A stretch of DNA of 64,000 nucleotides from Trueperaceae bacterium. Its GTDB lineage: Bacteria > Deinococcota > Deinococci > Deinococcales > Trueperaceae. A program made the position numbers and the translations under genes. Positions within the stretch are counted from its first letter, which is position 1. Each line of letters begins with the position of its first letter. The notes under the pieces are model-generated. The model was not told the DNA's origin and made no database searches. It was given only the letters and a program-made list of their open reading frames with translations. Positions 1 through 64,000 of the stretch are shown here, piece by piece. Location of the stretch: contig CBDCDZ010000004.1 in the NCBI GenBank assembly GCA_965215565.1, positions 384,001 through 448,000 on the forward strand, read 5' to 3'.

Positions 1-1
1 G

Positions 2-169
2 CGCGAGGGGCAAGCGGTTACTACTGACACCTTGCTCGGTTACGTCGGCGCGAGCGGCAACGCCAAGAACACACCGCCGCATCTGCACCTGGGCGTCTCG
101 AGCGGCAATCCTCTAACGTGTGAGCGGGTTGTCTACGACCCTCTACCTAAACTCGTGGACCGGGAGTAG
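2..169 (+). CDS. M23 family metallopeptidase, 3' end (runs off window)
   Basis: Frame 2 reads ...LLGYVGASGNAKNTPPHLHLGV...DPLP*, the typical M23 HxH C-terminal motif; TAG at 167-169. Confidence 0.8.
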   Translation, partial: REGQAVTTDTLLGYVGASGNAKNTPPHLHLGVSSGNPLTCERVVYDPLPKLVDRE

Positions 170-200
170 GTCTGGCATTGTTTATTCCTTCGGCCTTAAC

Positions 201-234
201 GTTGTGCGTGTGATGCGCGCATCTCGTGCACAAC
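201..234. repeat. 34-bp quasi-palindromic site, copy 1
   Basis: GTTGTGCGTGTGAT-GCGCGC-ATCTCGTGCACAAC. Confidence 0.85.
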
Positions 235-281
235 GTCGGTGCGTTCAAGGTATACAGCACCTTCAACGGCGGCTTACAACT

Positions 282-545
282 TTAACGAAGTCTCAAAAGC
301 TCTCGCACGCGCTGGTGCGGCAGGGCGTGCGCAGTCCGCCCCTCCGCACCCATGGTGGTCTTGGCAGCTACGAGAGCGTTGACGATCGCCTCCTCGACCC
401 CTTGCACAGTCCCTTCGAACAGCGGCGTCATCAGGCCGCTACTCAGCATCCCGAGCGCCGTTACACCCGAGCGCCTCGCCGCGCCGGAGTTCGCGGTTGA
501 GAACGCCAAGAAGATATCGCCAGAGGTGTGGGCGCCGTAGCTGCG
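282..545 (-). pseudogene. C-terminal fragment of DmpA/P1 (S58) peptidase
   Basis: SGDIFLAFSTAN and PLFEGTVQGVEEAIVNAL motifs; N-terminal part absent. Confidence 0.75.
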
Positions 546-598
546 GAAGAGTTGCGAGCGCCTGACGCACAAGGTTAGCTTTGAGAACCTCAGAAGGT

Positions 599-1297
599 CT
601 AGCGCCGCCCTGTCGGGTCCATCGGTGGCTCTTCAGAAAGAGGGCGCATAATATCCGCAAGGTCGTCACGGTCTTTGTAGACGGTGCCGTGTAGCGGACA
701 AACCGTGCGGAGCGGCTTGTCGAAAACACGCCACTGCTCCGCTAAGCGTTCAGTCATCGCTTCAGTCGGTCCCGGTGAACGCTCCAAGCGCAGCGGCTCC
801 TGGTCTTGGCGCGGCCCTGGTCCCACCGCGCAGTCGCCTGCTAAGAGAACGCCGCCGTGCGCAGACCAGTAGAGTATCACGGAGCCCGCAGTGTGTCCGG
901 GAAAGTGGATAGGCTCGAGCCCCGCCTCTTCAAGCACCTCATCCGTCACGGGGTCATCGAACTCAACGCCCGCCTGTTTTGCCTCTGGGTGAGATGCGTC
1001 GGCTGGGTGGAGCAGGATGAGTACGCCGTAGGTCTCTCGCAGCGCCCCGTACGCGTCACCTTGCCCAGCGACGTTGCGGTGCGAGAGGACGAGAACTTTA
1101 GGTGGGTAGCCCTCCTCCGCCAGCTTGTGTATGCCGCCGAGCGTCCAGTTGTAAGGTGCATCGAAGAGAACGGAGTAACCCTCAAAGAGCACGGCGAACG
1201 AATTCGGCGGGCGTCCGCTGCCGGTTGTCGCGCCCGCTTGAGGTAGGAGTACGAGGTCGTCGTAGAGATACTGGGCTTTAGGGGAGAAGAAATCCAT
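599..1297 (-). CDS. MBL-fold metallo-hydrolase (degenerate metal motif)
   Basis: LVLSHRN, HPAD, PGHTAGS, LLAGD and PLHG motifs. Confidence 0.7.
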   Translation of the reverse strand: MDFFSPKAQYLYDDLVLLPQAGATTGSGRPPNSFAVLFEGYSVLFDAPYNWTLGGIHKLAEEGYPPKVLVLSHRNVAGQGDAYGALRETYGVLILLHPADASHPEAKQAGVEFDDPVTDEVLEEAGLEPIHFPGHTAGSVILYWSAHGGVLLAGDCAVGPGPRQDQEPLRLERSPGPTEAMTERLAEQWRVFDKPLRTVCPLHGTVYKDRDDLADIMRPLSEEPPMDPTGRR

Positions 1298-1322
1298 GCA
1301 GGTCCTCCGAATTCGAGCTTAG

Positions 1323-1520
1323 CTAAGTGGTACCAAGAATATCACGCAAGCTCTTGCCCGCCTTCTCGCCAGCTTCCTCGGCACTTAACTCGTCAAAGGC
1401 GTCGGTGAAGACCTCCACCCCGACCGAATTGAGCCCGCCCGTTTGTGACAGGATGCGCACCACGGTTTTAAGGTCGAAGTCGCCCTCGCCCGGCGCTTTG
1501 CGGAAGTGCAAGAGGTCGTA
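1323..1520 (-). pseudogene. C-terminal fragment of sugar-phosphate isomerase/epimerase (TIM barrel)
   Basis: RKAPGEGDFDL and VGVEVF motifs without an N-terminus. Confidence 0.6.
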
Positions 1521-1866
1521 GGGGTGCGTTAGACTTCCTATCCCTGCGTGATCAAGGCGACAATGCAACCCGGCTCAACCGGTCGCCGTGGGCGTGGCTA
1601 GCCCACCCGGTAGCTCTCTCAACATAGGCTTTACTTCCCCCCGTGATAATACGAAAGCAAACTAGGCCGAACCGAAGACAGTTTTTCTGCTTCTGCCGCT
1701 GATTGTCGGAGTACTGCACGAATATTAATTTTCTTACAGTTCGCTTACTCTCCCGTAAATATGGCAGGCTTAGAACGCCGCGATCGTTGAGATTTGGAAA
1801 ATCGCTGTGCCGCTGTTTTGCGTGCCGGTCGCGTAAAATCTCGAGTTCGAATTTGAGTTTCAGCGT

Positions 1867-1887
1867 GGTGACCTTTTTAAGGTCACC
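1867..1887. promoter_or_regulatory. Inverted repeat upstream of nuclease gene, possible operator
   Basis: GGTGACCTT-TTT-AAGGTCACC. Confidence 0.3.
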
Positions 1888-2017
1888 CGACTCGGGAAGA
1901 AGTGCTAGGCGAAGATCCGCGTCGTTTCCATGACGGTCTACTGAAAGTGTACGATTAGAGTTGTAGCCGTATCCACAGTGACAGCGTGGGGGACTCTACA
2001 AGGTGGAGGTTTCAAAG

Positions 2018-5000
2018 GTGAAACGTGTACAAATTGTGCTGGCTGCCCTCTTCATAGGGCTGCTGGCAGCTTGTGAGAGGGACGTAGCTTCGGAGGTGCC
2101 ACTCTCGGACCTCGCGGCGAGCGACCTCTTCTTCTCCGAATATGTCGAGGGCAGCAGCTCCAACAAAGCGCTGGAGGTCTATAACGGCACCGGCGTGCCG
2201 GTCGACCTCTCGAGCTACTCGGTCGAGATTTACTTCAACGGCAACAGCTCTGCCGGTACGACTATCGACCTGATCGGCGTGGTCGCCGATGGCGACGTAT
2301 TCGTGCTCGCCGACGACGGCGCTGACCCGGCGATCCTGGCTGAAACTGATCAGACCAGTACAAGCAACTTCTTCAACGGCGACGACGCTATCGTGCTCCG
2401 CAACGACGGCGAGGTCGTCGACGCCTTCGGCCGAGTCGGTACCGACCCCGGTTTGCAGTTCGGCAGCGGCGATACCGGCTCTCAGAACAACACGCTGCGC
2501 CGCGCTGCGGACACCATGTCGGGTGACACCGACCCGAACGACGCCTTCGACCCGGCTACCGAGTACGAGGGTTTCGGACAAGACAACTTCGGTGACTTGG
2601 GCATGTTTGATGGTAGCGACCCAGCCCCGTCGATCGTCATCAACGAGGTGGACGCCGACACGCCGGGCTCCGACAGCGCCGAGTTCGTCGAGCTGTACGA
2701 TGGCGGCGCAGGCAGCACCCCGCTTGACGGGCTCGTGGTGGTGTTCTTCAACGGTTCGGACGACGCGTCCTACGAGGCGTTCGACCTAGACGGCCAGACC
2801 ACGGATGAGAACGGTTTCTTCGTCCTCGGTAACCCGGACGTAGCCAACGTCGACCTGGTTTTTGACCCCGGCAACTCTGGGGCGTTGCAAAATGGGGCGG
2901 ACGCGGGGGCGCTCTACCAAGGCGACGCGTCTGACTTCCCCAACGACACGCCGGTCACGACTGACAACCTCGTGGACGCCATCGTGTACGACACCGACGA
3001 CGGCGGCGACAGCGGTTTGCTGGACGGTCTCGGCGAAACCACTCAGTTCAACGAAGATGCGAATAATGACAAGGACAACGAGTCCAACGCTCGCGTGCCA
3101 GACGGGATGGGCGAGTTCACCGCCCAGGCACCGACGCCGGGCGCATCTAATGCTGGCGACGGCGGTAACGGAGGCGGCGACGGCGGTGGTGAGATCGGCC
3201 AGTGCGGTACCGACGCGACACTCATCAGCGCGGTGCAGGGCAGCGGCGCGACCAGCCCGTTGGTCGGCCAGACTGTCGTTATCGAAGGCGTCGTGGTCGG
3301 CGACTTTCAAGCAAGTGACGATGGCATGTTCGGCGACCTGGACGGTTTCCACGTGCAGGAAGAAGTTACCGATTACGACGCGGATGAAGAAACGTCCGAG
3401 GGCGTCTTCGTCTTCACGGGCAGCAGCGACGTGCCGGACGTGCAGGTGGGCCAGACGGTGCGCGTGCGCGGGACAGTCGGCGAATTCGAGAGTTCCGGCT
3501 CCTCGCAGACGCAGATCACCGACCCTACTGTGGTCATCTGCAGTGAGGGTGTCTTGCCCCCGGTGACCGACATTACCTTGCCCGTTCCCCCACGCAACTT
3601 CCTAGAGCGTTACGAAGGCATGTACGTACGCTTCCCGCAGAGCCTCGCCATCAGCGAGTACTTCAACTTCGACCGCTTCGGCGAGATCGTCCTGGCGCGG
3701 CCCCTGCCGGGCGAGGACCGCCCCTACCAGCCGACGGCGGTGAACGAGCCCGGCTCGGAAGCGGCGGCCGAGCGAGACGAAGACAACCGCCTCGCCCGCA
3801 TCACGCTGGACGACGGGCGCAGCAATCAGAACCCCGACCCGGCGCGTCACCCTAACGGCGAGGTGTTCGACCTGGACAACCGCTTCCGCGGCGGTGACCT
3901 CGTACAGAACGCGCTGGGCGTCCTGGATAACACCTTCGGTATCTACCGCGTCCAGCCGACCCAGGGCGCGAACTACACTCGCGTCAACCCGCGCCCGGAG
4001 GAGCCCGAGGCGGTCGGCGGCTCCCTCAAAGTCGCGAGCTTCAACGTGCTCAACTACTTTAACGGCGACGGTCAGGGTGGCGGCTTCCCCACCTCACGCG
4101 GCGCGGACGACCCCGAGGAGTTCCAGCGCCAAGAGGCTAAGATCGTCGCGTCCATCGTCGGTACCGGGGCGGACGTCGTTGGCTTGATCGAAATCGAGAA
4201 CGACCCGGCGGGCGAGACCAGCGCCCTCGACGACCTGACCGAGGCGCTCAACGCGGAGGCGGGCGCGGGCACCTACGACTACATCCGTACTGGTGATATC
4301 GGCACGGACGAGATCAAAGTGGCCTTCATCTACAAGCCGGGTACGGTCACTCCGATCGGCGACCCTGCGGTGCTCACCGAGTTTGAAGGCCGCGACTTCG
4401 TCGACCCGCGCGACATCGGACCCAAGAACCGCCCGGCCTTGGCCCAGACCTTCCGCGAGGAGGCGACCGGCGGCGTACTCACGGTGGTCGTCAACCACTT
4501 TAAGTCGAAGGGCTCGAGCTGCGGTCCGGGCGACGACGACCCGGATCAGGGCAACTGTAACGGCACACGCGCCGACGCTGCCGACATCCTGGTGGACTGG
4601 CTCGCCAGCGACCCCACCGGCAGCGGCGATCCTGACGTACTCGTCATTGGCGACCTCAATGCCTACGACAAGGAAGACCCCATCGACCAGGTTAAGGAAG
4701 GTGCGGACGACGCGGACGGCACCGAGGACGATTACGCCGACCTCAACCTCGCGTTCGAGGGTGAACTGGCCTACTCCTATGTCTTTAGCGGTCAGTTCGG
4801 CTACCTCGACTATGCGTTAGCGAACCAGGCGCTCTTGGACCAGGTCACGGGCCTCACCGAGTGGCACATCAACGCCGACGAGCCGGATATCCTGGACTAT
4901 GACACTACATTCAAAAAAGACCCGCAGGACGCGCTCTTTGAACCCAACCCCTACCGCTCCTCCGATCACGATCCGGTCATCGTAGGGCTCGACCTGACCC

Positions 5001-5422
5001 CGAGCGACGCTGAGGCACCCGTCATCACCCTGAAGCGCTCAGGTCAGACCCTCTTCCCGCCCAACCATAAGTACCGGACGCTCGACCTCGCGCAGATCAT
5101 CGCCTCGGTGAGTGACAACGTGTCCGACCTCTCTGTGTCCGACGTGGTCATCACTCGCGTCACCAGCGACGAGCCGGAGAACGGCACCGGAGACGGCAAT
5201 ACAGATGACGACATCGTCCTCGAGGGCTGCCAGGTGGTGGAGCTCCGGGCCGAGCGGAGCGGGCCTGGGGACGGCCGCGTCTACACGGTCGAGATTGCGG
5301 TGCAAGACCGGGCGGGCAACGTCGGCACGGCCAGCTACCGGGTCGAGGTGCCTAAAGGACGTAAGGACGCGGCTATTGACAGCGGCACGGCCTATAGCGT
5401 CACCGGGTGCGAGCTTCCATAG
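2018..5422 (+). CDS. ExeM/NucH-family extracellular endonuclease lipoprotein (lamin-tail domains, OB fold, EEP domain, C-terminal Ig-like domain)
   Basis: Lipobox LAAC; FFSEYVEGSSSNKALE; VASFNVLNYFNG, NHFKSKG, GDLNAY, LDY and RSSDHDP motifs; GGAGG before GTG 2018. Confidence 0.9.
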   Translation: MKRVQIVLAALFIGLLAACERDVASEVPLSDLAASDLFFSEYVEGSSSNKALEVYNGTGVPVDLSSYSVEIYFNGNSSAGTTIDLIGVVADGDVFVLADDGADPAILAETDQTSTSNFFNGDDAIVLRNDGEVVDAFGRVGTDPGLQFGSGDTGSQNNTLRRAADTMSGDTDPNDAFDPATEYEGFGQDNFGDLGMFDGSDPAPSIVINEVDADTPGSDSAEFVELYDGGAGSTPLDGLVVVFFNGSDDASYEAFDLDGQTTDENGFFVLGNPDVANVDLVFDPGNSGALQNGADAGALYQGDASDFPNDTPVTTDNLVDAIVYDTDDGGDSGLLDGLGETTQFNEDANNDKDNESNARVPDGMGEFTAQAPTPGASNAGDGGNGGGDGGGEIGQCGTDATLISAVQGSGATSPLVGQTVVIEGVVVGDFQASDDGMFGDLDGFHVQEEVTDYDADEETSEGVFVFTGSSDVPDVQVGQTVRVRGTVGEFESSGSSQTQITDPTVVICSEGVLPPVTDITLPVPPRNFLERYEGMYVRFPQSLAISEYFNFDRFGEIVLARPLPGEDRPYQPTAVNEPGSEAAAERDEDNRLARITLDDGRSNQNPDPARHPNGEVFDLDNRFRGGDLVQNALGVLDNTFGIYRVQPTQGANYTRVNPRPEEPEAVGGSLKVASFNVLNYFNGDGQGGGFPTSRGADDPEEFQRQEAKIVASIVGTGADVVGLIEIENDPAGETSALDDLTEALNAEAGAGTYDYIRTGDIGTDEIKVAFIYKPGTVTPIGDPAVLTEFEGRDFVDPRDIGPKNRPALAQTFREEATGGVLTVVVNHFKSKGSSCGPGDDDPDQGNCNGTRADAADILVDWLASDPTGSGDPDVLVIGDLNAYDKEDPIDQVKEGADDADGTEDDYADLNLAFEGELAYSYVFSGQFGYLDYALANQALLDQVTGLTEWHINADEPDILDYDTTFKKDPQDALFEPNPYRSSDHDPVIVGLDLTPSDAEAPVITLKRSGQTLFPPNHKYRTLDLAQIIASVSDNVSDLSVSDVVITRVTSDEPENGTGDGNTDDDIVLEGCQVVELRAERSGPGDGRVYTVEIAVQDRAGNVGTASYRVEVPKGRKDAAIDSGTAYSVTGCELP

Positions 5423-5487
5423 GCTCTCGGGATATAGATGGAAAGGTAAGCTGAAGGCTGCTGAGCTTCAACCTAGATGCTGAACTT

Positions 5488-5520
5488 CAACCTCCCCGTC
5501 TTACCGGGGAGGTTGCTTTG
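5488..5520 (+). terminator. Probable intrinsic terminator
   Basis: CAACCTCCCCG/CGGGGAGGTTG stem followed by CTTTG. Confidence 0.55.
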
Positions 5521-5575
5521 ACGCTCGGTAGACCCACTGATGATAAGGCTAGTTAGCCTCGGCAGACCTAACTTC

Positions 5576-5609
5576 GCTGTGCGGCGAACGCGCGCAACAG
5601 CCGTAGAAG
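5576..5609. repeat. 34-bp site, copy 2 (upstream of tyrosine recombinase)
   Basis: GCTGTGCGGCGAAC-GCGCGC-AACAGCCGTAGAAG. Confidence 0.85.
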
Positions 5610-5674
5610 CCCATTACTTCCCCAAGAACGATTCAACTTAAACCTCCGTGCAGACTACAGATCGGAGGTTTTTC

Positions 5675-6565
5675 ATGGACAAACAAGAAGCATCCACTTT
5701 GGCAAGCTGCGTTCAGACGTACTTAAAAGCCCGAAAGTTGGACGGCTACAGCGATAAAACGCTCTACTCCTATAGACTGCATCTGAATCATTTAGCCGCA
5801 GATTTAGGTGATGCTACTCCTATTAGCATGGTTAAGCTCGAGCACCTCCGCACCCACCTCACCAGCCTGACGCACCTGCAAACCTCGAGCCTAGCGAACA
5901 AGGTTCGCGCCCTTAAAGCGTTTTTCAAGTGGCTTTACGAGGAAGAGGTGTTGGAGCGTAACCCCGCGTTGAAGCTGAGGGAGCCGCGCTTGCCAGCTAG
6001 AATACCCAAAGCGCTCTCAGTTGAAGAAGTGGAGCTGCTGCGTGACGCCTGCGAGAGTTTATTGGAGCACGCCCTAGTTGAGTTCTTTTTTGCGACTGGC
6101 TGCAGGGTTAGCGAAATTCATCAACTGGACCGTATCGACCTCGACTGGCTGCGCCGGAGCGTCGTGGTCCTCGGCAAGGGCAACAAGGAGCGTGAGGTGT
6201 ACTTCGGGGCGAAGGCGGCGCTGTGGCTCAAGCGCTACTTGGACAACCGCTCAGACAACACTTTAGCACTGTTCGTCACGAAGCGACGGAGACGTCAGCA
6301 TAGCGGGACTTTAGAACATCAGCGCCTGAGCACCTCGCAAATGCAGCGCATCTTTAAGCGGGTCGCTAAGCGGTGCGAGTTGGAGGAGAAAGTGACGCCG
6401 CACGTGTTGCGCCATACACTCGCCACGCTGCTTCTCAATCAAGGTGCGCCCATCGCTGCCGTGCAATCCATTCTCGGGCACGCCTCACCCACGACTACGC
6501 AGCTCTACGTCAACCTATCCGGGGAATCAAGGCAGATGCTCTATAGGAGGCACTTCCCGCAATGA
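5675..6565 (+). CDS. Tyrosine recombinase, XerC/XerD-like
   Basis: N-terminal SAM-like domain; TGCRVSE, GKGNKER, HVLRHTLAT, ILGHAS and TTQLY give the R-K-H-R-H-Y set; GGAGG before ATG 5675. Confidence 0.92.
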   Translation: MDKQEASTLASCVQTYLKARKLDGYSDKTLYSYRLHLNHLAADLGDATPISMVKLEHLRTHLTSLTHLQTSSLANKVRALKAFFKWLYEEEVLERNPALKLREPRLPARIPKALSVEEVELLRDACESLLEHALVEFFFATGCRVSEIHQLDRIDLDWLRRSVVVLGKGNKEREVYFGAKAALWLKRYLDNRSDNTLALFVTKRRRRQHSGTLEHQRLSTSQMQRIFKRVAKRCELEEKVTPHVLRHTLATLLLNQGAPIAAVQSILGHASPTTTQLYVNLSGESRQMLYRRHFPQ

Positions 6566-6626
6566 ACCGCCGCACCTCAGCAAGCACGGGTTTTTGCGCT
6601 ACAATGTTATGTAACTAGGAGTATTC

Positions 6627-6896
6627 ATGGACGCAGCCGCGCTACCCCACCTACCTAAGCTTACAGAGTTGCCGATAAGTCTGCCCACTGACGGTGCGAT
6701 CAATATCGAGATTGTTCAAGGTGTACCTACCTTTCGAGCTTCAACTGCCGTGGTGGGTAGGATCGAGCAGCTCCTCAAGAAAGAGCAAGAAAAGGGGTTG
6801 AGCGTCTCTGAAGCGGATGAACTGGCTCAGTATGAAGAGGTCGATGACTACCTCAGCCATCTGAACCGCGTCGTTTGTAATTTGCAGAGCGCTTAG
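6627..6896 (+). CDS. Small hypothetical protein, putative partner/antitoxin of the downstream HNH gene
   Basis: AGGAG RBS; RIEQLLKKEQEKGLSVSEADEL helical motif of a type often seen before HNH genes. Confidence 0.65.
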   Translation: MDAAALPHLPKLTELPISLPTDGAINIEIVQGVPTFRASTAVVGRIEQLLKKEQEKGLSVSEADELAQYEEVDDYLSHLNRVVCNLQSA

Positions 6897-6903
6897 CGCG
6901 GGA

Positions 6904-7469
6904 GTGGCGCGACCTAAAGTACCCATCGCTCTAAGAACCGAAGTCAGAGAGCGCGCAAAGTCATTATGCGAGTACTGCCACACCGACGAGACGTGGCAGT
7001 ACGTTCCTTTTACTATCGACCACGTTGTTCCGGTCAGTCTAGGTGGTTCTATAGCAGGAGAGAACCTTGCACTTGCCTGTTTCCACTGCAATCGGTACAA
7101 GGGCGATGCGACTCAGGCTACTGACTCTTCTACGGGTCAAACCGCGCAACTATAGCAGGTATCATCTGGTTTGAGCCAATCTCACACGATAGAACAACGG
7201 CTAGCACGCACATTGTCGGATGATATCTGCGCTATTTCAGTCCAATACTTTTGATAACCGCTATATTTAACCCGAGAACGCAGCGCTGGGCAGAGCACTT
7301 CATCTGGTCGAGCGACAAGCTACGAATCGTTGCGTTGACAGCTACAGGTAGAGCGACATTGCGTGCCTTGAATCTCAACCGTGAGCGGGTACTGCGCATA
7401 CGCGAAGCGGATGTCGCTGTTGGACAGCATCCACCTCATGACGACCCGGTACAGAGTAAAGAGGTTTAG
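6904..7469 (+). pseudogene. HNH endonuclease interrupted by a MITE
   Basis: CEYC, IDHVVP, NLALACFHCN, then FNPRTQRWAEHF; removing 7153-7265 restores the frame (TAQL-FNPR). Confidence 0.88.
7151..7265. mobile_element. MITE with TA duplication
   Basis: Ends TATAGCAGGTATC / GATAACCGCTATA; homolog at 63090-63283. Confidence 0.85.
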
Positions 7470-7471
7470 GT

Positions 7472-7505
7472 GCTATGCGCGTGATGTGCGCGTTAAGCGC
7501 AGAAG
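7472..7505. repeat. 34-bp site, copy 3
   Basis: GCTATGCGCGTGAT-GTGCGC-GTTAAGCGCAGAAG. Confidence 0.8.
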
Positions 7506-7532
7506 CCGTTGGTCAGCTTTCGCTGATAGGTT

Positions 7533-7970
7533 CTAGGCTCCGTCTTTACTCTCCAGCCCCTTATAACATTTTGTTAGCAGCGCACACGCTTGCTCGATCT
7601 CCACTTGTGTCAGCTCCCGCGTCATCCGCTTTTCAACCTCAGCTACCAAACTGTGAGCATGTTCCAAGAGCGCTTGCCCCTCAGCAGTCGGTTTCACCCG
7701 CTGAATACGTCCATGCTCGGGGTGCGGCGAGCGCTCTAGCAGCGCGCCACGCTCAAGCCCGATCACGATCTGGTACATAGTCTGAGGTGTTACGAAACAG
7801 CGGCGAGCAAGTTCGGCATTTGAGAGCCCCTGCTCCTTCACCAGCTCGCCCAACGCGGCGTACTGCGGGGTCGTAAGGTCTAGTGTCGCGAGCGCTGCAT
7901 CCATGTTGCTGCGCAGCGCCGACTGAGCGCGCTTGAGGAGATAGCCGAGAGGATCAGAGGTCAGGTTCAT
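7533..7970 (-). CDS. MarR family transcriptional regulator
   Basis: LTTPQYAAL, SNAELARRCFVTPQT, LERGALLERSPHPEHGR. Confidence 0.9.
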   Translation of the reverse strand: MNLTSDPLGYLLKRAQSALRSNMDAALATLDLTTPQYAALGELVKEQGLSNAELARRCFVTPQTMYQIVIGLERGALLERSPHPEHGRIQRVKPTAEGQALLEHAHSLVAEVEKRMTRELTQVEIEQACALLTKCYKGLESKDGA

Positions 7971-7982
7971 GGCTTGGCATTA

Positions 7983-8029
7983 TATCAGGGTACTGATAAT
8001 CTAGCTACAAGTTATCAGGGTACTGATAA
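7983..8029. promoter_or_regulatory. Two identical palindromic operators (likely MarR)
   Basis: TATCAG-GGTA-CTGATA at 7983 and 8013 between divergent genes. Confidence 0.75.
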
Positions 8030-8043
8030 ATAGGAGGTCAAGA

Positions 8044-8418
8044 ATGAATGTAAAAACGAAGGTTGACGGTCCCGACTTCATTGCGCTACAATGGCGCGAT
8101 TTGGACCCTGGCAAACGTTTCTACCACGAGACGCTAGGGCTAGCACTCGCCCCGCAGAGCCCGCCTGGTGCAGTTGTTTTCGCTACCGAGCATATCACCT
8201 TTGCCGTGCGGACGCCGCTCGTCAATCTAGACCTCACCCCACATCGGGGTTATGGCGTGGCACTCTGGTTCAAGGTAGACGACAGCGCGAAGCTACGTGA
8301 CCATCTGGTTGACAAGGGGGTTGAGGTCACGTCGGACCTAGTAGACGGTCCCTTTGGCAAGACCTTTTCCATCCGGGACCCTGAGGGTTACCTCATCACC
8401 CTTCACGACTGTGGCTGA
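8044..8418 (+). CDS. VOC/glyoxalase family protein
   Basis: RFYHETLGL and DGPFGKTFSIRDPEGYLI. Confidence 0.88.
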   Translation: MNVKTKVDGPDFIALQWRDLDPGKRFYHETLGLALAPQSPPGAVVFATEHITFAVRTPLVNLDLTPHRGYGVALWFKVDDSAKLRDHLVDKGVEVTSDLVDGPFGKTFSIRDPEGYLITLHDCG

Positions 8419-8863
8419 GGCGCATTACTGGGTCAACACAGTGTCGCGCGATCACGTATGGGCAGGGGTCGAGGGCGGCTTCACCCAAGCGGATCACGGC
8501 AAGCGCACACGCCTCGAGCGTCTAAGAAGAGGGAACATGCTGATTTTCTACTCTCCTAGAACTGCTTTTAGGGGTGGGGAGGTGCTGCAGGCGTTTACCG
8601 CCTTGGGCGAAATCATAGACAACGAGCCCTATCAAGTCGAGATGACGTCCGACTTTCATCCCTGGCGACGTAAGGTGAGCTTCGAAGGGGTGAAAGAAGC
8701 ACCGGTACGTCCTTTACTAGAAGACCTTACCTTCGTTACTGATAAACGGAAGTGGGGCTTCCCCTTTCGGCGCGGGCTCTTCGAGATCAGCCCGCAGGAC
8801 TTCGAGCGGATCGCTAAGGCGATGGGCGCACAGGTCGAGATGCCAGCACAGCTATTCGGTTGA
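8411..8863 (+). CDS. EVE domain protein
   Basis: YWVNTVSRDHV, GFTQADHGK, FYSPRT, RRGLFEISPQDF; GTG start overlaps the VOC stop. Confidence 0.85.
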   Translation: MAEAHYWVNTVSRDHVWAGVEGGFTQADHGKRTRLERLRRGNMLIFYSPRTAFRGGEVLQAFTALGEIIDNEPYQVEMTSDFHPWRRKVSFEGVKEAPVRPLLEDLTFVTDKRKWGFPFRRGLFEISPQDFERIAKAMGAQVEMPAQLFG

Positions 8864-8872
8864 ACTATGGTG

Positions 8873-8906
8873 CTTCTGCGACTAACACGCGCGGTTGACG
8901 CATTGC
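8873..8906. repeat. 34-bp site, copy 4
   Basis: CTTCTGCGACTAAC-ACGCGC-GGTTGACGCATTGC. Confidence 0.75.
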
Positions 8907-9101
8907 GCCGTCCCCCGCCAGTTGCACAAAACGCCATCCGCAATAGCTGTCACTTTTTCAGTGTTCGAGGGGCGCAAAGGCGCAGATGAACGCATACTCT
9001 TTTCACTGCACAGCCGAATCAGGCGCTTAGGTTGGCGCGTTTAGCGCCTTTCAGTTCCCCGCCTTCGCTGCGGCGATTTCGACGATGGTGCCGCAGAAAC
9101 A

Positions 9102-9422
9102 CTACGCTCGCGCCAACGCCATGCGCTCGCTCGCAGGTTCCGCTTCAGGTATCGCCGCCCCTATTCTAGCGGGTGTACTGCTGAGCTTCACGAACCTAAC
9201 GCTTATTGCGTGGTCGAAGTGACCATGCGTGAGGATAATCGCTTCTGGTTTCTTCTCTCCGTAGCGCACTTCAGTCGCCTCGTGGAGATAGCGGCTCGAG
9301 TTAGGCGGCCCCGTGTCGACCAGTACCCAATCCCCTTGCGGCGTATCAATCAGGTAAGCATTGACGAAGACGGTAGGCACGCGCACGACGCCCGGTACGA
9401 CCATTTCTGTTTTGACGTTCAT
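9102..9422 (-). pseudogene. N-terminal fragment of MBL-fold hydrolase
   Basis: VNAYLI, VLVDTG, IILTHGHFDH, then similarity is lost near 9205. Confidence 0.75.
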
Positions 9423-9588
9423 AGTTGTTCCTCCTCGAGCTTAGGGTAGCACCTGAACGGGGGCTCTGGACCTGACGTCCCGGAATAGCCTTGAAGACCG
9501 ACCTAGTCAGAGCAAAAGCTTAGCTTGGTATAGACCGCTCATTTTGCGCCGCTCTTAGTCAAGAGCAGGGGTGGAATCGGGCGGTGGC

Positions 9589-9622
9589 GCTGTGCAGCAG
9601 ACGCGCGCGTCTCTTGCAGAGG
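9589..9622. repeat. 34-bp site, copy 5
   Basis: GCTGTGCAGCAGAC-GCGCGC-GTCTCTTGCAGAGG. Confidence 0.85.
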
Positions 9623-9873
9623 CAAGAGCTAGCTCTTGCCCTCGGCCTTCGGTATCTTCAGCAACTTCCGATCGCTCTTTTACTTATCTAAACCACCGCT
9701 CTAAGAGCGGCGGTTTCACATGAAGAGAGTGCGGCTAAAGAAGAGACCAGCAGTGTTAAGTACTTCGACTTCAATAATCTAAACTATCTCGAGGAAGTTT
9801 TTGCGCTCAGAACGAACTTCGTTGACATTCTCTAGTTTAGGTTATTTCGACACACCTACTTAGAACAACAGTA

Positions 9874-10920
9874 CTAGGATAGTAACGTGAGCGCCACGTG
9901 CGCCCGCGTGGACAGCCCAAGCTTTTTTAAGGTGTGTTCGGTGTGGCGTCTTGCAGTATTGAAGCTCACACCTAAGTTCTCAGCTATCTGCTTGTCGGTA
10001 AGCCCTTTTGCCAGCAACAGCGCGACCTCAACTTGCCGGGGCGTGAGGGCGTAGCGCGTTTTTAGAGTGCCGGGGTCAGGTAGAGTACCTAGTTGACGCG
10101 ACACGCTGAGCAAGTAGCGAGGCTCTGCGGCTCCACCTTGCAAGGCGATCCTCAGTTCGTAAATGGCTAACCCTGTCGAGACGCGGCGGCGCGGCGTAAG
10201 CGGTTCCTCGCTCAGCGTTTTCACCGAACGCGCCGCCGCAGCCATGACCCGGCCAAAGCCTGTGTCGCTTTCGGCGAGCTGTGCGAATACCTCGTTTCGC
10301 CGCAGCTCTTTACCTTGCGTGTTCAATAGGGCGAGCGGTAAGGGAGCGGCGAGCGGGTCGGGTCCCGCACGCCAAGCGGCGTGCAGGTGCGCCCCTGCCC
10401 CAAACGCCGCCAGCACAAGGTCGATAAGTTGGTACCCCTGCTCGCCGTAAAGCCGAGCTGAGTCTTTTTCAAAGGCGCACAAGATGGATAGCTCCCCGGT
10501 GGGCGTAGCAACCGAGGGTCCTAGCAAGTAATTAAGTCCTGCGGGCACGAATACGTCTTGATAGGTGGGGGAGCGCTCGAGCTTCTCCCTGGCAAACGTG
10601 TCTATGAACACGGTAGGACCTCGCTCCAAGCGTGCCTGTACGAACGCTTGCAAGTGCGGGTCAGAATTGACACTGGGCTCACGTAGCTGCTTATAGCGCC
10701 CTCCTAAAGTGAGTAGCATCTCCTTATCGGTATCGTCGCTACTCAGCGCCGCGTCACCATTGACCTCAAAAAACACGGTGTGGTCCGCGCCCAGCAGGTC
10801 GCGCAGGGCGCGGTTACATGCTAAGTGGTACGACTCAGAATTTGCGAACTCCGGGCGCGACAAGAACACACGCTGCGCCCGGACGACCCGCTCGAGGTCG
10901 GCGCTACTCAGGTAAGGCAT
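9874..10920 (-). CDS. LuxR-type HTH transcriptional regulator
   Basis: C-terminal LTPRQVEVALLLAKGLTDKQIAENLGVSFNTARRH. Confidence 0.85.
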   Translation of the reverse strand: MPYLSSADLERVVRAQRVFLSRPEFANSESYHLACNRALRDLLGADHTVFFEVNGDAALSSDDTDKEMLLTLGGRYKQLREPSVNSDPHLQAFVQARLERGPTVFIDTFAREKLERSPTYQDVFVPAGLNYLLGPSVATPTGELSILCAFEKDSARLYGEQGYQLIDLVLAAFGAGAHLHAAWRAGPDPLAAPLPLALLNTQGKELRRNEVFAQLAESDTGFGRVMAAAARSVKTLSEEPLTPRRRVSTGLAIYELRIALQGGAAEPRYLLSVSRQLGTLPDPGTLKTRYALTPRQVEVALLLAKGLTDKQIAENLGVSFNTARRHTEHTLKKLGLSTRAHVALTLLS

Positions 10921-11139
10921 CTTCTCCCTAACTATCCAAAGATTTACTGTTTAAGTCTTTTTAGTGCAATTGCCCTATTGGTTTCGTAGTCTACCAAGTT
11001 TTAGGGTGGAGAAGTTGCCAAAACGTTTACGTCACCAAGGTAGTCAACGGGGATAGTGGACAGCTCACGCTGCCACCGCGAAGACCGATGGCTTTGGCAA
11101 CGTAACGTCATCTTTAGCGTCGCACTTTAAGGAGGCAGT

Positions 11140-12699
11140 ATGATTTTTTCTAAGCTAGCTCGCGGATACCTTCACACGCTCTGTCTATCTCTACTTTTCC
11201 TAACCGCTTGCAGCTCCGGCAGTCCCGACGAGCCCACGAACACTGCACCTAGCGTGAACGCAGGCGCTGACCAGACGGTGACGGTCGGCGCGATGGTCGA
11301 CCTAGCGGGCAACGCTACCGACGCCGAAGGCGACAATCTCACTTACACCTGGTCCTTCACCGACAAGCCGGACGGCAGCGACGCTGCATTTGACGATGAC
11401 GACAACGCAAACGCCCGCTTCACACCGGACGTTGTGGGGGAGTACGAGGTGAGGCTCAGCGTCTCCGACGGTAACTTGACCGGCAGCGACAGCTTGAGCG
11501 TGACAGCGACCGAAGCGGACGACCCCGGTAATCCCGGCAGCGCGGCCGACGGCTACGAGAATGCAGCTACCACGCTCACCAGCACGCCCAGCGCAGGCGA
11601 CTTTTTCGGCGACGCCGTAGCTATTTCAGGCGACACCGCGCTAGTCGGCGCACCTAGGGAGGAAAGCGTCGGGTTTGCCTACTTCTATACGCGCGGCGCG
11701 GACAGTAGCTGGGGACAGCCACAAAGGGTCAGCGCCAGCACCCCCAGCGGTCGCTTCGGCAGCGCTGTTTCCGTCTCCGGTGACACCGCATTCATAGCCG
11801 CACCCTTCAACGTTCCCGGAATTGAGGATGGTGGCTCAGTCTTCGTGTTCGAACGCAGCGGCGGCACCTGGAGCGAAGTCCAGAAACTCAAAGCGTCCGA
11901 CGTGGAAGAGGGCCAGTTCTTCGGCGATAGTGTGGCCGTGTCTGGTGACTATGCGTTTGTCGGTGCGCCCCGCGACGATGGTGCAGAACAAGATGAGGGC
12001 GCGGCTTACGTGTTCGAGCGCAGCGGCGGTAGCTGGGCGCAGGTTCAGAAGCTGACGCTTACAGGCACTGCTTTGTCGTTCGGTCGTGCGGTTGCTGTTT
12101 CGGGTACGCAAGCAGTCGTAAGCACCCAAAGGGAAGATCAGGGCGAGAGTATTCTCGAGGGCACTGCTTATGTCTATGAAAGAACAGACGGTAGCTGGAA
12201 CCAAACCGCTCAACTGATGCCCGCTACTCCAAAGCTGCTAGGGGAGTTTGGCGACTCGGTTGCCATAGACGGAAATACCATCGTCGTCGGTCAAGAAACG
12301 GATACCTCTGGCGCAGACGGTGACGGCGGTGCAGCCTATATATTTGTAAAAACGGCTGACACTTGGTCGCAGTCACAAAAGATTAAAGCGAACGACGCTG
12401 TTGAAGATGCGCAGTTCGGTAGCTCTGTAGCAGTTGCAGGGGACTATATCTTGGTCGGCGCACCCTACAACTCGGTCGCCGATTTTTGGGGTGCGGCTTA
12501 CCTGTTCCAGCGTGACGACTCAGGCTTCGCACAGACCAACAGGTATCAAGCAGTTACACCTGCTGACAACGACGGCTTCGGTTATGCTGTCGCCCTGGAC
12601 GCGGGCGGCGCTCTTATCGGCGCACCTTATAGCGACGACGGCGCAGGCGGCGATAACGCAGGCGCGGCTTACACGGTAGGGCGCAGCGCGGCACCTTGA
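11140..12699 (+). CDS. Lipoprotein with PKD/Ig domain and FG-GAP repeat beta-propeller
   Basis: Lipobox LTAC; NTAPSVNAGADQ; repeated FG.SVA.SGD...VGAP. Confidence 0.88.
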   Translation: MIFSKLARGYLHTLCLSLLFLTACSSGSPDEPTNTAPSVNAGADQTVTVGAMVDLAGNATDAEGDNLTYTWSFTDKPDGSDAAFDDDDNANARFTPDVVGEYEVRLSVSDGNLTGSDSLSVTATEADDPGNPGSAADGYENAATTLTSTPSAGDFFGDAVAISGDTALVGAPREESVGFAYFYTRGADSSWGQPQRVSASTPSGRFGSAVSVSGDTAFIAAPFNVPGIEDGGSVFVFERSGGTWSEVQKLKASDVEEGQFFGDSVAVSGDYAFVGAPRDDGAEQDEGAAYVFERSGGSWAQVQKLTLTGTALSFGRAVAVSGTQAVVSTQREDQGESILEGTAYVYERTDGSWNQTAQLMPATPKLLGEFGDSVAIDGNTIVVGQETDTSGADGDGGAAYIFVKTADTWSQSQKIKANDAVEDAQFGSSVAVAGDYILVGAPYNSVADFWGAAYLFQRDDSGFAQTNRYQAVTPADNDGFGYAVALDAGGALIGAPYSDDGAGGDNAGAAYTVGRSAAP

Positions 12700-12953
12700 G
12701 ATCTCTCGCAGATGCTCGAGCCACCCTTCACAGACAAGAGCCGTTGAGACGGAGTCTACGAGGTTAGGTCGCCGAAGCACGTTTGTCCTCAGGTATAAAC
12801 CTTCACTGGGACGCACCAGATTCTTCAGTGCGTCTTCAAATTATCTCTCTCGCTTGTACACTGACGCCAGCACGAGTGCACGGGCGTTAGAGAGTATCCC
12901 GGCAACTCTGTACCACTAAACGGTCTAAATAACATGTAAAGCGCGACAAGGGA

Positions 12954-13355
12954 TTGTCCGGCTTCGCCGTGAGCTATAGGGGTCCGCTGGGCGAGTTGCA
13001 CGACGTTAGCCCAGACGACGCGCGGGTCGGCGCTATAGAGGGATTCTTCGCGTCGTCCCAGAGTTCAGGTGAGCTTGGCCAGCGTGAAGAAGCCGTCCTC
13101 GCCCAGCTGACCAGGCTCTACGGCAGCCCGCCGCATGGCCACCTCGACTACTTCGACTATATGTGGTGGCGGGACGAACGGAGCAGCGCGCCTGCGGACC
13201 GCGCGGCACTTGCCCGACACCCTGTGTACGGTCACGCGGCGTTCCAAAAGTCCTATTGGGGAAACAAACTGCTCTTCGCGGGTGCCGAGACGGGCGTGCA
13301 ACAGGGCGGCGTGCTTTTAACCTGCGACTGCGCGGTCGGACCGGGGCCGATCTGA
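12954..13355 (+). pseudogene. Fragment of flavin amine-oxidase-like protein fused to an MBL-like scrap
   Basis: GPLGELHD and KLLFAGAET C-terminal motifs; tail GGVLLTCDCAVGPGP. Confidence 0.5.
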
Positions 13356-13391
13356 TGTCTGCCACAGAACGCTACGAGCGATACTTGAAGC

Positions 13392-14405
13392 TCAGTTGGA
13401 CGCCGTGGCAACCTCGAGCCACCCCTTCACCTCTTCCAAGGTCGTCTCCATCTTGAACTGCGGCGCAGCCCGCACGATGCCCTGCGGGTCGATAATCAGC
13501 GTGGCGGGTAGGACGCTCACGCCGTAGCGGTCGGTGATGAGCCCGGCGCGGTCTAAGAGGACGCTGGGCGAGGTCTCGAGCTGGTCCGTGAACTGCCGGA
13601 TGACGCCGGGGGCCTCGCGCCAGTTGATGGCGTAGACCTCCACGTCGCCACGCTCGGCGGCGGCGCGTGCGAGCATAGGCAGTTCTAATTGGCAGCTAAA
13701 ACACATCGTCGCCCAGAAGGTCAGCACGACGGTCTGGCCCCGCAGGTCGCTCAGAGTGACGCGCTCTTGGAGGTCTGTACCCATGACTGCTGCTTCGAAG
13801 TCCGGGGCAGGCTTGCCGATGAGGCCGGATAGGTCGCTCGAGGCCGCGATCTGCACCGTGTCCGTCTCGGTGGCGTCAGCTTGGAGCGCAAAGCTATCCA
13901 CAATTTCCGCGACCTCGTGAAGGTGCGCGGGACGGTCGGCAGCGTAGAGAAAGTGGTAGAGCGTGCCTCCAGCGAGAAGTACGGTGAGGCCGGTTTCGGG
14001 TGCGCCGCGGTAGGGGAAGCCGCGAGCGCTCAGTGCCGGGTAGCCGTTCACGGTGTGAGGCTTAATTTGCCCCTCCGCTATCGGCAGGCCGAGACCTTGA
14101 CGCAGCACCTCGTTCGCTTTCCCTTCAGGAGCAGGCGAACTCAGCACCTGTAACACCGGTCCCAGCACCTCGCCTCGCCGCCACGCCTCGAACATCACCT
14201 CGGTCTCGGCGACGTAGAGCTTATCGCCCTCGTCGGGCAAGGGCTGGTCGAAGCGGCGCGAGTCGTACCAACTCGAGGGCAGCGAGAGGAGGTAGTCCGC
14301 TGAGGCGGGCGCGACTACGCGAGTAGGTCCGTGTTCGTCGTGGGCGTGGGCGGTGAAAGCGAAGAAGAAAAGACATAGAATTGGCAAGCATTTCGTGTAC
14401 GTCAT
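13392..14405 (-). CDS. Secreted TlpA/redoxin family protein
   Basis: Signal peptide; GKPAPDF, FWATMCFSCQLELP (CxxC), LPATLIIDPQG. Confidence 0.85.
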   Translation of the reverse strand: MTYTKCLPILCLFFFAFTAHAHDEHGPTRVVAPASADYLLSLPSSWYDSRRFDQPLPDEGDKLYVAETEVMFEAWRRGEVLGPVLQVLSSPAPEGKANEVLRQGLGLPIAEGQIKPHTVNGYPALSARGFPYRGAPETGLTVLLAGGTLYHFLYAADRPAHLHEVAEIVDSFALQADATETDTVQIAASSDLSGLIGKPAPDFEAAVMGTDLQERVTLSDLRGQTVVLTFWATMCFSCQLELPMLARAAAERGDVEVYAINWREAPGVIRQFTDQLETSPSVLLDRAGLITDRYGVSVLPATLIIDPQGIVRAAPQFKMETTLEEVKGWLEVATASN

Positions 14406-14553
14406 AGGAAATTACCTCGAGATAAACATAGAAGAGATGTGCGGCGTAGGGGCGATTCATGAAGCGCCCCTACCGAGCGGTGCGGGCTATATGGGTGAGG
14501 GATTGTGCAGCGCAGGGACTGGTTTGAAATCCGCCCTTACGACACATGAAAAC

Positions 14554-16281
14554 CTAGCGGCTGGCGCTCGAGTCCGCCCACACATCGAAGACCTTCGTGC
14601 CCACAAACTCCTGACCGTAGGGGTCGGTCGCGCGCACCGTGATGGTGTGGACGCCCGGCTCTAGGTTGTCGGGCAGCGTGGCCGTGTAGATGTGATATGA
14701 CTTGCCCGCCGTCGTCAAGCGCCAGTCCATGTCCTGCGGCTGGAAACTGATGGCTAAGGGGTCGCGCTGGTCCTGGTTCCAGGTCATCTCCATTGTCTCG
14801 CCGCCGATGCTCATCTCGACTTGCGTGTCGCGGCTGCCCGCGTAGACGTTGGCGACGACGGTGACGTTATCTAGCTCGCCCGTCGTGATGATGCCCATGT
14901 CGCTGAGTGTCCCGCCATCTGCGCTGAAGCCGGTTTGCGGAAAGTCGAAGCTGATGTGCATGGCGTCGTCCGAGCCCGAGACCTTCCAATGTTCGCTGAA
15001 CTGGTTGCCCTCCACGTCGAAGACCATATAGCCTTTGGGCGCGCCGCAGCGCTGATAGCTCGTCGGGATGCCGAACTCGTCTTCGGTGCCGCTCCACCAC
15101 GAGCCGCAGACCGCACCCGCCACGAACTGCGGGAAGGGCACGGTGCCCCAACCGAAAGACTCGACCTCTTCGCCGTCGTCGTTCGTCACCATGCCGGGGT
15201 CGTACGTCTCGCCCTCGCGGAAGCGCTCGACGGTGTGGGAGTGCCCAGCCAGCGAAATCACGTTCTCGAAGCCGCCCTCTTCCAAGATGCGGTAGACCTC
15301 TTGGCGGTTCGTCTCCTGGTGCTTTTCGGCGTCGCGGTCCACGTAGTTCGTGAGCGCGATGTGCATCCCTAAGACGATGAGCTTATCGGGGTCCACAAAC
15401 TGAAGGTCGTTGCGGAACCACTCGAGCTGCTCGTCGCTGATGCGCCCGTTATAGGTTCCCTCGAAGCCCTCGTCCACGTTGTAGCGCACGTTATCAAAGA
15501 TGACGAAGTGCGTCTGTCCGTAGTCGAAGGAGTAGTACGGCGCGCCGAAGTAACGCTTGTAGGTTTCCAGGTGATATTGGTCGTCGGGCGAGTCGAAGTT
15601 GAGGTCGTGGTTGCCCGGTAGGTAGAAGATCGGAAACGGCAACCCGCCCATCACCTCTTGGTAGCGCGGGTAGAGGCCTAAGGGGTCGTTGACGAGGTCG
15701 CCCACCGCGACGCCGAAAAGGGCTTCGCTGCTGCCGAGTTCCGCGATGGCCGTGTCGCGCATCCAGGTCAGCTCTTCCTGGGTCGTGACCTGTGTGTCGC
15801 CGAGCACGACGAAGCGGAAGGCGTCAGGCTCGTCCACCTGCACGAGCGGAAAGTCCACGGATTCAGGCAGCGGGCCGGTCGGCTCTAAACCCCGGTACTC
15901 CTGGATGACTTCAGGCGAGCCCTCGGGTTGGTGGATGTGGAAAAACTGCGGGACCTTGTTGTCGTCTACTGGAACCATGTAGCCCTGCGGCTTGCTCACG
16001 GTAACGATCATACGTTCACGCATGGGCAACTCGTACGCGCCATCCTCGCCGGTCTGCACGACCTGGACGCCGTTCGAGACCGACACGCCCAAGACGCCCA
16101 TCTCATCCTTATCGCGCGCGCCGTTCTCGTTGGTGTCCTCGAAGACGACGCCCGCAAAGGTATCGCCGCCCGAGTTCATTGCGCCGCCTGTCACGTTGCC
16201 GCCCGTCACATCACCGCCTGTATCCTGGGCTGACGCGCCCCAGAAGAGCGCTAAACAGATGAGAACCCCTATTCGCCGCAT
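14554..16281 (-). CDS. Secreted calcineurin-like metallophosphoesterase
   Basis: GDTQ, GDLVND, PGNHD, GHSH, GAVCGSWW; GGAGG before ATG 16281. Confidence 0.9.
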   Translation of the reverse strand: MRRIGVLICLALFWGASAQDTGGDVTGGNVTGGAMNSGGDTFAGVVFEDTNENGARDKDEMGVLGVSVSNGVQVVQTGEDGAYELPMRERMIVTVSKPQGYMVPVDDNKVPQFFHIHQPEGSPEVIQEYRGLEPTGPLPESVDFPLVQVDEPDAFRFVVLGDTQVTTQEELTWMRDTAIAELGSSEALFGVAVGDLVNDPLGLYPRYQEVMGGLPFPIFYLPGNHDLNFDSPDDQYHLETYKRYFGAPYYSFDYGQTHFVIFDNVRYNVDEGFEGTYNGRISDEQLEWFRNDLQFVDPDKLIVLGMHIALTNYVDRDAEKHQETNRQEVYRILEEGGFENVISLAGHSHTVERFREGETYDPGMVTNDDGEEVESFGWGTVPFPQFVAGAVCGSWWSGTEDEFGIPTSYQRCGAPKGYMVFDVEGNQFSEHWKVSGSDDAMHISFDFPQTGFSADGGTLSDMGIITTGELDNVTVVANVYAGSRDTQVEMSIGGETMEMTWNQDQRDPLAISFQPQDMDWRLTTAGKSYHIYTATLPDNLEPGVHTITVRATDPYGQEFVGTKVFDVWADSSASR

Positions 16282-16822
16282 ATGATGACCTCCGCCGTGC
16301 TGAGTTTGGGTTGGCAGCGGCCTGCTCGAGATACAAGTAGAAGCACGAGACAATGTGAGCCACGCGAAACGGATGTCGGAGCGCGCAGAGGGTGACGTGA
16401 TGTTAGGAGAAGTCGCTGTAACCTGCTGTCAACTTAACGGAGAGGCTTCACAGTTTTGTCAGGTTGTGAGTGAAGAGGGTTAAAACTTTGGTGCAGCGTG
16501 GGCCGCTGAGCTGTGCGAGGGCAACGCTATTTGTTTTGATGAGATTGATCGGTTATTCATCAGGCGACGACCTGGGCAATCTCGAGCATGGAACGACCTC
16601 TTTGCGTCAGCGCTTGCGCGAGGACACTGAAAGCGGTCGCGGCGGCGAATGCGTGACACTTAACAGCAGCGAAGCCCTGGACGCGCACCTTTGCAAGGCC
16701 TAAAATCTCTTTACAGATGCTGAAGACGCGCCCGATGCCGAGCCGTTTCTTGAATAGAGCTTTTATCTCAAGGCGTCGCCTAGTTTGCTGGTTGAGCTGC
16801 CTGTGTGCTGCTTGTGCCTCAC

Positions 16823-18383
16823 GAGCTTATGTCAAATGTTGTGGATGCGAGTTCAAGCGGCACGTTCCTCTTTGATGCCGTCAATGAATCTGACATCGCG
16901 AATCACATCTTTGAGTAGTTCTGAGCCCTTGAGCCTGAGCCACCTCTTTTCGGCTGCCTGAGCGAGTTTGAATACGAGTGAAAGCATCGTATCGCGGGAG
17001 AGGTTGTTGCGCGTCTTAGCAGTTCTGAGCCTCACGGTGGCGAAGGTAGATTCAACGGGATTCGTGGTTCTAATGTGTGACCAGTGGCGGGCAGGGAAGT
17101 CATAGAAGGTGAGTAGCGCATCATGGTCCTTTTTTAGACACTCCGCCGCTTTGGGGTATTTCTCTCCGTAACTCTCGAGAAAGAGGTCGAAGGCCGTTTC
17201 AGCTTCATGTCGGCCGGCTTGCCGCCATATAGATGTTGTGCAGTGCACGCTTGGCTTTAGGCTGCTGACTTGTAGGCAAGGTGTTCAGAACGTTAGCCGT
17301 CTTATGCACCCAGCAACGTTGTGCTTGGGTCGTGCTGTAGACCTGAGCGAGCGCTTTCCAAAAGCCTAATGCACCGAACTAGGCCCAACGGGCCGGGCTT
17401 TGCCCGTTCTATATCCCCTACAGCGAGCTTGGGGTCGACTGTGAGCCCGCGAGCCTTGAGGTCTAACAAGACTTCTTTCCACGACTGCGTGCTCTCGCGG
17501 TAGCCGTCGGCAATAGCTAACAGCTCTTTTCTACCGTCTTCCGTTGCGCCGATGACGACCAGCACGCAATGTTTAGACTTTTCCATACGCATGTGGAAGT
17601 ACACCCCGTCTACCCGCAAGTAGACGTAACGCTGAGCCGACAAATCGCGCTTTCGCCAGCTCTCAAATTCTTGAGACCACACGCTTTTGAGGCGGCTGAC
17701 CGTCGAGGCTGAAAGTCCAGGCGCGTTACCGCCCAAGAGCGCCGAGAGCGCGTCGAAGAGCCATTAGCAGGGCGTAGGACGCCGTTATAACTGATATAGG
17801 TAGCGATTAGAAGATGATACCTCCTGCTGAGGGCTCCTTTTGAAAGTCGCCCGTAGAAACACCCTTGAGGTACAACCAGGGGATCAGTTCTTCTAAGCTG
17901 GCGCTCCGCCGCAGGTACTTGGGCAAGATGCCTGAGTGAAAGCGAATCTTCTCCGCCTTCGTACGGTCACGTACTTTCACCTGCACTGGACCGATGCCCG
18001 TTTGCACCTCCCGCTCGGGTAAGTAGCCATTATGTACCAGCCACAGGTTACGACTGAAAGCCGGACGCCGTTGGCGTTCACCTGTGCACGCCCCGGTTCA
18101 TCACGTAAGTCCTGATGCTGAGCGAGAAAGCTCTCTACCTCCGCTTCGATCGCCTGCGCCAAGAGCTTTCTTGCTCCCTGCCGCAGTACATCTGTGAGGG
18201 GGTCAGCTATCAGAGCTGGATTCTCTAAAGTCATTACGTTATCGTTTGCCAATAGGTTAGAGCACAGCTCAAAGGCTCTTAGCCTTCACCTGTGGCGTAT
18301 CATTCTTTCTTTTCCCACAATGATTTCAATCATCAGCGGTGATACGCCGCTTTACCTCCGTCCACAACTTTCAGCATAATCTC
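16823..18383 (-). mobile_element. IS256 family element, transposase pseudogene with four small insertions
   Basis: YLKGVSTGDF, DGVYF, IRTTNPVESTFATVRLRT; imperfect IRs GAGCTTATGTCAAATGTTGTGGA vs GAGATTATGCTGAAAGTTGTGGA. Confidence 0.88.
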
Positions 18384-18419
18384 CCTGGCGTACTGAACCG
18401 CGCGTCGTCGCGCTAAAGC

Positions 18420-20066
18420 TCAGTCCGCCACCTCGAAGACTTGAGAAGCTTCAGAGACCTGTCCATAAGGGTCGGTTGAGCGCACCGTCACGGTGTGGAC
18501 ACCAGGCTCCAGGTTGTCAGGCAGATCAGCCACCCAGATGTGCGACGAGGGGTTCGGCGTCGAAACCTCTTCGTCTGTACCCAGATAGCGCAGGTAGCGG
18601 TCCTCCATAAAGGGGTCGGCGCGCAGCGTGTGCTGCATAGGCTGAAAGTCGCCGTCATTTAGGCGAAACTCCACCTGATGGCGCTCACCGCCGTCGAAGA
18701 CGTTCACCACGAGCTGCGGTGCTTGCCAGGGGGCGACCTCGAACTGCTCGGGGCTGAGCTGGTTGCGTCCGCTCGCCTCCTGCTCCAGCATAATGCGCAT
18801 CTGATAGTCTTCGGGCTCGCCTGCTGCCTTGAAGCGCGTGCTGTAGTCGTCCCCTTCAAACGAGAGGATGTAGTAGCCGTTAGGATTACCGTCCTCCATC
18901 GTGGTGGCAGGTAGCCCATGCTCGTTCTTGGGTCCACCCCAACCGTCCCCTCTGACTTCCGCCAGAACTTGATGGTGGAGCGGCTCAGGGCCGTTCCAGC
19001 TGTGCTCCTGGCCTAAGTACATCTGCCAGCTGTTGCTGGTATCGTGACCCGCAAGGGTGTAGAGGCGCTCACGCCCCTCAAATACAGCGAGCAAGTCGGG
19101 TAAGTTGACCGTGACGAGGCGTTCAGTTCGGTCTACCGCGTCTGTGGTCAGGGGGATGTGGGTGGCGATGACGACGAGCTTGTCTTCGGGGACAAAGCTG
19201 AGGTCGTTTTCTAACCACGCGATCTGCTCCTGGGAGATAAACCCTCTGTAGCCGCCCTCCGCCGCACCCAAGTAGTCCACGTTGTCGAGCGCGACAAAGT
19301 GTACCTGGCCGTAGTCGAAGGAGTAGTAGGTCGGGCCAAAGATACGCTTAAACGTGTCCGTGGCGTGTTCATCGCTCAAAGCATCGAAGTTGACGTCGTG
19401 GTTGCCCGGTAAGTTCCACCAGGGGATGCCGATCTGCGAGACCAGATCGTTATGCCGCTCGTAAAGCGCGAGGTTGTCGTTCACCACGTCACCCACGGTG
19501 AGTCCGAAGAGGGCGCTCGAGCCGATCAGTTCGGCAATGACGTCGTCGCGCAGATAGCTCAGCTCTTCGTCGGTGGTCGTCTGCGTGTCGGCAAAGGCGA
19601 CCGCGTCAAAGCGGTCTTGCGCTTCGGTAGGAAGGAGCGGAAAGTCTACGGAGTCGGGTATGGCTCCCGTCGGCTCGATACCGCCGAATTCCAGCTCCGG
19701 CGAGCCTTCGGGGTAGTGCAGGTAGTAGAATTGAGGCAGCTGCGCCTCGTTGACAGGCACTTCATAGTCGTTGGGTTTGCTGACGAAGAGAATCATGTTA
19801 TCCCGAGCAGGAAGCTCGTAGCGCCCTTCACCGTCCGTTTGGACGACCTCCAAGCCGTTCGAGACCGCGACGCCTTCAACGCCGGGTTCGCCGCCATCTC
19901 GTTCACCGTTCTGATTCTGATCCTCGAAAACGACGCCCCGAGCGGTCGCTTCACTCGCGTCGCCCGTTGTGTCACCACCTGTAGCACCGCCCGTCGATTG
20001 AGCCTGAACGGTTGTGAGGGTTCCTAAGCTCAATATGCCTACGACGATCCACCTTGGTAAACGCAT
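18420..20066 (-). CDS. Secreted calcineurin-like metallophosphoesterase (paralog of 14554-16281)
   Basis: ADTQ, GDVVND, PGNHD, YYSFDYGQVHF. Confidence 0.9.
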   Translation of the reverse strand: MRLPRWIVVGILSLGTLTTVQAQSTGGATGGDTTGDASEATARGVVFEDQNQNGERDGGEPGVEGVAVSNGLEVVQTDGEGRYELPARDNMILFVSKPNDYEVPVNEAQLPQFYYLHYPEGSPELEFGGIEPTGAIPDSVDFPLLPTEAQDRFDAVAFADTQTTTDEELSYLRDDVIAELIGSSALFGLTVGDVVNDNLALYERHNDLVSQIGIPWWNLPGNHDVNFDALSDEHATDTFKRIFGPTYYSFDYGQVHFVALDNVDYLGAAEGGYRGFISQEQIAWLENDLSFVPEDKLVVIATHIPLTTDAVDRTERLVTVNLPDLLAVFEGRERLYTLAGHDTSNSWQMYLGQEHSWNGPEPLHHQVLAEVRGDGWGGPKNEHGLPATTMEDGNPNGYYILSFEGDDYSTRFKAAGEPEDYQMRIMLEQEASGRNQLSPEQFEVAPWQAPQLVVNVFDGGERHQVEFRLNDGDFQPMQHTLRADPFMEDRYLRYLGTDEEVSTPNPSSHIWVADLPDNLEPGVHTVTVRSTDPYGQVSEASQVFEVAD

Positions 20067-20087
20067 CTTGGTCTCCTTAGAATGAGG

Positions 20088-21152
20088 TCAGTTCTGAACG
20101 CTCGTCTGCGCCATTTGCAACTCACTGAGCCGCACGGTGTTCTGCATAACGAGGTCGCCGTCCACCGCCCGAATCTCCATCGTGACCTCGGGATCGGGCG
20201 CGTCCCAGTCGATACTCAGGAGACCGTAGTTATCAAAGAAGTAGACATCACCTAAACGGTTCGCGTCGGGCGGGATGCTCTCCCAGTTCTCGGTTAAGCC
20301 GCTCGAGTTGACTTCCCAGAGCGGATAGGGCGCGTCAGAGGTGCGCTTGGAGAACTGCGCCCAGTGCGTGTCGCCCGTGATGAAGAATGTGCCGTTTGCG
20401 CCCGTTTCTTGAATGAGGTCCACCATACGCCCCTTCTCGTCTGGAAAGTTCGCCCAGGTCTCCCAACCTGTGCCGTCTTGCAAAAAGGGGATGCTCGTGC
20501 CGATGATATGCAGCTCGGCAGGTTCGCGGAGCGTCTCTTCTAACCAGGTCCACTGCGCCTCGCTGAGCATCCTTGCGTCGGGTCCGGTCGTCGCCGTGTA
20601 GGGTCCCGCGCCGACCTCTTGCCGCGCTTCGTACTCGGCGTCGCTGACCTCATTGATGGGCGAACGCGCCCAGCGTGTGTCGAGCAGGATGATTTGGACG
20701 CGCTGTCCCGCTGGTCCATACGTGTACGACGTGTAGATGCCGCCGTCGCGGGTGCGCCGTTCTGTACCCTCGGGCTCGTTAAAGAAGTCGAGGAAAATCT
20801 CTTTGGACTGCGCCTTCATCGGGTACTCGCGCCCCGCGTCGTTCTCGCCGTAGTCGTGGTCGTCCCAAGTGGCGATGACCTCGGACTGCTCCAAGAGTTG
20901 CTGATAGCCCTCGTTCGCCCCGAGCATCTCGTACGCGCCTCGGAGTTCGGCGGGGTCTTCAGTGTCGCCGTAGACGTTATCACCTAAAAAGATGAATACG
21001 TCGGGGTTACTGTCTACAACAGCGTTCCAGACAGCTTGCGGGCTGCTCTGCTCGGCGCAGGAGCCAAACGCGATACGGGTGATGGGCATGTCTTGGGCGA
21101 AGATTACGCCAACAGATGAACTTAGAAAGAGACTGAGAATGAAACGCTTCAC
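20088..21152 (-). CDS. phoD: Alkaline phosphatase D family protein
   Basis: IAFGSC, LGDNVYGD, TWDDHDY, LLDTR, TGDTH. Confidence 0.88.
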   Translation of the reverse strand: MKRFILSLFLSSSVGVIFAQDMPITRIAFGSCAEQSSPQAVWNAVVDSNPDVFIFLGDNVYGDTEDPAELRGAYEMLGANEGYQQLLEQSEVIATWDDHDYGENDAGREYPMKAQSKEIFLDFFNEPEGTERRTRDGGIYTSYTYGPAGQRVQIILLDTRWARSPINEVSDAEYEARQEVGAGPYTATTGPDARMLSEAQWTWLEETLREPAELHIIGTSIPFLQDGTGWETWANFPDEKGRMVDLIQETGANGTFFITGDTHWAQFSKRTSDAPYPLWEVNSSGLTENWESIPPDANRLGDVYFFDNYGLLSIDWDAPDPEVTMEIRAVDGDLVMQNTVRLSELQMAQTSVQN

Positions 21153-21991
21153 TGTTGGCCTCTCGAGCTGCTCGCACTTGACGTGCGCAAAAAGGCTTCC
21201 AAGCCTGCTAGGTCGTCCGTGTTGATGTGGTCCACACCGACCTCATCCAGGACGCGCCACACCGCCTCGCGTGCCGGACCGGGCTCGTCCGGCGTCGCCC
21301 AGAAGCGCATCGTGCGCCCGCTCTCGTGCGCAGTGCGGACAATACGCTCCAACTTCTGCCGCTCCGCTCTAGGTATCTCGCCCTCGCCGTTCCAAATGAA
21401 GTTCGAGGTCCAGCGGTCGCTGATGAGTGGGATAAAGCTAGCTGGTGCGTCCGAGCCCAGGTCGTCCAAGCGTCCGTCGTACCCGGCGTAGCGCGTCGCT
21501 TGGGCTTGCATCAGCTCGCGTGGGCGGTTGCCGGAGATAATGGCGGTGACAGGACCTTGTTGAGCACCGTTCTCACCATAAGCTGTAAGGATATCTTTGT
21601 AAGACGCCAGTACCTCGTGAAGCGCTCTATAGGTCGCCTCCTCGTCCGTCTTGATATCGATAAGGAGCGTCAGCGATTCATCGCTACCTTCGTAGACCGA
21701 GCCGCTATTCTGCTCGATGCGCGCCCGCAGCGGGTCCAGGTAGAGCGATTCTAAAGTCCTTCCCAAGCGCAACTCGTGTGCGTCGTGCCCGACAAACAGT
21801 TCGCCGAACACGAGAAAGATATCGGCCTCCACGCTAGTGAAGCCGTAGCTGAGCGCGTCGTAGAGCGGGCGCTCGTGTTCATAGTCGTTGTGGGCGTGCG
21901 CTTGCTCTAAAGGCACAACAGACTGGGCAACAGCGAGGGGAACGGTAAAGAGTAGAAGAGCTGCTGCGAGGTGAAAAGCTTGGCGCATCAT
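21149..21991 (-). CDS. PI-PLC/glycerophosphodiester phosphodiesterase-like secreted protein
   Basis: AHAHNDYEH, SVEAD, LLIDIK, RFWATPD, INTDDL. Confidence 0.85.
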   Translation of the reverse strand: MMRQAFHLAAALLLFTVPLAVAQSVVPLEQAHAHNDYEHERPLYDALSYGFTSVEADIFLVFGELFVGHDAHELRLGRTLESLYLDPLRARIEQNSGSVYEGSDESLTLLIDIKTDEEATYRALHEVLASYKDILTAYGENGAQQGPVTAIISGNRPRELMQAQATRYAGYDGRLDDLGSDAPASFIPLISDRWTSNFIWNGEGEIPRAERQKLERIVRTAHESGRTMRFWATPDEPGPAREAVWRVLDEVGVDHINTDDLAGLEAFLRTSSASSSRGQQ

Positions 21992-22052
21992 GCAACCTCC
22001 CGTGTGGTGCTTGTTGAGGGTTGCCCAGGGCATCTTTCTTTATAGACGCTCG

Positions 22053-22072
22053 AGGTCAGCGCAAGGTCAGCG
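22053..22072 (-). promoter_or_regulatory. 11-bp-period direct repeat, candidate PhoB/OmpR-type box
   Basis: AGGTCAGCG twice (22053, 22064), just upstream of minus-strand TATAAA of the phosphatase operon. Confidence 0.45.
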
Positions 22073-22107
22073 GTTAGATAAGGGATTTAGCCTATATAGA
22101 AGTAGCG

Positions 22108-22141
22108 CTTCTGCGACGAACGCGCGCAACTGTTGCGTTAG
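22108..22141. repeat. 34-bp site, copy 6 (overlaps GNAT stop codon)
   Basis: CTTCTGCGACGAAC-GCGCGC-AACTGTTGCGTTAG. Confidence 0.85.
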
Positions 22142-22773
22142 CGCATCTCTTGTACAGGTCGCCACATGAACCAGAAGGGCGGTCCGCCGGGTAGCAGGCT
22201 CTCCTCATAGCGGATAATGTTGAAGCCGTGCTTTTCGTAGAGCCGCACATTAGACTCGAGCATCGTCTCCAAGTAGCAGCCATATCCGGTTCTCTCGCTC
22301 CGCCCGAGCCCTTCACGAACTAGATACGATCCAACCCCCTGCCCTTGCTTTTCTTTAATAACACCTAGCACGACCAGATACCAATGAGGCTCCTTAGGGT
22401 GGGCGACGTCGATCACGCTGCCCAGCTTGGCAAGGCGAGGAAAAGCCCGCGGGTCGGCAAGGGCGATACGTAGGAGCGGTAAGGCGGCGCGCACCTGTCG
22501 TCGCAGGGTCATCACCGCGTGACCCGGAGGCAGCCACACCGCTACACCGGCAATACGGTCGTCCTCGAGCGCGACGCTTACGTGTCCGTACCATAGGGCG
22601 TCCGTGAGGGCGACTCGAAAAAAAGCGGGCAGTAGCCTTTTGCGCTTCGCCTTATCAGACCAAACACTCATAAACTGGGGAGCGTCATAGAAGCTCTCAG
22701 CTAAGACCGCTGCGGTCTCGTCTAAGCGCGAACGGTCTGAGAGGTCGAGTATCTGGATGGATGATGGGGTCAT
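22138..22773 (-). CDS. GNAT family N-acetyltransferase
   Basis: HWYLVVLGV, QGQGVGS, YLET, NVRLYEKHGF. Confidence 0.9.
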   Translation of the reverse strand: MTPSSIQILDLSDRSRLDETAAVLAESFYDAPQFMSVWSDKAKRKRLLPAFFRVALTDALWYGHVSVALEDDRIAGVAVWLPPGHAVMTLRRQVRAALPLLRIALADPRAFPRLAKLGSVIDVAHPKEPHWYLVVLGVIKEKQGQGVGSYLVREGLGRSERTGYGCYLETMLESNVRLYEKHGFNIIRYEESLLPGGPPFWFMWRPVQEMR

Positions 22774-22867
22774 AGGGCTACCTCGCCCTTTAGGTTAGCG
22801 CGAGTGCTGCCCCGGCGCATGTGCTGAAGGTCATGCGTCAAAACGTTCTGGAGCTCCTTGATACAGC

Positions 22868-22901
22868 TTAGTGCGACAGACGCGCGCGACTCTCGCATTG
22901 C
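22868..22901. repeat. 34-bp site, copy 7
   Basis: TTAGTGCGACAGAC-GCGCGC-GACTCTCGCATTGC. Confidence 0.8.
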
Positions 22902-22993
22902 GTTCAGGCACCCCTTGAGCCGCCTTCCAGTCGGCGTGGCAAAAAGCGGGCAGTCCTGCCACCAATAGTGGTACAATTGCCAAGAGGTGCAAG

Positions 22994-23386
22994 ATGACCG
23001 TCCAACAGTTAGTTCAAGGCAACAGCACGGAGCGCATTGCAGCAGTTCGCGAAGGACTCTCCTTCGAGAGCTTCGTCACGCTGCGTGAAGCCTTAGACGT
23101 GGGTACAGATGAGCTCGCTCAGCTTTTGGGCATTCCCCGTCGCACGCTGACCAAGCGGCAGAGCGAGGGCGTCTTCAAGCTTGCCGAGAGCAACGCCATC
23201 AGCCGGGTGGCTCGCGTGTACAAGGAAACGCTCGACTTCTTCAGTGATGAGGCAGACACGCTGAGATGGCTTAAAACGCCTCTGCCCGCGCTTGGCGGCG
23301 CACCTTTAAGCTTACTTGATACCGATCCAGGCGCTGACGCGGTGAGTACACTCCTCACTCAGCTCGCTTGGGGCATCTATCCTTGA
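22994..23386 (+). CDS. Xre/MbcA/ParS-type antitoxin
   Basis: LGIPRRTLTKR HTH; WLKTPLPALGGAPLSLLDT..G. Confidence 0.9.
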   Translation: MTVQQLVQGNSTERIAAVREGLSFESFVTLREALDVGTDELAQLLGIPRRTLTKRQSEGVFKLAESNAISRVARVYKETLDFFSDEADTLRWLKTPLPALGGAPLSLLDTDPGADAVSTLLTQLAWGIYP

Positions 23387-23838
23387 TCGTCGCTTGGCGG
23401 CTCACCCACGAGCGCTTCAAAGACCAAGCAGTAAGCGGTAACGGTGGGCTGTTCGCCCCCGGACGTTGGCATAGCCAAGGAAAACGAATTGTATATAGCT
23501 CAAGCAGCTTGGCGCTTGCCACGCTCGAGCTGTTCGTGAACTTGCAGAACAAGCGGCAGCTCGCCCACTATGTCAAGAGCCGAATAGAGATTCCTCAAGA
23601 GCTTACCGAAACCCTAGAGGAAGATGCTCTAAGGACGTTTTTACGGGCTCCCGACCAGTTTGACAGCCGTGGCTACGGCGACTCGTGGCTCGCTGGGGAG
23701 CGAAGCTGTGTACTCCAGGTTCCGAGTCGGGTGGTACCGCAGGAATGGAACTACCTCATCAACCCATTGCACACAGATTTCGAGAAGATCGTCGCCTCGA
23801 CTAGCCTATACGAGGTGGATGAGCGCCTTTTGCTATAA
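23383..23838 (+). CDS. RES domain toxin (MbcT/ParT-like)
   Basis: GRWH, YSSSSLALATLE, VPSRVVPQEWNYLINPLH; TTG overlaps the antitoxin stop. Confidence 0.9.
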   Translation: MIVAWRLTHERFKDQAVSGNGGLFAPGRWHSQGKRIVYSSSSLALATLELFVNLQNKRQLAHYVKSRIEIPQELTETLEEDALRTFLRAPDQFDSRGYGDSWLAGERSCVLQVPSRVVPQEWNYLINPLHTDFEKIVASTSLYEVDERLLL

Positions 23839-23851
23839 AGCAGTAGTCAGA

Positions 23852-23885
23852 GTTGTGCGTGAAACGCGCGCGTCACACGCAGAAG
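23852..23885. repeat. 34-bp site, copy 8
   Basis: GTTGTGCGTGAAAC-GCGCGC-GTCACACGCAGAAG. Confidence 0.85.
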
Positions 23886-23934
23886 AGAAAACGCTACGAA
23901 AGGCTTGCATTGCCGCACAAACTTCGGCGGCAGG

Positions 23935-24705
23935 TTACGTCAGCGCCACGCCCGATACTTGGCGGCAGTACTCGAGCAAACGGTCCTGCAAGTCGGGGTC
24001 TCGCGCCGCCGGATGGACCTCGCCAGGTCGCTGGTGATAGAAAAAACCGCCGCTCCGCTGCGCTTCTGGATCGCCGCTCACCGCCAACCACGCCTGGGTC
24101 AGGTGGGCCTGATCGAGATCGTCGGGCGCACTAGGACCGCCCATACGGGTTGCCACCCAGCCGGGGCTGACCACGTTCGACGCTACGTAAGGCCAATGCC
24201 GTGCCACGCCGAAAGCGAGCAGCACATCGTGGAGCTTCGTATCGGAATAAGCCTGAGCACCGTTCCAGCGGCGATTGGCGTATTGCAGATCTTCCAGACT
24301 CGCGTCGCCGCCCAAGTGCATACCCGAACTCAAGTAGACCAGTCGTTCGGGCTTTTCCATGAGCGCGGTGAGCATGTAGGGCGCGAGTACGTTGACAGCC
24401 CAGAGTTGGGATAACCCGTCTTCCGTCTCGACGCGGCGAGATTCACGGTAGCCGAGCCCGACGTTATGGACCACTGCGTCAAAGGGGTTGAGCGTGTTAG
24501 CTTGGTCGGCGACACCGCGCATCGCTGCGAGCGTTGACACGTCACCGACCAGCACCGCCTCGGCTTGCGGCAACGCAGCCCGCGTATCCTCTGCCCGCGC
24601 CTCGTTCCTAACGTGGAGCACGACGGCGTGCCCTTGCTCGGCGAGAAGGCGACCTACCATCAAGCCGAGTCCGTCCGATGAACCGGTGATGAAAACTTTT
24701 GCCAT
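23935..24705 (-). CDS. SDR family oxidoreductase
   Basis: ITGSSDGLG; YSDTK (YxxxK). Confidence 0.9.
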   Translation of the reverse strand: MAKVFITGSSDGLGLMVGRLLAEQGHAVVLHVRNEARAEDTRAALPQAEAVLVGDVSTLAAMRGVADQANTLNPFDAVVHNVGLGYRESRRVETEDGLSQLWAVNVLAPYMLTALMEKPERLVYLSSGMHLGGDASLEDLQYANRRWNGAQAYSDTKLHDVLLAFGVARHWPYVASNVVSPGWVATRMGGPSAPDDLDQAHLTQAWLAVSGDPEAQRSGGFFYHQRPGEVHPAARDPDLQDRLLEYCRQVSGVALT

Positions 24706-24792
24706 CTCGTCCTCCTTCGTGTCCGCCGCTAGGCGGCGTTCAGTCTGTAGGACGCTCTGTGGCGAGTGCCATCCTTAGAAGCCGATGCCCTT

Positions 24793-25689
24793 TCAGTTGT
24801 TGAAGTAGTAGCCCTGCTCGAGGTCTTCGGCGAGTCCCGGCTCAGTCGGCTGCCACCCCAGTCGCTCGCGGGTCAGCGTGCTCGAGGTCGGGTTGTCAGC
24901 GGCAATGACGAACGAGAGCCAACCGAAGTGCTCACCCACCTCTTCCAGAGACTTGCTGACCACTGGTACGCTCAAGCGTTCGCCGATGACCTCAGCGATG
25001 TCCCGGACCAGTATGCCTTCCTCGGCGACCCCGTGGAGCCTCGAGCCTGCCGGTGCCCGCTCTAAGGCCAGGCGGAAGAGGCGCGCGGCGTCGCGGCGGT
25101 GCACCGCAGGCCAGCGGTTAGCGCCGTCCCCTACATAGGCTGAGACGCCCTCTGCGCGGGCGAGGCCGATAAGCGCCGGGACAAACGCGATGTCGCCATC
25201 GCCGTGGACCGAGGGCGGCAACCGCACCAGAGACGAGCGCACCCCGCGCGAGGCCAGAGAAAGCGCTGCCTCTTCAGACGGCAGGCGGACCGCCGAGGCC
25301 GAGCTGACCTCAGCAGCGTCTTCTTCCGTGACCGGCTTCTTGGCTGCAACCACAGTGGTCCCGGAGGTGATGACGAGTGGCCGACCCGATCCAACTAACG
25401 CCTCTCCCATGACCTCAACGGCGCGGCAGTCAATCTCGCCGGCTTTCTCGTATTGTGAGAAGTCGTGGACGAACGCGAGGTGGATGACCCCATCGGACGC
25501 CGTAGCGCCGGCACGGAGGCTATCCAGGTCGCCCAGCGACCCGCGGTGCACCTCGGCTCCGGCGGCGGTGAGGTCCTGAGCGGAAGCATCCGAACGGGCG
25601 AGACCGAGCACCTGATGCCCCGCACCGAGCAGCTCTTGAACGACGGCGGAGCCGATAAAGCCTGTTGCGCCAGTTACAAAAACACGCAT
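24793..25689 (-). CDS. NAD-dependent epimerase/extended SDR
   Basis: VTGATGFIG; VIHLAF. Confidence 0.9.
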   Translation of the reverse strand: MRVFVTGATGFIGSAVVQELLGAGHQVLGLARSDASAQDLTAAGAEVHRGSLGDLDSLRAGATASDGVIHLAFVHDFSQYEKAGEIDCRAVEVMGEALVGSGRPLVITSGTTVVAAKKPVTEEDAAEVSSASAVRLPSEEAALSLASRGVRSSLVRLPPSVHGDGDIAFVPALIGLARAEGVSAYVGDGANRWPAVHRRDAARLFRLALERAPAGSRLHGVAEEGILVRDIAEVIGERLSVPVVSKSLEEVGEHFGWLSFVIAADNPTSSTLTRERLGWQPTEPGLAEDLEQGYYFNN

Positions 25690-25782
25690 GTTAAACTCCC
25701 TTCGTGGCTAAGCATTATCGGCTTAAAGCCGCCTTGATAAAAGTCGTGACGGCATACCGGTATAGCGACTAACAGGCTAAAT

Positions 25783-26646
25783 ATGACGGAGACCTTCACA
25801 GACGACAACGCACTAGGAGCCTACCTCAGAAATCGTCGCGCCCGGCTCGACCCCGCCGACTTTGGCTTTTCCGGGCGGCGGCGGACGCCCGGGCTGCGGC
25901 GCGAAGAGGTCGCCCAACGTGCTAACCTCAGCGTCACCTGGTACACCTGGCTCGAGCAGGGGCGCGGCGGCACACCCTCGGCTAACGTACTCGAGCGGCT
26001 TGCCCGCGCCCTGGTGCTGACGCCCGCCGAGCGGGAACATCTCTTTTTATTAGCGCAGCACCGACCACCCGAAGTCCGCTGCCAGGTCGGGGAGGTCACG
26101 CCACATCTTCAGCGGGTACTCGACGCACTCGAATTCAGCCCAGCCCTTGTCAAGACCCCGACCTGGGATGTGCTCGCCTGGAACCGCGCGGCGGCGGCGG
26201 TGCTAACCGACTACGGCACGCTCGAGGCCGAGGAGCGCAATATCCTCCGCCTCGTCTTTGGAGACCTCCGCGCCCGCGCTGCCAATCCGGGCTGGGAGAG
26301 CAGTGCCCGCTTCGTACTAGCGACGTTTCGCCTGGAGGTGGTCCGCGCCAGGGTCGGTGTCAGCGGGGAGCTGCTGGTTGAGGAGCTGAGCCAGTCGAGC
26401 CCTGAGTTCAGGACGATGTGGCGCGAGAATGAGGTTGGCACATATGGCGAGGGCACCAAGCATCTCGAGCATTCAGAGGCAGGGTCGTTGGCGCTGGACT
26501 ACTCGACCTTCGCCGTTGACGGACAGCCTGGCCTCGGCTTAGTCGTTTTCAATCCGACCACGCCCACAGATGCGGAGCGGGTCCGCTCGCTCGTCAAAGC
26601 GCACGCCGTTGTCTCGGCACGACCATCGGCGTCGCGCCCTAGCTAG
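25783..26646 (+). CDS. XRE-HTH/MmyB-like transcriptional regulator
   Basis: RRRTPGLRREEVA, WYTWLEQGR, WDVLAWN. Confidence 0.9.
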   Translation: MTETFTDDNALGAYLRNRRARLDPADFGFSGRRRTPGLRREEVAQRANLSVTWYTWLEQGRGGTPSANVLERLARALVLTPAEREHLFLLAQHRPPEVRCQVGEVTPHLQRVLDALEFSPALVKTPTWDVLAWNRAAAAVLTDYGTLEAEERNILRLVFGDLRARAANPGWESSARFVLATFRLEVVRARVGVSGELLVEELSQSSPEFRTMWRENEVGTYGEGTKHLEHSEAGSLALDYSTFAVDGQPGLGLVVFNPTTPTDAERVRSLVKAHAVVSARPSASRPS

Positions 26647-26765
26647 AACAAGCATCAAGCTCAGTCGGATGTTATACTGGCTCGTCCAGCAAGTTAGAGC
26701 TTCCGAAGGTGTCCAGAAGTTTGGCACTGTTGATGTCATTAGTAAACATCTAGCACAGATGACGA

Positions 26766-27050
26766 TCAATCTGGCCAACTCTCTTCGCTATAATCACCAT
26801 GAACAGGGTGCGATCCGAAGCGACCATTCTCGCGGAAAAGCACCGCATAGTCCCTAGTCGCGTCGCGTCCGTCGAAGTTCGCTTGTTTAAGCGACTCGAG
26901 CACCAGGTCCGTCGACTGACTTGGTGATTGCCGCACCTCGGAGCGTACCCGAGAGGACCGTTTCGACCTGCTCGACCCTTGACTGACCCCGTGAACCTTG
27001 CGAAGGTGCTTTTCGAGATTCTTCGCCCTTACTTGTGAAGGGCACTCCGC
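26766..27050 (-). pseudogene. 3' remnant of a hypothetical gene with a C2H2-like motif, decapitated by IS3
   Basis: Open frame without start: ECPSQVRAKNLEKHLRKVH...FRENGRFGSHPVHGDYSEESWPD*. Confidence 0.45.
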
Positions 27051-27542
27051 ATGCTTTGGATGATGCCGTTGGTAGTCAGTTCGCTTCGGAAGGCGTGGCT
27101 AGCGTATTGAGAACCCTGGTCCGAATGATGAACGAGCCCTGCTAAGCTATGGCGCTGCTGGGTTGCCATTGCCAGCGCCGAGCGGGTTAAGTCGTCAGTG
27201 AGCCTTTCTGAGAACGCTCAGCCAATGACTCTGCGACTAAAGAGGTCAAGCGTCATAGCCAGGTAAAGCCAGCCTTCAGCAGTGGCAAGGTAGGTGATGT
27301 CGCTTGCCCAAATAGTATTAGGCTCTGCTGCGCTGAAGTTCTGCTGCACTAAGTTCTCAGCTTTAGGGCGCTGGTGCTTGGAATTTGTCGTGGTTTTATA
27401 TTTTCGTTTCGTTTTACCTCTCAGCCCCGCCGCTTTCATCAGGCGCGCGACGCGCTTGCGTCCAACACTGTGTCCAGCAGCCTTGAGGTCGCTATGGATG
27501 CGCGGCGAGCCATATGTACAACGACTTCCGCAGTGGAACTTA

Positions 27543-28661
27543 TACCAAACTGAAAGATAGAAGTCACAGTTTGCCAAGTTGAGAGACAGCGAAATGCCAC
27601 CAGGGGAAGTTCGTCAAAAGTTCTAAAGGTTCCTTGTCGCTAGTGAATTGCTCGAGGACTCGGGTCAGCGCATCGTGAAGCGCATCAATAGTGCCGAAGC
27701 AGCAATTGGCGAGAGCGCGGCGAAACTCTTGAAACCAGCGCTCGACGGGGTTAAGTTCAGGGCTGTAGGGGGGCAAGGCGATGGAGAAGATATTCTCGGG
27801 AACCTCTATATCCTCCTTGCGGTGCGCCGGGGCGTTGTCCTTGAGTAGAAGAATCAGATCGTTAGGATAGGTTCGGCTGAATTCGGCGAGGAAGACCTCA
27901 TAGCAGTCACCGTCAAGTCTAGGAAGATAAAGACTGCAACTTTCACCCGTCATCGGTTCGACTGCGGTATAGAACCACGTCCATTCGTACTTACGTTGCA
28001 CGACGCAAGGTGGTCTAATACCTCGGCGACAGTAACGGCGTTTATGCCAGTTAATGAGCCCAAAGCGGGCTTCATCCATCGCAAAAACGCGGATGCGCTC
28101 ATAGCTTTCTTTGTCTTTTGGGAGTCTCGCAGCTAAGCGCCCGGCGAAGTTTTTTTGAACTCGGCTTGTGTTTCGGCATCCGCCTTCTCATGGCGGGGCC
28201 GTCCTACTTTGGCTTTGATCTGGTGGCGCTTGAACAGCTTGAGCACGCTACTGTCGTCTTTGTAGCTTACTCCGTGTTCGGCTACAAGTCGACGCGCTTG
28301 AGCATAGGTCGCTATCTCGCCTACGACAAGCGCGTCATTGAGCGCTTGCCAGGCTGCTTCTGTCATGCGCTCACCTGACGCCTTCCCCTGCTGCGATGGA
28401 GTTAGCAACGCATGTAGCCCCGCTTGCCGATACGCCTCAAACCACCGTTGACATTGCCGCAAGCTATAGCCTATTTGCTGCGCTACAGTAGGCAAACTCC
28501 TTGCTTCGCCGCTTTTGAGTTGCTTGAGCATACTCAGTCTTGTTCCTATTACGCTACGGCGATGCTCGCGTAAGAGCCTCGCCAATTCCTCCGGGCTTTC
28601 TTGAATAATTGCCTCATAATTGTGCATCCTTGTATTATGACATTGTTACTTCAGTTTGGTA
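27543..28661 (-). mobile_element. IS630 family element (two ORFs, 28133-28627 and 27564-~28150, A7 slip site)
   Basis: DEARFG, DNAPAH, LPPYSPELNPVE; 12-bp IR TACCAAACTGAA; TTA on both flanks. Confidence 0.9.
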
Positions 28662-29146
28662 TTAGTAATCTGCTCGGTGAGCGTTTCGTCCTCCTGCGCT
28701 CGCTTACTTGCAGGGCGTTTCAGCCAATCATAGAAACCGCTCACAGAAACCTGCAACACCTCAGCCATCAAGCTCACTGCCCACTGGCTGCGGTGCTCTC
28801 GGATGAAAGCGTATCTCACGTGCTTTCTTTCGCGAAGAACCCGACTGCCTTTTTTAGAATGTCACGCTCCTGTTTCACTCGCACGAGTTCTTTCTTCAGG
28901 CGCAGATTCTCCTCTTGCTCAGCCGTCAAAGCGACCCTGCCGTTGCCCGGAAACGCCAGCTCACCGCGCTCTTGCGCTTGCTTGCGCCCTTTCTAAAGGC
29001 TATGGTCGGATACGCCCAATTCCTCGGCTATTTGAACCACGCTTACACCCGGTTGCTGGCTTAGCCGCACGGCTTCCCGTTTGAATTCTGCCGTGTAGGT
29101 TCTTCTTGTCATGATGCCTCCATTCTCGCATTAGAGGCTTAACCTA

Positions 29147-30492
29147 TGGGCTTGGCTTAGAACCTTGGACACTCGAAGTATACAGCTACGCGGCTAGGCT
29201 CACCTCCTGATTCTCTTTTTTCTGTTGAGATAGTTCGAAAGTATCCGGCGTCTCGTAGCCGAGCGAGCTGTGCAGCCGCTCACGGTTGTATATAGACCTC
29301 GATATATTCGAACACGGCAACTCGGGCGTCATCGCGCGTAGCAAAGCGCTCAATGGGATAGACAAGTTCGCGTTTGAGCGTAGACCAGAAGCTCTCGATC
29401 GCAGCGTTGTCGAAGCACGCCCCCTTACCTGTAAAGCTTGGCAGCATCTTGTGCGTTTCGAGTTCGCGCTGGTAGGCATAGGAGGTGTATTGAGAACCCC
29501 TATCGCTATGATGGATCAGACCGGGCGGAGGTTTGCGCCGGGTCGTGGCTGAGCGCAGGGCTTGCAGCACGAGGTCAGTTTTCATGTTGTCTGCCATCGC
29601 ATAACCGACGATGCGCTTCGAGAAACCGTCCATGACGCCCGCCAAGTAAAGCCAGCCCTCAGCAGTAGGAATATACGTGATATCCACGTGCCAGACCTGA
29701 TTGATAGCGCTCGGACGCGGCTGTTCTAGCAAAAGGTTCTGGGTCTCAAGCTCGCAGCGCTCATGTTTGGAACGGTGTTTCTTGTGACTCACAGCGTAGA
29801 GCCCTTCACGCCGCATCAGCCTTTTGACTCATCCAGGGAACAGGCAACGTGTTGTTTCTTCAATTCGGCGTGGACACGGGGGCTGCCATAGCGTCCCTTG
29901 TTCTTCTCGAACACCGCCTTGATCTTCGCCAACAGCTCGGCGTTCTTTCGCTCGCGCTCGCTTGGCTCTCGGTGCTGACGAGCCCGCCAGTGGTAGTAGC
30001 TGCTCCTAGTCACGCCCAAGACCTCGCACAGCATGGAGACGGAGAACTCGCCCTGGTGCGCTTCGACGAAAGCGCAATTTAGGTCGTGTGTTTCGCAAAG
30101 TAGATGGCAGCCTTTTTTACAATCGCCAACTCCGTCTCGAGCCGTGACCGAAGGAAATCCTTTAGGGCTTCACCTCCGAGCGTAGACGCCGCAACTCGGC
30201 TTCATCAGCCGTGGGCTGTGCCCGTTTATGCCCCATCACTAAGCGCCCTCCCCGGTACTGCTTACGCCACTTGTGGATGTTCGACTCGGAAATGCCCAGA
30301 CTTCTCGCCGCCTCGGTGATACCGCCGTTCGTCCAGCTCGACTGGATAGCCCTTTTTCTCAACAAGTTCCACCGCGTCGATCTTAAACTCTACCGGATAC
30401 TGTCTGACTACTCTTTTTCCTTCTGCCATCATTCATCTCCTTGTCAAAGTCTACGTTCTACTAACTTTGTCCAAGGTGATAGGCCAACGCCA
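29147..30492 (-). mobile_element. IS3 family element (frameshifted)
   Basis: 26-bp imperfect IRs TGGGCTTGGCTTAGAACCTTGGACAC vs TGGCGTTGGCCTATCACCTTGGACAA; CTA duplication; WHVDITY, HSDRGSQY, DNAAIESF. Confidence 0.9.
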
Positions 30493-30572
30493 CTAGTCTC
30501 CGTTTTAGCGGGGCAATATCAGTATTGAGCGTATCTCTGTGGAGAGAGAGGCGCAAGGGGGATTGAATTAGG

Positions 30573-30620
30573 TGTGCACTACTCCCTACTCGGGAGAGTA
30601 GTGCACAGTAAAAAATAAAA
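30573..30620 (-). terminator. Probable intrinsic terminator
   Basis: TGTGCACTACTC/GAGTAGTGCACA stem downstream of 30684-32927. Confidence 0.5.
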
Positions 30621-30683
30621 CTGAAGCAAAGATTAAGCCCCTCTCGAGGAGGGGCGGGAGTTCACTAGCGTACGAACTGTATG

Positions 30684-32927
30684 TTATTCAGGGTAAGGTT
30701 TGAGCGGTTGGCTGTAACGGTACGCTTGGATATGTTCAAACCCCGGTTTGTCGTGGTCGGCGAACCACTTGTCGCGCCGCGTGTTCCACTCCGCTTTTGC
30801 CGCCGAACCTTCGATAACCTTGAAGCAGTTCGAGCCGAACTTTTGCTGTAGTTTACTGAGTTGCGCTTTATGTGGATAGCTACTTCCGCCGTAGAGAAAG
30901 GTGACGTTAGTACACTCCGTGACGTAATCCACCGGGTTGATACCCCTGCTAGAGAATAGTGAGTTGGGACCGGATGGTTTCGGTGCCATGTAGATGGTGA
31001 CGTTGTTGAGCGCTAAGGGGCACGCTTTGCGGTGCTCCGGTTTTGTACCATTTGCGTCAAGCTGACTCTGCTCGTCCCATTTGAAAGGAAAGCCATAAGT
31101 ATTGGTTGCGCCACCATAGCCACTCGCTTGAGGTTTCATTGCGAAGAGCGTGTTCTTGACGGTCATAGTACCAGGAGTACGCTTGAACCCGTACTCGTAT
31201 CCGCGACAGGCGATCCCCACATAGGTCCAATCGACTAGCACGTTATCAATTGTTCCGGCAGCTCTCATGTCGTTGTCTAAGATGTCGTCGCCTGTATGCC
31301 GGAAGTAGGAGTGCGAGAGTGTCCAGTTCTCGGCATGATCACTTGCAGGGGCGGTTTTTCGACCGTTGACCCAGCGCACCGAACCGATGCTGAGCGCGTC
31401 GCCGGCTGTGTCGCCCGCTGCCCGCTCTATCTTAGCTCCTTTTGAACCCAAGATGCTCACGAAGTTACGCCCGCCGTGGAAGATGTTGTCCCAATTCGAG
31501 GTATCTTTGGCGTCAGTTTTGAGCGTGCCGCCCGAGACACATAGACCACTGCCATTGTCTTCAAGTCTAATTGCTGTAGGATTTTCGCTCGGGACCCCGG
31601 TGATGGTCTTGCCTGTCAACTTGACCTGGGCGTTTGCTGAAAGACTTCTGAGCCTCAAGCTGGTTGTATCTGTAGGTACCGTAGGGTTGGAACTCGTCAA
31701 ACAGGTAGAGATAGTAGGCGTAGGAGTGGGTGTAGGTGCAGATGTGCCACCGGGTGTGTAGCTCTTGCTAGAAGAAATCTCTAAGGCGTCAAGGGTAAAG
31801 CCGTCTTCACGCATCCACACATTAACCGTATGAACGCCTTTCGAGGGAACATTGATAGTAGCGACAGGTCCGCCCATCGTTTCGTTGACCCAGGTGTACG
31901 CCGTATCGAAGCCGCCATCGATATTATCGGCGCTGCTCACAGCGTTGCTATTAAATCCCACGTGCAAAGAGTTGCTCGAACTCGTTGGTCCACTCTTAGG
32001 CTTACCGCGTACCCATACATAATGTGTACCGGAGCGGTTAAAGTTGACGGTGTAGTCTAGGCGTGGGCTGTTTGTGGTGTAGTTCGAACTGTTGTTAGTT
32101 CCATTATCGGGCAAGGCTTGCATTGCCTCATTTCCTTGTGCTGCGCTACCCGACACAGATCGCCAACTCTGTCCATTTTTCGCTACGTTATTCTGATTGT
32201 TCTCTGCTTCGATCTGCACGAGTCCGTCTGAGTCTTGCTGATACGCAGCGCTAGGGGTACTACCTGTGCTGTACTCGACATAAAGGCGCGGCGCTACATC
32301 TTTACCGGAATCGCGCGACTCAGCAACTCGTTTGCCATAACCGTACCCAAGAACGAACGCGATTGTGTTGCCGCTCTTCCAATTAGGACGGTCCACAACC
32401 TCTTGCACAATAGCTTTGAGGTCAGGACTACGCTGCGCTGCGCCAGACTCCCCTACAGTATTCCAAGCAGGGATGGACCAGCTTACATTCGCGCTAGTTT
32501 TAGTAGCTCCCGCGAGGTCTGTCGAGGTGTTGAAGAAGGGTGCGTCGTCCTGGTCAATCGCACGAATACCTACGACCGTGCTCACCGAGGTTGCCTCATC
32601 AACCGTAAATTGAAGCCACGCCCGGGTGACCGTCGCGCCTTTCGGCACGTCTATACCTGTAAAGCGCAAGCCAATCTTCTGTTGACCGCGAGAATTATAA
32701 CTATCTCTCGTAATCTCGAGGTCTGAGCTTGTCAGGTATACCTCTGAGCCATCCTCGGACTCTTCGATATCATCGGAGCTTATCCAAGGTATTCTTTCAA
32801 AATTGCTGGTGGCTTGTAGCTCTAATTTTGGTTCATTGTGCAAGTTACCGGTATTGGTACAAGCAGTGAGAAAGAGTATAGTAACAACAAGAGGTAATAG
32901 CTTACGAATGGACAACGTTTCTGTCAT
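30684..32927 (-). CDS. Multidomain secreted lipoprotein (carbohydrate-binding-like domains, Pro/Thr linker, possible beta-helix C-terminus)
   Basis: Lipobox LTAC; GLRFTGIDVPKGATV; IEAEN...VWMREDG; TPTPTPT linker. Confidence 0.75.
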   Translation of the reverse strand: MTETLSIRKLLPLVVTILFLTACTNTGNLHNEPKLELQATSNFERIPWISSDDIEESEDGSEVYLTSSDLEITRDSYNSRGQQKIGLRFTGIDVPKGATVTRAWLQFTVDEATSVSTVVGIRAIDQDDAPFFNTSTDLAGATKTSANVSWSIPAWNTVGESGAAQRSPDLKAIVQEVVDRPNWKSGNTIAFVLGYGYGKRVAESRDSGKDVAPRLYVEYSTGSTPSAAYQQDSDGLVQIEAENNQNNVAKNGQSWRSVSGSAAQGNEAMQALPDNGTNNSSNYTTNSPRLDYTVNFNRSGTHYVWVRGKPKSGPTSSSNSLHVGFNSNAVSSADNIDGGFDTAYTWVNETMGGPVATINVPSKGVHTVNVWMREDGFTLDALEISSSKSYTPGGTSAPTPTPTPTISTCLTSSNPTVPTDTTSLRLRSLSANAQVKLTGKTITGVPSENPTAIRLEDNGSGLCVSGGTLKTDAKDTSNWDNIFHGGRNFVSILGSKGAKIERAAGDTAGDALSIGSVRWVNGRKTAPASDHAENWTLSHSYFRHTGDDILDNDMRAAGTIDNVLVDWTYVGIACRGYEYGFKRTPGTMTVKNTLFAMKPQASGYGGATNTYGFPFKWDEQSQLDANGTKPEHRKACPLALNNVTIYMAPKPSGPNSLFSSRGINPVDYVTECTNVTFLYGGSSYPHKAQLSKLQQKFGSNCFKVIEGSAAKAEWNTRRDKWFADHDKPGFEHIQAYRYSQPLKPYPE

Positions 32928-33127
32928 TTTCTCTCCTTGCCGAGATGTAAAGAGATTGAGTGAGTTTCTGGCTTCATAGATCGACCTTTCAGTTCTTTCT
33001 CAATGTGTTCTTCTTATTGAATGAGGTCGGTTACAAGCTCTTCTTTATATGGGTGGAGCTTGCTGCAACCGTATAGGCATCTACTACCCTTTCCACCTCC
33101 TTTTCAAAAAAGATGATTTAATATATA

Positions 33128-33160
33128 TTTCTAGGTTTTCTAGGTCTTTCTAGGTCTTTC
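33128..33160 (+). repeat. Short tandem repeat in divergent promoter
   Basis: TTTCTAGGT(C) three times. Confidence 0.7.
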
Positions 33161-33272
33161 AAGCGCTTAGCTAAGGGATCGAGTGAGATCAGATACCAAG
33201 TTGTTTTAGGCAGCTAAATATGCAGGCATTCCAGGTTGCTCGCTACGTTAAACTAGATCAAGTAAGCACTCA

Positions 33273-36263
33273 ATGAGGAGGAAGCCGATACTCTATACGT
33301 TAGGAAAACTCTCCCTCGGAGACGCAAGCTTTACTCGGCTCAAGCCACTCATCTTACTGTCCTATTTGAGTTTGGAGGGACCGCAAAGTAGGGCGCATCT
33401 CGGTGAGCTTCTTTGGTCCGACGCGAAAACTCCTCTAGGCGGTCTTTCCGTCGCACTAAGCCGACTTAGACAGGTTTGCCCCGGTAGTATCGAAGCTGAC
33501 GAATACGTTGTTAAAAGTACTTTGCCCACCGACGCGCTCGCCTTCACGAGAGCCGCACAGCAAAGACAGTACAAGGCGGCTCTAGACCTTTACCAAGGAC
33601 CTTTTTTAGAAAATGTTGTCCTATCCGACTGGAGCGTCACGCTAGAGTCGTGGGTCTATACCACCCGTGAAATGCTCGCGGCGCAGGCCCAAACGTGCCT
33701 CTTAAAGCGCGCCAAACGCTACGCCGAAGAGAGCCGTGTAGACCTCGCCGCGCAGTACGCTGAAACCGCCTATACCCTGCCCGCCGCGCCTGCACCCGAA
33801 CCTGAAACGTTGACCCTCATCTTCGATTTGCTCCAAGAAGGTAGGCATGAGGCGGCGCAAGCCGTTGCCGCAGAAGCCGAAGAGTTGGGGCTTACGCTCG
33901 TTAAAGCAGCCTCATCACGCGCTAAAACTAGCATGATCTCTCATAACCTACCTCCGTCAAAAAACGCCTTTATCGGACGTCACGAAGAGATAGTGACGCT
34001 CAGCACACGGCTCAGCGACCCGAATTGCCGACTTCTCACTCTTAAAGGACCAGGAGGTATAGGAAAATCACGGCTCGCGCTGAACGTAGCGCGCGCGCAA
34101 CTCTCTCAGCCACATTTTAAGGACGGCGTTTATTTCGCCTCACTCGAGTCCCTTGGGTCTCCTGACCTTGTTCCGACGCGCATTGCTGAAGTGCTGGAGC
34201 TATCGTTAAGCGCTCAAGAGTCTCCTATTGACCTCATCATGTCCTTTTTGCATCAGAAGCGGGTACTTCTTGTGCTAGACAACTTCGAGCATCTCCGCGA
34301 GGCCGTGCTAACCCTCGCGGAAATCTCGGCGGCGTGCCCCCTGCTCACCTGTCTTGTTACCTCACGTGTTCGGCTTAACCTCAAAGACGAGTGGGTTTTT
34401 CGGGTAGACGGTCTAGCGTATCCCACCTCTACTGAACAGCTCGACGTGCTTTTAGACTATGACGCGCCAAAGCTCTTTGCGCAACGTGCACAGCAAGCGC
34501 TAATAAATCTCTCTTTGACGCGCTCAGACTATCCCGATCTTGTAAAGCTCTGCCGCTTGACAGGGGGAATGCCTTTGGCGCTTGAACTTGCGGCTGCTTG
34601 GTTGCGAATTATGTCCCTTAGGGAAGTTGTCGAAGAGGTAGAACGCGGCGCTGGACTCCTCGCCAGTGATTACCGCAATAACGATACGCGGCACGAAAGC
34701 ATTTCAGGGATTCTCGAGCAGTCGTGGCAGCGTGTAAGTAAAGATGGACAAGAGGCGCTTCTTAAGCTTTCCGTTTTTGAGGGCGGTTTTACCCGCGCAG
34801 CCGCCGCGCAAGTCGCGGGTACGACGCTATCTACCTTAGCGAGTTTGCTAGACGCTTCAATGTTGAGTAGGGAGACAGGTGAGCGTTACGGGTTTCACCC
34901 GCTAACGAAACAGTACTTTCTCCAACGACTGCTCGAGGATTCAGCGCACTTTCAAGCTATCAAGTGCCAACACGCTTCGCACTACCTTTCCCTTGCAGAA
35001 GAAGCGGAGTCCGAGCTGAGAGGTGAAAAGCAAAAGGGATGGCTCGAGCGACTAGACCAAGAGCTGAGTAACTTTCGGTCAGCGCTCCACTGGTCCACTG
35101 GTCAGGGGGAAGCCGAGATAGCTTTGAGGTTAGCCAGCGCTCTGCTCACCTTTTGGGAAGTTCGCGGTTACTTTGCCGAGGGGCTTGCTTGGCTTGAACA
35201 GTCACTCAAGCTTGTAGGTAAGATAGACGAAAGAAGCAGAGTGAAAGCTCTCCATGCGGCAGGTACATTGGCTGAGCGACAAGGAGACCTAAAAGCCGCC
35301 CACACCTACTTTGAAGCCGGTCTAACATCAGCTAGAAGCTTAGGCGACCAAGCGCTCATCGTTGAACTGCTTATAGGTATGGGCGTTACACAGATGTATT
35401 TAGGGAACTATGCTGATGCTCAAACCTACTTTGGAGAAGGCGTAGACATAAGCAGAAGCTCGCAAAACGTGCGGGGTTTAGGAAGGTTGCTGAGCAGCCT
35501 TGGAATTGTAGAAACTTACCGGGCGAACTACTCCGCCGCTCGAGCCTATTTCGAGGAAGTTATACCTTTAAGAAAGAATTCGGGCGATATACTTGGCTTA
35601 GCAGCATCCTTGCAAAACTGGGGACTTTTAGAAGTGAAAGAAGGAAACTATTCAATGGCTCGCACTCTTGTCGAGCAAAGTTTAGAAATTACCGAAAACT
35701 TAGGACATGTATATGGCAGCGCTGCCTTGCTTAACAGCTTAGGATTTTTGGAAGAACATGATGGCAATCTACCAGCGGCAAAAAGATATTACCGAAGGTG
35801 CTTGCTGCTAAGAGACAGGATGAGCGACCAGCGCGGCAGAGCGGAAGTGCTAACCAACCTAGGTGAAATTGCCTTGAGACAGAAGAGTTACGCCGAAGCC
35901 CATAAACACTTTGAGCAAAGTCTGAAAATAAGTTACAGGTTGGATTTTAAGTCCCAAACAATCGAAAACATAGAAAAATTTGCGTGTCTAGCATGTTTGG
36001 TGAGTGACTTTACCTATGCTGTACAGTATTGGTCTTACGCGGAGAGGCTCCGACGAGATATAGGTGAGCCTTTAGATATGCCCGAAAAGCAACGCTACGA
36101 CCAAATTCTCGCTACTGCATACGACCATCTCGACGCCAAAGCGCTTGAGATTGCTCAGGAAGCCGGACAACAGTTGACGGTTGAAGAGGTTGTCGATCAT
36201 ATATTGAAGCAACTAGAGTTGCCTCGAGATAATTCCGCCAAAGATTCTTTTACTATACTGTAG
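33273..36263 (+). CDS. AfsR/SARP-like STAND regulator (HTH-BTAD, NB-ARC ATPase, TPR)
   Basis: GPGGIGKS P-loop, LVLDNFEH, GMPLALELAA, multiple TPRs. Confidence 0.88.
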   Translation: MRRKPILYTLGKLSLGDASFTRLKPLILLSYLSLEGPQSRAHLGELLWSDAKTPLGGLSVALSRLRQVCPGSIEADEYVVKSTLPTDALAFTRAAQQRQYKAALDLYQGPFLENVVLSDWSVTLESWVYTTREMLAAQAQTCLLKRAKRYAEESRVDLAAQYAETAYTLPAAPAPEPETLTLIFDLLQEGRHEAAQAVAAEAEELGLTLVKAASSRAKTSMISHNLPPSKNAFIGRHEEIVTLSTRLSDPNCRLLTLKGPGGIGKSRLALNVARAQLSQPHFKDGVYFASLESLGSPDLVPTRIAEVLELSLSAQESPIDLIMSFLHQKRVLLVLDNFEHLREAVLTLAEISAACPLLTCLVTSRVRLNLKDEWVFRVDGLAYPTSTEQLDVLLDYDAPKLFAQRAQQALINLSLTRSDYPDLVKLCRLTGGMPLALELAAAWLRIMSLREVVEEVERGAGLLASDYRNNDTRHESISGILEQSWQRVSKDGQEALLKLSVFEGGFTRAAAAQVAGTTLSTLASLLDASMLSRETGERYGFHPLTKQYFLQRLLEDSAHFQAIKCQHASHYLSLAEEAESELRGEKQKGWLERLDQELSNFRSALHWSTGQGEAEIALRLASALLTFWEVRGYFAEGLAWLEQSLKLVGKIDERSRVKALHAAGTLAERQGDLKAAHTYFEAGLTSARSLGDQALIVELLIGMGVTQMYLGNYADAQTYFGEGVDISRSSQNVRGLGRLLSSLGIVETYRANYSAARAYFEEVIPLRKNSGDILGLAASLQNWGLLEVKEGNYSMARTLVEQSLEITENLGHVYGSAALLNSLGFLEEHDGNLPAAKRYYRRCLLLRDRMSDQRGRAEVLTNLGEIALRQKSYAEAHKHFEQSLKISYRLDFKSQTIENIEKFACLACLVSDFTYAVQYWSYAERLRRDIGEPLDMPEKQRYDQILATAYDHLDAKALEIAQEAGQQLTVEEVVDHILKQLELPRDNSAKDSFTIL

Positions 36264-36412
36264 CTAAGTCGAGTTCGAGACGAAGATATTACGGCGCTAT
36301 TTCGACCCCCGCTGCCACCACAACATCAGCACCCCTGCCCCGATAAAAAGGAGCGGTAACCCCCCGAGAGCCTACTCACAGGGTCCTTGACTAGCCCGTA
36401 CTGCACCCTCTC

Positions 36413-36766
36413 ATGGACCCTCGCGTGGGGGAGGCTATCGAACTCGGCATCGCGGTGCTAGACGAAGCGCTTTCGGTGCTCGAGTTCGCCTATCAAGTAG
36501 ATAAACCGAGGGGTTTGCAGGTTACGTGCGATGCTATTGGAAACTACTTAGATACGCTCTTTGCTGCTTGGGTCACCCCTGTAGACGACGCGCTGCCTGC
36601 ACCGTCGCTTGCTGAACTTGAAAACGCAGGGCTAGCGCTCGCCAGCCAAAAGACATTCGAAGCGCGTTTAGAAGAGGTGAGTACGCGGCGGCGTCTGCTG
36701 CGTGCGCTCGTCGGGCGGAACGGCTGGGAGTGGTGGCAGGTGGAGGATACGGCTCAGCCTAACTGA
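36413..36766 (+). CDS. Hypothetical protein
   Basis: 117-aa ATG ORF, no recognised motif. Confidence 0.5.
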   Translation: MDPRVGEAIELGIAVLDEALSVLEFAYQVDKPRGLQVTCDAIGNYLDTLFAAWVTPVDDALPAPSLAELENAGLALASQKTFEARLEEVSTRRRLLRALVGRNGWEWWQVEDTAQPN

Positions 36767-36778
36767 TTCGAGTTGAAG

Positions 36779-36812
36779 CTTCTGCGGTTAACGCGCGCGT
36801 TCGCTGCAGAAG
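36779..36812. repeat. 34-bp site, copy 9
   Basis: CTTCTGCGGTTAAC-GCGCGC-GTTCGCTGCAGAAG. Confidence 0.9.
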
Positions 36813-36869
36813 GCTAATACTACGATAGGCCCGTTTCGCAACCTTATTGGTCCATCTGTATATCCATAA

Positions 36870-37025
36870 TGAATGAGAGCGGCGCATGGCTCATGGTTCA
36901 TCTGCCTTGGCTTATCACCGGCTGATGGCTCTTTTTGGAAGGGCCTGCGCCGCTCGTGCGGTGGTCTATCGCTAGATACTTGGGTGCGTATAGCTCGCTA
37001 CAGATGCGCGTAGACCACGGCCACC
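36870..37025 (+). ncRNA. Putative IS110 bridge RNA
   Basis: Two large stem-loops (36877-36955; 36961-37018) in the non-coding leader of an IS110 recombinase. Confidence 0.6.
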
Positions 37026-37037
37026 TGAGGAGGTGAC

Positions 37038-37982
37038 ATGATGGTCATTATAGGCGTTGACCCACATCCTGGTACCCACACAGCAGCTGTGTTGGACATA
37101 AACGGCAAAGAGCTGGCTTACCTCACCGTCGAGAACAGCGAAGCAGGCTTGCAGCGGCTGAGGGATTGGGTAGAGCAGTTTCCTGAACGGGTCTGGGCTA
37201 TTGAAGGGACGAACAACCCCTTTGTGACGGCGCTGAGCCACACGCTCGCCGTGCAAGAAAGCGTCGTCAACATCTCGCCCAACCTCACTAGCCAATACCG
37301 CAGCCGGAGAGGGCGCAAGAAGAACGCCCGAGTCGATGCCGTCAACGTGGCACGGGCTTACCTCGCTAATCCTGATCTGCCTCCGTTCTCACCTCGGGCA
37401 GACGTTGAAGAGCTCAAAGAGCTTACCCGCACCAGAGAACGGCTCGTTGAGACGTTGAAAGCAAGCTGTTCAGCTTTACGTCGACTTGATGAGGGGGCGA
37501 CCAACTACCAAGCATTAGCAGCCGTTGTCGCCTGTCTTGAACAACAGATTTCGATGTTCGAGGCTGACCTAGATAGCCTCGTCAAGACGGCTGGTCCTCA
37601 GCTCTTAGGTTTACGAGGGGTTGCCACCGTCAACGCCGCTATCATCCTGGCAGAAGCAAGTAATGTTGAGCGTTTCCGCGACCAGCACGCTTTTGCAAGC
37701 TACGTCGGCTGCGCCCCCGTCGAGCGCTCGAGCGGGGGGCAGCAGCGCAGGTAACTCGATCCTGGTGGGAACCGGCGACTCAAACGGACCTGCCATTTGA
37801 TCGCGTTGGTAAGACTGCGGACCGATGAAATGACCCGAGCGTATGTGAAGCGTAAACAAGAAGAAGGTAAAACCTTTCGAGCTGCGCTCAGATCACTCAA
37901 AACCATCATTGCCCACGAACTCTACCGCTCTCTGAAGACCACTCGCACTCAACCCGCTTCTTTCATGGGGCCTTGCCCTTGA
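37038..37982 (+). pseudogene. IS110 family recombinase with in-frame stop at 37752
   Basis: IGVDPH, WAIEG, KNARVDA, YVGCAPVERSSG, GGNRRL; both parts share one frame. Confidence 0.9.
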
Positions 37983-38041
37983 CATACTTGATTCCGCTAA
38001 ATACATGCAGAGTAAATTCACTTCACGAAGGAGGTCACCCT

Positions 38042-38453
38042 ATGCGCTCATACGCCCGCGTTCGCAAGCTAACTGAGGAAGAATACCAAGAGTGAAAGCG
38101 TTGGGAGCACTTGAGGACGATGGCAGCAGGCAAGGTCAAGCGGGCTCAGGCAGTGCTGTGCTCGAACCAGGGCTACACCTACGCTGAGATTACACAGAAG
38201 CTCGAGGTGGGTAAACGCACCGTAAGACGGTGGGTGGCACACTTTAACAAACTGGGTATTCCAGGAATAGAAGAGGAGCAGCGTCCAGAATGCCCACGAG
38301 TCTTTACCACCAAATAGGTGAATACGGTAGTCGAAGCGGCATTGGCTAAGCCTGATGGTTTAGGTGTACCTTTTAGCTCGTGGTCTTTAGATAGGCTTGT
38401 CGCCTATCTCAGCGAGAAAAAAGGTATTAGTATGAGCCGCAGCCGCATGAGCG
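38042..38453 (+). pseudogene. IS630-type transposase N-terminal remnant
   Basis: RAQAVL, TVRRWVAHFN..G, WSLDRL with internal stops. Confidence 0.7.
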
Positions 38454-38706
38454 TTGCCACCCAGAATGACTTCGGCAGCTTGGCATGACCTACTTTTACA
38501 TACCCCACCCGGACCTAGCGAGGTGAAGCGCAGGCAGCGCGGACGCTTCACGCCACCGACGTCACACTACTCGATGTATTGGGTTTGCTCTAGTCCGTCC
38601 CTAAACTCCGCAGATACAACCCTTCGCCAAACGTACCCTGAACTAGCGATTCGCCGAACGTGGGACGGACAACGCGCGGCTCTTCTTCGCATTTGGGCGC
38701 TTTATC

Positions 38707-38910
38707 TCACAGCCACACGCCCGCAGCGAGATACATGTGTTCATCCGAAATGCTGAGATGAGACGCTGAGCGCGGAGTCAGCTCGAGTCCATCCGCATAC
38801 ACCAACCCCTTCTCGCGGTAGACACGTAAGCGGCTCGAGGGTCGCCTGAAGCTAAACGTCTCCTGGTGCGCTACACGACCCGCCGAATAACGTTCCAACG
38901 TGCCGGAACC
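38707..38910 (-). pseudogene. ureD: Possible UreD accessory protein fragment
   Basis: [13 protein letters not shown]...LVYADGLEL resembles the UreD core; urease context. Confidence 0.45.
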
Positions 38911-38919
38911 GGGCTCACG

Positions 38920-39060
38920 AGTGTGCTGTGATTGCCCCTGCCCATCCCGGATGACCTTGCCGCTGCCGAAGACGACCTCTTCACCGTAAACGTTGTGGTC
39001 TTTTTCGACTTCTAAGATAAGTGCGGTGTCACCAAGTCACAGCCTGTCATCCGTGGTGGG
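38920..39060 (-). pseudogene. ureC: Urease alpha subunit N-terminal fragment
   Basis: [42 protein letters not shown]. Confidence 0.85.
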
Positions 39061-39113
39061 TAAGCAATGAGTAAAAACCAAAAACCTTTAGACTCATTAC
39101 TCGTTCCTCATTA

Positions 39114-39416
39114 CTAGCTAATCGGATCATGAATCGTCACCAGCTTCGTCCCGTCGGGAAACGTCCCCTCCACCTGAATCTCCAAGATCATTTCAAGCCC
39201 GCCGTTCATCGCGTCGTCGCGCCCTAAAATCGTCGCGCCGTAGCTCATCAGGTCAGGGACGCTCCGCTCGTCGCGGACGCCCTCAAAGACCTCGGCGGTG
39301 ATGAGGGCGATAGCTTCGGGGTGGTTGAGTTTAAGCCCCCTTTCTTTGCGGCGACGGGCGACCTCTGCCGCTGTGAAGATGAGGAGCTTGTCGCGTTCAC
39401 GTTCGGTGAGTCGCAT
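39114..39416 (-). CDS. ureA: Urease gamma subunit
   Basis: [11 protein letters not shown]...GLKLNHPEA...[17 protein letters not shown]. Confidence 0.92.
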
Positions 39417-39420
39417 GAGG

Positions 39421-41583
39421 TCAGCGGATAAAGAGCATCTCTTGATAGGTTGGCAGAGGCCACAGGTCATCGGCGACGATCGCCTCGAGCCCATCCGCCG
39501 CCTCGCGCACTTTATGCATGGTGGACCTGATCTCGTCGTGGGCGTAGTGAGCGCCCTCTAAGCCTTCTGGCACGTCTTGTTTGAGTGCCTCCAACTTCGC
39601 CGTGTTGTCTTGAAGCGATTTGACGAGGCTCGTGACCTTGTCGAGCGTGTCAGTATCGAACTCGTAGCCGATGGCTTTGAGGCTGGCGCAGGTCTGCGCG
39701 AGTTCGCCCTGGTAGCGCACGGCGGCGGGGAAGATGATGGTCTTCGCCATCTCCACAACTAAATTCGACTCCAGGTTGAGGCTCATGACGTACTGCTCTA
39801 AAGCGACTTCGTAGAGGCTCTCCAGTTCGTGTTTGCTAAAGACGTTGTAGGTCTCGAAGAGGGTGATGACCTCCTCAGAGATGTACGCGGGCAGGGCGTC
39901 CGGGGTCGCCTTGAGGTTGGGCAGCCCACGCGACTCGGCCTCCTTTTCCCATTCTTCCGAGTAGCCGTCGCCGTCGAACAAAACCGCGCCGTGCTCTTGG
40001 ATAATGGTCTTGAGAAGCGACTGCACGGCGGCGTTAAAGTCGTCCGCGCCTTCAAGTTCATTGGCGACGTAGTCGAGCGACTCCGCTAAGATGGTGTTGA
40101 TGACGGTAACGGGGCGCGAGATGGACTGGCTCGAGCCCACCGCCCGAAACTCGAACTTGTTGCCTGTAAAGGCGAAGGGGCTGGTGCGGTTGCGGTCACC
40201 TGCGTGTTTGGGCAGAGGGGGCAGCGTGTCCACGCCGACGCTCAACGTGCCCGAGGATTTGGACGAGGTCGCGCCGCCGTTGTTTTTAATCTGCTCAAAG
40301 ACGTCGCTGAGTTGGTCGCCCAAAAAAATAGAGATGATCGCGGGCGGCGCTTCGTTCGCACCCAAGCGGTGGTCGTTGCTCGCGGAGGCAATCGCAGCGC
40401 GTAGGAGCGGCGCGTGGCGGTGCACAGCGCGAATCACGGCGGCGCAGAAGACCAAAAATTGTGCGTTGTCGTGGGGGTTGTCGCCAGGGTCCAGCAGGTT
40501 CCCTTGCGCCGCGTTGCCTAAGGACATGTTCACGTGCTTGCCGCTGCCATTGATGCCCGCGAAGGGTTTTTCGTGGAGCAAGCAGGCGAAGCCGTATGTG
40601 CTGGCGGTTTTTTGCAGCACGCTCATGACAACTTGTTGGTGGTCGGCGGCGACGTTGGCGTTTTCAAAGACGGGCGCGAGTTCGAACTGGGCTGGGGCAA
40701 CCTCGTTGTGGCGGGTTTTGATCGGCACGCCGAGTTTGAACAGCTCGCGCTCCAAAGCGTACATACACGCCTGCACCCGCTCGTTAATCGCGCCGAAGTA
40801 GTGGTCGTCGAACTCCTGACCTTTGGGGGGCGGTGCGCCGAAGAGGGTGCGCCCGGCGGTCAAGAGGTCGGGGCGTGCCAAGTAGAAGCTGCGATCGATG
40901 AGGAAATACTCCTGCTCCGCGCCCGCCGTCGAGGTGACGAGGGCGACGCCCGTGTGACCGAACAGCTTCAACACGCGCTTCGCTTGGGTGTCCAGCGCTT
41001 TCATCGAGCGCAGCAGCGGGGTCTTTTCGTCCAGTATCTCGCCCGTCCAGGCGACGAAAGCTGAGGGGATGGTCAGCGTCAAGCCGTTGGGGTTCTCGGC
41101 TAAATACGCGGGGCTCGTCACGTCCCAGGCGGTGTAGCCTCTCGCTTCGTGCGTCTGGCGGAGCCCGCCCGTGGGGAAGCTCGAGCCGTCTGGCTCCTGC
41201 TGAATCAGGGTATCGCCCGAAAACTCCGAAATCGTGCCGCCTTCCGAGGTCGGCGAGAAAAAGCTGTCGTTCTTCTCGGCGGTCAGCCCGGTCAGCGGGT
41301 AGAAGATATGTCCGTAGTGCGTCGCGCCCTTCTCCACCGCCCACGCCTTCATCGCCGAGGCGATGGCGTCGGCGGTGGACACGTCCAGCGTTTGCCCCTC
41401 CTGAATGGTCTTCTGTAACGACTTAAATACATGTAAGGGCAGGCGCTCTTTCATGACCGCCAAGCTAAAGACGTTGCTGGCGAAGAGGTCGCCCGTCGGC
41501 TGCGCAGCGTAGTCGATAGGTTCTGGCAGTCGGTAAGCAATCGTTTCAGCAACGGACTTCGTGCGCACGGCGTTTCCGCTCAT
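39421..41583 (-). CDS. glnA: Glutamine synthetase type III
   Basis: [55 protein letters not shown]. Confidence 0.95.
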
Positions 41584-41909
41584 AGGGGTTCCTTTCGAGG
41601 TTCATGTGTGTGGTGGTGGGTTGGATCGAGGAATAGCTGAGTTCAACTCGTTTAGCATAACACTACTACTTGCCAAATTGTAAAGGAACAGCTCTTCGGT
41701 TATACACAATTTTTTGCAATTAAGCGGCGTAAATCTGGGCATTTTGCAAATGTTTAGCGCACAACCGAAATATGAAACTTTGACACGTCGGATTGTAACG
41801 AAATAAAAAGTACTTTACTATTGCGTCATTAGACCTCCGACGAAAGTAATTGAAAGATGACATGATGCAGAGATGCGCGAGCAAACGACCCGGAGCTTGG
41901 CGTTGCCGC

Positions 41910-42173
41910 CTGAGAAGTTCAAGCGAAATGATTGAACTGGGTGGCGAAGCGGAGGAAGTAAAAGACTTCGTGCTGAAACAGAAAGAGGCAGTTAGAAGCT
42001 ACCTGGCGCAGCTCGCAGTAGAGGCTAACCTCGCCGAACCCGAGCGGGCGTCTCACGAGTTGATGCTTATCATTGACGGCGCGACAGTAACGGCGCTATT
42101 TCGTAAGCCAGAAGAGGTGGCGCGGCATGTGAGATCAATTTTTGCGGCGACTTCTAAAAGCGATAGGCTGTGA
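41910..42173 (+). pseudogene. TetR-family regulator C-terminal fragment
   Basis: QKEAVRSYLAQL...ELMLIIDGA with no HTH. Confidence 0.5.
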
Positions 42174-42188
42174 GGCGGTGCGAGAATC

Positions 42189-42222
42189 CTTCTGCGAGAG
42201 ATGCGCGCAACTGGCGAAAGCA
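42189..42222. repeat. 34-bp site, copy 10 (right arm degenerate)
   Basis: CTTCTGCGAGAGAT-GCGCGC-AACTGGCGAAAGCA. Confidence 0.7.
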
Positions 42223-42289
42223 CCACCTCTATGCTGATCTCCAAGCGACGCCTATCACTATATGTTGCTACGTGCACTAAGGAGCCGCA

Positions 42290-42664
42290 CTAACCCTCAG
42301 CACGCCCGTCCGCATCCGGCGAGAACTCCATATAGACCCGCCTGACGTGCAAGAGCGCGCTCACGCGCAAGGCGCAGGCGAGCCCCAGCCAGCTCGCGAC
42401 CGCCAAGCCGAACAGGACGCGACCCAGCGGCAGACCGGGGAGGAGTGAGAGGCACGCAGCGGCGAGTACCATAATTGCCGCGTAGCCGAGCGTCACGTAG
42501 TCCTGCTCGGTGCGCTCGAGCCAGAACCCGTCCAAGGCCGCCTCGCGCGGGCGGGGGTCCTTGAGGCCAGTGACCAGGGCGACGCCTAGGAAGAGGACGT
42601 ACTCAGCCCACAGTGCTGAGAAGGAGACGGTGGAGACGGTCCAGAGGATGAGGTCGTTGCTCAC
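42290..42664 (-). CDS. Hypothetical membrane protein
   Basis: Three hydrophobic segments; GAGG before GTG. Confidence 0.6.
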   Translation of the reverse strand: MSNDLILWTVSTVSFSALWAEYVLFLGVALVTGLKDPRPREAALDGFWLERTEQDYVTLGYAAIMVLAAACLSLLPGLPLGRVLFGLAVASWLGLACALRVSALLHVRRVYMEFSPDADGRAEG

Positions 42665-43408
42665 TGCGTTACCTCGAGCCCGACTGGACGTGCTGTAGGA
42701 ACACAGGCTAGAGATGAGGCGGAAACGGCGTCAACATAGCGTGGGGAGAGATAGAGCATGATGTGAAGGCGGTGCAAGGTGGCGGTAAGCGAAGCCTTAG
42801 CAGCCGCGCTGGTATGACTAAGGTAGCACCCCGCGAATGCCGAGATTCTTACTGTGCGAAGTCAGTTTCGCGTGCGTTTTGCGCCCGGCAGTACGACTTT
42901 GTAAGGTCTGCGTGAGGTCGCGTAGCACATGACAAACACATAACTATTGGTACGCAGAGAACACGCGACGGGGTTTGCGGTCGAGATTGTTGGTACGGGT
43001 TTCCGTAATTGCCGGTACTGGTTTACACGATGGCCGTAATTGCGGGTACTCGTTTTGCATAGAGCGCCTTCTTTGAGCAACGATCTTAGCGCTACCGACG
43101 TGCAATTGAGGTTTTCTAATACCAACTTTTTCGGGTGCAGTACCATATGTTGTGACGTAGTACTAAAGGTTTTGGAGGTTCACAGCCCGCTCTGCTATCT
43201 GGCAGTGTTACCCGTCTCCTCTGAACTCAGCGCACCTTGTCATCCCCCATTGCAGAGCTGTCAGCGCTCGCTTCACCAGATAGGATGTATAGAGCCTATT
43301 GGAGCGTCCGGTAAATCTTGTGCTCTTGTGCAGGTTCCGAAGTTGAGTTTTCACGTTTTGAACGTAAACCAGCAGGTCGATAAGCGGTAGCGACTTGCTG
43401 GACGCACC

Positions 43409-43442
43409 ATTCTGCGGCGAACGCGCGCGTCTGTTGCAAAAA
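43409..43442. repeat. 34-bp site, copy 11
   Basis: ATTCTGCGGCGAAC-GCGCGC-GTCTGTTGCAAAAA. Confidence 0.85.
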
Positions 43443-43616
43443 GATCTGTTGTAGTAAGCCCAGCACGCTGCATAAGCGATACCTTTATCATGAAGACGCT
43501 CTATGCACGGCTAAGGTAGCTGTCTCACCGAGGAAAGCAACGATGTGGCAAGGTAGAGGTGTGTAGTGCTAAGTTAGAGCGTCAAGAGTTTACATATGAG
43601 CAAGAAGGGAGAATGC

Positions 43617-44726
43617 ATGCATTCTGTTCTAAAGGGGTTCTTCGTTATCCTCACGGCTCTCTGTGTCTGGGTCACGCCAATGGAGGTTGCGCAGGCGCAG
43701 GAAGCTGCGCGGCCACTGCCGAGCCCCGAAGAACTCACGCAGCTTCTGACCGCATTCGACGTTCCTGGATTGGCGATGGCGTCCTTGACGAATTGCGAGG
43801 TCGATAACGAGGTCATCGTCGCGGGTTCGGCCACATTGGAGCCGGACGTAGCCGTCACGCCGCAAACCGCGTTTGAGGCAGCCTCCCTGTCAAAACCGGT
43901 GTTCGCTTGGTTAGTGCTCACGCTCGTTGACGAAGGCGTCATCGACTTGGACCGCCCTATGGCTGAAACGTTTGACTATACACGGATTCCCGATAAAGCT
44001 GCGTATGCGAAGATTACGCCCCGCATGGTGCTCACTCACCGGACCGGTCTACCCAATTGGGTGAATGAAAGTGTCGATTTCTACGAGCGAACGACGCCGA
44101 TCCCTTTTGAAACGCCACCCGGTACGGCCTACAGCTACTCAGGTGAGGCATTTCAACTACTTCAGGCTTTTATGGAGCGCGAGACAGGGAGGACATTACA
44201 ACAGCTTTTCCATGAGCGACTTGGAGAGGTCATGCCACATTCGACGTTCAGAGCTCCCCTGCCTGACGGACTCACGCTTTCTCGAGGCTACCAGAGCGCC
44301 AGCAGTCCTGCGAGCAGGGACGACCTCGACCTCGAAGCACGTGGGGCTGCCGCCTACTCGCTCGTCACGACTGCGCAGGACTACGCTCGCTTCCTCTCGT
44401 ACGTATGCAAAGGCGAGGGCCTGCGTCCTGAAACCCACGCTGAGATGTTAAGGCCGCAGTCGGGCGTCCCGGAGAGCGAAACGCCCTTCCCCACGTCCTA
44501 CGGTTTGGGTTGGCTGCTCGCAGATATCGGGGCGGAAACGTTCGTTGGTCATGGCGGCAACAACGACGAGTACCGGGCCTTCGGCGGCTTCGCTCGAGAA
44601 AGCGGCGACGGTCTCGTGATCTTCACCAATGGGGCCACCGGTCAGGCGCTGATCGACCTGCTAATTGCCTCACCCCCGCCAGCCCCGGACGCAAGCCATC
44701 ACACTGGACTTGCGGGTCAAAAATGA
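43617..44726 (+). CDS. Secreted serine hydrolase (beta-lactamase-like family)
   Basis: ASLSK (SxxK), LTHRTGLP, YSYSG, HGG. Confidence 0.88.
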   Translation: MHSVLKGFFVILTALCVWVTPMEVAQAQEAARPLPSPEELTQLLTAFDVPGLAMASLTNCEVDNEVIVAGSATLEPDVAVTPQTAFEAASLSKPVFAWLVLTLVDEGVIDLDRPMAETFDYTRIPDKAAYAKITPRMVLTHRTGLPNWVNESVDFYERTTPIPFETPPGTAYSYSGEAFQLLQAFMERETGRTLQQLFHERLGEVMPHSTFRAPLPDGLTLSRGYQSASSPASRDDLDLEARGAAAYSLVTTAQDYARFLSYVCKGEGLRPETHAEMLRPQSGVPESETPFPTSYGLGWLLADIGAETFVGHGGNNDEYRAFGGFARESGDGLVIFTNGATGQALIDLLIASPPPAPDASHHTGLAGQK

Positions 44727-44979
44727 CCGCACCGACATCGAAGCGGGAAGCGACCGAGTTTTAGAGACGGCCCTCGACTTCCTGCGCGTAGGTGCCGTCC
44801 AGCCCTGGGACCGGGCGGCGCAGAAACCCACAACGCGGCTCCCCCCAGAATGAAGCAATACGTGGAGCTGCAAATTAATGTGGAACAGAACGTCGACCCG
44901 CTTTGCCTCGTATGGGCAATAAGGTGTTCTGCACGTCACACCACCAGCTCACTCGCGCTAGTCGGCTGAGCGCTCCTTT

Positions 44980-45013
44980 GTTAGGACAGAGTTGCGCGCA
45001 TCTCACGCATAAG
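44980..45013. repeat. 34-bp site, copy 12 (left arm degenerate)
   Basis: GTTAGGACAGAGTT-GCGCGC-ATCTCACGCATAAG. Confidence 0.65.
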
Positions 45014-45156
45014 AATCTCAGCGACTCAGAACCTCTGATGCCAGCTTGAGAGTTACACGGTAAGGCTTAAAAACTCTGTTCAGCACGCAAAGCAAAACCT
45101 CTATGCTACCCCACTAACTCTGACACGCTTCTTACAAATATCGGTTGTTCATGTTG

Positions 45157-45186
45157 ACTTTCTTACACGTCGGGGTGTAAGAAAGT
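45157..45186. promoter_or_regulatory. Perfect 12-bp inverted repeat upstream of Rhs gene
   Basis: ACTTTCTTACAC-N6-GTGTAAGAAAGT. Confidence 0.4.
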
Positions 45187-45346
45187 TCCTTCACAACAGC
45201 TCGAGCCCGTTGTAAGCGCACACTCAAGTTCGCATCGCGAGCAGGCGGTGTTTTACCACTTTACAGGTGTACCAGATGCACCGCTCACTTCGCCTCATCT
45301 CTCTATCATGTTCAAGCTGTCCTACAAGGGTCCTTAGAGATTGGAC

Positions 45347-48300
45347 ATGACCATGAACAGAGCTACGTCGCATCCACGCCATCAACGCCGCACCGCCTCC
45401 CTTCTCGCCGCACTGATGTTCCTTGGCACGATCTTCCCGACCGGCTTCGCCTCCGCCCAGCAGTTCATCGCCAAGCCGGGCGCGGGCGTCTCCCGCTTGC
45501 CTTTGAATGTGACCGCCTTCCAAGCGGACGGCTTCGGGGACCTCACGGACGCCATCAACCTAGCCACCGGCAACGTCTACCTCAACGTCGCGGGCGTCTC
45601 CATGAACAACTTCATGGACTCGGGCGACGACACGAGCCGGGCTATCGGCGCAGAAGGCTGGAGCCTCAACGCCCGGTTGCGCTCGAAGGGCTTCTACAAG
45701 GGACTGAGCAGCGCCCCGAGCGGTCTCTTCCTAGGCGAGGGCGACGGCGGCGGCACGCCCTTCGAGCGTTACACCGTCTCTAGCTACTACAATGCCCCCT
45801 CCTGGATCGAGCGCTACAAGAACGTCTCGAACGCTTATGTGTACCGCAACCCGGAGCAAGACGGGGTGCAGTACTTGGAGGAGTTCGTCGTTCTCTTGGT
45901 TCGCCCTAATAGCTCTATCGCCCACTACTACGACCACAGCGGCACCCGCTACACCTTCCACGACGACGGCGAGTTCCTGGACTACGTGCAAGACCCTCAT
46001 CAGCAGTACCGCAGCGCGAAAGCTGGGTACTCGGAAGGGCGCGAGGTCAAAGGTGAGGCAACCATCCTGAGCTATAGGAACACCAGCAAGGGTCAGCTCA
46101 GCAAGGTGCAAGACCCCTGGGGCAGGGTCACCCGCTACACGTGGAACAGCGACAACACGTTGCGCTACGTCGACGAACTCCTCCAGAACGAGAGCGACCC
46201 CAACTCGTATGTCTCGCGCATCTCCTTTTTCTACATTACGAGATACAACCAGCGCCTGATGGACAAGGTCTTCATCACCCGCACAAACGGGCTCAAGCAG
46301 GTTAGACCTTACAACCACGACATGAGCGGGGTAGACCGGCGCTACTTGCGCTTTTACTACGCGCAGCAGTCCAACGGGGAAATCCTCCTCAATCGCTATG
46401 AGAAGGAGGGCGTCAACGGGACGAGCAACCGCTCGAAGACCTTCTACCGCTACGACCCTCAGAACCGGGTGACGCGGGTGCACACGACGGACAACTCGGG
46501 CAACCGCATTGAGACCTATACCTACTACAAGTACGGCACTTCGAGCGCGTTCGACGGGCAGCAGGTCACGGTGCAGCAGGGCGTGAAGGAGTCGGTCTAT
46601 GAGTTCGACCTTAGCGGTCAGTTACGCCGCAAGAAGGTCAAGGACTACAACCCGCGCTATAGCCAGACGAAGTGGCTGACCTGGAACTACACCTATGGGG
46701 ACGAGAGCCCCCGTGCGTACTGCCGCCTATGTGAGGCTAGCCCGGACCATCCTCGAGGCTCCACCTACCGCATCGAGGACCCCTCTGGCAAAGCTACCTC
46801 TTACACCTACGACAAGCACGGCAACGTCATCGAAATCTACGAGGCGGCGCTCGAGAACCCGACCAACGACCCCAGCCTGAACCGCACTCAAATCTTCGAC
46901 TACGACCGCGACAACCGGCTCAAGCACGAAGTCATGCCGCCCGACTCGGCGAAGCTCGAGGACGGCACCACCTTCGCTGAATACACGTTCAACCGAATCA
47001 ACCACTACTATACGATGCGACCGGCTGTAGAGCGTAACGGGCAGCGTTTTACTGCTGTTCAGTCCGTTAGCCGGAAGCGCGTCGGTGCGGGCGAGGACGC
47101 GGAGTACACCGACACCTTCGATACCTATGGACGTCTAACCGAGTCCAAACGTGTTGGTGAAGATCAGACCCAAACCACGACCTACGACTACTACTACGGC
47201 ACGAAGAACGCTAACTGGCGGCAGTACCTCCCCGATAGCGAGGGGCAACCCTCCAGTAGCTGGACGCCCGTGCAGTACGGCGACCAGGTCTACCTCATGA
47301 CCAGGACGGGCGAGGGAACGCGCTCTTTCACCTACGATCCCTACGGCAACGTCGTTGCTGAAAGCCATACGAGCGGCTTTAGCCCGGAGGTGGGCGTGAC
47401 CCGCAGCCGCACCACCTACCGCAGCTTCAACGGCTTCGGGCAGCCCGTCTGGGAGCTGACTTTCGGGGGGAGCGACCCCAAGGCGGCGGACGCTCAAGTT
47501 GCCAAACGCATGTGGTACTACCACGCTAAAACGGGCAACCTCGACTACAGTTGGGAGGGCAACAAGAAGAACGTCACCACCTATACCTACGCGGTAAATG
47601 GGACTGATAATGGTCGCGTCACTAAGATCGAGCGAGGCGTGTCCTCGAGCGGCAACGGCACGCTCAGCACGGTGCGGGGGCAGACGCTGTTCGACTACGA
47701 CGAATATGGAAGGGTCACGGAGAAGGCTGTTGACAAGCACGCTGTTACGAACGGCTTCACCACGAACTACCGCTACGATACTTTAGACCGGGTGGTGGAA
47801 GAGAAACGGCCTGCCGAGCACGGTACCACCTCGCGCGGCTTGACTGGCTACAAGTACGACGCTACGGGGCAGATCAGCTACACGTGGAATGCGGGTGCAG
47901 GGCTGCAACACTTCTTTGACCGTGACGCCTTTGGTCGCGTAACTAAAGAGGATTGGAACACTGCCGCGCCGATCTATACGACGTACGACCCCTACGACCG
48001 CCCTATTGCGATTCGCGACGAACGCCTGACAATGAACCAGGCGGGCGAACACCGCACGCGCTACTTCAAATATGATCTAAGGGGCAACCTCACTCACGAG
48101 TTGGGCGCACCGTTGCGCACAGCCGCGGGCGAATATACCGACTACCGCCGCCCTTACGTCATTCACCACTACGACGGGCTCAACCGCAAGGTTAAAGAGC
48201 AGCGGCTCATCAACGGCTCCACCATCGTCGGTAAAAACAACCTCATTGCTCTGAGCGACAGCAGCAGCAACGTCGCCGTCACCGAATACAGCTACGACGC

Positions 48301-48621
48301 CGCGAATCGGCTCACCCAGACAACCGATCCCGAGGACTACATCACGAAGTACAGCTACGACAGGTCCGGCAACCTCATCAAGCAGGTCCGGCAGGTCTGC
48401 AAGACGTACCAGGACTCGGACTGCACAAGTAGCGTGGAGGGGCTCGCCACCGTCGATAACCTCGGCTACGCCGTAGCGACCTACACCGGCTACGACGCAG
48501 CAAACCGCCTCATCTGGCACAAAGACGCGCGGACCAACATGCGCAGCACCACTTATGACCTACAGGGCAATGTCACAAAGCAAATCAACGAGCGGGACAA
48601 AGAGACGAGGCGCGTCTATAC
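45347..48621 (+). pseudogene. Rhs/YD-repeat protein, 5' part (interrupted by Tn3)
   Basis: Signal peptide; INLATGN; many YDxxGR/YDxxNR repeats. Confidence 0.9.
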
Positions 48622-49003
48622 GAGGTCCGGCAACAATTCGTGTAAATTTCAGCGACTCTCATAGAATGGCATGGCGGTAGATGAGTCCAAAGTTTTATGC
48701 GTTTGCCGCGTGGCTTTGGTAGAAGGATTTATTCAGTAAATCTCGCGCTGCTACCGATGTAGTCGAGTTTTTGCAAAAGCACGAATTAACATTCAGCAGA
48801 CCATGGCAAAGCCGCTGTGCGAGCAAATAACCCCCGCACTTAACCAACTTCAGATTTGCCGAGTCCGGATGTTGGAAAATATATAGTTGAGAACTAAATG
48901 AGACTATTCTAAGATTGTATCCTGATACCAACTTGGCGAGATGTCTCGCGGTTGCGCTAATAGGTTATCAGCTCAAAAGAATTCATGCAGTGAAAGGATA
49001 ACG

Positions 49004-50872
49004 ATGGGTCGTCAAGTTTACGTCGTGTTAGGAATTCTGGTGCTTCTTCTTTCAAGTTGCAGCATTCAAGAACAGCCAACAGCAGCTTTTAATGAGGACA
49101 CTTTCACAAATTTTGTGGCAGATGATATAGGTGCAACTTTACCTACAGAGATGGAAATGGTTGATGCCGCCCTGAGCGACGCCAATACCGCTGATGACGC
49201 CTTTTATCGAATGGTCAAAGAAGTCGGTGGCTTTACTGCGTATGAACAGAAGCTGATGGAGCTTGATGACACTGCCCTAGATCAGTTCCACAAGCAATAT
49301 GGTTTAGGTTTTACAAGAGGAATGCCAGGTAGCTCTCTAAATGCGTTCGGAGATATAGCACTACAGGCTATTACCGACTGCGTTGAGTTTTTCCCGGCCT
49401 CGGACCGCAACCGAGTCTTTAGAATATCGGGACACACGGTCTTTATTGACAATGTTGGACGACCGGGCTATGCAAAACTTAATTTCAGGCGCAATCAAGT
49501 CATCGCGCCCAACCCGGTACGTACCAAATGTCAAACTGACGTGCGCGAGTGGGGTGACCCCGGTGATGTTGGTGGTCATTTAATTCCCGCGGTATTAGGT
49601 GGGTACAACAAACGAGCAAATATTGTGCCACAAAATGGCACAATGAACAATTCAGTCTGGCGTAAAGTTGAGAATTTGGTACGCAAATGCGTGACCAGTA
49701 GGTACAGCGGTTCCTATACAGTGACGCCACAATACGCTGATCCAACCTCGGTCCGCCCATCCCATCTGCAGGCTTATGTCGTCCTATACCGTCCCTTAAT
49801 TCCTATTGTTCCTGCTGTTACAGGAACCTTACGCCTTCCCAATCAGGTTCCTGGTGCCGCTCAGACTCTTGCAGCGGAAGGTTTCATCGCCAATTTCACG
49901 CCCTATTGCACGCGAATTGTTGGCCTAATTATTGACGATACGGGATCGATGGGAAGCCAGATTGGTGCTGTTAAGGCGTCTCTAGCGAACTATATCACAG
50001 ACGTTCCTGAGGAGCAGGACACCCTTTGGAACTTGACGACGTTCAAAGACGCTGTCTCCAATAAAGGAACGACCGCAGAGCTAAGCACAATAAGCGGATG
50101 GGTGGGTGGATTACGCGCCTCTGGTGGTGATGATTGCCCTGAGGAAGCTCTCGGAGCGATTAGGTCGGGAATTCGCACGCTCAGTACATATCCAGACCGC
50201 GGAAGAGATTTAATCGTCGTTACCGACGCTTCGGCTCAGCCAGGTGACATAAGTGGAATCATTGCTGCTGCCAATCTCGATGATGTTCGCGTCAGTGTTT
50301 TACTCTCTGGCGACTGTGGCAGATCAACTACGACCTCGACTTTGAGTTCGAGCGGGCTCACGACACTTAGTCACTCCTACCCTCTCTCGAGCCAGGTTGT
50401 ACTCAAGGAAATCGCTGACGCTACGGGGGGAAAATACTTCTTCATCCCTGGCGGTACTCGACAGGATTACGAGAACGCACTTGATGAAATATTTGCGTTC
50501 ATCGAAGAAGGCTCAACGGATACAACGCCACCCACTATTACCCTGAGCACCGATTCCAACGTACTTTGGCCTCCGAACCATAAAATGCGAGAAGTCAGTG
50601 TCGAGGTTGTAGTCGAAGATGATACAGACCTGGAGCCGATGGTCGAACTCGTAGGCGTCGTGAGCACCGAACCTTTTGATGGACAAGGGGATGGGCATAC
50701 TGAAGATGATATCCAGGTGGATGAAGAAGGTAGAATCTTCGTTCGCGCCGAGCGCAGTGGCTCAGGAAATGATCGAATCTATACAGTTACCTATAGAGCA
50801 ACCGATGCCGCTGGCAACGTTGGTTTCGGATCGTTAGACTTCTTAGTACCACACGATAAAAGAAAGAAATAA
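49004..50872 (+). CDS. Lipoprotein: non-specific (His-Me finger) endonuclease + vWA + C-terminal Ig-like domain
   Basis: Lipobox LSSC; DVGGHLI...LGG...NIVPQNGTMN; MIDAS DDTGSMG, GGDDCPE, VVTDA; LWPPNHK...RAERSG. Confidence 0.8.
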   Translation: MGRQVYVVLGILVLLLSSCSIQEQPTAAFNEDTFTNFVADDIGATLPTEMEMVDAALSDANTADDAFYRMVKEVGGFTAYEQKLMELDDTALDQFHKQYGLGFTRGMPGSSLNAFGDIALQAITDCVEFFPASDRNRVFRISGHTVFIDNVGRPGYAKLNFRRNQVIAPNPVRTKCQTDVREWGDPGDVGGHLIPAVLGGYNKRANIVPQNGTMNNSVWRKVENLVRKCVTSRYSGSYTVTPQYADPTSVRPSHLQAYVVLYRPLIPIVPAVTGTLRLPNQVPGAAQTLAAEGFIANFTPYCTRIVGLIIDDTGSMGSQIGAVKASLANYITDVPEEQDTLWNLTTFKDAVSNKGTTAELSTISGWVGGLRASGGDDCPEEALGAIRSGIRTLSTYPDRGRDLIVVTDASAQPGDISGIIAAANLDDVRVSVLLSGDCGRSTTTSTLSSSGLTTLSHSYPLSSQVVLKEIADATGGKYFFIPGGTRQDYENALDEIFAFIEEGSTDTTPPTITLSTDSNVLWPPNHKMREVSVEVVVEDDTDLEPMVELVGVVSTEPFDGQGDGHTEDDIQVDEEGRIFVRAERSGSGNDRIYTVTYRATDAAGNVGFGSLDFLVPHDKRKK

Positions 50873-51046
50873 GACGTATAACGCCTGGAGAACGTGGAGG
50901 CTTGAGCCTCCACGTTCTCTCTTTGCAGCTATAACTCAGACCAACAGGAATTCTCAGACCGCGGTGTACATTTCTAATTAGCCTAAACGCTATGCCCAGT
51001 TCTGCGCTTTGCAAAGCGCATTTCTCGGACCTTTATAATTCAACTT

Positions 51047-51655
51047 ATGGACGCTGCCGCGCTGTTTTACACCATCACGGACATACTCGAACCCTTCTAT
51101 GAAACCCTGCCTCTCAATCCGCCAGCCACCGAATCCGACATCATGGCGCTGGAGCGTGACTTAGGCGTGGTCCTACCCGAGTCTTACAAAGAGATATTGC
51201 GCCTTCATGATGGTGAAAATCTCTCTCCACCAGGCGGAGAAGATTTACTTGGTCTCTTCGGCTACTATGAATTCTTGAGCGTCGCTGAGGTCAGAACGCA
51301 GTACGAGATATGGCGGGAAACGGCTAACTACTGGGCTGAGCAGGACGATGACACGGTTTTTACGAGTGCTCCCGAAGATTTCGTGCAAGAGGTTTTCGTC
51401 GCCTCAGGCTGGCTCCCCTTCGCGGGTAAATACTCGGGCAACCACCTAGCCCTCGACTTCGCCCCCGCGAGTCGCGGCGTGGTGGGTCAAGTTATTACGT
51501 TCGGGAGCGATGAAGAGGTTCATCACCACATCGCGCCGAACTTTACCGAGTTTCTGGCGTTCATCCTAGCGGCGTATCAGGAGGGTAAGTATCATCCCAA
51601 GCTGACCGGCAATCCTAAAGCGCTCATCGAAGACCTCCCTGCATTTCGCGTTTGA
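51047..51655 (+). CDS. SMI1/KNR4 (SUKH) family protein
   Basis: LNPPATESDIMALERDLGVVLPESYKEILRLHDG; WLPFA..SGNHLALD.AP...GQVI. Confidence 0.88.
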   Translation: MDAAALFYTITDILEPFYETLPLNPPATESDIMALERDLGVVLPESYKEILRLHDGENLSPPGGEDLLGLFGYYEFLSVAEVRTQYEIWRETANYWAEQDDDTVFTSAPEDFVQEVFVASGWLPFAGKYSGNHLALDFAPASRGVVGQVITFGSDEEVHHHIAPNFTEFLAFILAAYQEGKYHPKLTGNPKALIEDLPAFRV

Positions 51656-51776
51656 GAGATTAAATGGGATCAAGCAACTAGGCTTACCTAAGTCGGTCTT
51701 CGCTTTGATGCAAAACTAAAGAAAAGTAGCCGACTATTTTAGAACCGTTCGCCGCACAACACCCTCTAGTCCGCGT

Positions 51777-52466
51777 TCACTTCGACAGCGCTTTTAGATA
51801 GTTCTCCCCGAGGTTCTTGAGGCTCGTCTCGGCGTAAATTTGCGTGGTCGTCACGTTCTTGTGCCGCAAAAATTTCTGCACCTGGTCGATAGGCATTCCT
51901 TTGTCGAGCAACAGGGTGGCGACACTCGCCCGCAGGCGGTGGGGCGTCACCACCTTCTCAATCTCCGCACGCTTCGCCGCGTTTTGCACGATGAGCTGCA
52001 CCCCACGCGGCGAGTAACGGTCGCGTCGGTTGCTCTCGAAAAGGTAGAGCGTCTTGCGCCCGCTCAGGTAGGTGCGCAGCTCTTGGGCAAGAGACGGCAA
52101 GATCGGCACATAGCCGTCGCTCCCGCCCTTCGCCACGGCAATGTAAATCTGTGGCGGCTCCAAATCGAGATGTAAGTCCGCCGCTTTAATGTTGACAAAC
52201 TCGCTGACTCTCGCACCTGTATAGAAGAGCATCTTGACCATAAGCCCGTAACGGCTGCCCTTGCGGTACGCCGCTTCGATAAGCCTCTCGACTTCGAAGC
52301 GGTCAAGCCGCGCTACCGTGCGGCGGCGCTCTTTGGGTTTCTTCAGTTCAAGCTCGCGTCTGACGCGCTCAATGACGTAGCGGCTCTGATCATAAGAAAG
52401 GTGATGCTTGCGCCAAAGTTTAGTGGTCTCGCGGATAACTTCGTTCAAGCCTGCTGTTTTCGTCAT
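51777..52466 (-). CDS. Tyrosine recombinase (transposon resolvase-type; start may extend to 52532)
   Basis: TGARVSE, AKGG, HRLRASVAT, FLRHK, TTQIY. Confidence 0.9.
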   Translation of the reverse strand: MTKTAGLNEVIRETTKLWRKHHLSYDQSRYVIERVRRELELKKPKERRRTVARLDRFEVERLIEAAYRKGSRYGLMVKMLFYTGARVSEFVNIKAADLHLDLEPPQIYIAVAKGGSDGYVPILPSLAQELRTYLSGRKTLYLFESNRRDRYSPRGVQLIVQNAAKRAEIEKVVTPHRLRASVATLLLDKGMPIDQVQKFLRHKNVTTTQIYAETSLKNLGENYLKALSK

Positions 52467-52669
52467 AGCGTTGTGACCACGCCATCCTTTCTCATATTCG
52501 GCTATTTGTCTCCTTTTACTTGCTCCTTGCACACCGAATAGTTCGCTGTTTCAGCATTGTGCGAACTCTTCGGTCTAGCTTCTGCTATGCTGGGGAGCCC
52601 GACCCAAAATCTCCATGTCATGGGTTGCCATCTGCCTTTCTTTCCACTTTAGGGGAGTAAGGAGCACAT

Positions 52670-55600
52670 ATGGCTGAGGTTCACGAAACCGCCTACCCGA
52701 GGCTCAAGCATAACCCGAGCCGCCGCGACCTGGAGCGAACGTACACGCCGAGCCGCGAGGAGATCGAGCTGGCTGAGTCGCTCGCTCGGAGTGAGGTCGC
52801 CAAGCTCGGCTTTCTGGTGCTGCTCAAGACCTTCCAGCGGCTCGGCTACTTCGTGCGTTTAGAAGAGGTACCTGTTGCCGTCGTCGAACACATCGCGCGT
52901 AGCTTAGGCTACCTGTTCGTGCCCGTGCGCATCGTCGATTACGACCGGAGCGGCACGCGCACGGCTCACGTCGCAACCATCCGCACCAAGGAGGGCGTGC
53001 GACCCTACGGGCTAAGCGGACCAGACGTCATCGCCCAAGCTATGCACGGGGCGGCGCAAACCCGCGAGGATTTGCGCGACCTCATCAACGCTGCGGTGGA
53101 GGAACTCGCACGCGCTCGCGTCGAGCTACCCGCCTTCAGCACTCTCAAGCGGGCAGCTTATCGCGTCCGCACCGAGGTCAACGCGCACTACCACAGGCTC
53201 ATTCACGATGCTCTGACCGAGGCGGACCGGATCACCTTGACGGCGATCTTCGCCGAACCGCTCGCAGGCGCGACGACCAGCCCGTGGCGGGAGATCAAGC
53301 GCGACCCCGGCAAAGCCACGCTGACCAACCTCGCGGCGCTGCTCGAGCACCACGCCTGGCTCGAAGAACAAAAGCCCACTGTAGACTTCGGCGCACTCCT
53401 ACCCGAGACGAAACTGCGTCAGTTCGCCGCCGAGGGGGACAGCCTCGACTTCGCGCGGATGCGGCAGGTCGAGCCGGTCAAGCGCCTCACTCTGACGGCG
53501 GCGTTAATCCACACCAAGGCGGCACAAGTGCTGGACGACCTCGGTGACCTCTACTGCAAGCGCCTCTATGCGATTCACCGCCGGGGTCGGGAGGCGCTCG
53601 ACGCTTACCACCGCGAGCACCAGAGCCGCACCGACACCTTGGTCCGGGCGCTCAAGGATGTTCTCACCGCCTACCGCACGGGCGGTGACGAGGCGACGCG
53701 CTTTCGCGCCATCCGCGGCGTGGTCGGTCACCGCACGGACGAACTGATCGCGCAGTGTGAAGCGCACGAGGTGTACGCCGACAACAATTACGCGCCCTTC
53801 CTCTGGCGTCCTTACGCGAGCCACCGCGCCACGCTTTTCAGACTGGCTCGAGCGCTGCCCCTCAAAGCCACCACGCAGGACGAAAGTTTCATGGCGGCCC
53901 TCACCTTTCTGCAGGGTAACGAGAAGAGTCGGAGCGACTGGCTCTCGCTCGAAGATCACCCGCTCGACCTATCTTGGCTGGGCGACAAGTGGTGGTCGTT
54001 AGTGACGGATGAAAAAAAGCGCACCCCCTATCCAGCGCGCGTCAAGCGCAAGCACTTCGAGATCGCCGTGTTCAACCAGCTTATGCGCGAACTCAAGTCC
54101 GGTGACGTGTGCATCGAGGGCAGTTTGGCGTATGCCGACTACCGCGCTCAACTCGTTAATGACCAGGAATACGCTGAGCTAGTCACGGCGTTCGGGGTAG
54201 AGGTAGGTTTACCCACCGACCCTACCGCCTTCGTGGACCACATGCGGACGTGGCTTCATGAGGCGGCCACCCGGACCGACCTCACCTTCCCAGCCAACGA
54301 CGCGCTCAGTCTCGAAGACGGACGACCCGTGCTCAAGAGGCGTCGCCGCAAGGTCGCCCAGCGCAGGATTAAACACCTGGAGAAGAAGCTGCGCGAGCGC
54401 TTCACGCCTACGCCCATCCTCGACATCCTTACCGACACAGAAACGCTACTCGCTTGGACGCAGTTCTTTCGACCTCTCTCCGGCCACGACGCCAAGCTGG
54501 AGCACGCCCGCGCGCGTTACCTTACTGCCACCTTTTGTTACGGCTGTAACGTCGGCCCGACCCAGACGGCGCGCTCGCTGCCAGGAGCCGACCGCAAGCA
54601 AATCGCCTGGGTGAATCAGCGCCACATTCACGACGAAGACTTAGAACGTGCCAAGACGCTGCTGATCAACGCCTACAACCGTTTCGCCATCCCCAAGCTG
54701 TGGGGCACGGGTAGAACGGCCTCGGCGGATGGGACCAAGTGGGACGTGTACGAGAAGAACCTCTTGGCGGAGTACCACATCCGCTACGGGGGCTATGGGG
54801 GCATTGGCTACTACCACGTCTCAGACACCTATATCGCCCTCTTCAGCCGCTTCATCCCTTGCGGGGTGTATGAGGCGGTGCATATCTTGGATGGTTTGTT
54901 GGAGAACGACAGCGACATCCAACCGGATACGGTCCACAGCGACACGCACGGGCAGAGCGTACCGGTGTTCGGCTTGGCGCACCTGCTCGGCATCGACCTG
55001 ATGCCCAGGATTCGCAACTGGAAGGACCTAGTCTTCGTTAGGCCGGACAAAGGGCTCCGCTATGAGCACATCGACGCGCTCTTTACCGACACACCTAACT
55101 GGGACCTCATCCGCCGCCACCTACCCGACCTGCTGCGCATCGTGGTGTCGATCAAAGCTGGACGGATTAGCGCCTCGACCATCCTCAAGCGCCTCAGCGC
55201 GTACAGCCGCAAGAATCACGTCTATCAAGCCTTTCGTGAACTCGGACGGGTGGTGCGCACGGGGTTCTTGTTGCGCTACCTCGCCGACGAGGAACTGCGC
55301 GCAACGATCCAAGCGGCGATGAACAAAAGCGAGCAGTTTAACGCCTTCTTGAAGTGGCTCGCCTTCGGCGGAGAGGAAATTCGCACCAACGATAGAGAGT
55401 TGCAGCAGAAGATCATCCGCTACAACCACCTCGTGGCTAACTGCGTCATCTTCTACAACGTTATGACGCTCACGCGGACTGTGAAAGAGCTGCGTGACGA
55501 AGGCTATGAGGTTCCTGAAGAGGTTCTCGCCGGGCTCAGCCCTTACATGACGGAGCACATCAACCGCTTAGGGGAGTACCGCCTCGACCTTTCCAGGGTG

Positions 55601-55678
55601 CCACCTGAGCCCGATTATGACTTCACTTTCACGCTGCCCGAGGAGGCTAAAGCCTCACCGCTTCATGAGAGTCGCTGA
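52670..55678 (+). CDS. tnpA: Tn3 family transposase
   Basis: 1002 aa; ASADGTK, HSDTHGQS, LMPRIRNWK, ELGRVVRTGF; stop inside right IR. Confidence 0.95.
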   Translation: MAEVHETAYPRLKHNPSRRDLERTYTPSREEIELAESLARSEVAKLGFLVLLKTFQRLGYFVRLEEVPVAVVEHIARSLGYLFVPVRIVDYDRSGTRTAHVATIRTKEGVRPYGLSGPDVIAQAMHGAAQTREDLRDLINAAVEELARARVELPAFSTLKRAAYRVRTEVNAHYHRLIHDALTEADRITLTAIFAEPLAGATTSPWREIKRDPGKATLTNLAALLEHHAWLEEQKPTVDFGALLPETKLRQFAAEGDSLDFARMRQVEPVKRLTLTAALIHTKAAQVLDDLGDLYCKRLYAIHRRGREALDAYHREHQSRTDTLVRALKDVLTAYRTGGDEATRFRAIRGVVGHRTDELIAQCEAHEVYADNNYAPFLWRPYASHRATLFRLARALPLKATTQDESFMAALTFLQGNEKSRSDWLSLEDHPLDLSWLGDKWWSLVTDEKKRTPYPARVKRKHFEIAVFNQLMRELKSGDVCIEGSLAYADYRAQLVNDQEYAELVTAFGVEVGLPTDPTAFVDHMRTWLHEAATRTDLTFPANDALSLEDGRPVLKRRRRKVAQRRIKHLEKKLRERFTPTPILDILTDTETLLAWTQFFRPLSGHDAKLEHARARYLTATFCYGCNVGPTQTARSLPGADRKQIAWVNQRHIHDEDLERAKTLLINAYNRFAIPKLWGTGRTASADGTKWDVYEKNLLAEYHIRYGGYGGIGYYHVSDTYIALFSRFIPCGVYEAVHILDGLLENDSDIQPDTVHSDTHGQSVPVFGLAHLLGIDLMPRIRNWKDLVFVRPDKGLRYEHIDALFTDTPNWDLIRRHLPDLLRIVVSIKAGRISASTILKRLSAYSRKNHVYQAFRELGRVVRTGFLLRYLADEELRATIQAAMNKSEQFNAFLKWLAFGGEEIRTNDRELQQKIIRYNHLVANCVIFYNVMTLTRTVKELRDEGYEVPEEVLAGLSPYMTEHINRLGEYRLDLSRVPPEPDYDFTFTLPEEAKASPLHESR

Positions 55679-55705
55679 AATTTACACGAATTGTTGCCGG
55701 ACCTC

Positions 55706-56563
55706 TATACCCCTGATGGGCTCCTTCACTCCATCTACGAACCTGCTATCGAAACAGGTAGCAGCGGCGAGGTCAGAACCAAGTACTACACCTACGGCAA
55801 GCGCCCTTTCCCAATCACGCTGAGCGAGGCGGCGGGTCCGGACAGTGGCGCGCTGACGACGTACGAGTATGACTGGCGGGGTAACGTCGTCGAAACCACG
55901 CTGCCTACAACGCAAGATGTGGACGGTGCCGACGTCGCCGCGACCGTGACCCAGACCTACGATGAAAACGGCAACCTCATGATGATGGTAGACGCAGAAG
56001 GGTTCGTGACGACGTACTGGTATAACAAGTACAATCGGCTCGAGACCGAGCAGAAGCTGACGCGAAACACCACGACAATTGACAACAAAGCGTTCCCGGA
56101 GAGTGGCGGCCCGAGGACAGATTACTGGTACGACGCGGCGGGCAACCTGATCGGGGAGGAGCGGGGCACCCTCTACACCCATTACGCCTACAACAGCTTG
56201 GGTAAGGTCATCGTCGAGTCGCGTCCTTCTACTGCGAGCAGCGCCGATTCGAATAGAAAGCTCAAGACCTACCGTTTGGACGGTGCGCTCACAGCGCATA
56301 CAACCTATGATTACAGGGGTTCGTTAACAGGGGCAGGGACAAGTACAGTTGCTAAGATAGGTCCCTCCAACCTACCGACAGTAACCAAGCTGTGGGAAGA
56401 GGTCTTACCTAGTGCCAAAAAGCGACGCAAACGTCGAATACCTCGACACCTTTTTGCGAAGTCGCTAAGCGAAGCCGCCGACGCCTTAGGGCGGCTAGAC
56501 TCACCCCCTCGAGATGGTATCTATGTTTGTAAAAAGACTACCAGCAATTTGCAGACAACATAA
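55706..56563 (+). pseudogene. Rhs/YD-repeat protein, 3' continuation (itself truncated near 56390)
   Basis: YTPDG, YDWRGN, YDENGN, YDAAGN; in frame with the 5' part once the transposon is removed. Confidence 0.88.
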
Positions 56564-57190
56564 ATTTTTCACGAGCATAGGTATTGTGAAAGATTTCTTA
56601 AACGAGAAGCCTGTTAGCAGCAGATAGAGTATTTAGAGAAACCGTTGAAAACCTCCGCTTCGCTAAAAGGCATTTAGTGTAAGAGATAGCAGTTCCAAAA
56701 CATACTGAGACGGATGAGCGCAGATCTCTGTCCGCAAGGACTAGCGAAATTTCATCTCAAAATGTGCTTGCTGTTTTCTGAAAGCCCGCAGGGACGCAGT
56801 TTTCGCAGAGCGAATGACGTAGTACGCCGTCAGGCAAGCATGTTCTAGAAAGTGAGAGTGTTTCAAACCACCGTCGCTGCGCGAGTACTAACGTAAACCG
56901 AGCTTTGCGAGTTCAGCGACTCAGCTTTAGCTAGCGGGTTGGGCTGAGGTTTACCGTCTTCTGCGAAGCTTACAGATCAGACTTTGATACCTGCCAAGAG
57001 ACGCGGAAATAGATAGAGGATAAGTCCAGCAGTCACGTAGAGTTATCTTCATTAGGTCGAGACGCCGAGCGCCTGGAAGCGCTGAGGTTTCTTTGCTTTG
57101 CTGTTTAGCGTAGGGGAGAGGTAGAGTATGAATAGCACGCTTCACTCACAGCGCAACCAAGCTCGAGTTCAACCTTTAAGCCCTTCTCTG

Positions 57191-58222
57191 CTATTCTCGT
57201 GACAACCGCTCTCCTAATCCTTCCTGTGCTGACCTCGCCCGCTCGCTCGCTTTCTTGCTCGTCACCTTGGCGTAGCGCTGCGTCGTAACCAGACTCTCGT
57301 GTCCCATGAGCGCTTGGGTCTCGAGCAAGCCAACAGACTCCTGCATCATCACGCCGAACGTGTGCCTCAGCGCGTGAACTGCCCTATACGCATTGGGTTG
57401 TTGGGTGAAGGGGTTGACGCCGAACGCCTTTATACATAGAACCCGCAGCTTTTTTCTCAACCCATCCGTTGAGTAAGGGCCCCAGTGACCATACTTACGC
57501 ATGAGCACCCAGTTACCCCGCTGCGGCAGCGCGGCTAGCGCGCGGCTAGTCGCGGCGTCAAAAGGCACGGTGCGCCGCTTGTTCCCCTTCCCCTCAACGC
57601 TGAGAAGTTGATCTTGAAAATCTACATCTCTCCACCTGAGCGAGACGATCTCCTCGATACGTAACCCGCAGAGCACACCCAAAAGTATCGCCACGCGTGA
57701 TACCGAGTCATCCAGATGCTCCGCGGCTTCCAGCAGCGACTTGACGGTCTCGAGCCGATACTCCTCGCGCTTCTCGTGAGGCTTGACCGGGTCAGGAGAG
57801 ACTTTGACCTCATCAAAGGGATTCGTAAGTTCGAAGCCGCACCAGGCGAGCGCCTCGTAAAATCGGCGGGCGGCGATGACCCTAAGATGCACCGTGGCAG
57901 GCGCTTTAGGTTGAGTATCCTCGTCGCCCTGCTCGAGTCGCCTCACATACCCCTGCGCTTCGTCAGCCGAAACCCGTAAGAGGTCCGCGCCACCCCGGTG
58001 CTCGAGCCAGTCGAGCACGCCCCTTCTATACGCGCGCAAGGTGTGCTGGCTGACGCGCGTTCCCTTCTTACCCGTGAACTGTAGATGCGCTACGGTCAAG
58101 CGCCAGAGCACCTCCTCGTCCTCCGAGAGGATTGCCTGCGCTGCTCGCCGCTTGCGCTCGGAGGGGTCTAGTCGCGACCAATCTTGCCAAGCTTGGGATA
58201 GAAGTAAAAGGTCACTCACCAT
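57191..58222 (-). CDS. Tyrosine recombinase (Deinococcus-Thermus type)
   Basis: VSQHTLRAY; GLRIEE, GKGNKRR, HALRHTF, MGHES, TTQRY. Confidence 0.9.
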   Translation of the reverse strand: MVSDLLLLSQAWQDWSRLDPSERKRRAAQAILSEDEEVLWRLTVAHLQFTGKKGTRVSQHTLRAYRRGVLDWLEHRGGADLLRVSADEAQGYVRRLEQGDEDTQPKAPATVHLRVIAARRFYEALAWCGFELTNPFDEVKVSPDPVKPHEKREEYRLETVKSLLEAAEHLDDSVSRVAILLGVLCGLRIEEIVSLRWRDVDFQDQLLSVEGKGNKRRTVPFDAATSRALAALPQRGNWVLMRKYGHWGPYSTDGLRKKLRVLCIKAFGVNPFTQQPNAYRAVHALRHTFGVMMQESVGLLETQALMGHESLVTTQRYAKVTSKKASERARSAQEGLGERLSRE

Positions 58223-58665
58223 TCATCTCCGCATCATAAGTGTGCTGCTAAAGTTACCGATTAAAGGCTTTCCTCGAATCACCTGCGAAAGTCGTTTTGA
58301 GTTGCTCGGTCTATACTAGTGAGTTAGGCTCGTCTTTCAGTAGCTTTATAGCGTTGGGCGCAACTTGATTCAATCTTACACCAGACCTCTTGCGGAGGTA
58401 AGAGGTGGACGCAATAGCTGGTTTCCACTTTCGCCGAGTAAGCAGCCGTACCTAATTTTAACTATCCTAGATTGCACGGTTTTGAAAGTGCTCTTTTGGT
58501 TCAACGTGAACTAGTACGAGCACTTAGTTCACGCAGTCGGGCGTTAGCTGGGAGTACAAGCAGATACTCCCGGCGGTCAGAGCGGCGGTTTTGTAGGGAG
58601 TCTAGTGCTAGCGTGTGAGCTGCGGTGAGCGTGGGTAGCTCGAGTGCTTTGGCGGACCTAAACTC

Positions 58666-58720
58666 TATTAGTATAATAAGTCATGATAATGTTCAATTAT
58701 CATGACTTATTATACTAATA
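58666..58720. other. Perfect 25-bp-arm AT-rich palindrome, candidate dif-like site
   Basis: TATTAGTATAATAAGTCATGATAAT-GTTCA-ATTATCATGACTTATTATACTAATA. Confidence 0.6.
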
Positions 58721-59129
58721 TTAATTTCTATAGAGGTCCGTCTGAGAATACATCAGGTTTCGAATGTGTGGGTCAGTTTAATTAGGTCGTCGGGCTTCCA
58801 GTCGCGCGGTAATCGTTTGACCTCGAGAGCAAAGAACCGCTTTTAGGTAGCGAAGGTGGTGGAGCACCCTCGCAGAAATCCTGCTAGTCACTTGAGAAAC
58901 CCTGCAACCCCTCAGCATCTCACGTAAATGTAGTTTCACGTCACATAATTAAGAGTGTAGTTTCGTCATGCTGTATGAAATTTCTTGCGAGGACGTGCAT
59001 TCTCACTCTCTCTTTTTACAGTATAGACAACGCGCGCGGCACTGGTCCTGTCAGGGGAAAGGGGGGTTACAACGCACCGCCTACCACATTATTAAGCCAC
59101 TAAGAGGTATCTACGAGGAGGACCTAATT

Positions 59130-61166
59130 GTGAAACACAAGAAGACGCGCTACTTAGCGCCCCTCACAGCTTTTTCGCTGTGTTTGGCGGTGAGCGCCAC
59201 GCTGCTCAGCCTCCTTCCTTATCTCGGGCTAGCCAGCGCACAAACGCAACCTTCGGATTTTTCGTTCGACGCTCCCAAGGTGGCGCTCGCAGGCGTGCCC
59301 TTCGAGCAGACCGTGCGCGCTACCGAGCCGCCTGAGGGAGCACTCGAGCTGCGCGTCGGCGACGAGACCTACCCTGTCGAGCCCGGTATGTTCGAGGCTG
59401 TCGACGACGGAATCGTCTCTGAGGCGACTGTTGAAGACATCGTCGTACCCAATGTAGGCGACTTTGCGATGAGCCTCGTCCGAGACGGACAGACGCTGAG
59501 CGAGGCGTCCTCAAACGCGATCTACGGTTGGCTCTCGGTTCTGCCCGCGCTTCTCGCTATCGTCATCGCCCTCGTCTCTCGTCAAGTTGTGCCTTCGCTC
59601 TTCTTGGGTATCGCTCTAGGCGCGTGGATGACCTACGGGTTATCGTTGCCAGGGCTGTGGTTCGGGCTGCTCGATACGATGCAGGTCTACGTTTTAGAGG
59701 CGCTCGTCCCACCCAGTGGCGACAAAGGGCACATCTCGATCGTCGTATTCACGCTGATGATGGGCGGACTTATCGGTATTATCTACCGTAACGGCGGCGC
59801 TCACGCGATCGCGGACAGGATCAGCTCGCTAGCGAGCAACCGCAGGCGGGGTCAGCTCTCGACGAGTGGACTAGGCTTCGCTATTTTCTTTAGCACCTAC
59901 GCAAACTCGCTTATCGTTGGCAACACGATGCGCCCCGTCACCGACAAGCTCAAAATCTCGCGCGAGAAGCTCGCTTACATCGTGGACTGCACCGCCGCGC
60001 CGCTCGCCGCTATCGCGATCATCTCCACCTGGATAGGGTTTGAACTCGGTCTAATCCAGTCCGCTGTATCCACCATCGGCTTTAGCGAAAACGCCTACTC
60101 CATCTTTCTTAAGTCGATTCCGTACAACTTCTATCCTATTTTGGCGCTTTTCTTCGTACTCGCCGTAGGATTTACCGGGCGAGACTTCGGACCGATGGCA
60201 AAAGCCGAGCGTCGCGCCTTTCATGAGGGCAAGGTCGCGCGCGACGGCGCGTCAGTCGATGACGATTCGAAGGGTGAAGAGGGCGAGGGCGAAGGTGGGA
60301 ATGACTTATACATGAAAGAGAGTGTGAGCAAGCGCTCGTTCAATGCGCTTTTACCGATTGGCACGCTCATCGTCACCGTCGCCGCCGGGCTCTACGTAAC
60401 CGGCGAGGGAGACACGCTGCGCGATATCATCGGCAGCGCACAGTCGAGTCGCGTGCTCGTTTGGGCAGGTTTATTGGGCGTGCTCGTCGCCGCTGCGCTC
60501 TCGATCGGACAGCGCATCCTCTCCATCGGCGAGACTGTCGAGGCTTGGTTCGCCGGTCTCAAGTCGGTACTTTTCGTCATGATCATCCTGACGCTTGCCT
60601 GGTCACTCGCCGCCATCGCAGTAGACATTCACACAGCGAACTACCTCGTCTCCATACTCGGCGACGCGATCCGCCCCGAGTTCCTGCCCGCCATCCTCTT
60701 CGCCCTCTCTGCTGCGGTGTCGTTCGCCGTAGGCACAAGTTGGGGAACGATGGGGATTCTCATGCCCTTAGCGGTACCGCTCGTCTGGACGATCTTACAG
60801 AACTTCGGCATGGCGACGCCCGAATATAATTACATCCTCTACGCGACGATCGGCACCATCCTAGCGGGCAGTGTTTGGGGTGATCACTGCTCACCGATTT
60901 CCGACACTACCATCATTTCCTCCGTCGCGGCGGGCTCTGACCACATCGACCACGTGCGTACACAGATTCCTTACGCACTCGCTGTTGGCGTCGTATCTCT
61001 CGTCGTGGGGCTTATTCCTACGGGGTTTGGTATCCCCTGGTGGCTCACTTTACCCGCTGGCGCGGCTGTTTTGTTAGGTATCCTTTACGTATTCGGCGAT
61101 GACATCGAAGCCGAAGCTGAGGCGCAACAAGATCAGGTTGCAGCAGAGGCGGCCTCGACAGACTGA
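59130..61166 (+). CDS. Na+/H+ antiporter NhaC family protein with N-terminal extracellular domain
   Basis: SREKLAYIVD, GTSWGTMGIL, GDHCSPISDTT, DHVRTQ.PY; GGAGG before GTG 59130. Confidence 0.9.
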   Translation: MKHKKTRYLAPLTAFSLCLAVSATLLSLLPYLGLASAQTQPSDFSFDAPKVALAGVPFEQTVRATEPPEGALELRVGDETYPVEPGMFEAVDDGIVSEATVEDIVVPNVGDFAMSLVRDGQTLSEASSNAIYGWLSVLPALLAIVIALVSRQVVPSLFLGIALGAWMTYGLSLPGLWFGLLDTMQVYVLEALVPPSGDKGHISIVVFTLMMGGLIGIIYRNGGAHAIADRISSLASNRRRGQLSTSGLGFAIFFSTYANSLIVGNTMRPVTDKLKISREKLAYIVDCTAAPLAAIAIISTWIGFELGLIQSAVSTIGFSENAYSIFLKSIPYNFYPILALFFVLAVGFTGRDFGPMAKAERRAFHEGKVARDGASVDDDSKGEEGEGEGGNDLYMKESVSKRSFNALLPIGTLIVTVAAGLYVTGEGDTLRDIIGSAQSSRVLVWAGLLGVLVAAALSIGQRILSIGETVEAWFAGLKSVLFVMIILTLAWSLAAIAVDIHTANYLVSILGDAIRPEFLPAILFALSAAVSFAVGTSWGTMGILMPLAVPLVWTILQNFGMATPEYNYILYATIGTILAGSVWGDHCSPISDTTIISSVAAGSDHIDHVRTQIPYALAVGVVSLVVGLIPTGFGIPWWLTLPAGAAVLLGILYVFGDDIEAEAEAQQDQVAAEAASTD

Positions 61167-61192
61167 CAGAACTTAATCACAGACTTGATTAC

Positions 61193-61224
61193 ATAAGTAG
61201 GAAGCACTGTACTTCCTACTTATG
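61193..61224 (+). terminator. Hairpin after nhaC-like gene
   Basis: CATAAGTAGGAAG/CTTCCTACTTATG stem. Confidence 0.55.
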
Positions 61225-61297
61225 GCATTCGCAGCAAATGTTGCCATGTACGGACGTTGATTGGTACAAGATTAACGTCGGATTTCGTGAACGCACC

Positions 61298-61472
61298 CGC
61301 CCGGTTTTAGTTGCCACAGATAAGCATATGAAGTGCTCCGCCGAGAATAGGTCCAAGGTCTATCGGCTCTAAATTGGCAGTAGTATAGTAACTAAGGCTG
61401 CACACGTTGTGTAGATGAAATGTCCAGGTCTCCCCTGCCGGTAGCGCGTCGTTGCGACGCGCTACCTCTTCT
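61298..61472 (+). ncRNA. Putative structured ncRNA of unknown class
   Basis: Nested helices requiring G-U pairs on the + strand, ending in a 12-bp GC hairpin. Confidence 0.35.
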
Positions 61473-61683
61473 ATCTCAAGGAACCCGCTCAGAAAAATTC
61501 TGCCGAGTCTCTCTATAGATAAATATATATTTCACAATACCTTTGTTCGTGATATTTTTATGGTGCTACTTTAATTCAAAGGGTCCTGCACATTGCACCC
61601 GCGCTCAACCCCTCATCTACCTTTTCTTTGAAACGAGTGTACAGCTCGGACGCCTCGTGCCACGAGGCGTCCCCTCAACTCAT

Positions 61684-61722
61684 AAATAGCCGCAGCAGAC
61701 TCTGAGTCTGCTGCGGCTATTT
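61684..61722. terminator. Bidirectional-type terminator
   Basis: AAATAGCCGCAGCAGACTC-T-GAGTCTGCTGCGGCTATTT. Confidence 0.75.
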
Positions 61723-61739
61723 TAACTGTCAATAGAAGC

Positions 61740-63071
61740 TCAGGCGACGAGTTCTTCAGGCGTCTGGTCTTCCCAGCAGAGCGCTCGGTAGTCCAAGCCT
61801 GCGGGCGCGTCGGCAAAGAGTCCAGCTAAATCCAAGACCTTGGTGCCCGCGGGCGCTGCGAGCAGCGCTTGCCTGAATTCGTCAGTGGCGTGCGTGACGA
61901 TAATAAGCTCGGCGCGGCTGAGCGCCCCCTCGAGGTCATCGGTGAGCAGCGCTTCGAAGTGAGGCAAGTTCTGCTGGATAAAGCTGAGGTTCGCCCCCAT
62001 CAGGTTCGCTTGGTAGACGGCGCTGTCGTAGATCGTCACCTCACGCCCCTCGCCGATGAGCGTTTTGACGAGCGGCACGGCGGGGCTTTCGCGCAAATCG
62101 TCCGTGTTCGGTTTGAAGGCGAGCCCCAAAACTGTGACGCGCGGGGCGTCGACGCGCAGGGCGGCTTCGCCGGCGAGGTCTACCATCGCCTGGTTGCTCA
62201 TAGGGAGGGCTCTGAGCATCGGCACGTCCACGTGTTTTTCGTTCGCATAGTGGATGAGCGCGCCTAAGTCTTTAGGCAAGCATGAGCCGCCGTAGGCAAA
62301 CCCCGGCTTCATGTAGGCGGGCGACACGTTGAGCTTAGTATCCTGCGTAATGATGTCCATGACTTCGCGTCCGTCCACACCGAAGCCCTTCGCGACGCGC
62401 CCTATCTCGTTCGCGAAGGCAATTTTCGCGGCGTGCCAGGTATTTGCGACGTATTTGACCATCTCAGCCACGGCGGGTTTCACAACGACGACGGGCGCGG
62501 CGAGCCCCGCGTAAATCTCGCGCACGGCAGCCTCGGCGACGGGGTCTTCCGTCCCGATGATCGTGTAGGGCGGCGCATCGTAGTCTTTGATCGCGGAGCC
62601 TTCGCGCAAGAACTCAGGGTTAAAGGCGACGTGAACAGGCGTTTCGCCGGCTTCTTCTTCTAGGATGGCGCGGCAGCGCTCCAGCGTGCCCGGCGGCACA
62701 GTGCTCCGTAAAACAACGACGTGAGACTCGCCCTTTTCGCGCACGGCTTTGCCAATCTCGCGGCACACTGTAAAAACGTAGCTCAAGTTGGGTCCGCCTT
62801 GGTCGTCGGGCGGCGTTCCCACGCTGATAAGCGACAGCTCGGACGCGGCAGCAGCTTGGAAAGCGTTGCCCGTCGTCTTGATGCGCTTGGCGCGGACGTA
62901 CTCGCCAAGTAACGCCTCCAAACCGGGCTCCACGATGTTCGACTTGCCACTGGCTAACAGCTCGAGCTTCGCCGCACTCACGTCCACGCCGGTTACCGTG
63001 TTGCCGTCGCGCGCTAAACACGCCGCTGTGACCGTTCCTACGTAGCCCAGACCAAATACGCTGATATTCAT
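61740..63071 (-). CDS. GDP-mannose 6-dehydrogenase-like (UDP-glucose/GDP-mannose dehydrogenase family)
   Basis: FGLGYVG, FNPEFLREG, PGFAYGGSCLPKD, FKPNTDDLRESP. Confidence 0.92.
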   Translation of the reverse strand: MNISVFGLGYVGTVTAACLARDGNTVTGVDVSAAKLELLASGKSNIVEPGLEALLGEYVRAKRIKTTGNAFQAAAASELSLISVGTPPDDQGGPNLSYVFTVCREIGKAVREKGESHVVVLRSTVPPGTLERCRAILEEEAGETPVHVAFNPEFLREGSAIKDYDAPPYTIIGTEDPVAEAAVREIYAGLAAPVVVVKPAVAEMVKYVANTWHAAKIAFANEIGRVAKGFGVDGREVMDIITQDTKLNVSPAYMKPGFAYGGSCLPKDLGALIHYANEKHVDVPMLRALPMSNQAMVDLAGEAALRVDAPRVTVLGLAFKPNTDDLRESPAVPLVKTLIGEGREVTIYDSAVYQANLMGANLSFIQQNLPHFEALLTDDLEGALSRAELIIVTHATDEFRQALLAAPAGTKVLDLAGLFADAPAGLDYRALCWEDQTPEELVA

Positions 63072-63089
63072 GAGGTTCTCCTAGCTATC

Positions 63090-63283
63090 TATAGCAGGTA
63101 TCGTCTAATTTAAGCCAATCTCACGAGATAGAACATGGTTGCCTGGCGGCGAACTACGTCATTCGCTTTGCGAAACCTTCGTCCCTACGGGCTTTCAGCA
63201 CACATTTTAGGGGATGAGGTTCCGTTACAGCGAGCTGTGAAATCTGCGTGATTCGCTTCTCAGCACTTCTGATAACCGCTATA
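63090..63283. mobile_element. MITE, longer homolog of 7151-7265
   Basis: Same termini TATAGCAGGTATC / GATAACCGCTATA and shared AGCCAATCTCAC..GATAGAACA. Confidence 0.85.
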
Positions 63284-63531
63284 CTTGTGAGTTCAGGGTG
63301 TGCTGCCCTTTGGAGGTAGCTTAGCACGGCTATTCGATGTTGACGTTGTAAAATGACCATCTTTTCGGGAGCGGTTTGTGCCGAGAACTTCTACCACGCA
63401 GCTCGAGACGGTTAAAGCGCGCGGGGCGTCAATAGCAGCTCGAATAGCCGTGAAACCCGGTCACACCTCAGAGGAGTGTAAACCTCGAATGGGAAAGCGT
63501 GGTGAGACGACTCTGAGCCGCTAGCCGAACC

Positions 63532-63567
63532 TAAAAAGTAGAGGCTGAATTCAGCCTCTACTTTTTA
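63532..63567. terminator. Bidirectional-type terminator
   Basis: Perfect palindrome TAAAAAGTAGAGGCTGAATTCAGCCTCTACTTTTTA. Confidence 0.75.
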
Positions 63568-63591
63568 TTGCAGTCGAAATGTCCCGCTGGC

Positions 63592-63963
63592 TCAGTGGCA
63601 GCTTGGCGCGCCCTCACCGTCAGGGGCGCTCTTGCCGTCGGTACGAAACGAACTGCCGCAGCCGCACGCGCTCGTCGCGTTGGGGTTGTTCACACTGAAG
63701 CCGCCGCCCATCATGTTCTCGACGTAGTCGACTTCGGAGCCGTCCAAGAGCGGCAGGCTCATCTTGTCGACGACTAAACGCACGCCTCTATCTTCGAAGA
63801 TAGTATCGCCTTCTAAAGCGCGCTCGTCAATCGCCATGCCATACGAATAGCCACTGCAGCCACCCGACTTGACGAACACGCGGATCGCCGCGTCAGTTTT
63901 TTGATTTGTTTGGAGCAGTTGGCTCGCTTTGTGAGCGCCCGCATCCGTAAAACTCAAAGCCAT
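63592..63963 (-). CDS. HesB/IscA family Fe-S cluster assembly protein
   Basis: [22 protein letters not shown]. Confidence 0.93.
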
Positions 63964-64000
63964 CGTGTCCTCCTAGAGCGCCCTGGGGCGCGTTACACTA

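Follow-up and report, generated by a model that had tools for sequence, protein, structure and literature searches.

Tyrosine recombinases act with a monomer on each arm of a site and swap strands across the spacer. The archaeal XerA, XerS, XerH, and Cre/loxP systems use one enzyme for both arms and resolve dimers at a single site or a pair of sites whose spacer is directional. Acinetobacter pdif modules depend on host enzymes and are characterized by distinct XerC and XerD arms, alternating C/D modules, and variable spacers that restrict the choice of partner. In pdif/dif modules, accessory modules lie between short sites with a 6-bp spacer, crossover occurs within the site, and the cargo, which includes toxin-antitoxin pairs and small enzymes, is arranged in arrays (PMC13141974, in part). 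Integrons comprise exchangeable cassette arrays, a dedicated tyrosine recombinase, and a fixed attI platform. Their attC sites retain secondary structure rather than sequence, and they are described as extremely rare in Firmicutes (PMC9024848, in part). The locus described here, a window of 64,000 nucleotides from a Trueperaceae genome (Deinococcota), carries a family of short sites and a recombinase gene that resemble each of these systems in part and are set apart from integrons and pdif modules by the features tested.

Twelve palindromic sites of 34 bp, with two 14-bp arms around a 6-bp core, had been predicted in the window and all are present: at 201–234 (core 215–220), 5576–5609 (core 5590–5595), 7472–7505, 8873–8906, 9589–9622, 22108–22141, 22868–22901, 23852–23885, 36779–36812, 42189–42222, 43409–43442, and 44980–45013, the last with a worn left arm. 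The core reads GCGCGC in ten of them, with one mismatch each at 7472 and 8873. A thirteenth, worn site at 540–573 (score 16.5) had been missed; a homology edge coincides with it, and on its right side the flank shows 87% similarity to that of an intact site in the relative G002. The arm ends in R-W-Y rather than in the proposed R-A-Y, and the arm at 51747, formerly counted as a recurring variant, was dropped as evidence because it is a lone arm without a core and scores at about the reversed-sequence background. The pattern with one mismatch recovers 11 of the 12 window sites, compared with 0.34 expected and no more than two in 100 shuffles. A weight matrix trained on the 12 window sites alone, as the original prediction had suggested, finds 39 sites at a score of at least 20 in the genome (34 on contig C4 and five on contig C2) and one in the reversed genome used as control. 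A stop codon of a listed open reading frame (ORF) lies within 20 bp of seven of the 12 sites, and the site at 22108 overlaps the stop codon of the GNAT gene, both as predicted; in three of these stop-adjacent ORFs, a Pfam match is absent or weak. Among 178 sites, 17 are inside a predicted ORF. The core is near-invariant and self-complementary in 167 of 187 sites, a single symmetrical matrix scores both arms, and the arms pair at random, 8.05 of 14 positions being complementary within a site compared with 7.95 when partners are shuffled (P = 0.23, n = 187), which bears out the earlier claim that arms do not co-vary.

The sites bound modules of various content: the recombinase, an 89-amino acid ORF, and an HNH gene (5596–7485); MarR-VOC-EVE (7492–8886); GNAT (22128–22881); an Xre-RES toxin-antitoxin pair (22888–23865); and a serine hydrolase (PF00144; 43429–44993), the last two being assigned with Pfam. 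Three of these blocks reappear elsewhere, again bounded by sites. MarR-VOC-EVE matches a block of the relative G001 at 97% over 1405 bp, with other neighbors and with the alignment stopping inside both cores; GNAT matches G002 at 89% over 769 bp, with one end of the alignment at each of the two window sites; and Xre-RES matches G001 at 87% over 1000 bp, from site to core. Furthermore, contig C2 has a paralog of the serine hydrolase after a site, a match of 3761 bp to G001 stops at the site at 22108, and a 306-bp duplication elsewhere on contig C4 ends inside the site at 44980. In the predicted recombinase and HNH module, a TA-flanked insertion of 114 bp (7151–7264), not noted in the prediction, interrupts the HNH gene; the insertion is missing in run X1, in which the HNH part crosses the core at 7486–7491 and continues into another arm and flank. 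Self-containment does not extend to the intervals 9589–22108 and 23852–36779 (12–13 kb, with IS remnants), which are not single compact modules. Since the contigs of run X2 carry both junction forms of MarR-VOC-EVE and run X1 joins the HNH block elsewhere, the junctions are not assembly errors. No joint between two window sites was found in the contigs of runs X1–X4 against 1–10500 (15 of 50 joints examined) or of runs X1–X3 against 7290–9740, and the assembled contigs contained no excision or inversion joint; low-depth assembled contigs lose rare forms, so these results have no bearing on excision or inversion rates. Next to none of the stretch is present in run X4.

The sites are module junctions. 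When stretches from the islands of this genome and of three relatives were compared, all 70 site pairs with one common flank had an unrelated other flank, so that synteny is not kept across sites. The module-side (inner) arms of these pairs are identical at 11.5 of 14 positions, compared with 7.7 for the outer arms and 8.0 at random, the inner value being higher in 61 pairs, equal in four, and lower in five. Moreover, 193 of 1008 distinct alignment ends fall within 30 bp of a site centre, against 10.3 expected; both ends lie at sites in both partners in 16 of 305 alignments, and one end in 51. Recurring modules form 17 families (38 of 152 modules), and none of the 11 adjacencies between them occurs twice. 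The sites are clustered in islands (26 of 33 gaps are shorter than 15 kb, against 3.6 expected), whose position relative to the terminus could not be placed by the noisy GC skew. Arm exchange between partners, breakpoints at the core, loss of synteny, and clustering had all been anticipated in the original prediction, and its reading as tyrosine-recombinase-like cassette exchange is supported. At 148 junctions, the gene directions are co-directional in 74, convergent in 58, and divergent in 16.

In the 15 pairs with at least 99% flank identity, homology breaks cleanly at the core in ten. In three others it extends over most or all of the outer arm, and in two the inner arms have differences within the 7 bp next to the core; these five are not explained by strict exchange at the core. 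They lend some weight to the explanation that the sites act as short homology linkers or in a hybrid path, in which the enzyme would perform the first strand exchange only, or transformed DNA would anneal at the sites, the join then being completed by branch migration or replication of the host. Perfectly palindromic core-proximal 7-mers are likewise in excess (12 compared with 3.9 in shuffles, although some sites are duplicates of one another), a hint that one arm may be copied to the other. Nevertheless, the sites share only approximately 8 of 14 positions per arm, which is too little for RecA pairing, most recent breaks are at the core, and the catalytic residues of the candidate enzyme are intact; we therefore regard this explanation as unlikely.

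The candidate catalyst is an Xer-like tyrosine recombinase of 296 amino acids (PF00589) encoded on the forward strand at 5675–6565, within a site-bounded module. The ORF list starts the gene at GTG 5648, although ATG 5675 comes after GGAGG. The protein has the core-binding and catalytic domains and the R-K-H-R-H/W-Y set of the simple type of the tyrosine recombinase superfamily (R144, K171, H243, R246, H269, and Y278). It scores below the XerC, XerD, XerA, and IntI cut-offs: the IntI model TIGR02249 gives 108.6 bits against a cut-off of 265, with a match confined to residues 203–280, and the IntI4 structure matches residues 210–281 only, the nearest solved structures being XerD and archaeal XerA. 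Six of ten gene copies have a site at −95 to −99 relative to the start codon and a seventh has a worn one, and the DNA beyond this upstream site differs between genomes. An RNA hairpin predicted at 5640–5671 on the forward strand (−16.3 kcal/mol, z −3.4) would pair the ribosome-binding site, and the same or a near-identical stem is found upstream of the other gene copies examined.

Only one of the three local recombinases named in the original prediction tracks the sites. Among 41 genomes, the four with the 5675–6565 enzyme are the four with 9–45 sites, the others having none or one. In 128 genomes of the family, which are kin and so not independent, the enzyme is present in seven and strict sites in nine, both in six and neither in 118. 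In one genome (G148), the enzyme is present (71%) but strict sites are lacking, and only a worn site lies upstream; two genomes with seven and three strict sites (G059 and G060, respectively) have no enzyme match even at E ≤ 1e-8. As for the other two candidates, the enzyme at 51777–52532 is carried by one of the 128 genomes and adjoins a Tn3 transposase, and that at 57191–58222 is absent at E ≤ 1e-50 from G001 and G002, the two site-richest genomes, and strict sites are missing from 19 of its 22 carriers; both were therefore rejected as catalysts. A search of a plasmid collection gave only ten distant matches (39–41%).

Relatives of this enzyme are found in Bacillales; the window recombinase is 44% identical to a Priestia copy and belongs to the same enzyme family. 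A matrix trained on 79 loci around such relatives finds 512 homologous 14-6-14 sites in these loci and none in reversed DNA, the site having emerged only after seeding; an unbiased palindrome count in the same loci gave no excess at a 6-bp spacer (1458 compared with 1359–1411), and the window's own matrix detected no comparable array beside Bacillota enzymes, only a few scattered scores of at most 24. The flanks are swapped in 69 of 71 Bacillales pairs. The Bacillales cores are asymmetric (palindromic in 6 of 512) and co-oriented (406 of 419 neighbors; median spacing 0.85 kb), and genes at co-directional Bacillota junctions follow the core direction in 252 cases against 20, whereas the Deinococcota system has a palindromic core and mixed gene orientation. 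In a sample of 151 Bacillales genomes, 118 have sites and 24 a close enzyme; 96 of the 127 without a close match still carry sites, and five site-rich genomes among these have, respectively, a 68% fragment (one), relatives at 36–38% (two), or matches at 30–33% only (two). The nearest Bacillota enzyme relatives (L049–L056) have few or no sites with the matrices used. In a quick tree with very long outgroup branches, the family enzymes form one clade (99) among Bacillota-type sequences, and no direction of transfer was obtained from it.

The site-bearing genomes without the enzyme in both groups raise the alternative that the sites are recombination junctions at which another enzyme, host Xer-type or resident, acts, with the 5675–6565 gene as a passenger, and the Bacillales arm is like the XerD arm at approximately 7 of 11 positions (arm as given in part of PMC13141974). 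This genome, however, has only six PF00589 matches, three of them in the window and one of those outside a broken copy of the 5675–6565 enzyme; the window enzymes, which the NCBIfam scan covered (three of the six), are all below the XerC and XerD cut-offs, and two of them fail to track the sites. The gene also lies at a fixed distance behind a site, and the site sequence shifts with the enzyme clade between the two phyla, so that we consider a passenger role quite improbable. Finally, REP-like RNA stem-loops, terminators, or transcription-factor operators lying between genes by chance, which the palindromic, intergenic, often stop-adjacent placement might recall, are refuted by the flank test, with homology breaking at the core and arms following their flanks, by the lack of arm co-variation and of Rfam families in the window, and by clustering in place of the genome-wide spread after core genes that the prediction had named as its counter-evidence. 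Unless the breakpoints are artefacts, which the junctions in runs X1 and X2 speak against, their probability is negligible.

Judged from sequence comparison, the palindromes can with considerable confidence be considered junctions at which modules have been exchanged, both inside a genome and from one genome to another, with the 5675–6565 recombinase as the likely catalyst. On the features tested, the system belongs with neither integrons nor pdif modules, in agreement with the original prediction: IntI type, attC hairpin, attI platform, XerC/XerD arm polarity, and dif likeness are all lacking. It shares with Acinetobacter pdif modules the short bounding sites, the 6-bp spacer with crossover inside the site, the type of cargo, and the arrays; by contrast, it has one arm consensus, a near-invariant self-complementary core, chromosomal arrays, and, as candidate enzyme, a single, patchy, module-borne gene. 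Likeness to the XerD arm of dif is approximately 4 of 11 positions, by eye against the arm tabulated in part of PMC13141974. With integrons it shares exchangeable cassette arrays, co-oriented in Bacillales, and a dedicated tyrosine recombinase, and its orphan arrays without enzyme resemble CALINs. Unlike attC, the site is a conserved 34-bp sequence whose arms do not co-vary; the enzyme is itself on a cassette behind an ordinary site, no fixed attI and promoter platform being found beside it; and the modules, with a median of 2.3 kb, are larger and in many cases contain divergent gene pairs. The use of a single enzyme for the two arms is also the rule in the single-enzyme Xer and lox systems, whereas dozens of sites (39 in this genome), a symmetric core, and an enzyme in 7 of 128 family genomes differ from the single site and clade-wide enzyme of chromosomal dimer resolution. 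No prior description of these sites or of the enzyme family was found in the full-text literature searched, which included parts of PMC13141974, PMC9024848, and PMC8138268; subscription papers and supplements were outside its scope, so one may exist.

In the proposed mechanism, one recombinase monomer would bind each arm on double-stranded DNA and strand exchange would take place across the 6-bp core. Since a single protein fits the two arms and the core is self-complementary, each site could pair with every other one, whatever their orientation. Excision, insertion, and inversion would hence be open to modules singly or in blocks, free of the C/D alternation that pdif modules require. The hairpin over the ribosome-binding site may keep the recombinase scarce, and arrays without the gene may be frozen until a recombinase module comes back. 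If the recombinase acts at the sites, this would be an integron-like gene-swapping system. We lean slightly toward the broader view that one self-mobile Xer-like recombinase and one family of 34-bp sites constitute a third natural platform for gene cassettes, next to integrons and pdif modules, which spread across most sampled Bacillales and was carried into Deinococcota, where the core turned palindromic and a directional array became an orientation-free, any-site system that excises, inserts, and inverts multi-gene modules at dozens of chromosomal positions.

The two natural forms, with directional and palindromic cores, make it possible to test directly how array polarity is set by a 6-bp spacer, and a recombinase that works as one protein and accepts varied arms on a symmetric site could be of use in genome shuffling; if the third-platform view is true, the system would be a natural counterpart of symmetric-lox genome scrambling. 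Sites are present in 118 of the 151 Bacillales genomes sampled, and a second phylum has a variant of the system; the enzyme-and-site pair offers a testable answer to the gene-by-gene assembly of accessory islands in Firmicutes.

The twelve palindromic sites originally predicted in the window were confirmed at their positions, each comprising two 14-bp arms flanking a 6-bp core; a pattern search of the window matched 11 sites (0.34 expected), and a worn thirteenth site lies at window 540. A matrix built from the twelve sites recovered 39 sites in the 4.49-Mb genome, as against one in reversed DNA. The uniform spread named beforehand as evidence against a cassette system was not seen, 26 of the 33 intersite gaps on the main contig being shorter than 15 kb (3.6 under uniform placement). 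The lone arm at 51747, previously cited as a recurring arm variant, scores at background level.

The sites are points of module exchange. Islands of the source genome were compared with 40 segments (20 kb each) of three relatives, picked around listed sites or enzyme genes and covering part of the relatives' sites. The alignments have 1008 distinct ends, of which 193 lie no more than 30 bp from the centre of a site (10.3 expected), in line with the breakpoints forecast by the original prediction. Among 187 sites, 70 pairs have a common homologous flank starting at the site, and the opposite flank is unrelated in all 70, so that the conserved synteny earlier named as contrary evidence is absent. 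In these pairs, the arm on the common-flank side is identical at 11.5 of 14 positions and the far arm at 7.7, compared with 8.0 for random arms. Seventeen module families are recurrent, some as 100% copies far apart within one genome, and no adjacency between two recurrent modules was seen twice. The MarR-VOC-EVE module matches the relative G001 at 97%, with alignment ends within both cores and differing neighbours; the Xre-RES and GNAT modules of the window likewise recur, at 87% and 89%, beside other neighbours. The MarR-VOC-EVE junctions are not a misassembly, because both the window form and the G001 form occur in contigs of sequencing run X2, which possibly represents the source sample and is not an independent strain. 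Furthermore, in run X1, from another study, the HNH block is joined to a different arm directly after the core at 7486-7491.

The product of window 5675-6565 is a simple tyrosine recombinase with a full catalytic residue set, which scores under the cut-offs of all four models compared (XerC, XerD, XerA, and IntI). Among 41 relatives, the four enzyme carriers are the four genomes rich in sites. Among 128 family genomes, which are kin and for which co-occurrence is given without a P value, the enzyme occurs in seven, strict sites in nine, and both in six; two enzyme-free genomes have several sites, a third has a single doubtful match, and one enzyme carrier has a worn site only. In 6 of 10 copies of the recombinase gene, the start is preceded by an intact site at a distance of 95-99 bp, and most copies have a further site within about 2 kb downstream; the recombinase is thus itself cassette-borne. 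A hairpin predicted at window 5640-5671 pairs its ribosome-binding site and would limit translation. A similar pairing is predicted in one Bacillales subgroup (L065, L071, L079, L088, L105, L113, L118, and L126), and 24 of 57 loci have a hairpin z below -1.5. A second, broken copy of the gene, with a worn site upstream, is located 3 kb left of the window (G000:C4:381238-382146). Of the three recombinases originally proposed as candidates, this enzyme alone goes with the sites; the other two were rejected as catalysts since their distribution does not match. At window 51777-55678, a tyrosine recombinase and a Tn3 transposase are transcribed divergently, an arrangement of the TnpI-like resolvase type, and form an insertion into a group of RHS, VWA-nuclease, and SMI1/KNR4 genes; the recombinase was found in one of the 128 family genomes.

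In a genome collection, an estimated 1100 stored stretches match the enzyme motifs; the best 80, which were examined, are mostly from Bacillales, and the closest named relative among them is from Trueperaceae (L048, 87%). A homologous site of 14-6-14 geometry was found 512 times around 79 of these loci and never in reversed DNA, with at least one site in 68 loci and at least three in 53. The Bacillales cores are asymmetric, 406 of 419 neighbouring pairs have the same orientation, and the flank swap is seen in 69 of 71 site pairs, as in the source genome. Bacillales genes follow the core direction (252 versus 20 among co-directional junctions), whereas gene orientation is mixed at junctions of the present system. 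Core variants are specific to the locus in arrays L119, L085, L091, and L123; in L123 (Gottfriedia), five of seven sites have a palindromic core, possibly an independent shift to symmetry. Group II intron domains lie within two arrays (L096:15401-18476 and L115:14077-14276). A sample of 151 Bacillales genomes speaks against a simple pairing of enzyme and sites: sites occur in 118 of them and a close enzyme in just 24, with a mean, counted by hand, of 8.0 site matches in carriers versus 2.4 in others; in two site-rich genomes searched for the enzyme, the best matches were 30-33%. Either loss of the mobile recombinase cassette or a second catalyst would explain such sites.

Contig C2 of the source genome (49.7 kb) has five internal sites, begins with a right arm lacking its first base (bases 1-14), and ends in a worn left arm plus one base (last 15 bases); no replication gene was recognised by eye among its ORFs of at least 180 aa. 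Judged from its sequence, C2 may represent a site-bounded block that is excised or varies between strains, occurring in part of the population only. Contig C3 opens with 40 bases that appear again about 11 kb further on, which suggests an assembly repeat or a tandem duplication. The HNH gene is split by a 114-bp TA-flanked miniature insertion (window 7151-7264) of which the genome has very many copies, and run X1 shows the empty site; another family of small repeats occurs near window 9753-9867. Two IS copies (window 29147-30494 and G000:C4:35836-37184) are 99.9% identical; the latter lies 5 bp from a site at C4:35797, recalling the IS families that target pdif sites, and no site adjoins the window copy.

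The best reading is site-specific recombination of duplex DNA by a single enzyme, which would bind both arms of the site and exchange strands across the core. Being symmetric, the core would give no direction, which would leave single modules or blocks free to be excised, inserted, or inverted. The pattern at the junctions is observed; catalysis, inversion, and circles are what we infer. In 5 of 15 recent pairs, the break lies away from the core, the far arm being common to both or seven core-adjacent bases swapped, and perfect core-proximal palindromes number 12 versus 3.9 by chance; branch migration of the intermediate or arm-to-arm copying could produce both features.

In Acinetobacter dif modules, the XerC arm of a site differs from the XerD arm, the spacer is 6 bp long, and module types alternate (PMC13141974); integron attC sites keep structure and not sequence, and integrons are extremely rare in Firmicutes (PMC9024848). 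The present system works like both, but defining tests for each of them were negative, in agreement with the earlier view that it is neither attC nor dif. PMC8138268 describes a simple, Xer-related class into which the enzyme fits; the main text of that paper names neither Firmicutes nor Bacillus. No description of such sites or enzyme family was found in the open-access literature searched. The original prediction of a real cassette-exchange system is strongly supported, and a dedicated enzyme is probable. The system is regarded as a separate family within the known tyrosine-recombinase cassette platforms, occurring in an orientation-free form in this genome.

Follow-up and report, generated by a model that had tools for sequence, protein, structure and literature searches.

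We found that the 1.9-kb unit at positions 5576-7505 of the window, by which we mean the whole 64,000-nt stretch analyzed here (Trueperaceae bacterium, assembly GCA_965215565.1, contig CBDCDZ010000004.1, positions 384,001 to 448,000 of the forward strand), is arranged as a site, a recombinase gene, a small ORF, an HNH gene and a second site. The 34-bp sites are real boundaries of mobile cassettes. On the sequence evidence, the 1.9-kb unit is itself a site-bounded cassette, and its Xer-like tyrosine recombinase probably recombines the 34-bp sites in this genome and in relatives from the same genus. We hold it about equally likely that the unit is an autonomous recombinase cassette whose enzyme would act in trans on the remaining cassettes. 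The initial annotation had proposed that the gene encodes the leading candidate for the cognate recombinase or else travels in a passenger cassette; both descriptions appear to apply, the gene being cassette-borne and its product the best candidate enzyme.

Each 34-bp site is a palindromic element of two inverted 14-nt arms (consensus nTTvTGCR followed by nSRRWY, the last six positions being variable) around a GCGCGC centre, which was present in 33 of 38 sites. Site 2 (5576-5609, no strand assigned) reads GCTGTGCGGCGAACGCGCGCAACAGCCGTAGAAG, with the arm GCTGTGCGGCGAAC, the centre GCGCGC and the arm AACAGCCGTAGAAG, and bounds the recombinase cassette on the left. Site 3 (7472-7505, likewise without strand) reads GCTATGCGCGTGATGTGCGCGTTAAGCGCAGAAG and bounds the recombinase cassette on the right and, on the left, a MarR-glyoxalase-EVE cassette, which is closed on the right by site 4 (8873-8906, motif on the opposite strand). 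The same 34-bp motif recurs at site 5 (9589-9622). These positions agree with the initial annotation, according to which 65 bp separate the end of site 2 from the recombinase ATG at 5675, site 3 begins 2 bp after the HNH stop codon (7467-7469) and further site-bounded modules follow at 7472-8906 and 8873-9622. Its suggestion that the unit stands at the head of an array was not upheld: a near-perfect palindromic site lies upstream at 201-234 and three additional sites immediately precede the window, so the unit is located inside an island. Farther along the window, sites at 22108, 22868 and 23852 (region 22108-23885) form the boundaries of a GNAT cassette and an Xre-RES toxin-antitoxin cassette, and those at 36779, 42189, 43409 and 44980 (region 36779-45013) delimit additional cassettes, including one that encodes a beta-lactamase-fold protein.

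The 4.49-Mb Trueperaceae genome contains about 40 copies of the site, concentrated in a small number of islands and on a contig of 50 kb, and an nhmmer profile of the site identified 43 distinct places genome-wide. The core pattern YGCR-N6-GCGCGC-N6-YGCR was found 32 times in the genome, compared to 10 times for the reversed control. With up to three mismatches, a degenerate pattern built on four sites gave 12 matches in the window, whereas shuffled sequences averaged 2.16 with a maximum of 6, and none of 100 shuffles reached 12. The exact four-site pattern occurred four times genome-wide, all in this region, a count that is circular because the pattern was derived from those same four sites. 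Placement was largely intergenic, 29/38 sites lying outside ORFs of at least 80 aa compared to 47/300 random places. Alike arms on both sides were seen in the sites at window positions 201 and 36779 and at C4:1530529, and the similarity between the two halves of one site was slightly above random (mean 8.68, p ~0.03). We also considered the cassette ends as terminal inverted repeats, and rejected this possibility after a mean of 7.88 of 14 positions matched, compared to 7.99 for random pairs (p 0.62).

The recombinase gene (5675-6565, + strand) is intact and encodes a protein of 296 aa; no other gene of this kind in the genome is intact. The catalytic domain (PF00589) scored 133 bits (cut-off 27.1, E 1.2e-38), and the N-terminal SAM-like core-binding domain (PF02899) scored 26.2 bits (cut-off 22.3). 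The motifs ATGCR, GKGNK, PHVLRH, LGH and TTQLY align with their counterparts in XerD 1a0p and supply the full set of six residues (R-K-H-R-H/W-Y) known as catalytic in XerD. The best sequence matches were XerD 1a0p (2.8e-33) and an archaeal XerA-type protein (2.2e-30). Scores with the NCBIfam equivalog models stayed below the cut-offs for XerC (206.3 vs 335.15) and XerD (199.2 vs 329.6). A leader hairpin (5641-5670, + strand) consisting of the stem AACCTCCG, a 14-nt loop and the stem CGGAGGTT pairs the GGAGG ribosome-binding site (5664-5668), and is followed by a T-run and the ATG. Nine base pairs of the hairpin were kept across 11 aligned sequences, in which the sole changes were to G-U wobble. 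The invariant loop of the hairpin, TGCAGACTACAG, looks like a site arm. A site-like left arm at about 6594-6607, in the gap between the recombinase gene and the small ORF, was discarded, given a chance expectation of about 0.1 and no counterpart in the other loci.

The initial annotation had suggested looking for the motif within 200 bp upstream of homologs of the recombinase, and in the family the outcome was positive. A 34-bp site was located by nhmmer in five of seven Trueperaceae homolog loci, ending about 61-66 bp before the ATG, and a degenerate remnant of the site was seen at the same leader place in the remaining two loci and in the genome's own paralog. Two metagenome homologs with 70-72% identity carry a variant site with the centre GAGCGC at the same place (2/2 of those having upstream sequence), and among the homologs the site variant shifts along with the protein lineage. 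Conservation between homolog loci begins at the site and ends exactly at the recombinase stop codon. Damaged copies of the gene were also recovered, namely the genome's own paralog with an in-frame TGA and a copy in G035 with TAA at codon 4. No shared palindrome was seen upstream of Bacillota homologs with 52-60% identity (Alicyclobacillus, Sulfobacillus, Ferroacidibacillus), so the site-in-leader layout is documented for the Trueperaceae lineage only.

Behind the recombinase, the small ORF (6627-6896, + strand, 89 aa) is tightly coupled to the HNH endonuclease gene, and the same pair is present in G038. The HNH gene is made up of a 5' part with a PtuB-like HNH (6904-7150, + strand; Pfam HNH 8.6e-13) and a 3' part (7264-7469, + strand), which are continuous in the homologs of L006 and G038; PADLOC calls the intact G038 homolog PtuB. 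The two parts are separated by the insertion of a 113-bp, high-copy short repeat (7151-7263, no strand; MITE-like), which has 151 BLAST matches in its own genome and copies in relatives as well. A contig from public run X1 joins 7150 directly to 7264 without the 113-bp insertion, and the homology of that contig stops at 7493, inside site 3. The proposed antitoxin/HNH pair needs correction in that the HNH gene is not whole, being split by the repeat. The name 'antitoxin' was not sustained for the small ORF, which belongs to no known family, had no Pfam, NCBIfam or PADLOC match and fell in unnamed clusters only in the protein atlas; the support for that name is circumstantial. The cargo 3' of the recombinase differs by locus, comprising Xre-RES toxin-antitoxin pairs, a PDDEXK nuclease or the small ORF with HNH, and switches directly after the recombinase stop codon, where there is no site.

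Comparison with same-genus genomes revealed the inter-site segments at 83-98% identity and at scattered places. The segment at 7488-8892 of the window is 97% identical to G035:C1:3462431-3463835, where the flanks are unrelated, and the homology begins at 7488, in the centre of site 3. In the 7-site array of L003, five of the six inter-site segments match G035 at 2.67, 0.85, 2.90, 0.86 and 0.22 Mb; the sixth has a match in G003 only. For the block to the left of the first site, the match lies at 3.43 Mb. The cassettes at 22108-23885 are likewise scattered in relatives, and a TetR-DoxX-monooxygenase cassette is present in this genome in two copies of 97% identity that start 2 nt inside a site. 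Across 14 junctions, the mismatch rate was 6% (36/560) in the flank on the cassette side and climbed to 72% (404/560) in the opposite flank, with the shift located inside the site. Since the same sites bound cassettes that are placed differently in related genomes, the recombinase likely shuffles cassettes, in a manner comparable to integrons and the Acinetobacter dif modules. The six inner arm bases on the cassette side differed between genomes in 7 of 13 usable junctions despite a near-identical flank, an outcome not predicted by simple exchange across the 6-bp centre. Cassettes were found in both orientations, with genes on both strands and their own MarR or TetR regulators, and the cargo included toxin-antitoxin pairs, signalling enzymes, phosphatases, regulators and beta-lactamase-fold proteins.

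We evaluated the possibility that the 34-bp sites are recombined by another enzyme (a host factor, the serine recombinase on contig C2 or a different tyrosine recombinase), with the Xer-like gene as a passenger or an element that inserts at the sites. The location of the gene inside a cassette, like ordinary cargo, fits this explanation, and so do two observations from the family: G038 and G032 have 7 and 2 perfect matches to the 32-nt site pattern and no recombinase homolog even at E 1e-10, so either sites can persist without the enzyme or something else serves them, and G054 has the recombinase without a site excess (7 vs 7; 8 vs 9 in a second count). We nevertheless consider it unlikely, given that a site or its remnant occupies a fixed leader place across the homologs examined (70-90% protein identity), with a site variant that follows the lineage, and that the arrays are linked to no other recombinase. 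The genome has only six tyrosine-recombinase domains; apart from the recombinase of the unit, they include the paralog with the in-frame TGA, one beside a Tn3 transposase, one with a TAG and one on contig C1, and no protein in the genome reaches the XerC or XerD cut-offs. The resolvase gene on C2 lies between that contig's sites, but it is single and adjoins none of them. No other enzyme linked to the sites in the manner of the recombinase was found in the genome. The recombinase was found in just 5/61 family genomes, in one or two copies inside a mosaic island, and in the same 61 genomes a site excess of more than 20 over the reversed control was restricted to G000 (32 vs 10), G035 (55 vs 10) and G056 (44 vs 5), all three with the recombinase; this co-occurrence counts as roughly a single observation, because all genomes in which the two features coincide are from a single genus.

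The palindromes could alternatively be REP-like or regulatory intergenic elements, such as operators or transcript-end hairpins, with boundaries that arose by homologous recombination or chance. They are indeed intergenic, could form hairpins and lie within 30 nt past a stop codon in 12/38 cases compared to 10/300 random places, but whole cassettes occur at unrelated places with homology ending within the 34-bp site in 14 junctions, and we regard such an origin as quite improbable. A stretch of 34 bp would make a very short substrate for RecA-dependent exchange, which counts against a homologous-recombination origin of the boundaries. No T-run terminator was found; no intrinsic terminator or sigma-70-like promoter was predicted in 5400-7600, and no Rfam family matched in 5000-10000. 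Unlike REP/RAYT elements, which are high-copy palindromes flanking a Y1 gene, the sites number just about 40 and are clustered, no RAYT-type gene is nearby, and the single Y1 transposase (PF01797, C4:3786234) is about 0.6 Mb from the nearest listed site (C4:3168410). The features shared with integrons, namely a tyrosine recombinase adjoining a site and arrays of small accessory or toxin-antitoxin cassettes shared across genomes in differing contexts, raised the possibility of an IntI with attI and attC cassettes, to which we assign hardly any probability. Integron membership was refuted by the IntI, attC and orientation features. The integron-integrase models (TIGR02249 and PRK15417) remained far under their cut-offs (108.6 vs 265 and 63.3 vs 435) and matched the recombinase in two stretches. 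Integron attC sites are imperfect palindromes of 57-141 bp with R''/L''/L'/R' boxes, in cassettes that follow Pc in one orientation, whereas the sites here resemble short, symmetric double-strand sites more than folded ones, and homology breaks near the site centre and not at one edge. The cassettes here have both orientations, their own regulators and no common promoter, and the recombinase gene is itself cassette-borne within the array.

Returning to the Xer-like recombinase as the enzyme of the 34-bp sites, we propose that its subunits would attach to the two arms, with strand exchange spanning the 6-bp centre. A centre identical to its reverse complement would leave the site without polarity, and any pair of sites could then yield excision, integration or inversion; such pairing would explain both the two cassette orientations and the mixed-arm sites. 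Autonomy would reside in the recombinase cassette, the others being moved in trans, and the leader hairpin over the ribosome-binding site may limit expression. The two genes that follow the recombinase (Xre-RES, nuclease, or small ORF and HNH) may represent a stabilizing addiction module, decayed in this copy. Judging from sequence comparison, we give an even chance to the broader proposal of a previously undescribed cassette-exchange system of Deinococcota, in which a 2-kb autonomous cassette (Xer-like recombinase, self-repressing leader and addiction pair) would mobilize dozens of non-autonomous cassettes by capture, excision, inversion and exchange. The events would take place at 34-bp double-strand sites that lack polarity and have a GCGCGC crossover region, and the exchange would connect islands on the chromosome, a plasmid-like contig and related species. 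Such a system would amount to an analogue of integrons with an independent origin from an Xer-like ancestor. No description of it was found in the full-text library searched, within the terms used.

The recombinase shares with XerC, XerD and XerA the two-domain layout and the catalytic residues; unlike the housekeeping XerC/XerD with a single dif, it is limited to the five family genomes, accompanies about 40 sites and falls under every Xer equivalog cut-off. The loxP and FRT sites have asymmetric 8-bp spacers that confer polarity, and their role is in plasmid or phage maintenance. The architecture of Cre/loxP and FLP/FRT is similar in having one kind of recombinase and a 34-bp site with inverted arms and a short central region, and different from the present system with its symmetric centre and cassette arrays; any relatedness is distant, at the family level. 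In Acinetobacter plasmids, dif modules are described as bounded by 28-bp pdif sites (11+6+11) recognized by XerC/XerD. They undergo shuffling, inversion, loss and transfer from one replicon to another, with crossovers within the sites, common toxin-antitoxin cargo and mixed-origin sites at junctions (PMC13141974). Like the dif modules, those analyzed here are gene modules with toxin-antitoxin cargo, bounded by short sites with a 6-bp spacer and with breaks inside the sites. They depart from that description in the length of the site (34 bp, 14+6+14) and in having one arm consensus with variants in place of distinct XerC and XerD arms; like-armed sites exist, so there is no C/D alternation here. 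The candidate enzyme, by the same description, also differs, being an Xer-like protein encoded inside a module rather than the housekeeping XerC/XerD of the host. In addition, the centre here is one conserved palindrome, the location is mostly chromosomal and the host belongs to Deinococcota.

To our knowledge, cassette systems that operate by site-specific recombination are so far represented mainly by integrons and the Acinetobacter dif modules. A third such system, if true, would mean that this type of accessory-gene organization arose more than once and in a different phylum, and would open genome plasticity in Trueperaceae to direct study. The 296-aa recombinase with its defined 34-bp site, if active, might be an orthogonal recombination tool, and the exchange of inner arm bases in about half of the junctions could reveal a variant strand-exchange geometry.

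Assembled contigs from public runs X1-X4 (window positions 1-12000) and from X2 and X3 (the L003 array) contained no excision or inversion joint, a result that is silent on excision because it comes from assembled contigs only. One X3 contig departs from L003 where a site ends (4544) and runs into sequence absent from the assembly; this single contig is only a hint of strain heterogeneity.

The 34-bp palindromic sites bound mobile cassettes, and this is the strongest result of the analysis. The MarR-glyoxalase-EVE cassette at 7488-8892 was 97% identical to G035:C1:3462431-3463835, from a genome of the same genus in which the flanks are unrelated; the match begins in the centre of site 3 (7472-7505) and stops in site 4 (8873-8906). 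Five of the six inter-site segments of a seven-site array (locus L003) matched G035 at 83-98% identity, each elsewhere (2.67, 0.85, 2.90, 0.86 and 0.22 Mb), the sixth segment matched G003 only, and the block left of the first L003 site matched G035 at 3.43 Mb. The cassettes of 22108-23885 were likewise scattered in G035 and G056. Arrays of the genome under study (G000) contain two copies of a TetR-DoxX-FAD monooxygenase cassette (L002:8463-12903 and L003:13768-16728) with 97% identity; the match starts 2 nt inside the site, and one copy is interrupted by an IS with a DDE transposase. Over 14 junction comparisons, with one junction off register by one base, mismatches amounted to 36/560 (6%) in the cassette-side flank, 15/112 (13%) in the near outer arm, 28/84 (33%) in the near inner arm, 11/84 (13%) in the centre, 44/84 (52%) in the far inner arm, 49/112 (44%) in the far outer arm and 404/560 (72%) in the far flank. 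Cassette genes lie on both strands, and the cargo includes Xre-RES toxin-antitoxin pairs, GNAT, Fic and GGDEF/EAL proteins, PhoD, beta-lactamase-fold proteins, P450 and regulators.

All four sites described in the initial annotation (5576-5609, 7472-7505, 8873-8906 and 9589-9622) were found in place as given. The genome comprises 4.49 Mb in four contigs with 58% G+C, the window being G000:C4:384001-448000. The exact four-site pattern occurred four times genome-wide, always in the window, a count that is circular since the pattern was derived from those four sites. Allowing up to three mismatches gave 12 matches in the window, compared to a mean of 2.16 in shuffled sequences, none of which (0/100) reached 12. 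A profile of 17 copies (nhmmer) matched 43 places in the genome, and 38 of these were retained as clear sites. Clusters lie on contig C4 at 22-51 kb, 373-429 kb, 769-771 kb, 1266-1276 kb and 1524-1537 kb, and the 49.7-kb contig C2 carries four to five sites; the second cluster includes the 12 window sites (201, 5576, 7472, 8873, 9589, 22108, 22868, 23852, 36779, 42189, 43409 and 44980). The half-site consensus (n=76 half-sites) was nTTvTGCR-nSRRWY-GCG, with a GCGCGC centre in 33/38 sites, and the inner six arm bases came from a small variant set (ACGAAC, ACAGAC, TGAGTT, AGAGAY and others) freely mixed between left and right arms. By crude gene calls, 29/38 sites lay outside ORFs of at least 80 aa (47/300 random positions) and 12/38 were 30 nt or less from a stop codon (10/300 random positions).

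The 1.9-kb unit between sites 2 and 3 had been likened to the head of an array, which was not borne out; it is a cassette within the island. Site 2 (5576-5609) ends 65 bp upstream of the ATG (5675) of a 296-aa tyrosine recombinase (5675-6565; PF00589, 1.2e-38, with an N-terminal SAM-like domain), which is followed by an 89-aa ORF (6627-6896) without a family match in Pfam, NCBIfam or PADLOC, and an HNH nuclease gene called in two pieces (6904-7155 and 7251-7469), 2 bp past whose stop site 3 starts. The ORF listing offered an alternative recombinase start, GTG at 5648; homolog alignments placed the conserved start at the ATG, with GGAGG seven bases 5' of it. HNH homologs were uninterrupted in G038 (150 aa) and contiguous in L006, and in the unrelated run X1 one contig has 7150 directly followed by 7264 (an empty site), indicating that 7151-7263 is a 113-bp insertion. 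The insert, a high-copy short repeat, gave 151 BLAST matches within the genome and has many copies in relatives; it sits at a TA and lacks clear terminal inverted repeats. The HNH partner of the recombinase is a decayed passenger or stabiliser. We surveyed the stretch from the recombinase to the next site in nine copies and found an Xre-RES pair in four (the G000 paralog, L007, L008 and L011), a YhcG-type PDDEXK nuclease in two (L009 and L010), the small ORF with HNH in two (the window and L012) and an ORF without assignment in L006, where the small ORF and HNH sit one cassette further on. They form a tight pair in G038 too, and we conclude from these cargoes that known or possible addiction modules fill the slot behind the recombinase. 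The circumstantial case for the small ORF as an antitoxin consists of this filling of the slot.

The initial annotation named the recombinase as a leading candidate for the cognate enzyme, and a motif search upstream of its homologs supported this. Some other Trueperaceae genomes carried one or two homologs each, with 81-90% identity. In 5/7 homolog loci nhmmer placed a site at 5901-5907 with the ATG at 6001 (locus coordinates); the other two loci and the paralog in G000 have a degenerate site remnant at the equivalent position, and two metagenome homologs (70-72% identity) have a site-like palindrome there with the centre GAGCGC. Conservation between homolog loci begins at the site and stops exactly at the recombinase stop codon. 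It takes in a leader hairpin between site and ATG, made of AACCTCCG, a loop of 14 nt and CGGAGGTT and followed by a T-run; the ribosome-binding site is paired in this hairpin, which would repress translation. The hairpin was kept in 11/11 sequences with G-U wobble changes only, and none of the 11 had a double compensatory change. Its loop (5649-5662, TGCAGACTACAG..) hardly varies over nine close homologs; it is similar to a site arm (GTGCAGAC) and could be a binding element for the recombinase. Ferroacidibacillus organovorans (L022, L023) has a 60% identical homolog flanked by a direct repeat of 11 nt, GTGCAGTGATG, with one copy upstream and the other at the 3' end of the homolog. This homolog occurs on two contigs whose upstream sequence is identical, and may thus be an integrative element of very small size.

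The distribution was surveyed in 61 family genomes (among them G033, flagged as unpublished and counted nowhere else) with a recombinase threshold of E 1e-60 or better. The recombinase was found in five (G000, G035, G056, G003 and G054). The core pattern YGCR-N6-GCGCGC-N6-YGCR exceeded its reversed control in G000 (32 vs 10), G035 (55 vs 10), G056 (44 vs 5), G003 (18 vs 12) and G038 (17 vs 11), and the excess was at most five in the other genomes. Two observations argue against gene and site being strictly linked. At E 1e-10, no homolog of the recombinase turned up in G038 and G032, which have clear sites (nor in G011), and G054 has the recombinase without a site excess. The co-occurrence of gene and site is statistically weak because the three site-rich genomes belong to one genus.

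The evidence best supports a model in which one kind of recombinase would bind both inverted arms of a double-strand site and exchange strands over the 6-bp centre, in the manner of Xer/dif and of dif modules. Since GCGCGC is its own reverse complement, the sites are proposed to lack polarity, and any pair could give deletion, integration or inversion; polarity-free sites fit the two orientations of the cassettes, the chimeric arms and the absence of a C/D-type alternation. Exchange across the centre does not explain 7/13 usable junctions, in which genomes agree in the flank and in the outer eight bases of the cassette's own arm but differ in its inner six. At times, exchange seems to fall at the boundary of outer and inner arm. 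The nearest solved structures to the recombinase were XerD (2.8e-33) and then archaeal XerA-type proteins, and every catalytic motif aligns with XerD. The enzyme scores under all Xer and IntI cut-offs, one of the grounds on which XerC/XerD-dif and an integron were rejected, and no G000 protein reached the XerC/XerD cut-offs. REP/RAYT was rejected in part because the sole Y1 transposase lies far from all sites. The closest analogue is the dif modules of Acinetobacter (PMC13141974), in which, as here, sites with 6-bp spacers delimit modules that are shuffled, crossovers lie within the sites and toxin-antitoxin genes are a frequent cargo; the present system differs in site size and symmetry, a candidate dedicated cassette-borne enzyme, a chromosomal setting and another phylum. 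Full-text literature searches, within the library and terms that they covered, turned up no account of this system.

Only six tyrosine-recombinase domains were found in G000: the window gene; its 87% paralog (C4:381238-382116), in which TGA replaces the Trp codon of FFKWLYEE; one adjoining a Tn3-family transposase; a 343-aa integrase; one carrying a TAG; and one on C1. A serine recombinase is present on C2. The window has a Tn3-family transposase (682 bits, cut-off 500) and a divergent 251-aa tyrosine recombinase in a TnpI-like layout (51777-55678), an IS110-family transposase (37038-37751) 225 bp past site 36779, and Mutator-family and rve/DDE transposase fragments within the island (16853-17733; 27218-29813). 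A large secreted nuclease with a lamin-tail domain and an endonuclease/exonuclease/phosphatase fold (2003-5422) is matched by a paralog on C2 (L005:8327-11704; 67% identity), which lies 272 bp past a site. Just past site 5, a second short repeat of ~107 bp (9756-9862) has 13 matches in G000 and several copies in G035. An extra ~15-nt motif (GGTKCRTCC...) directly follows the GCAGAAT arm at some cassette ends (C2:15233, C4:26443, C4:427409, which is window 43409, and L087), and a single contig of run X3 that departs from L003 at 4544 runs on into the same kind of motif.
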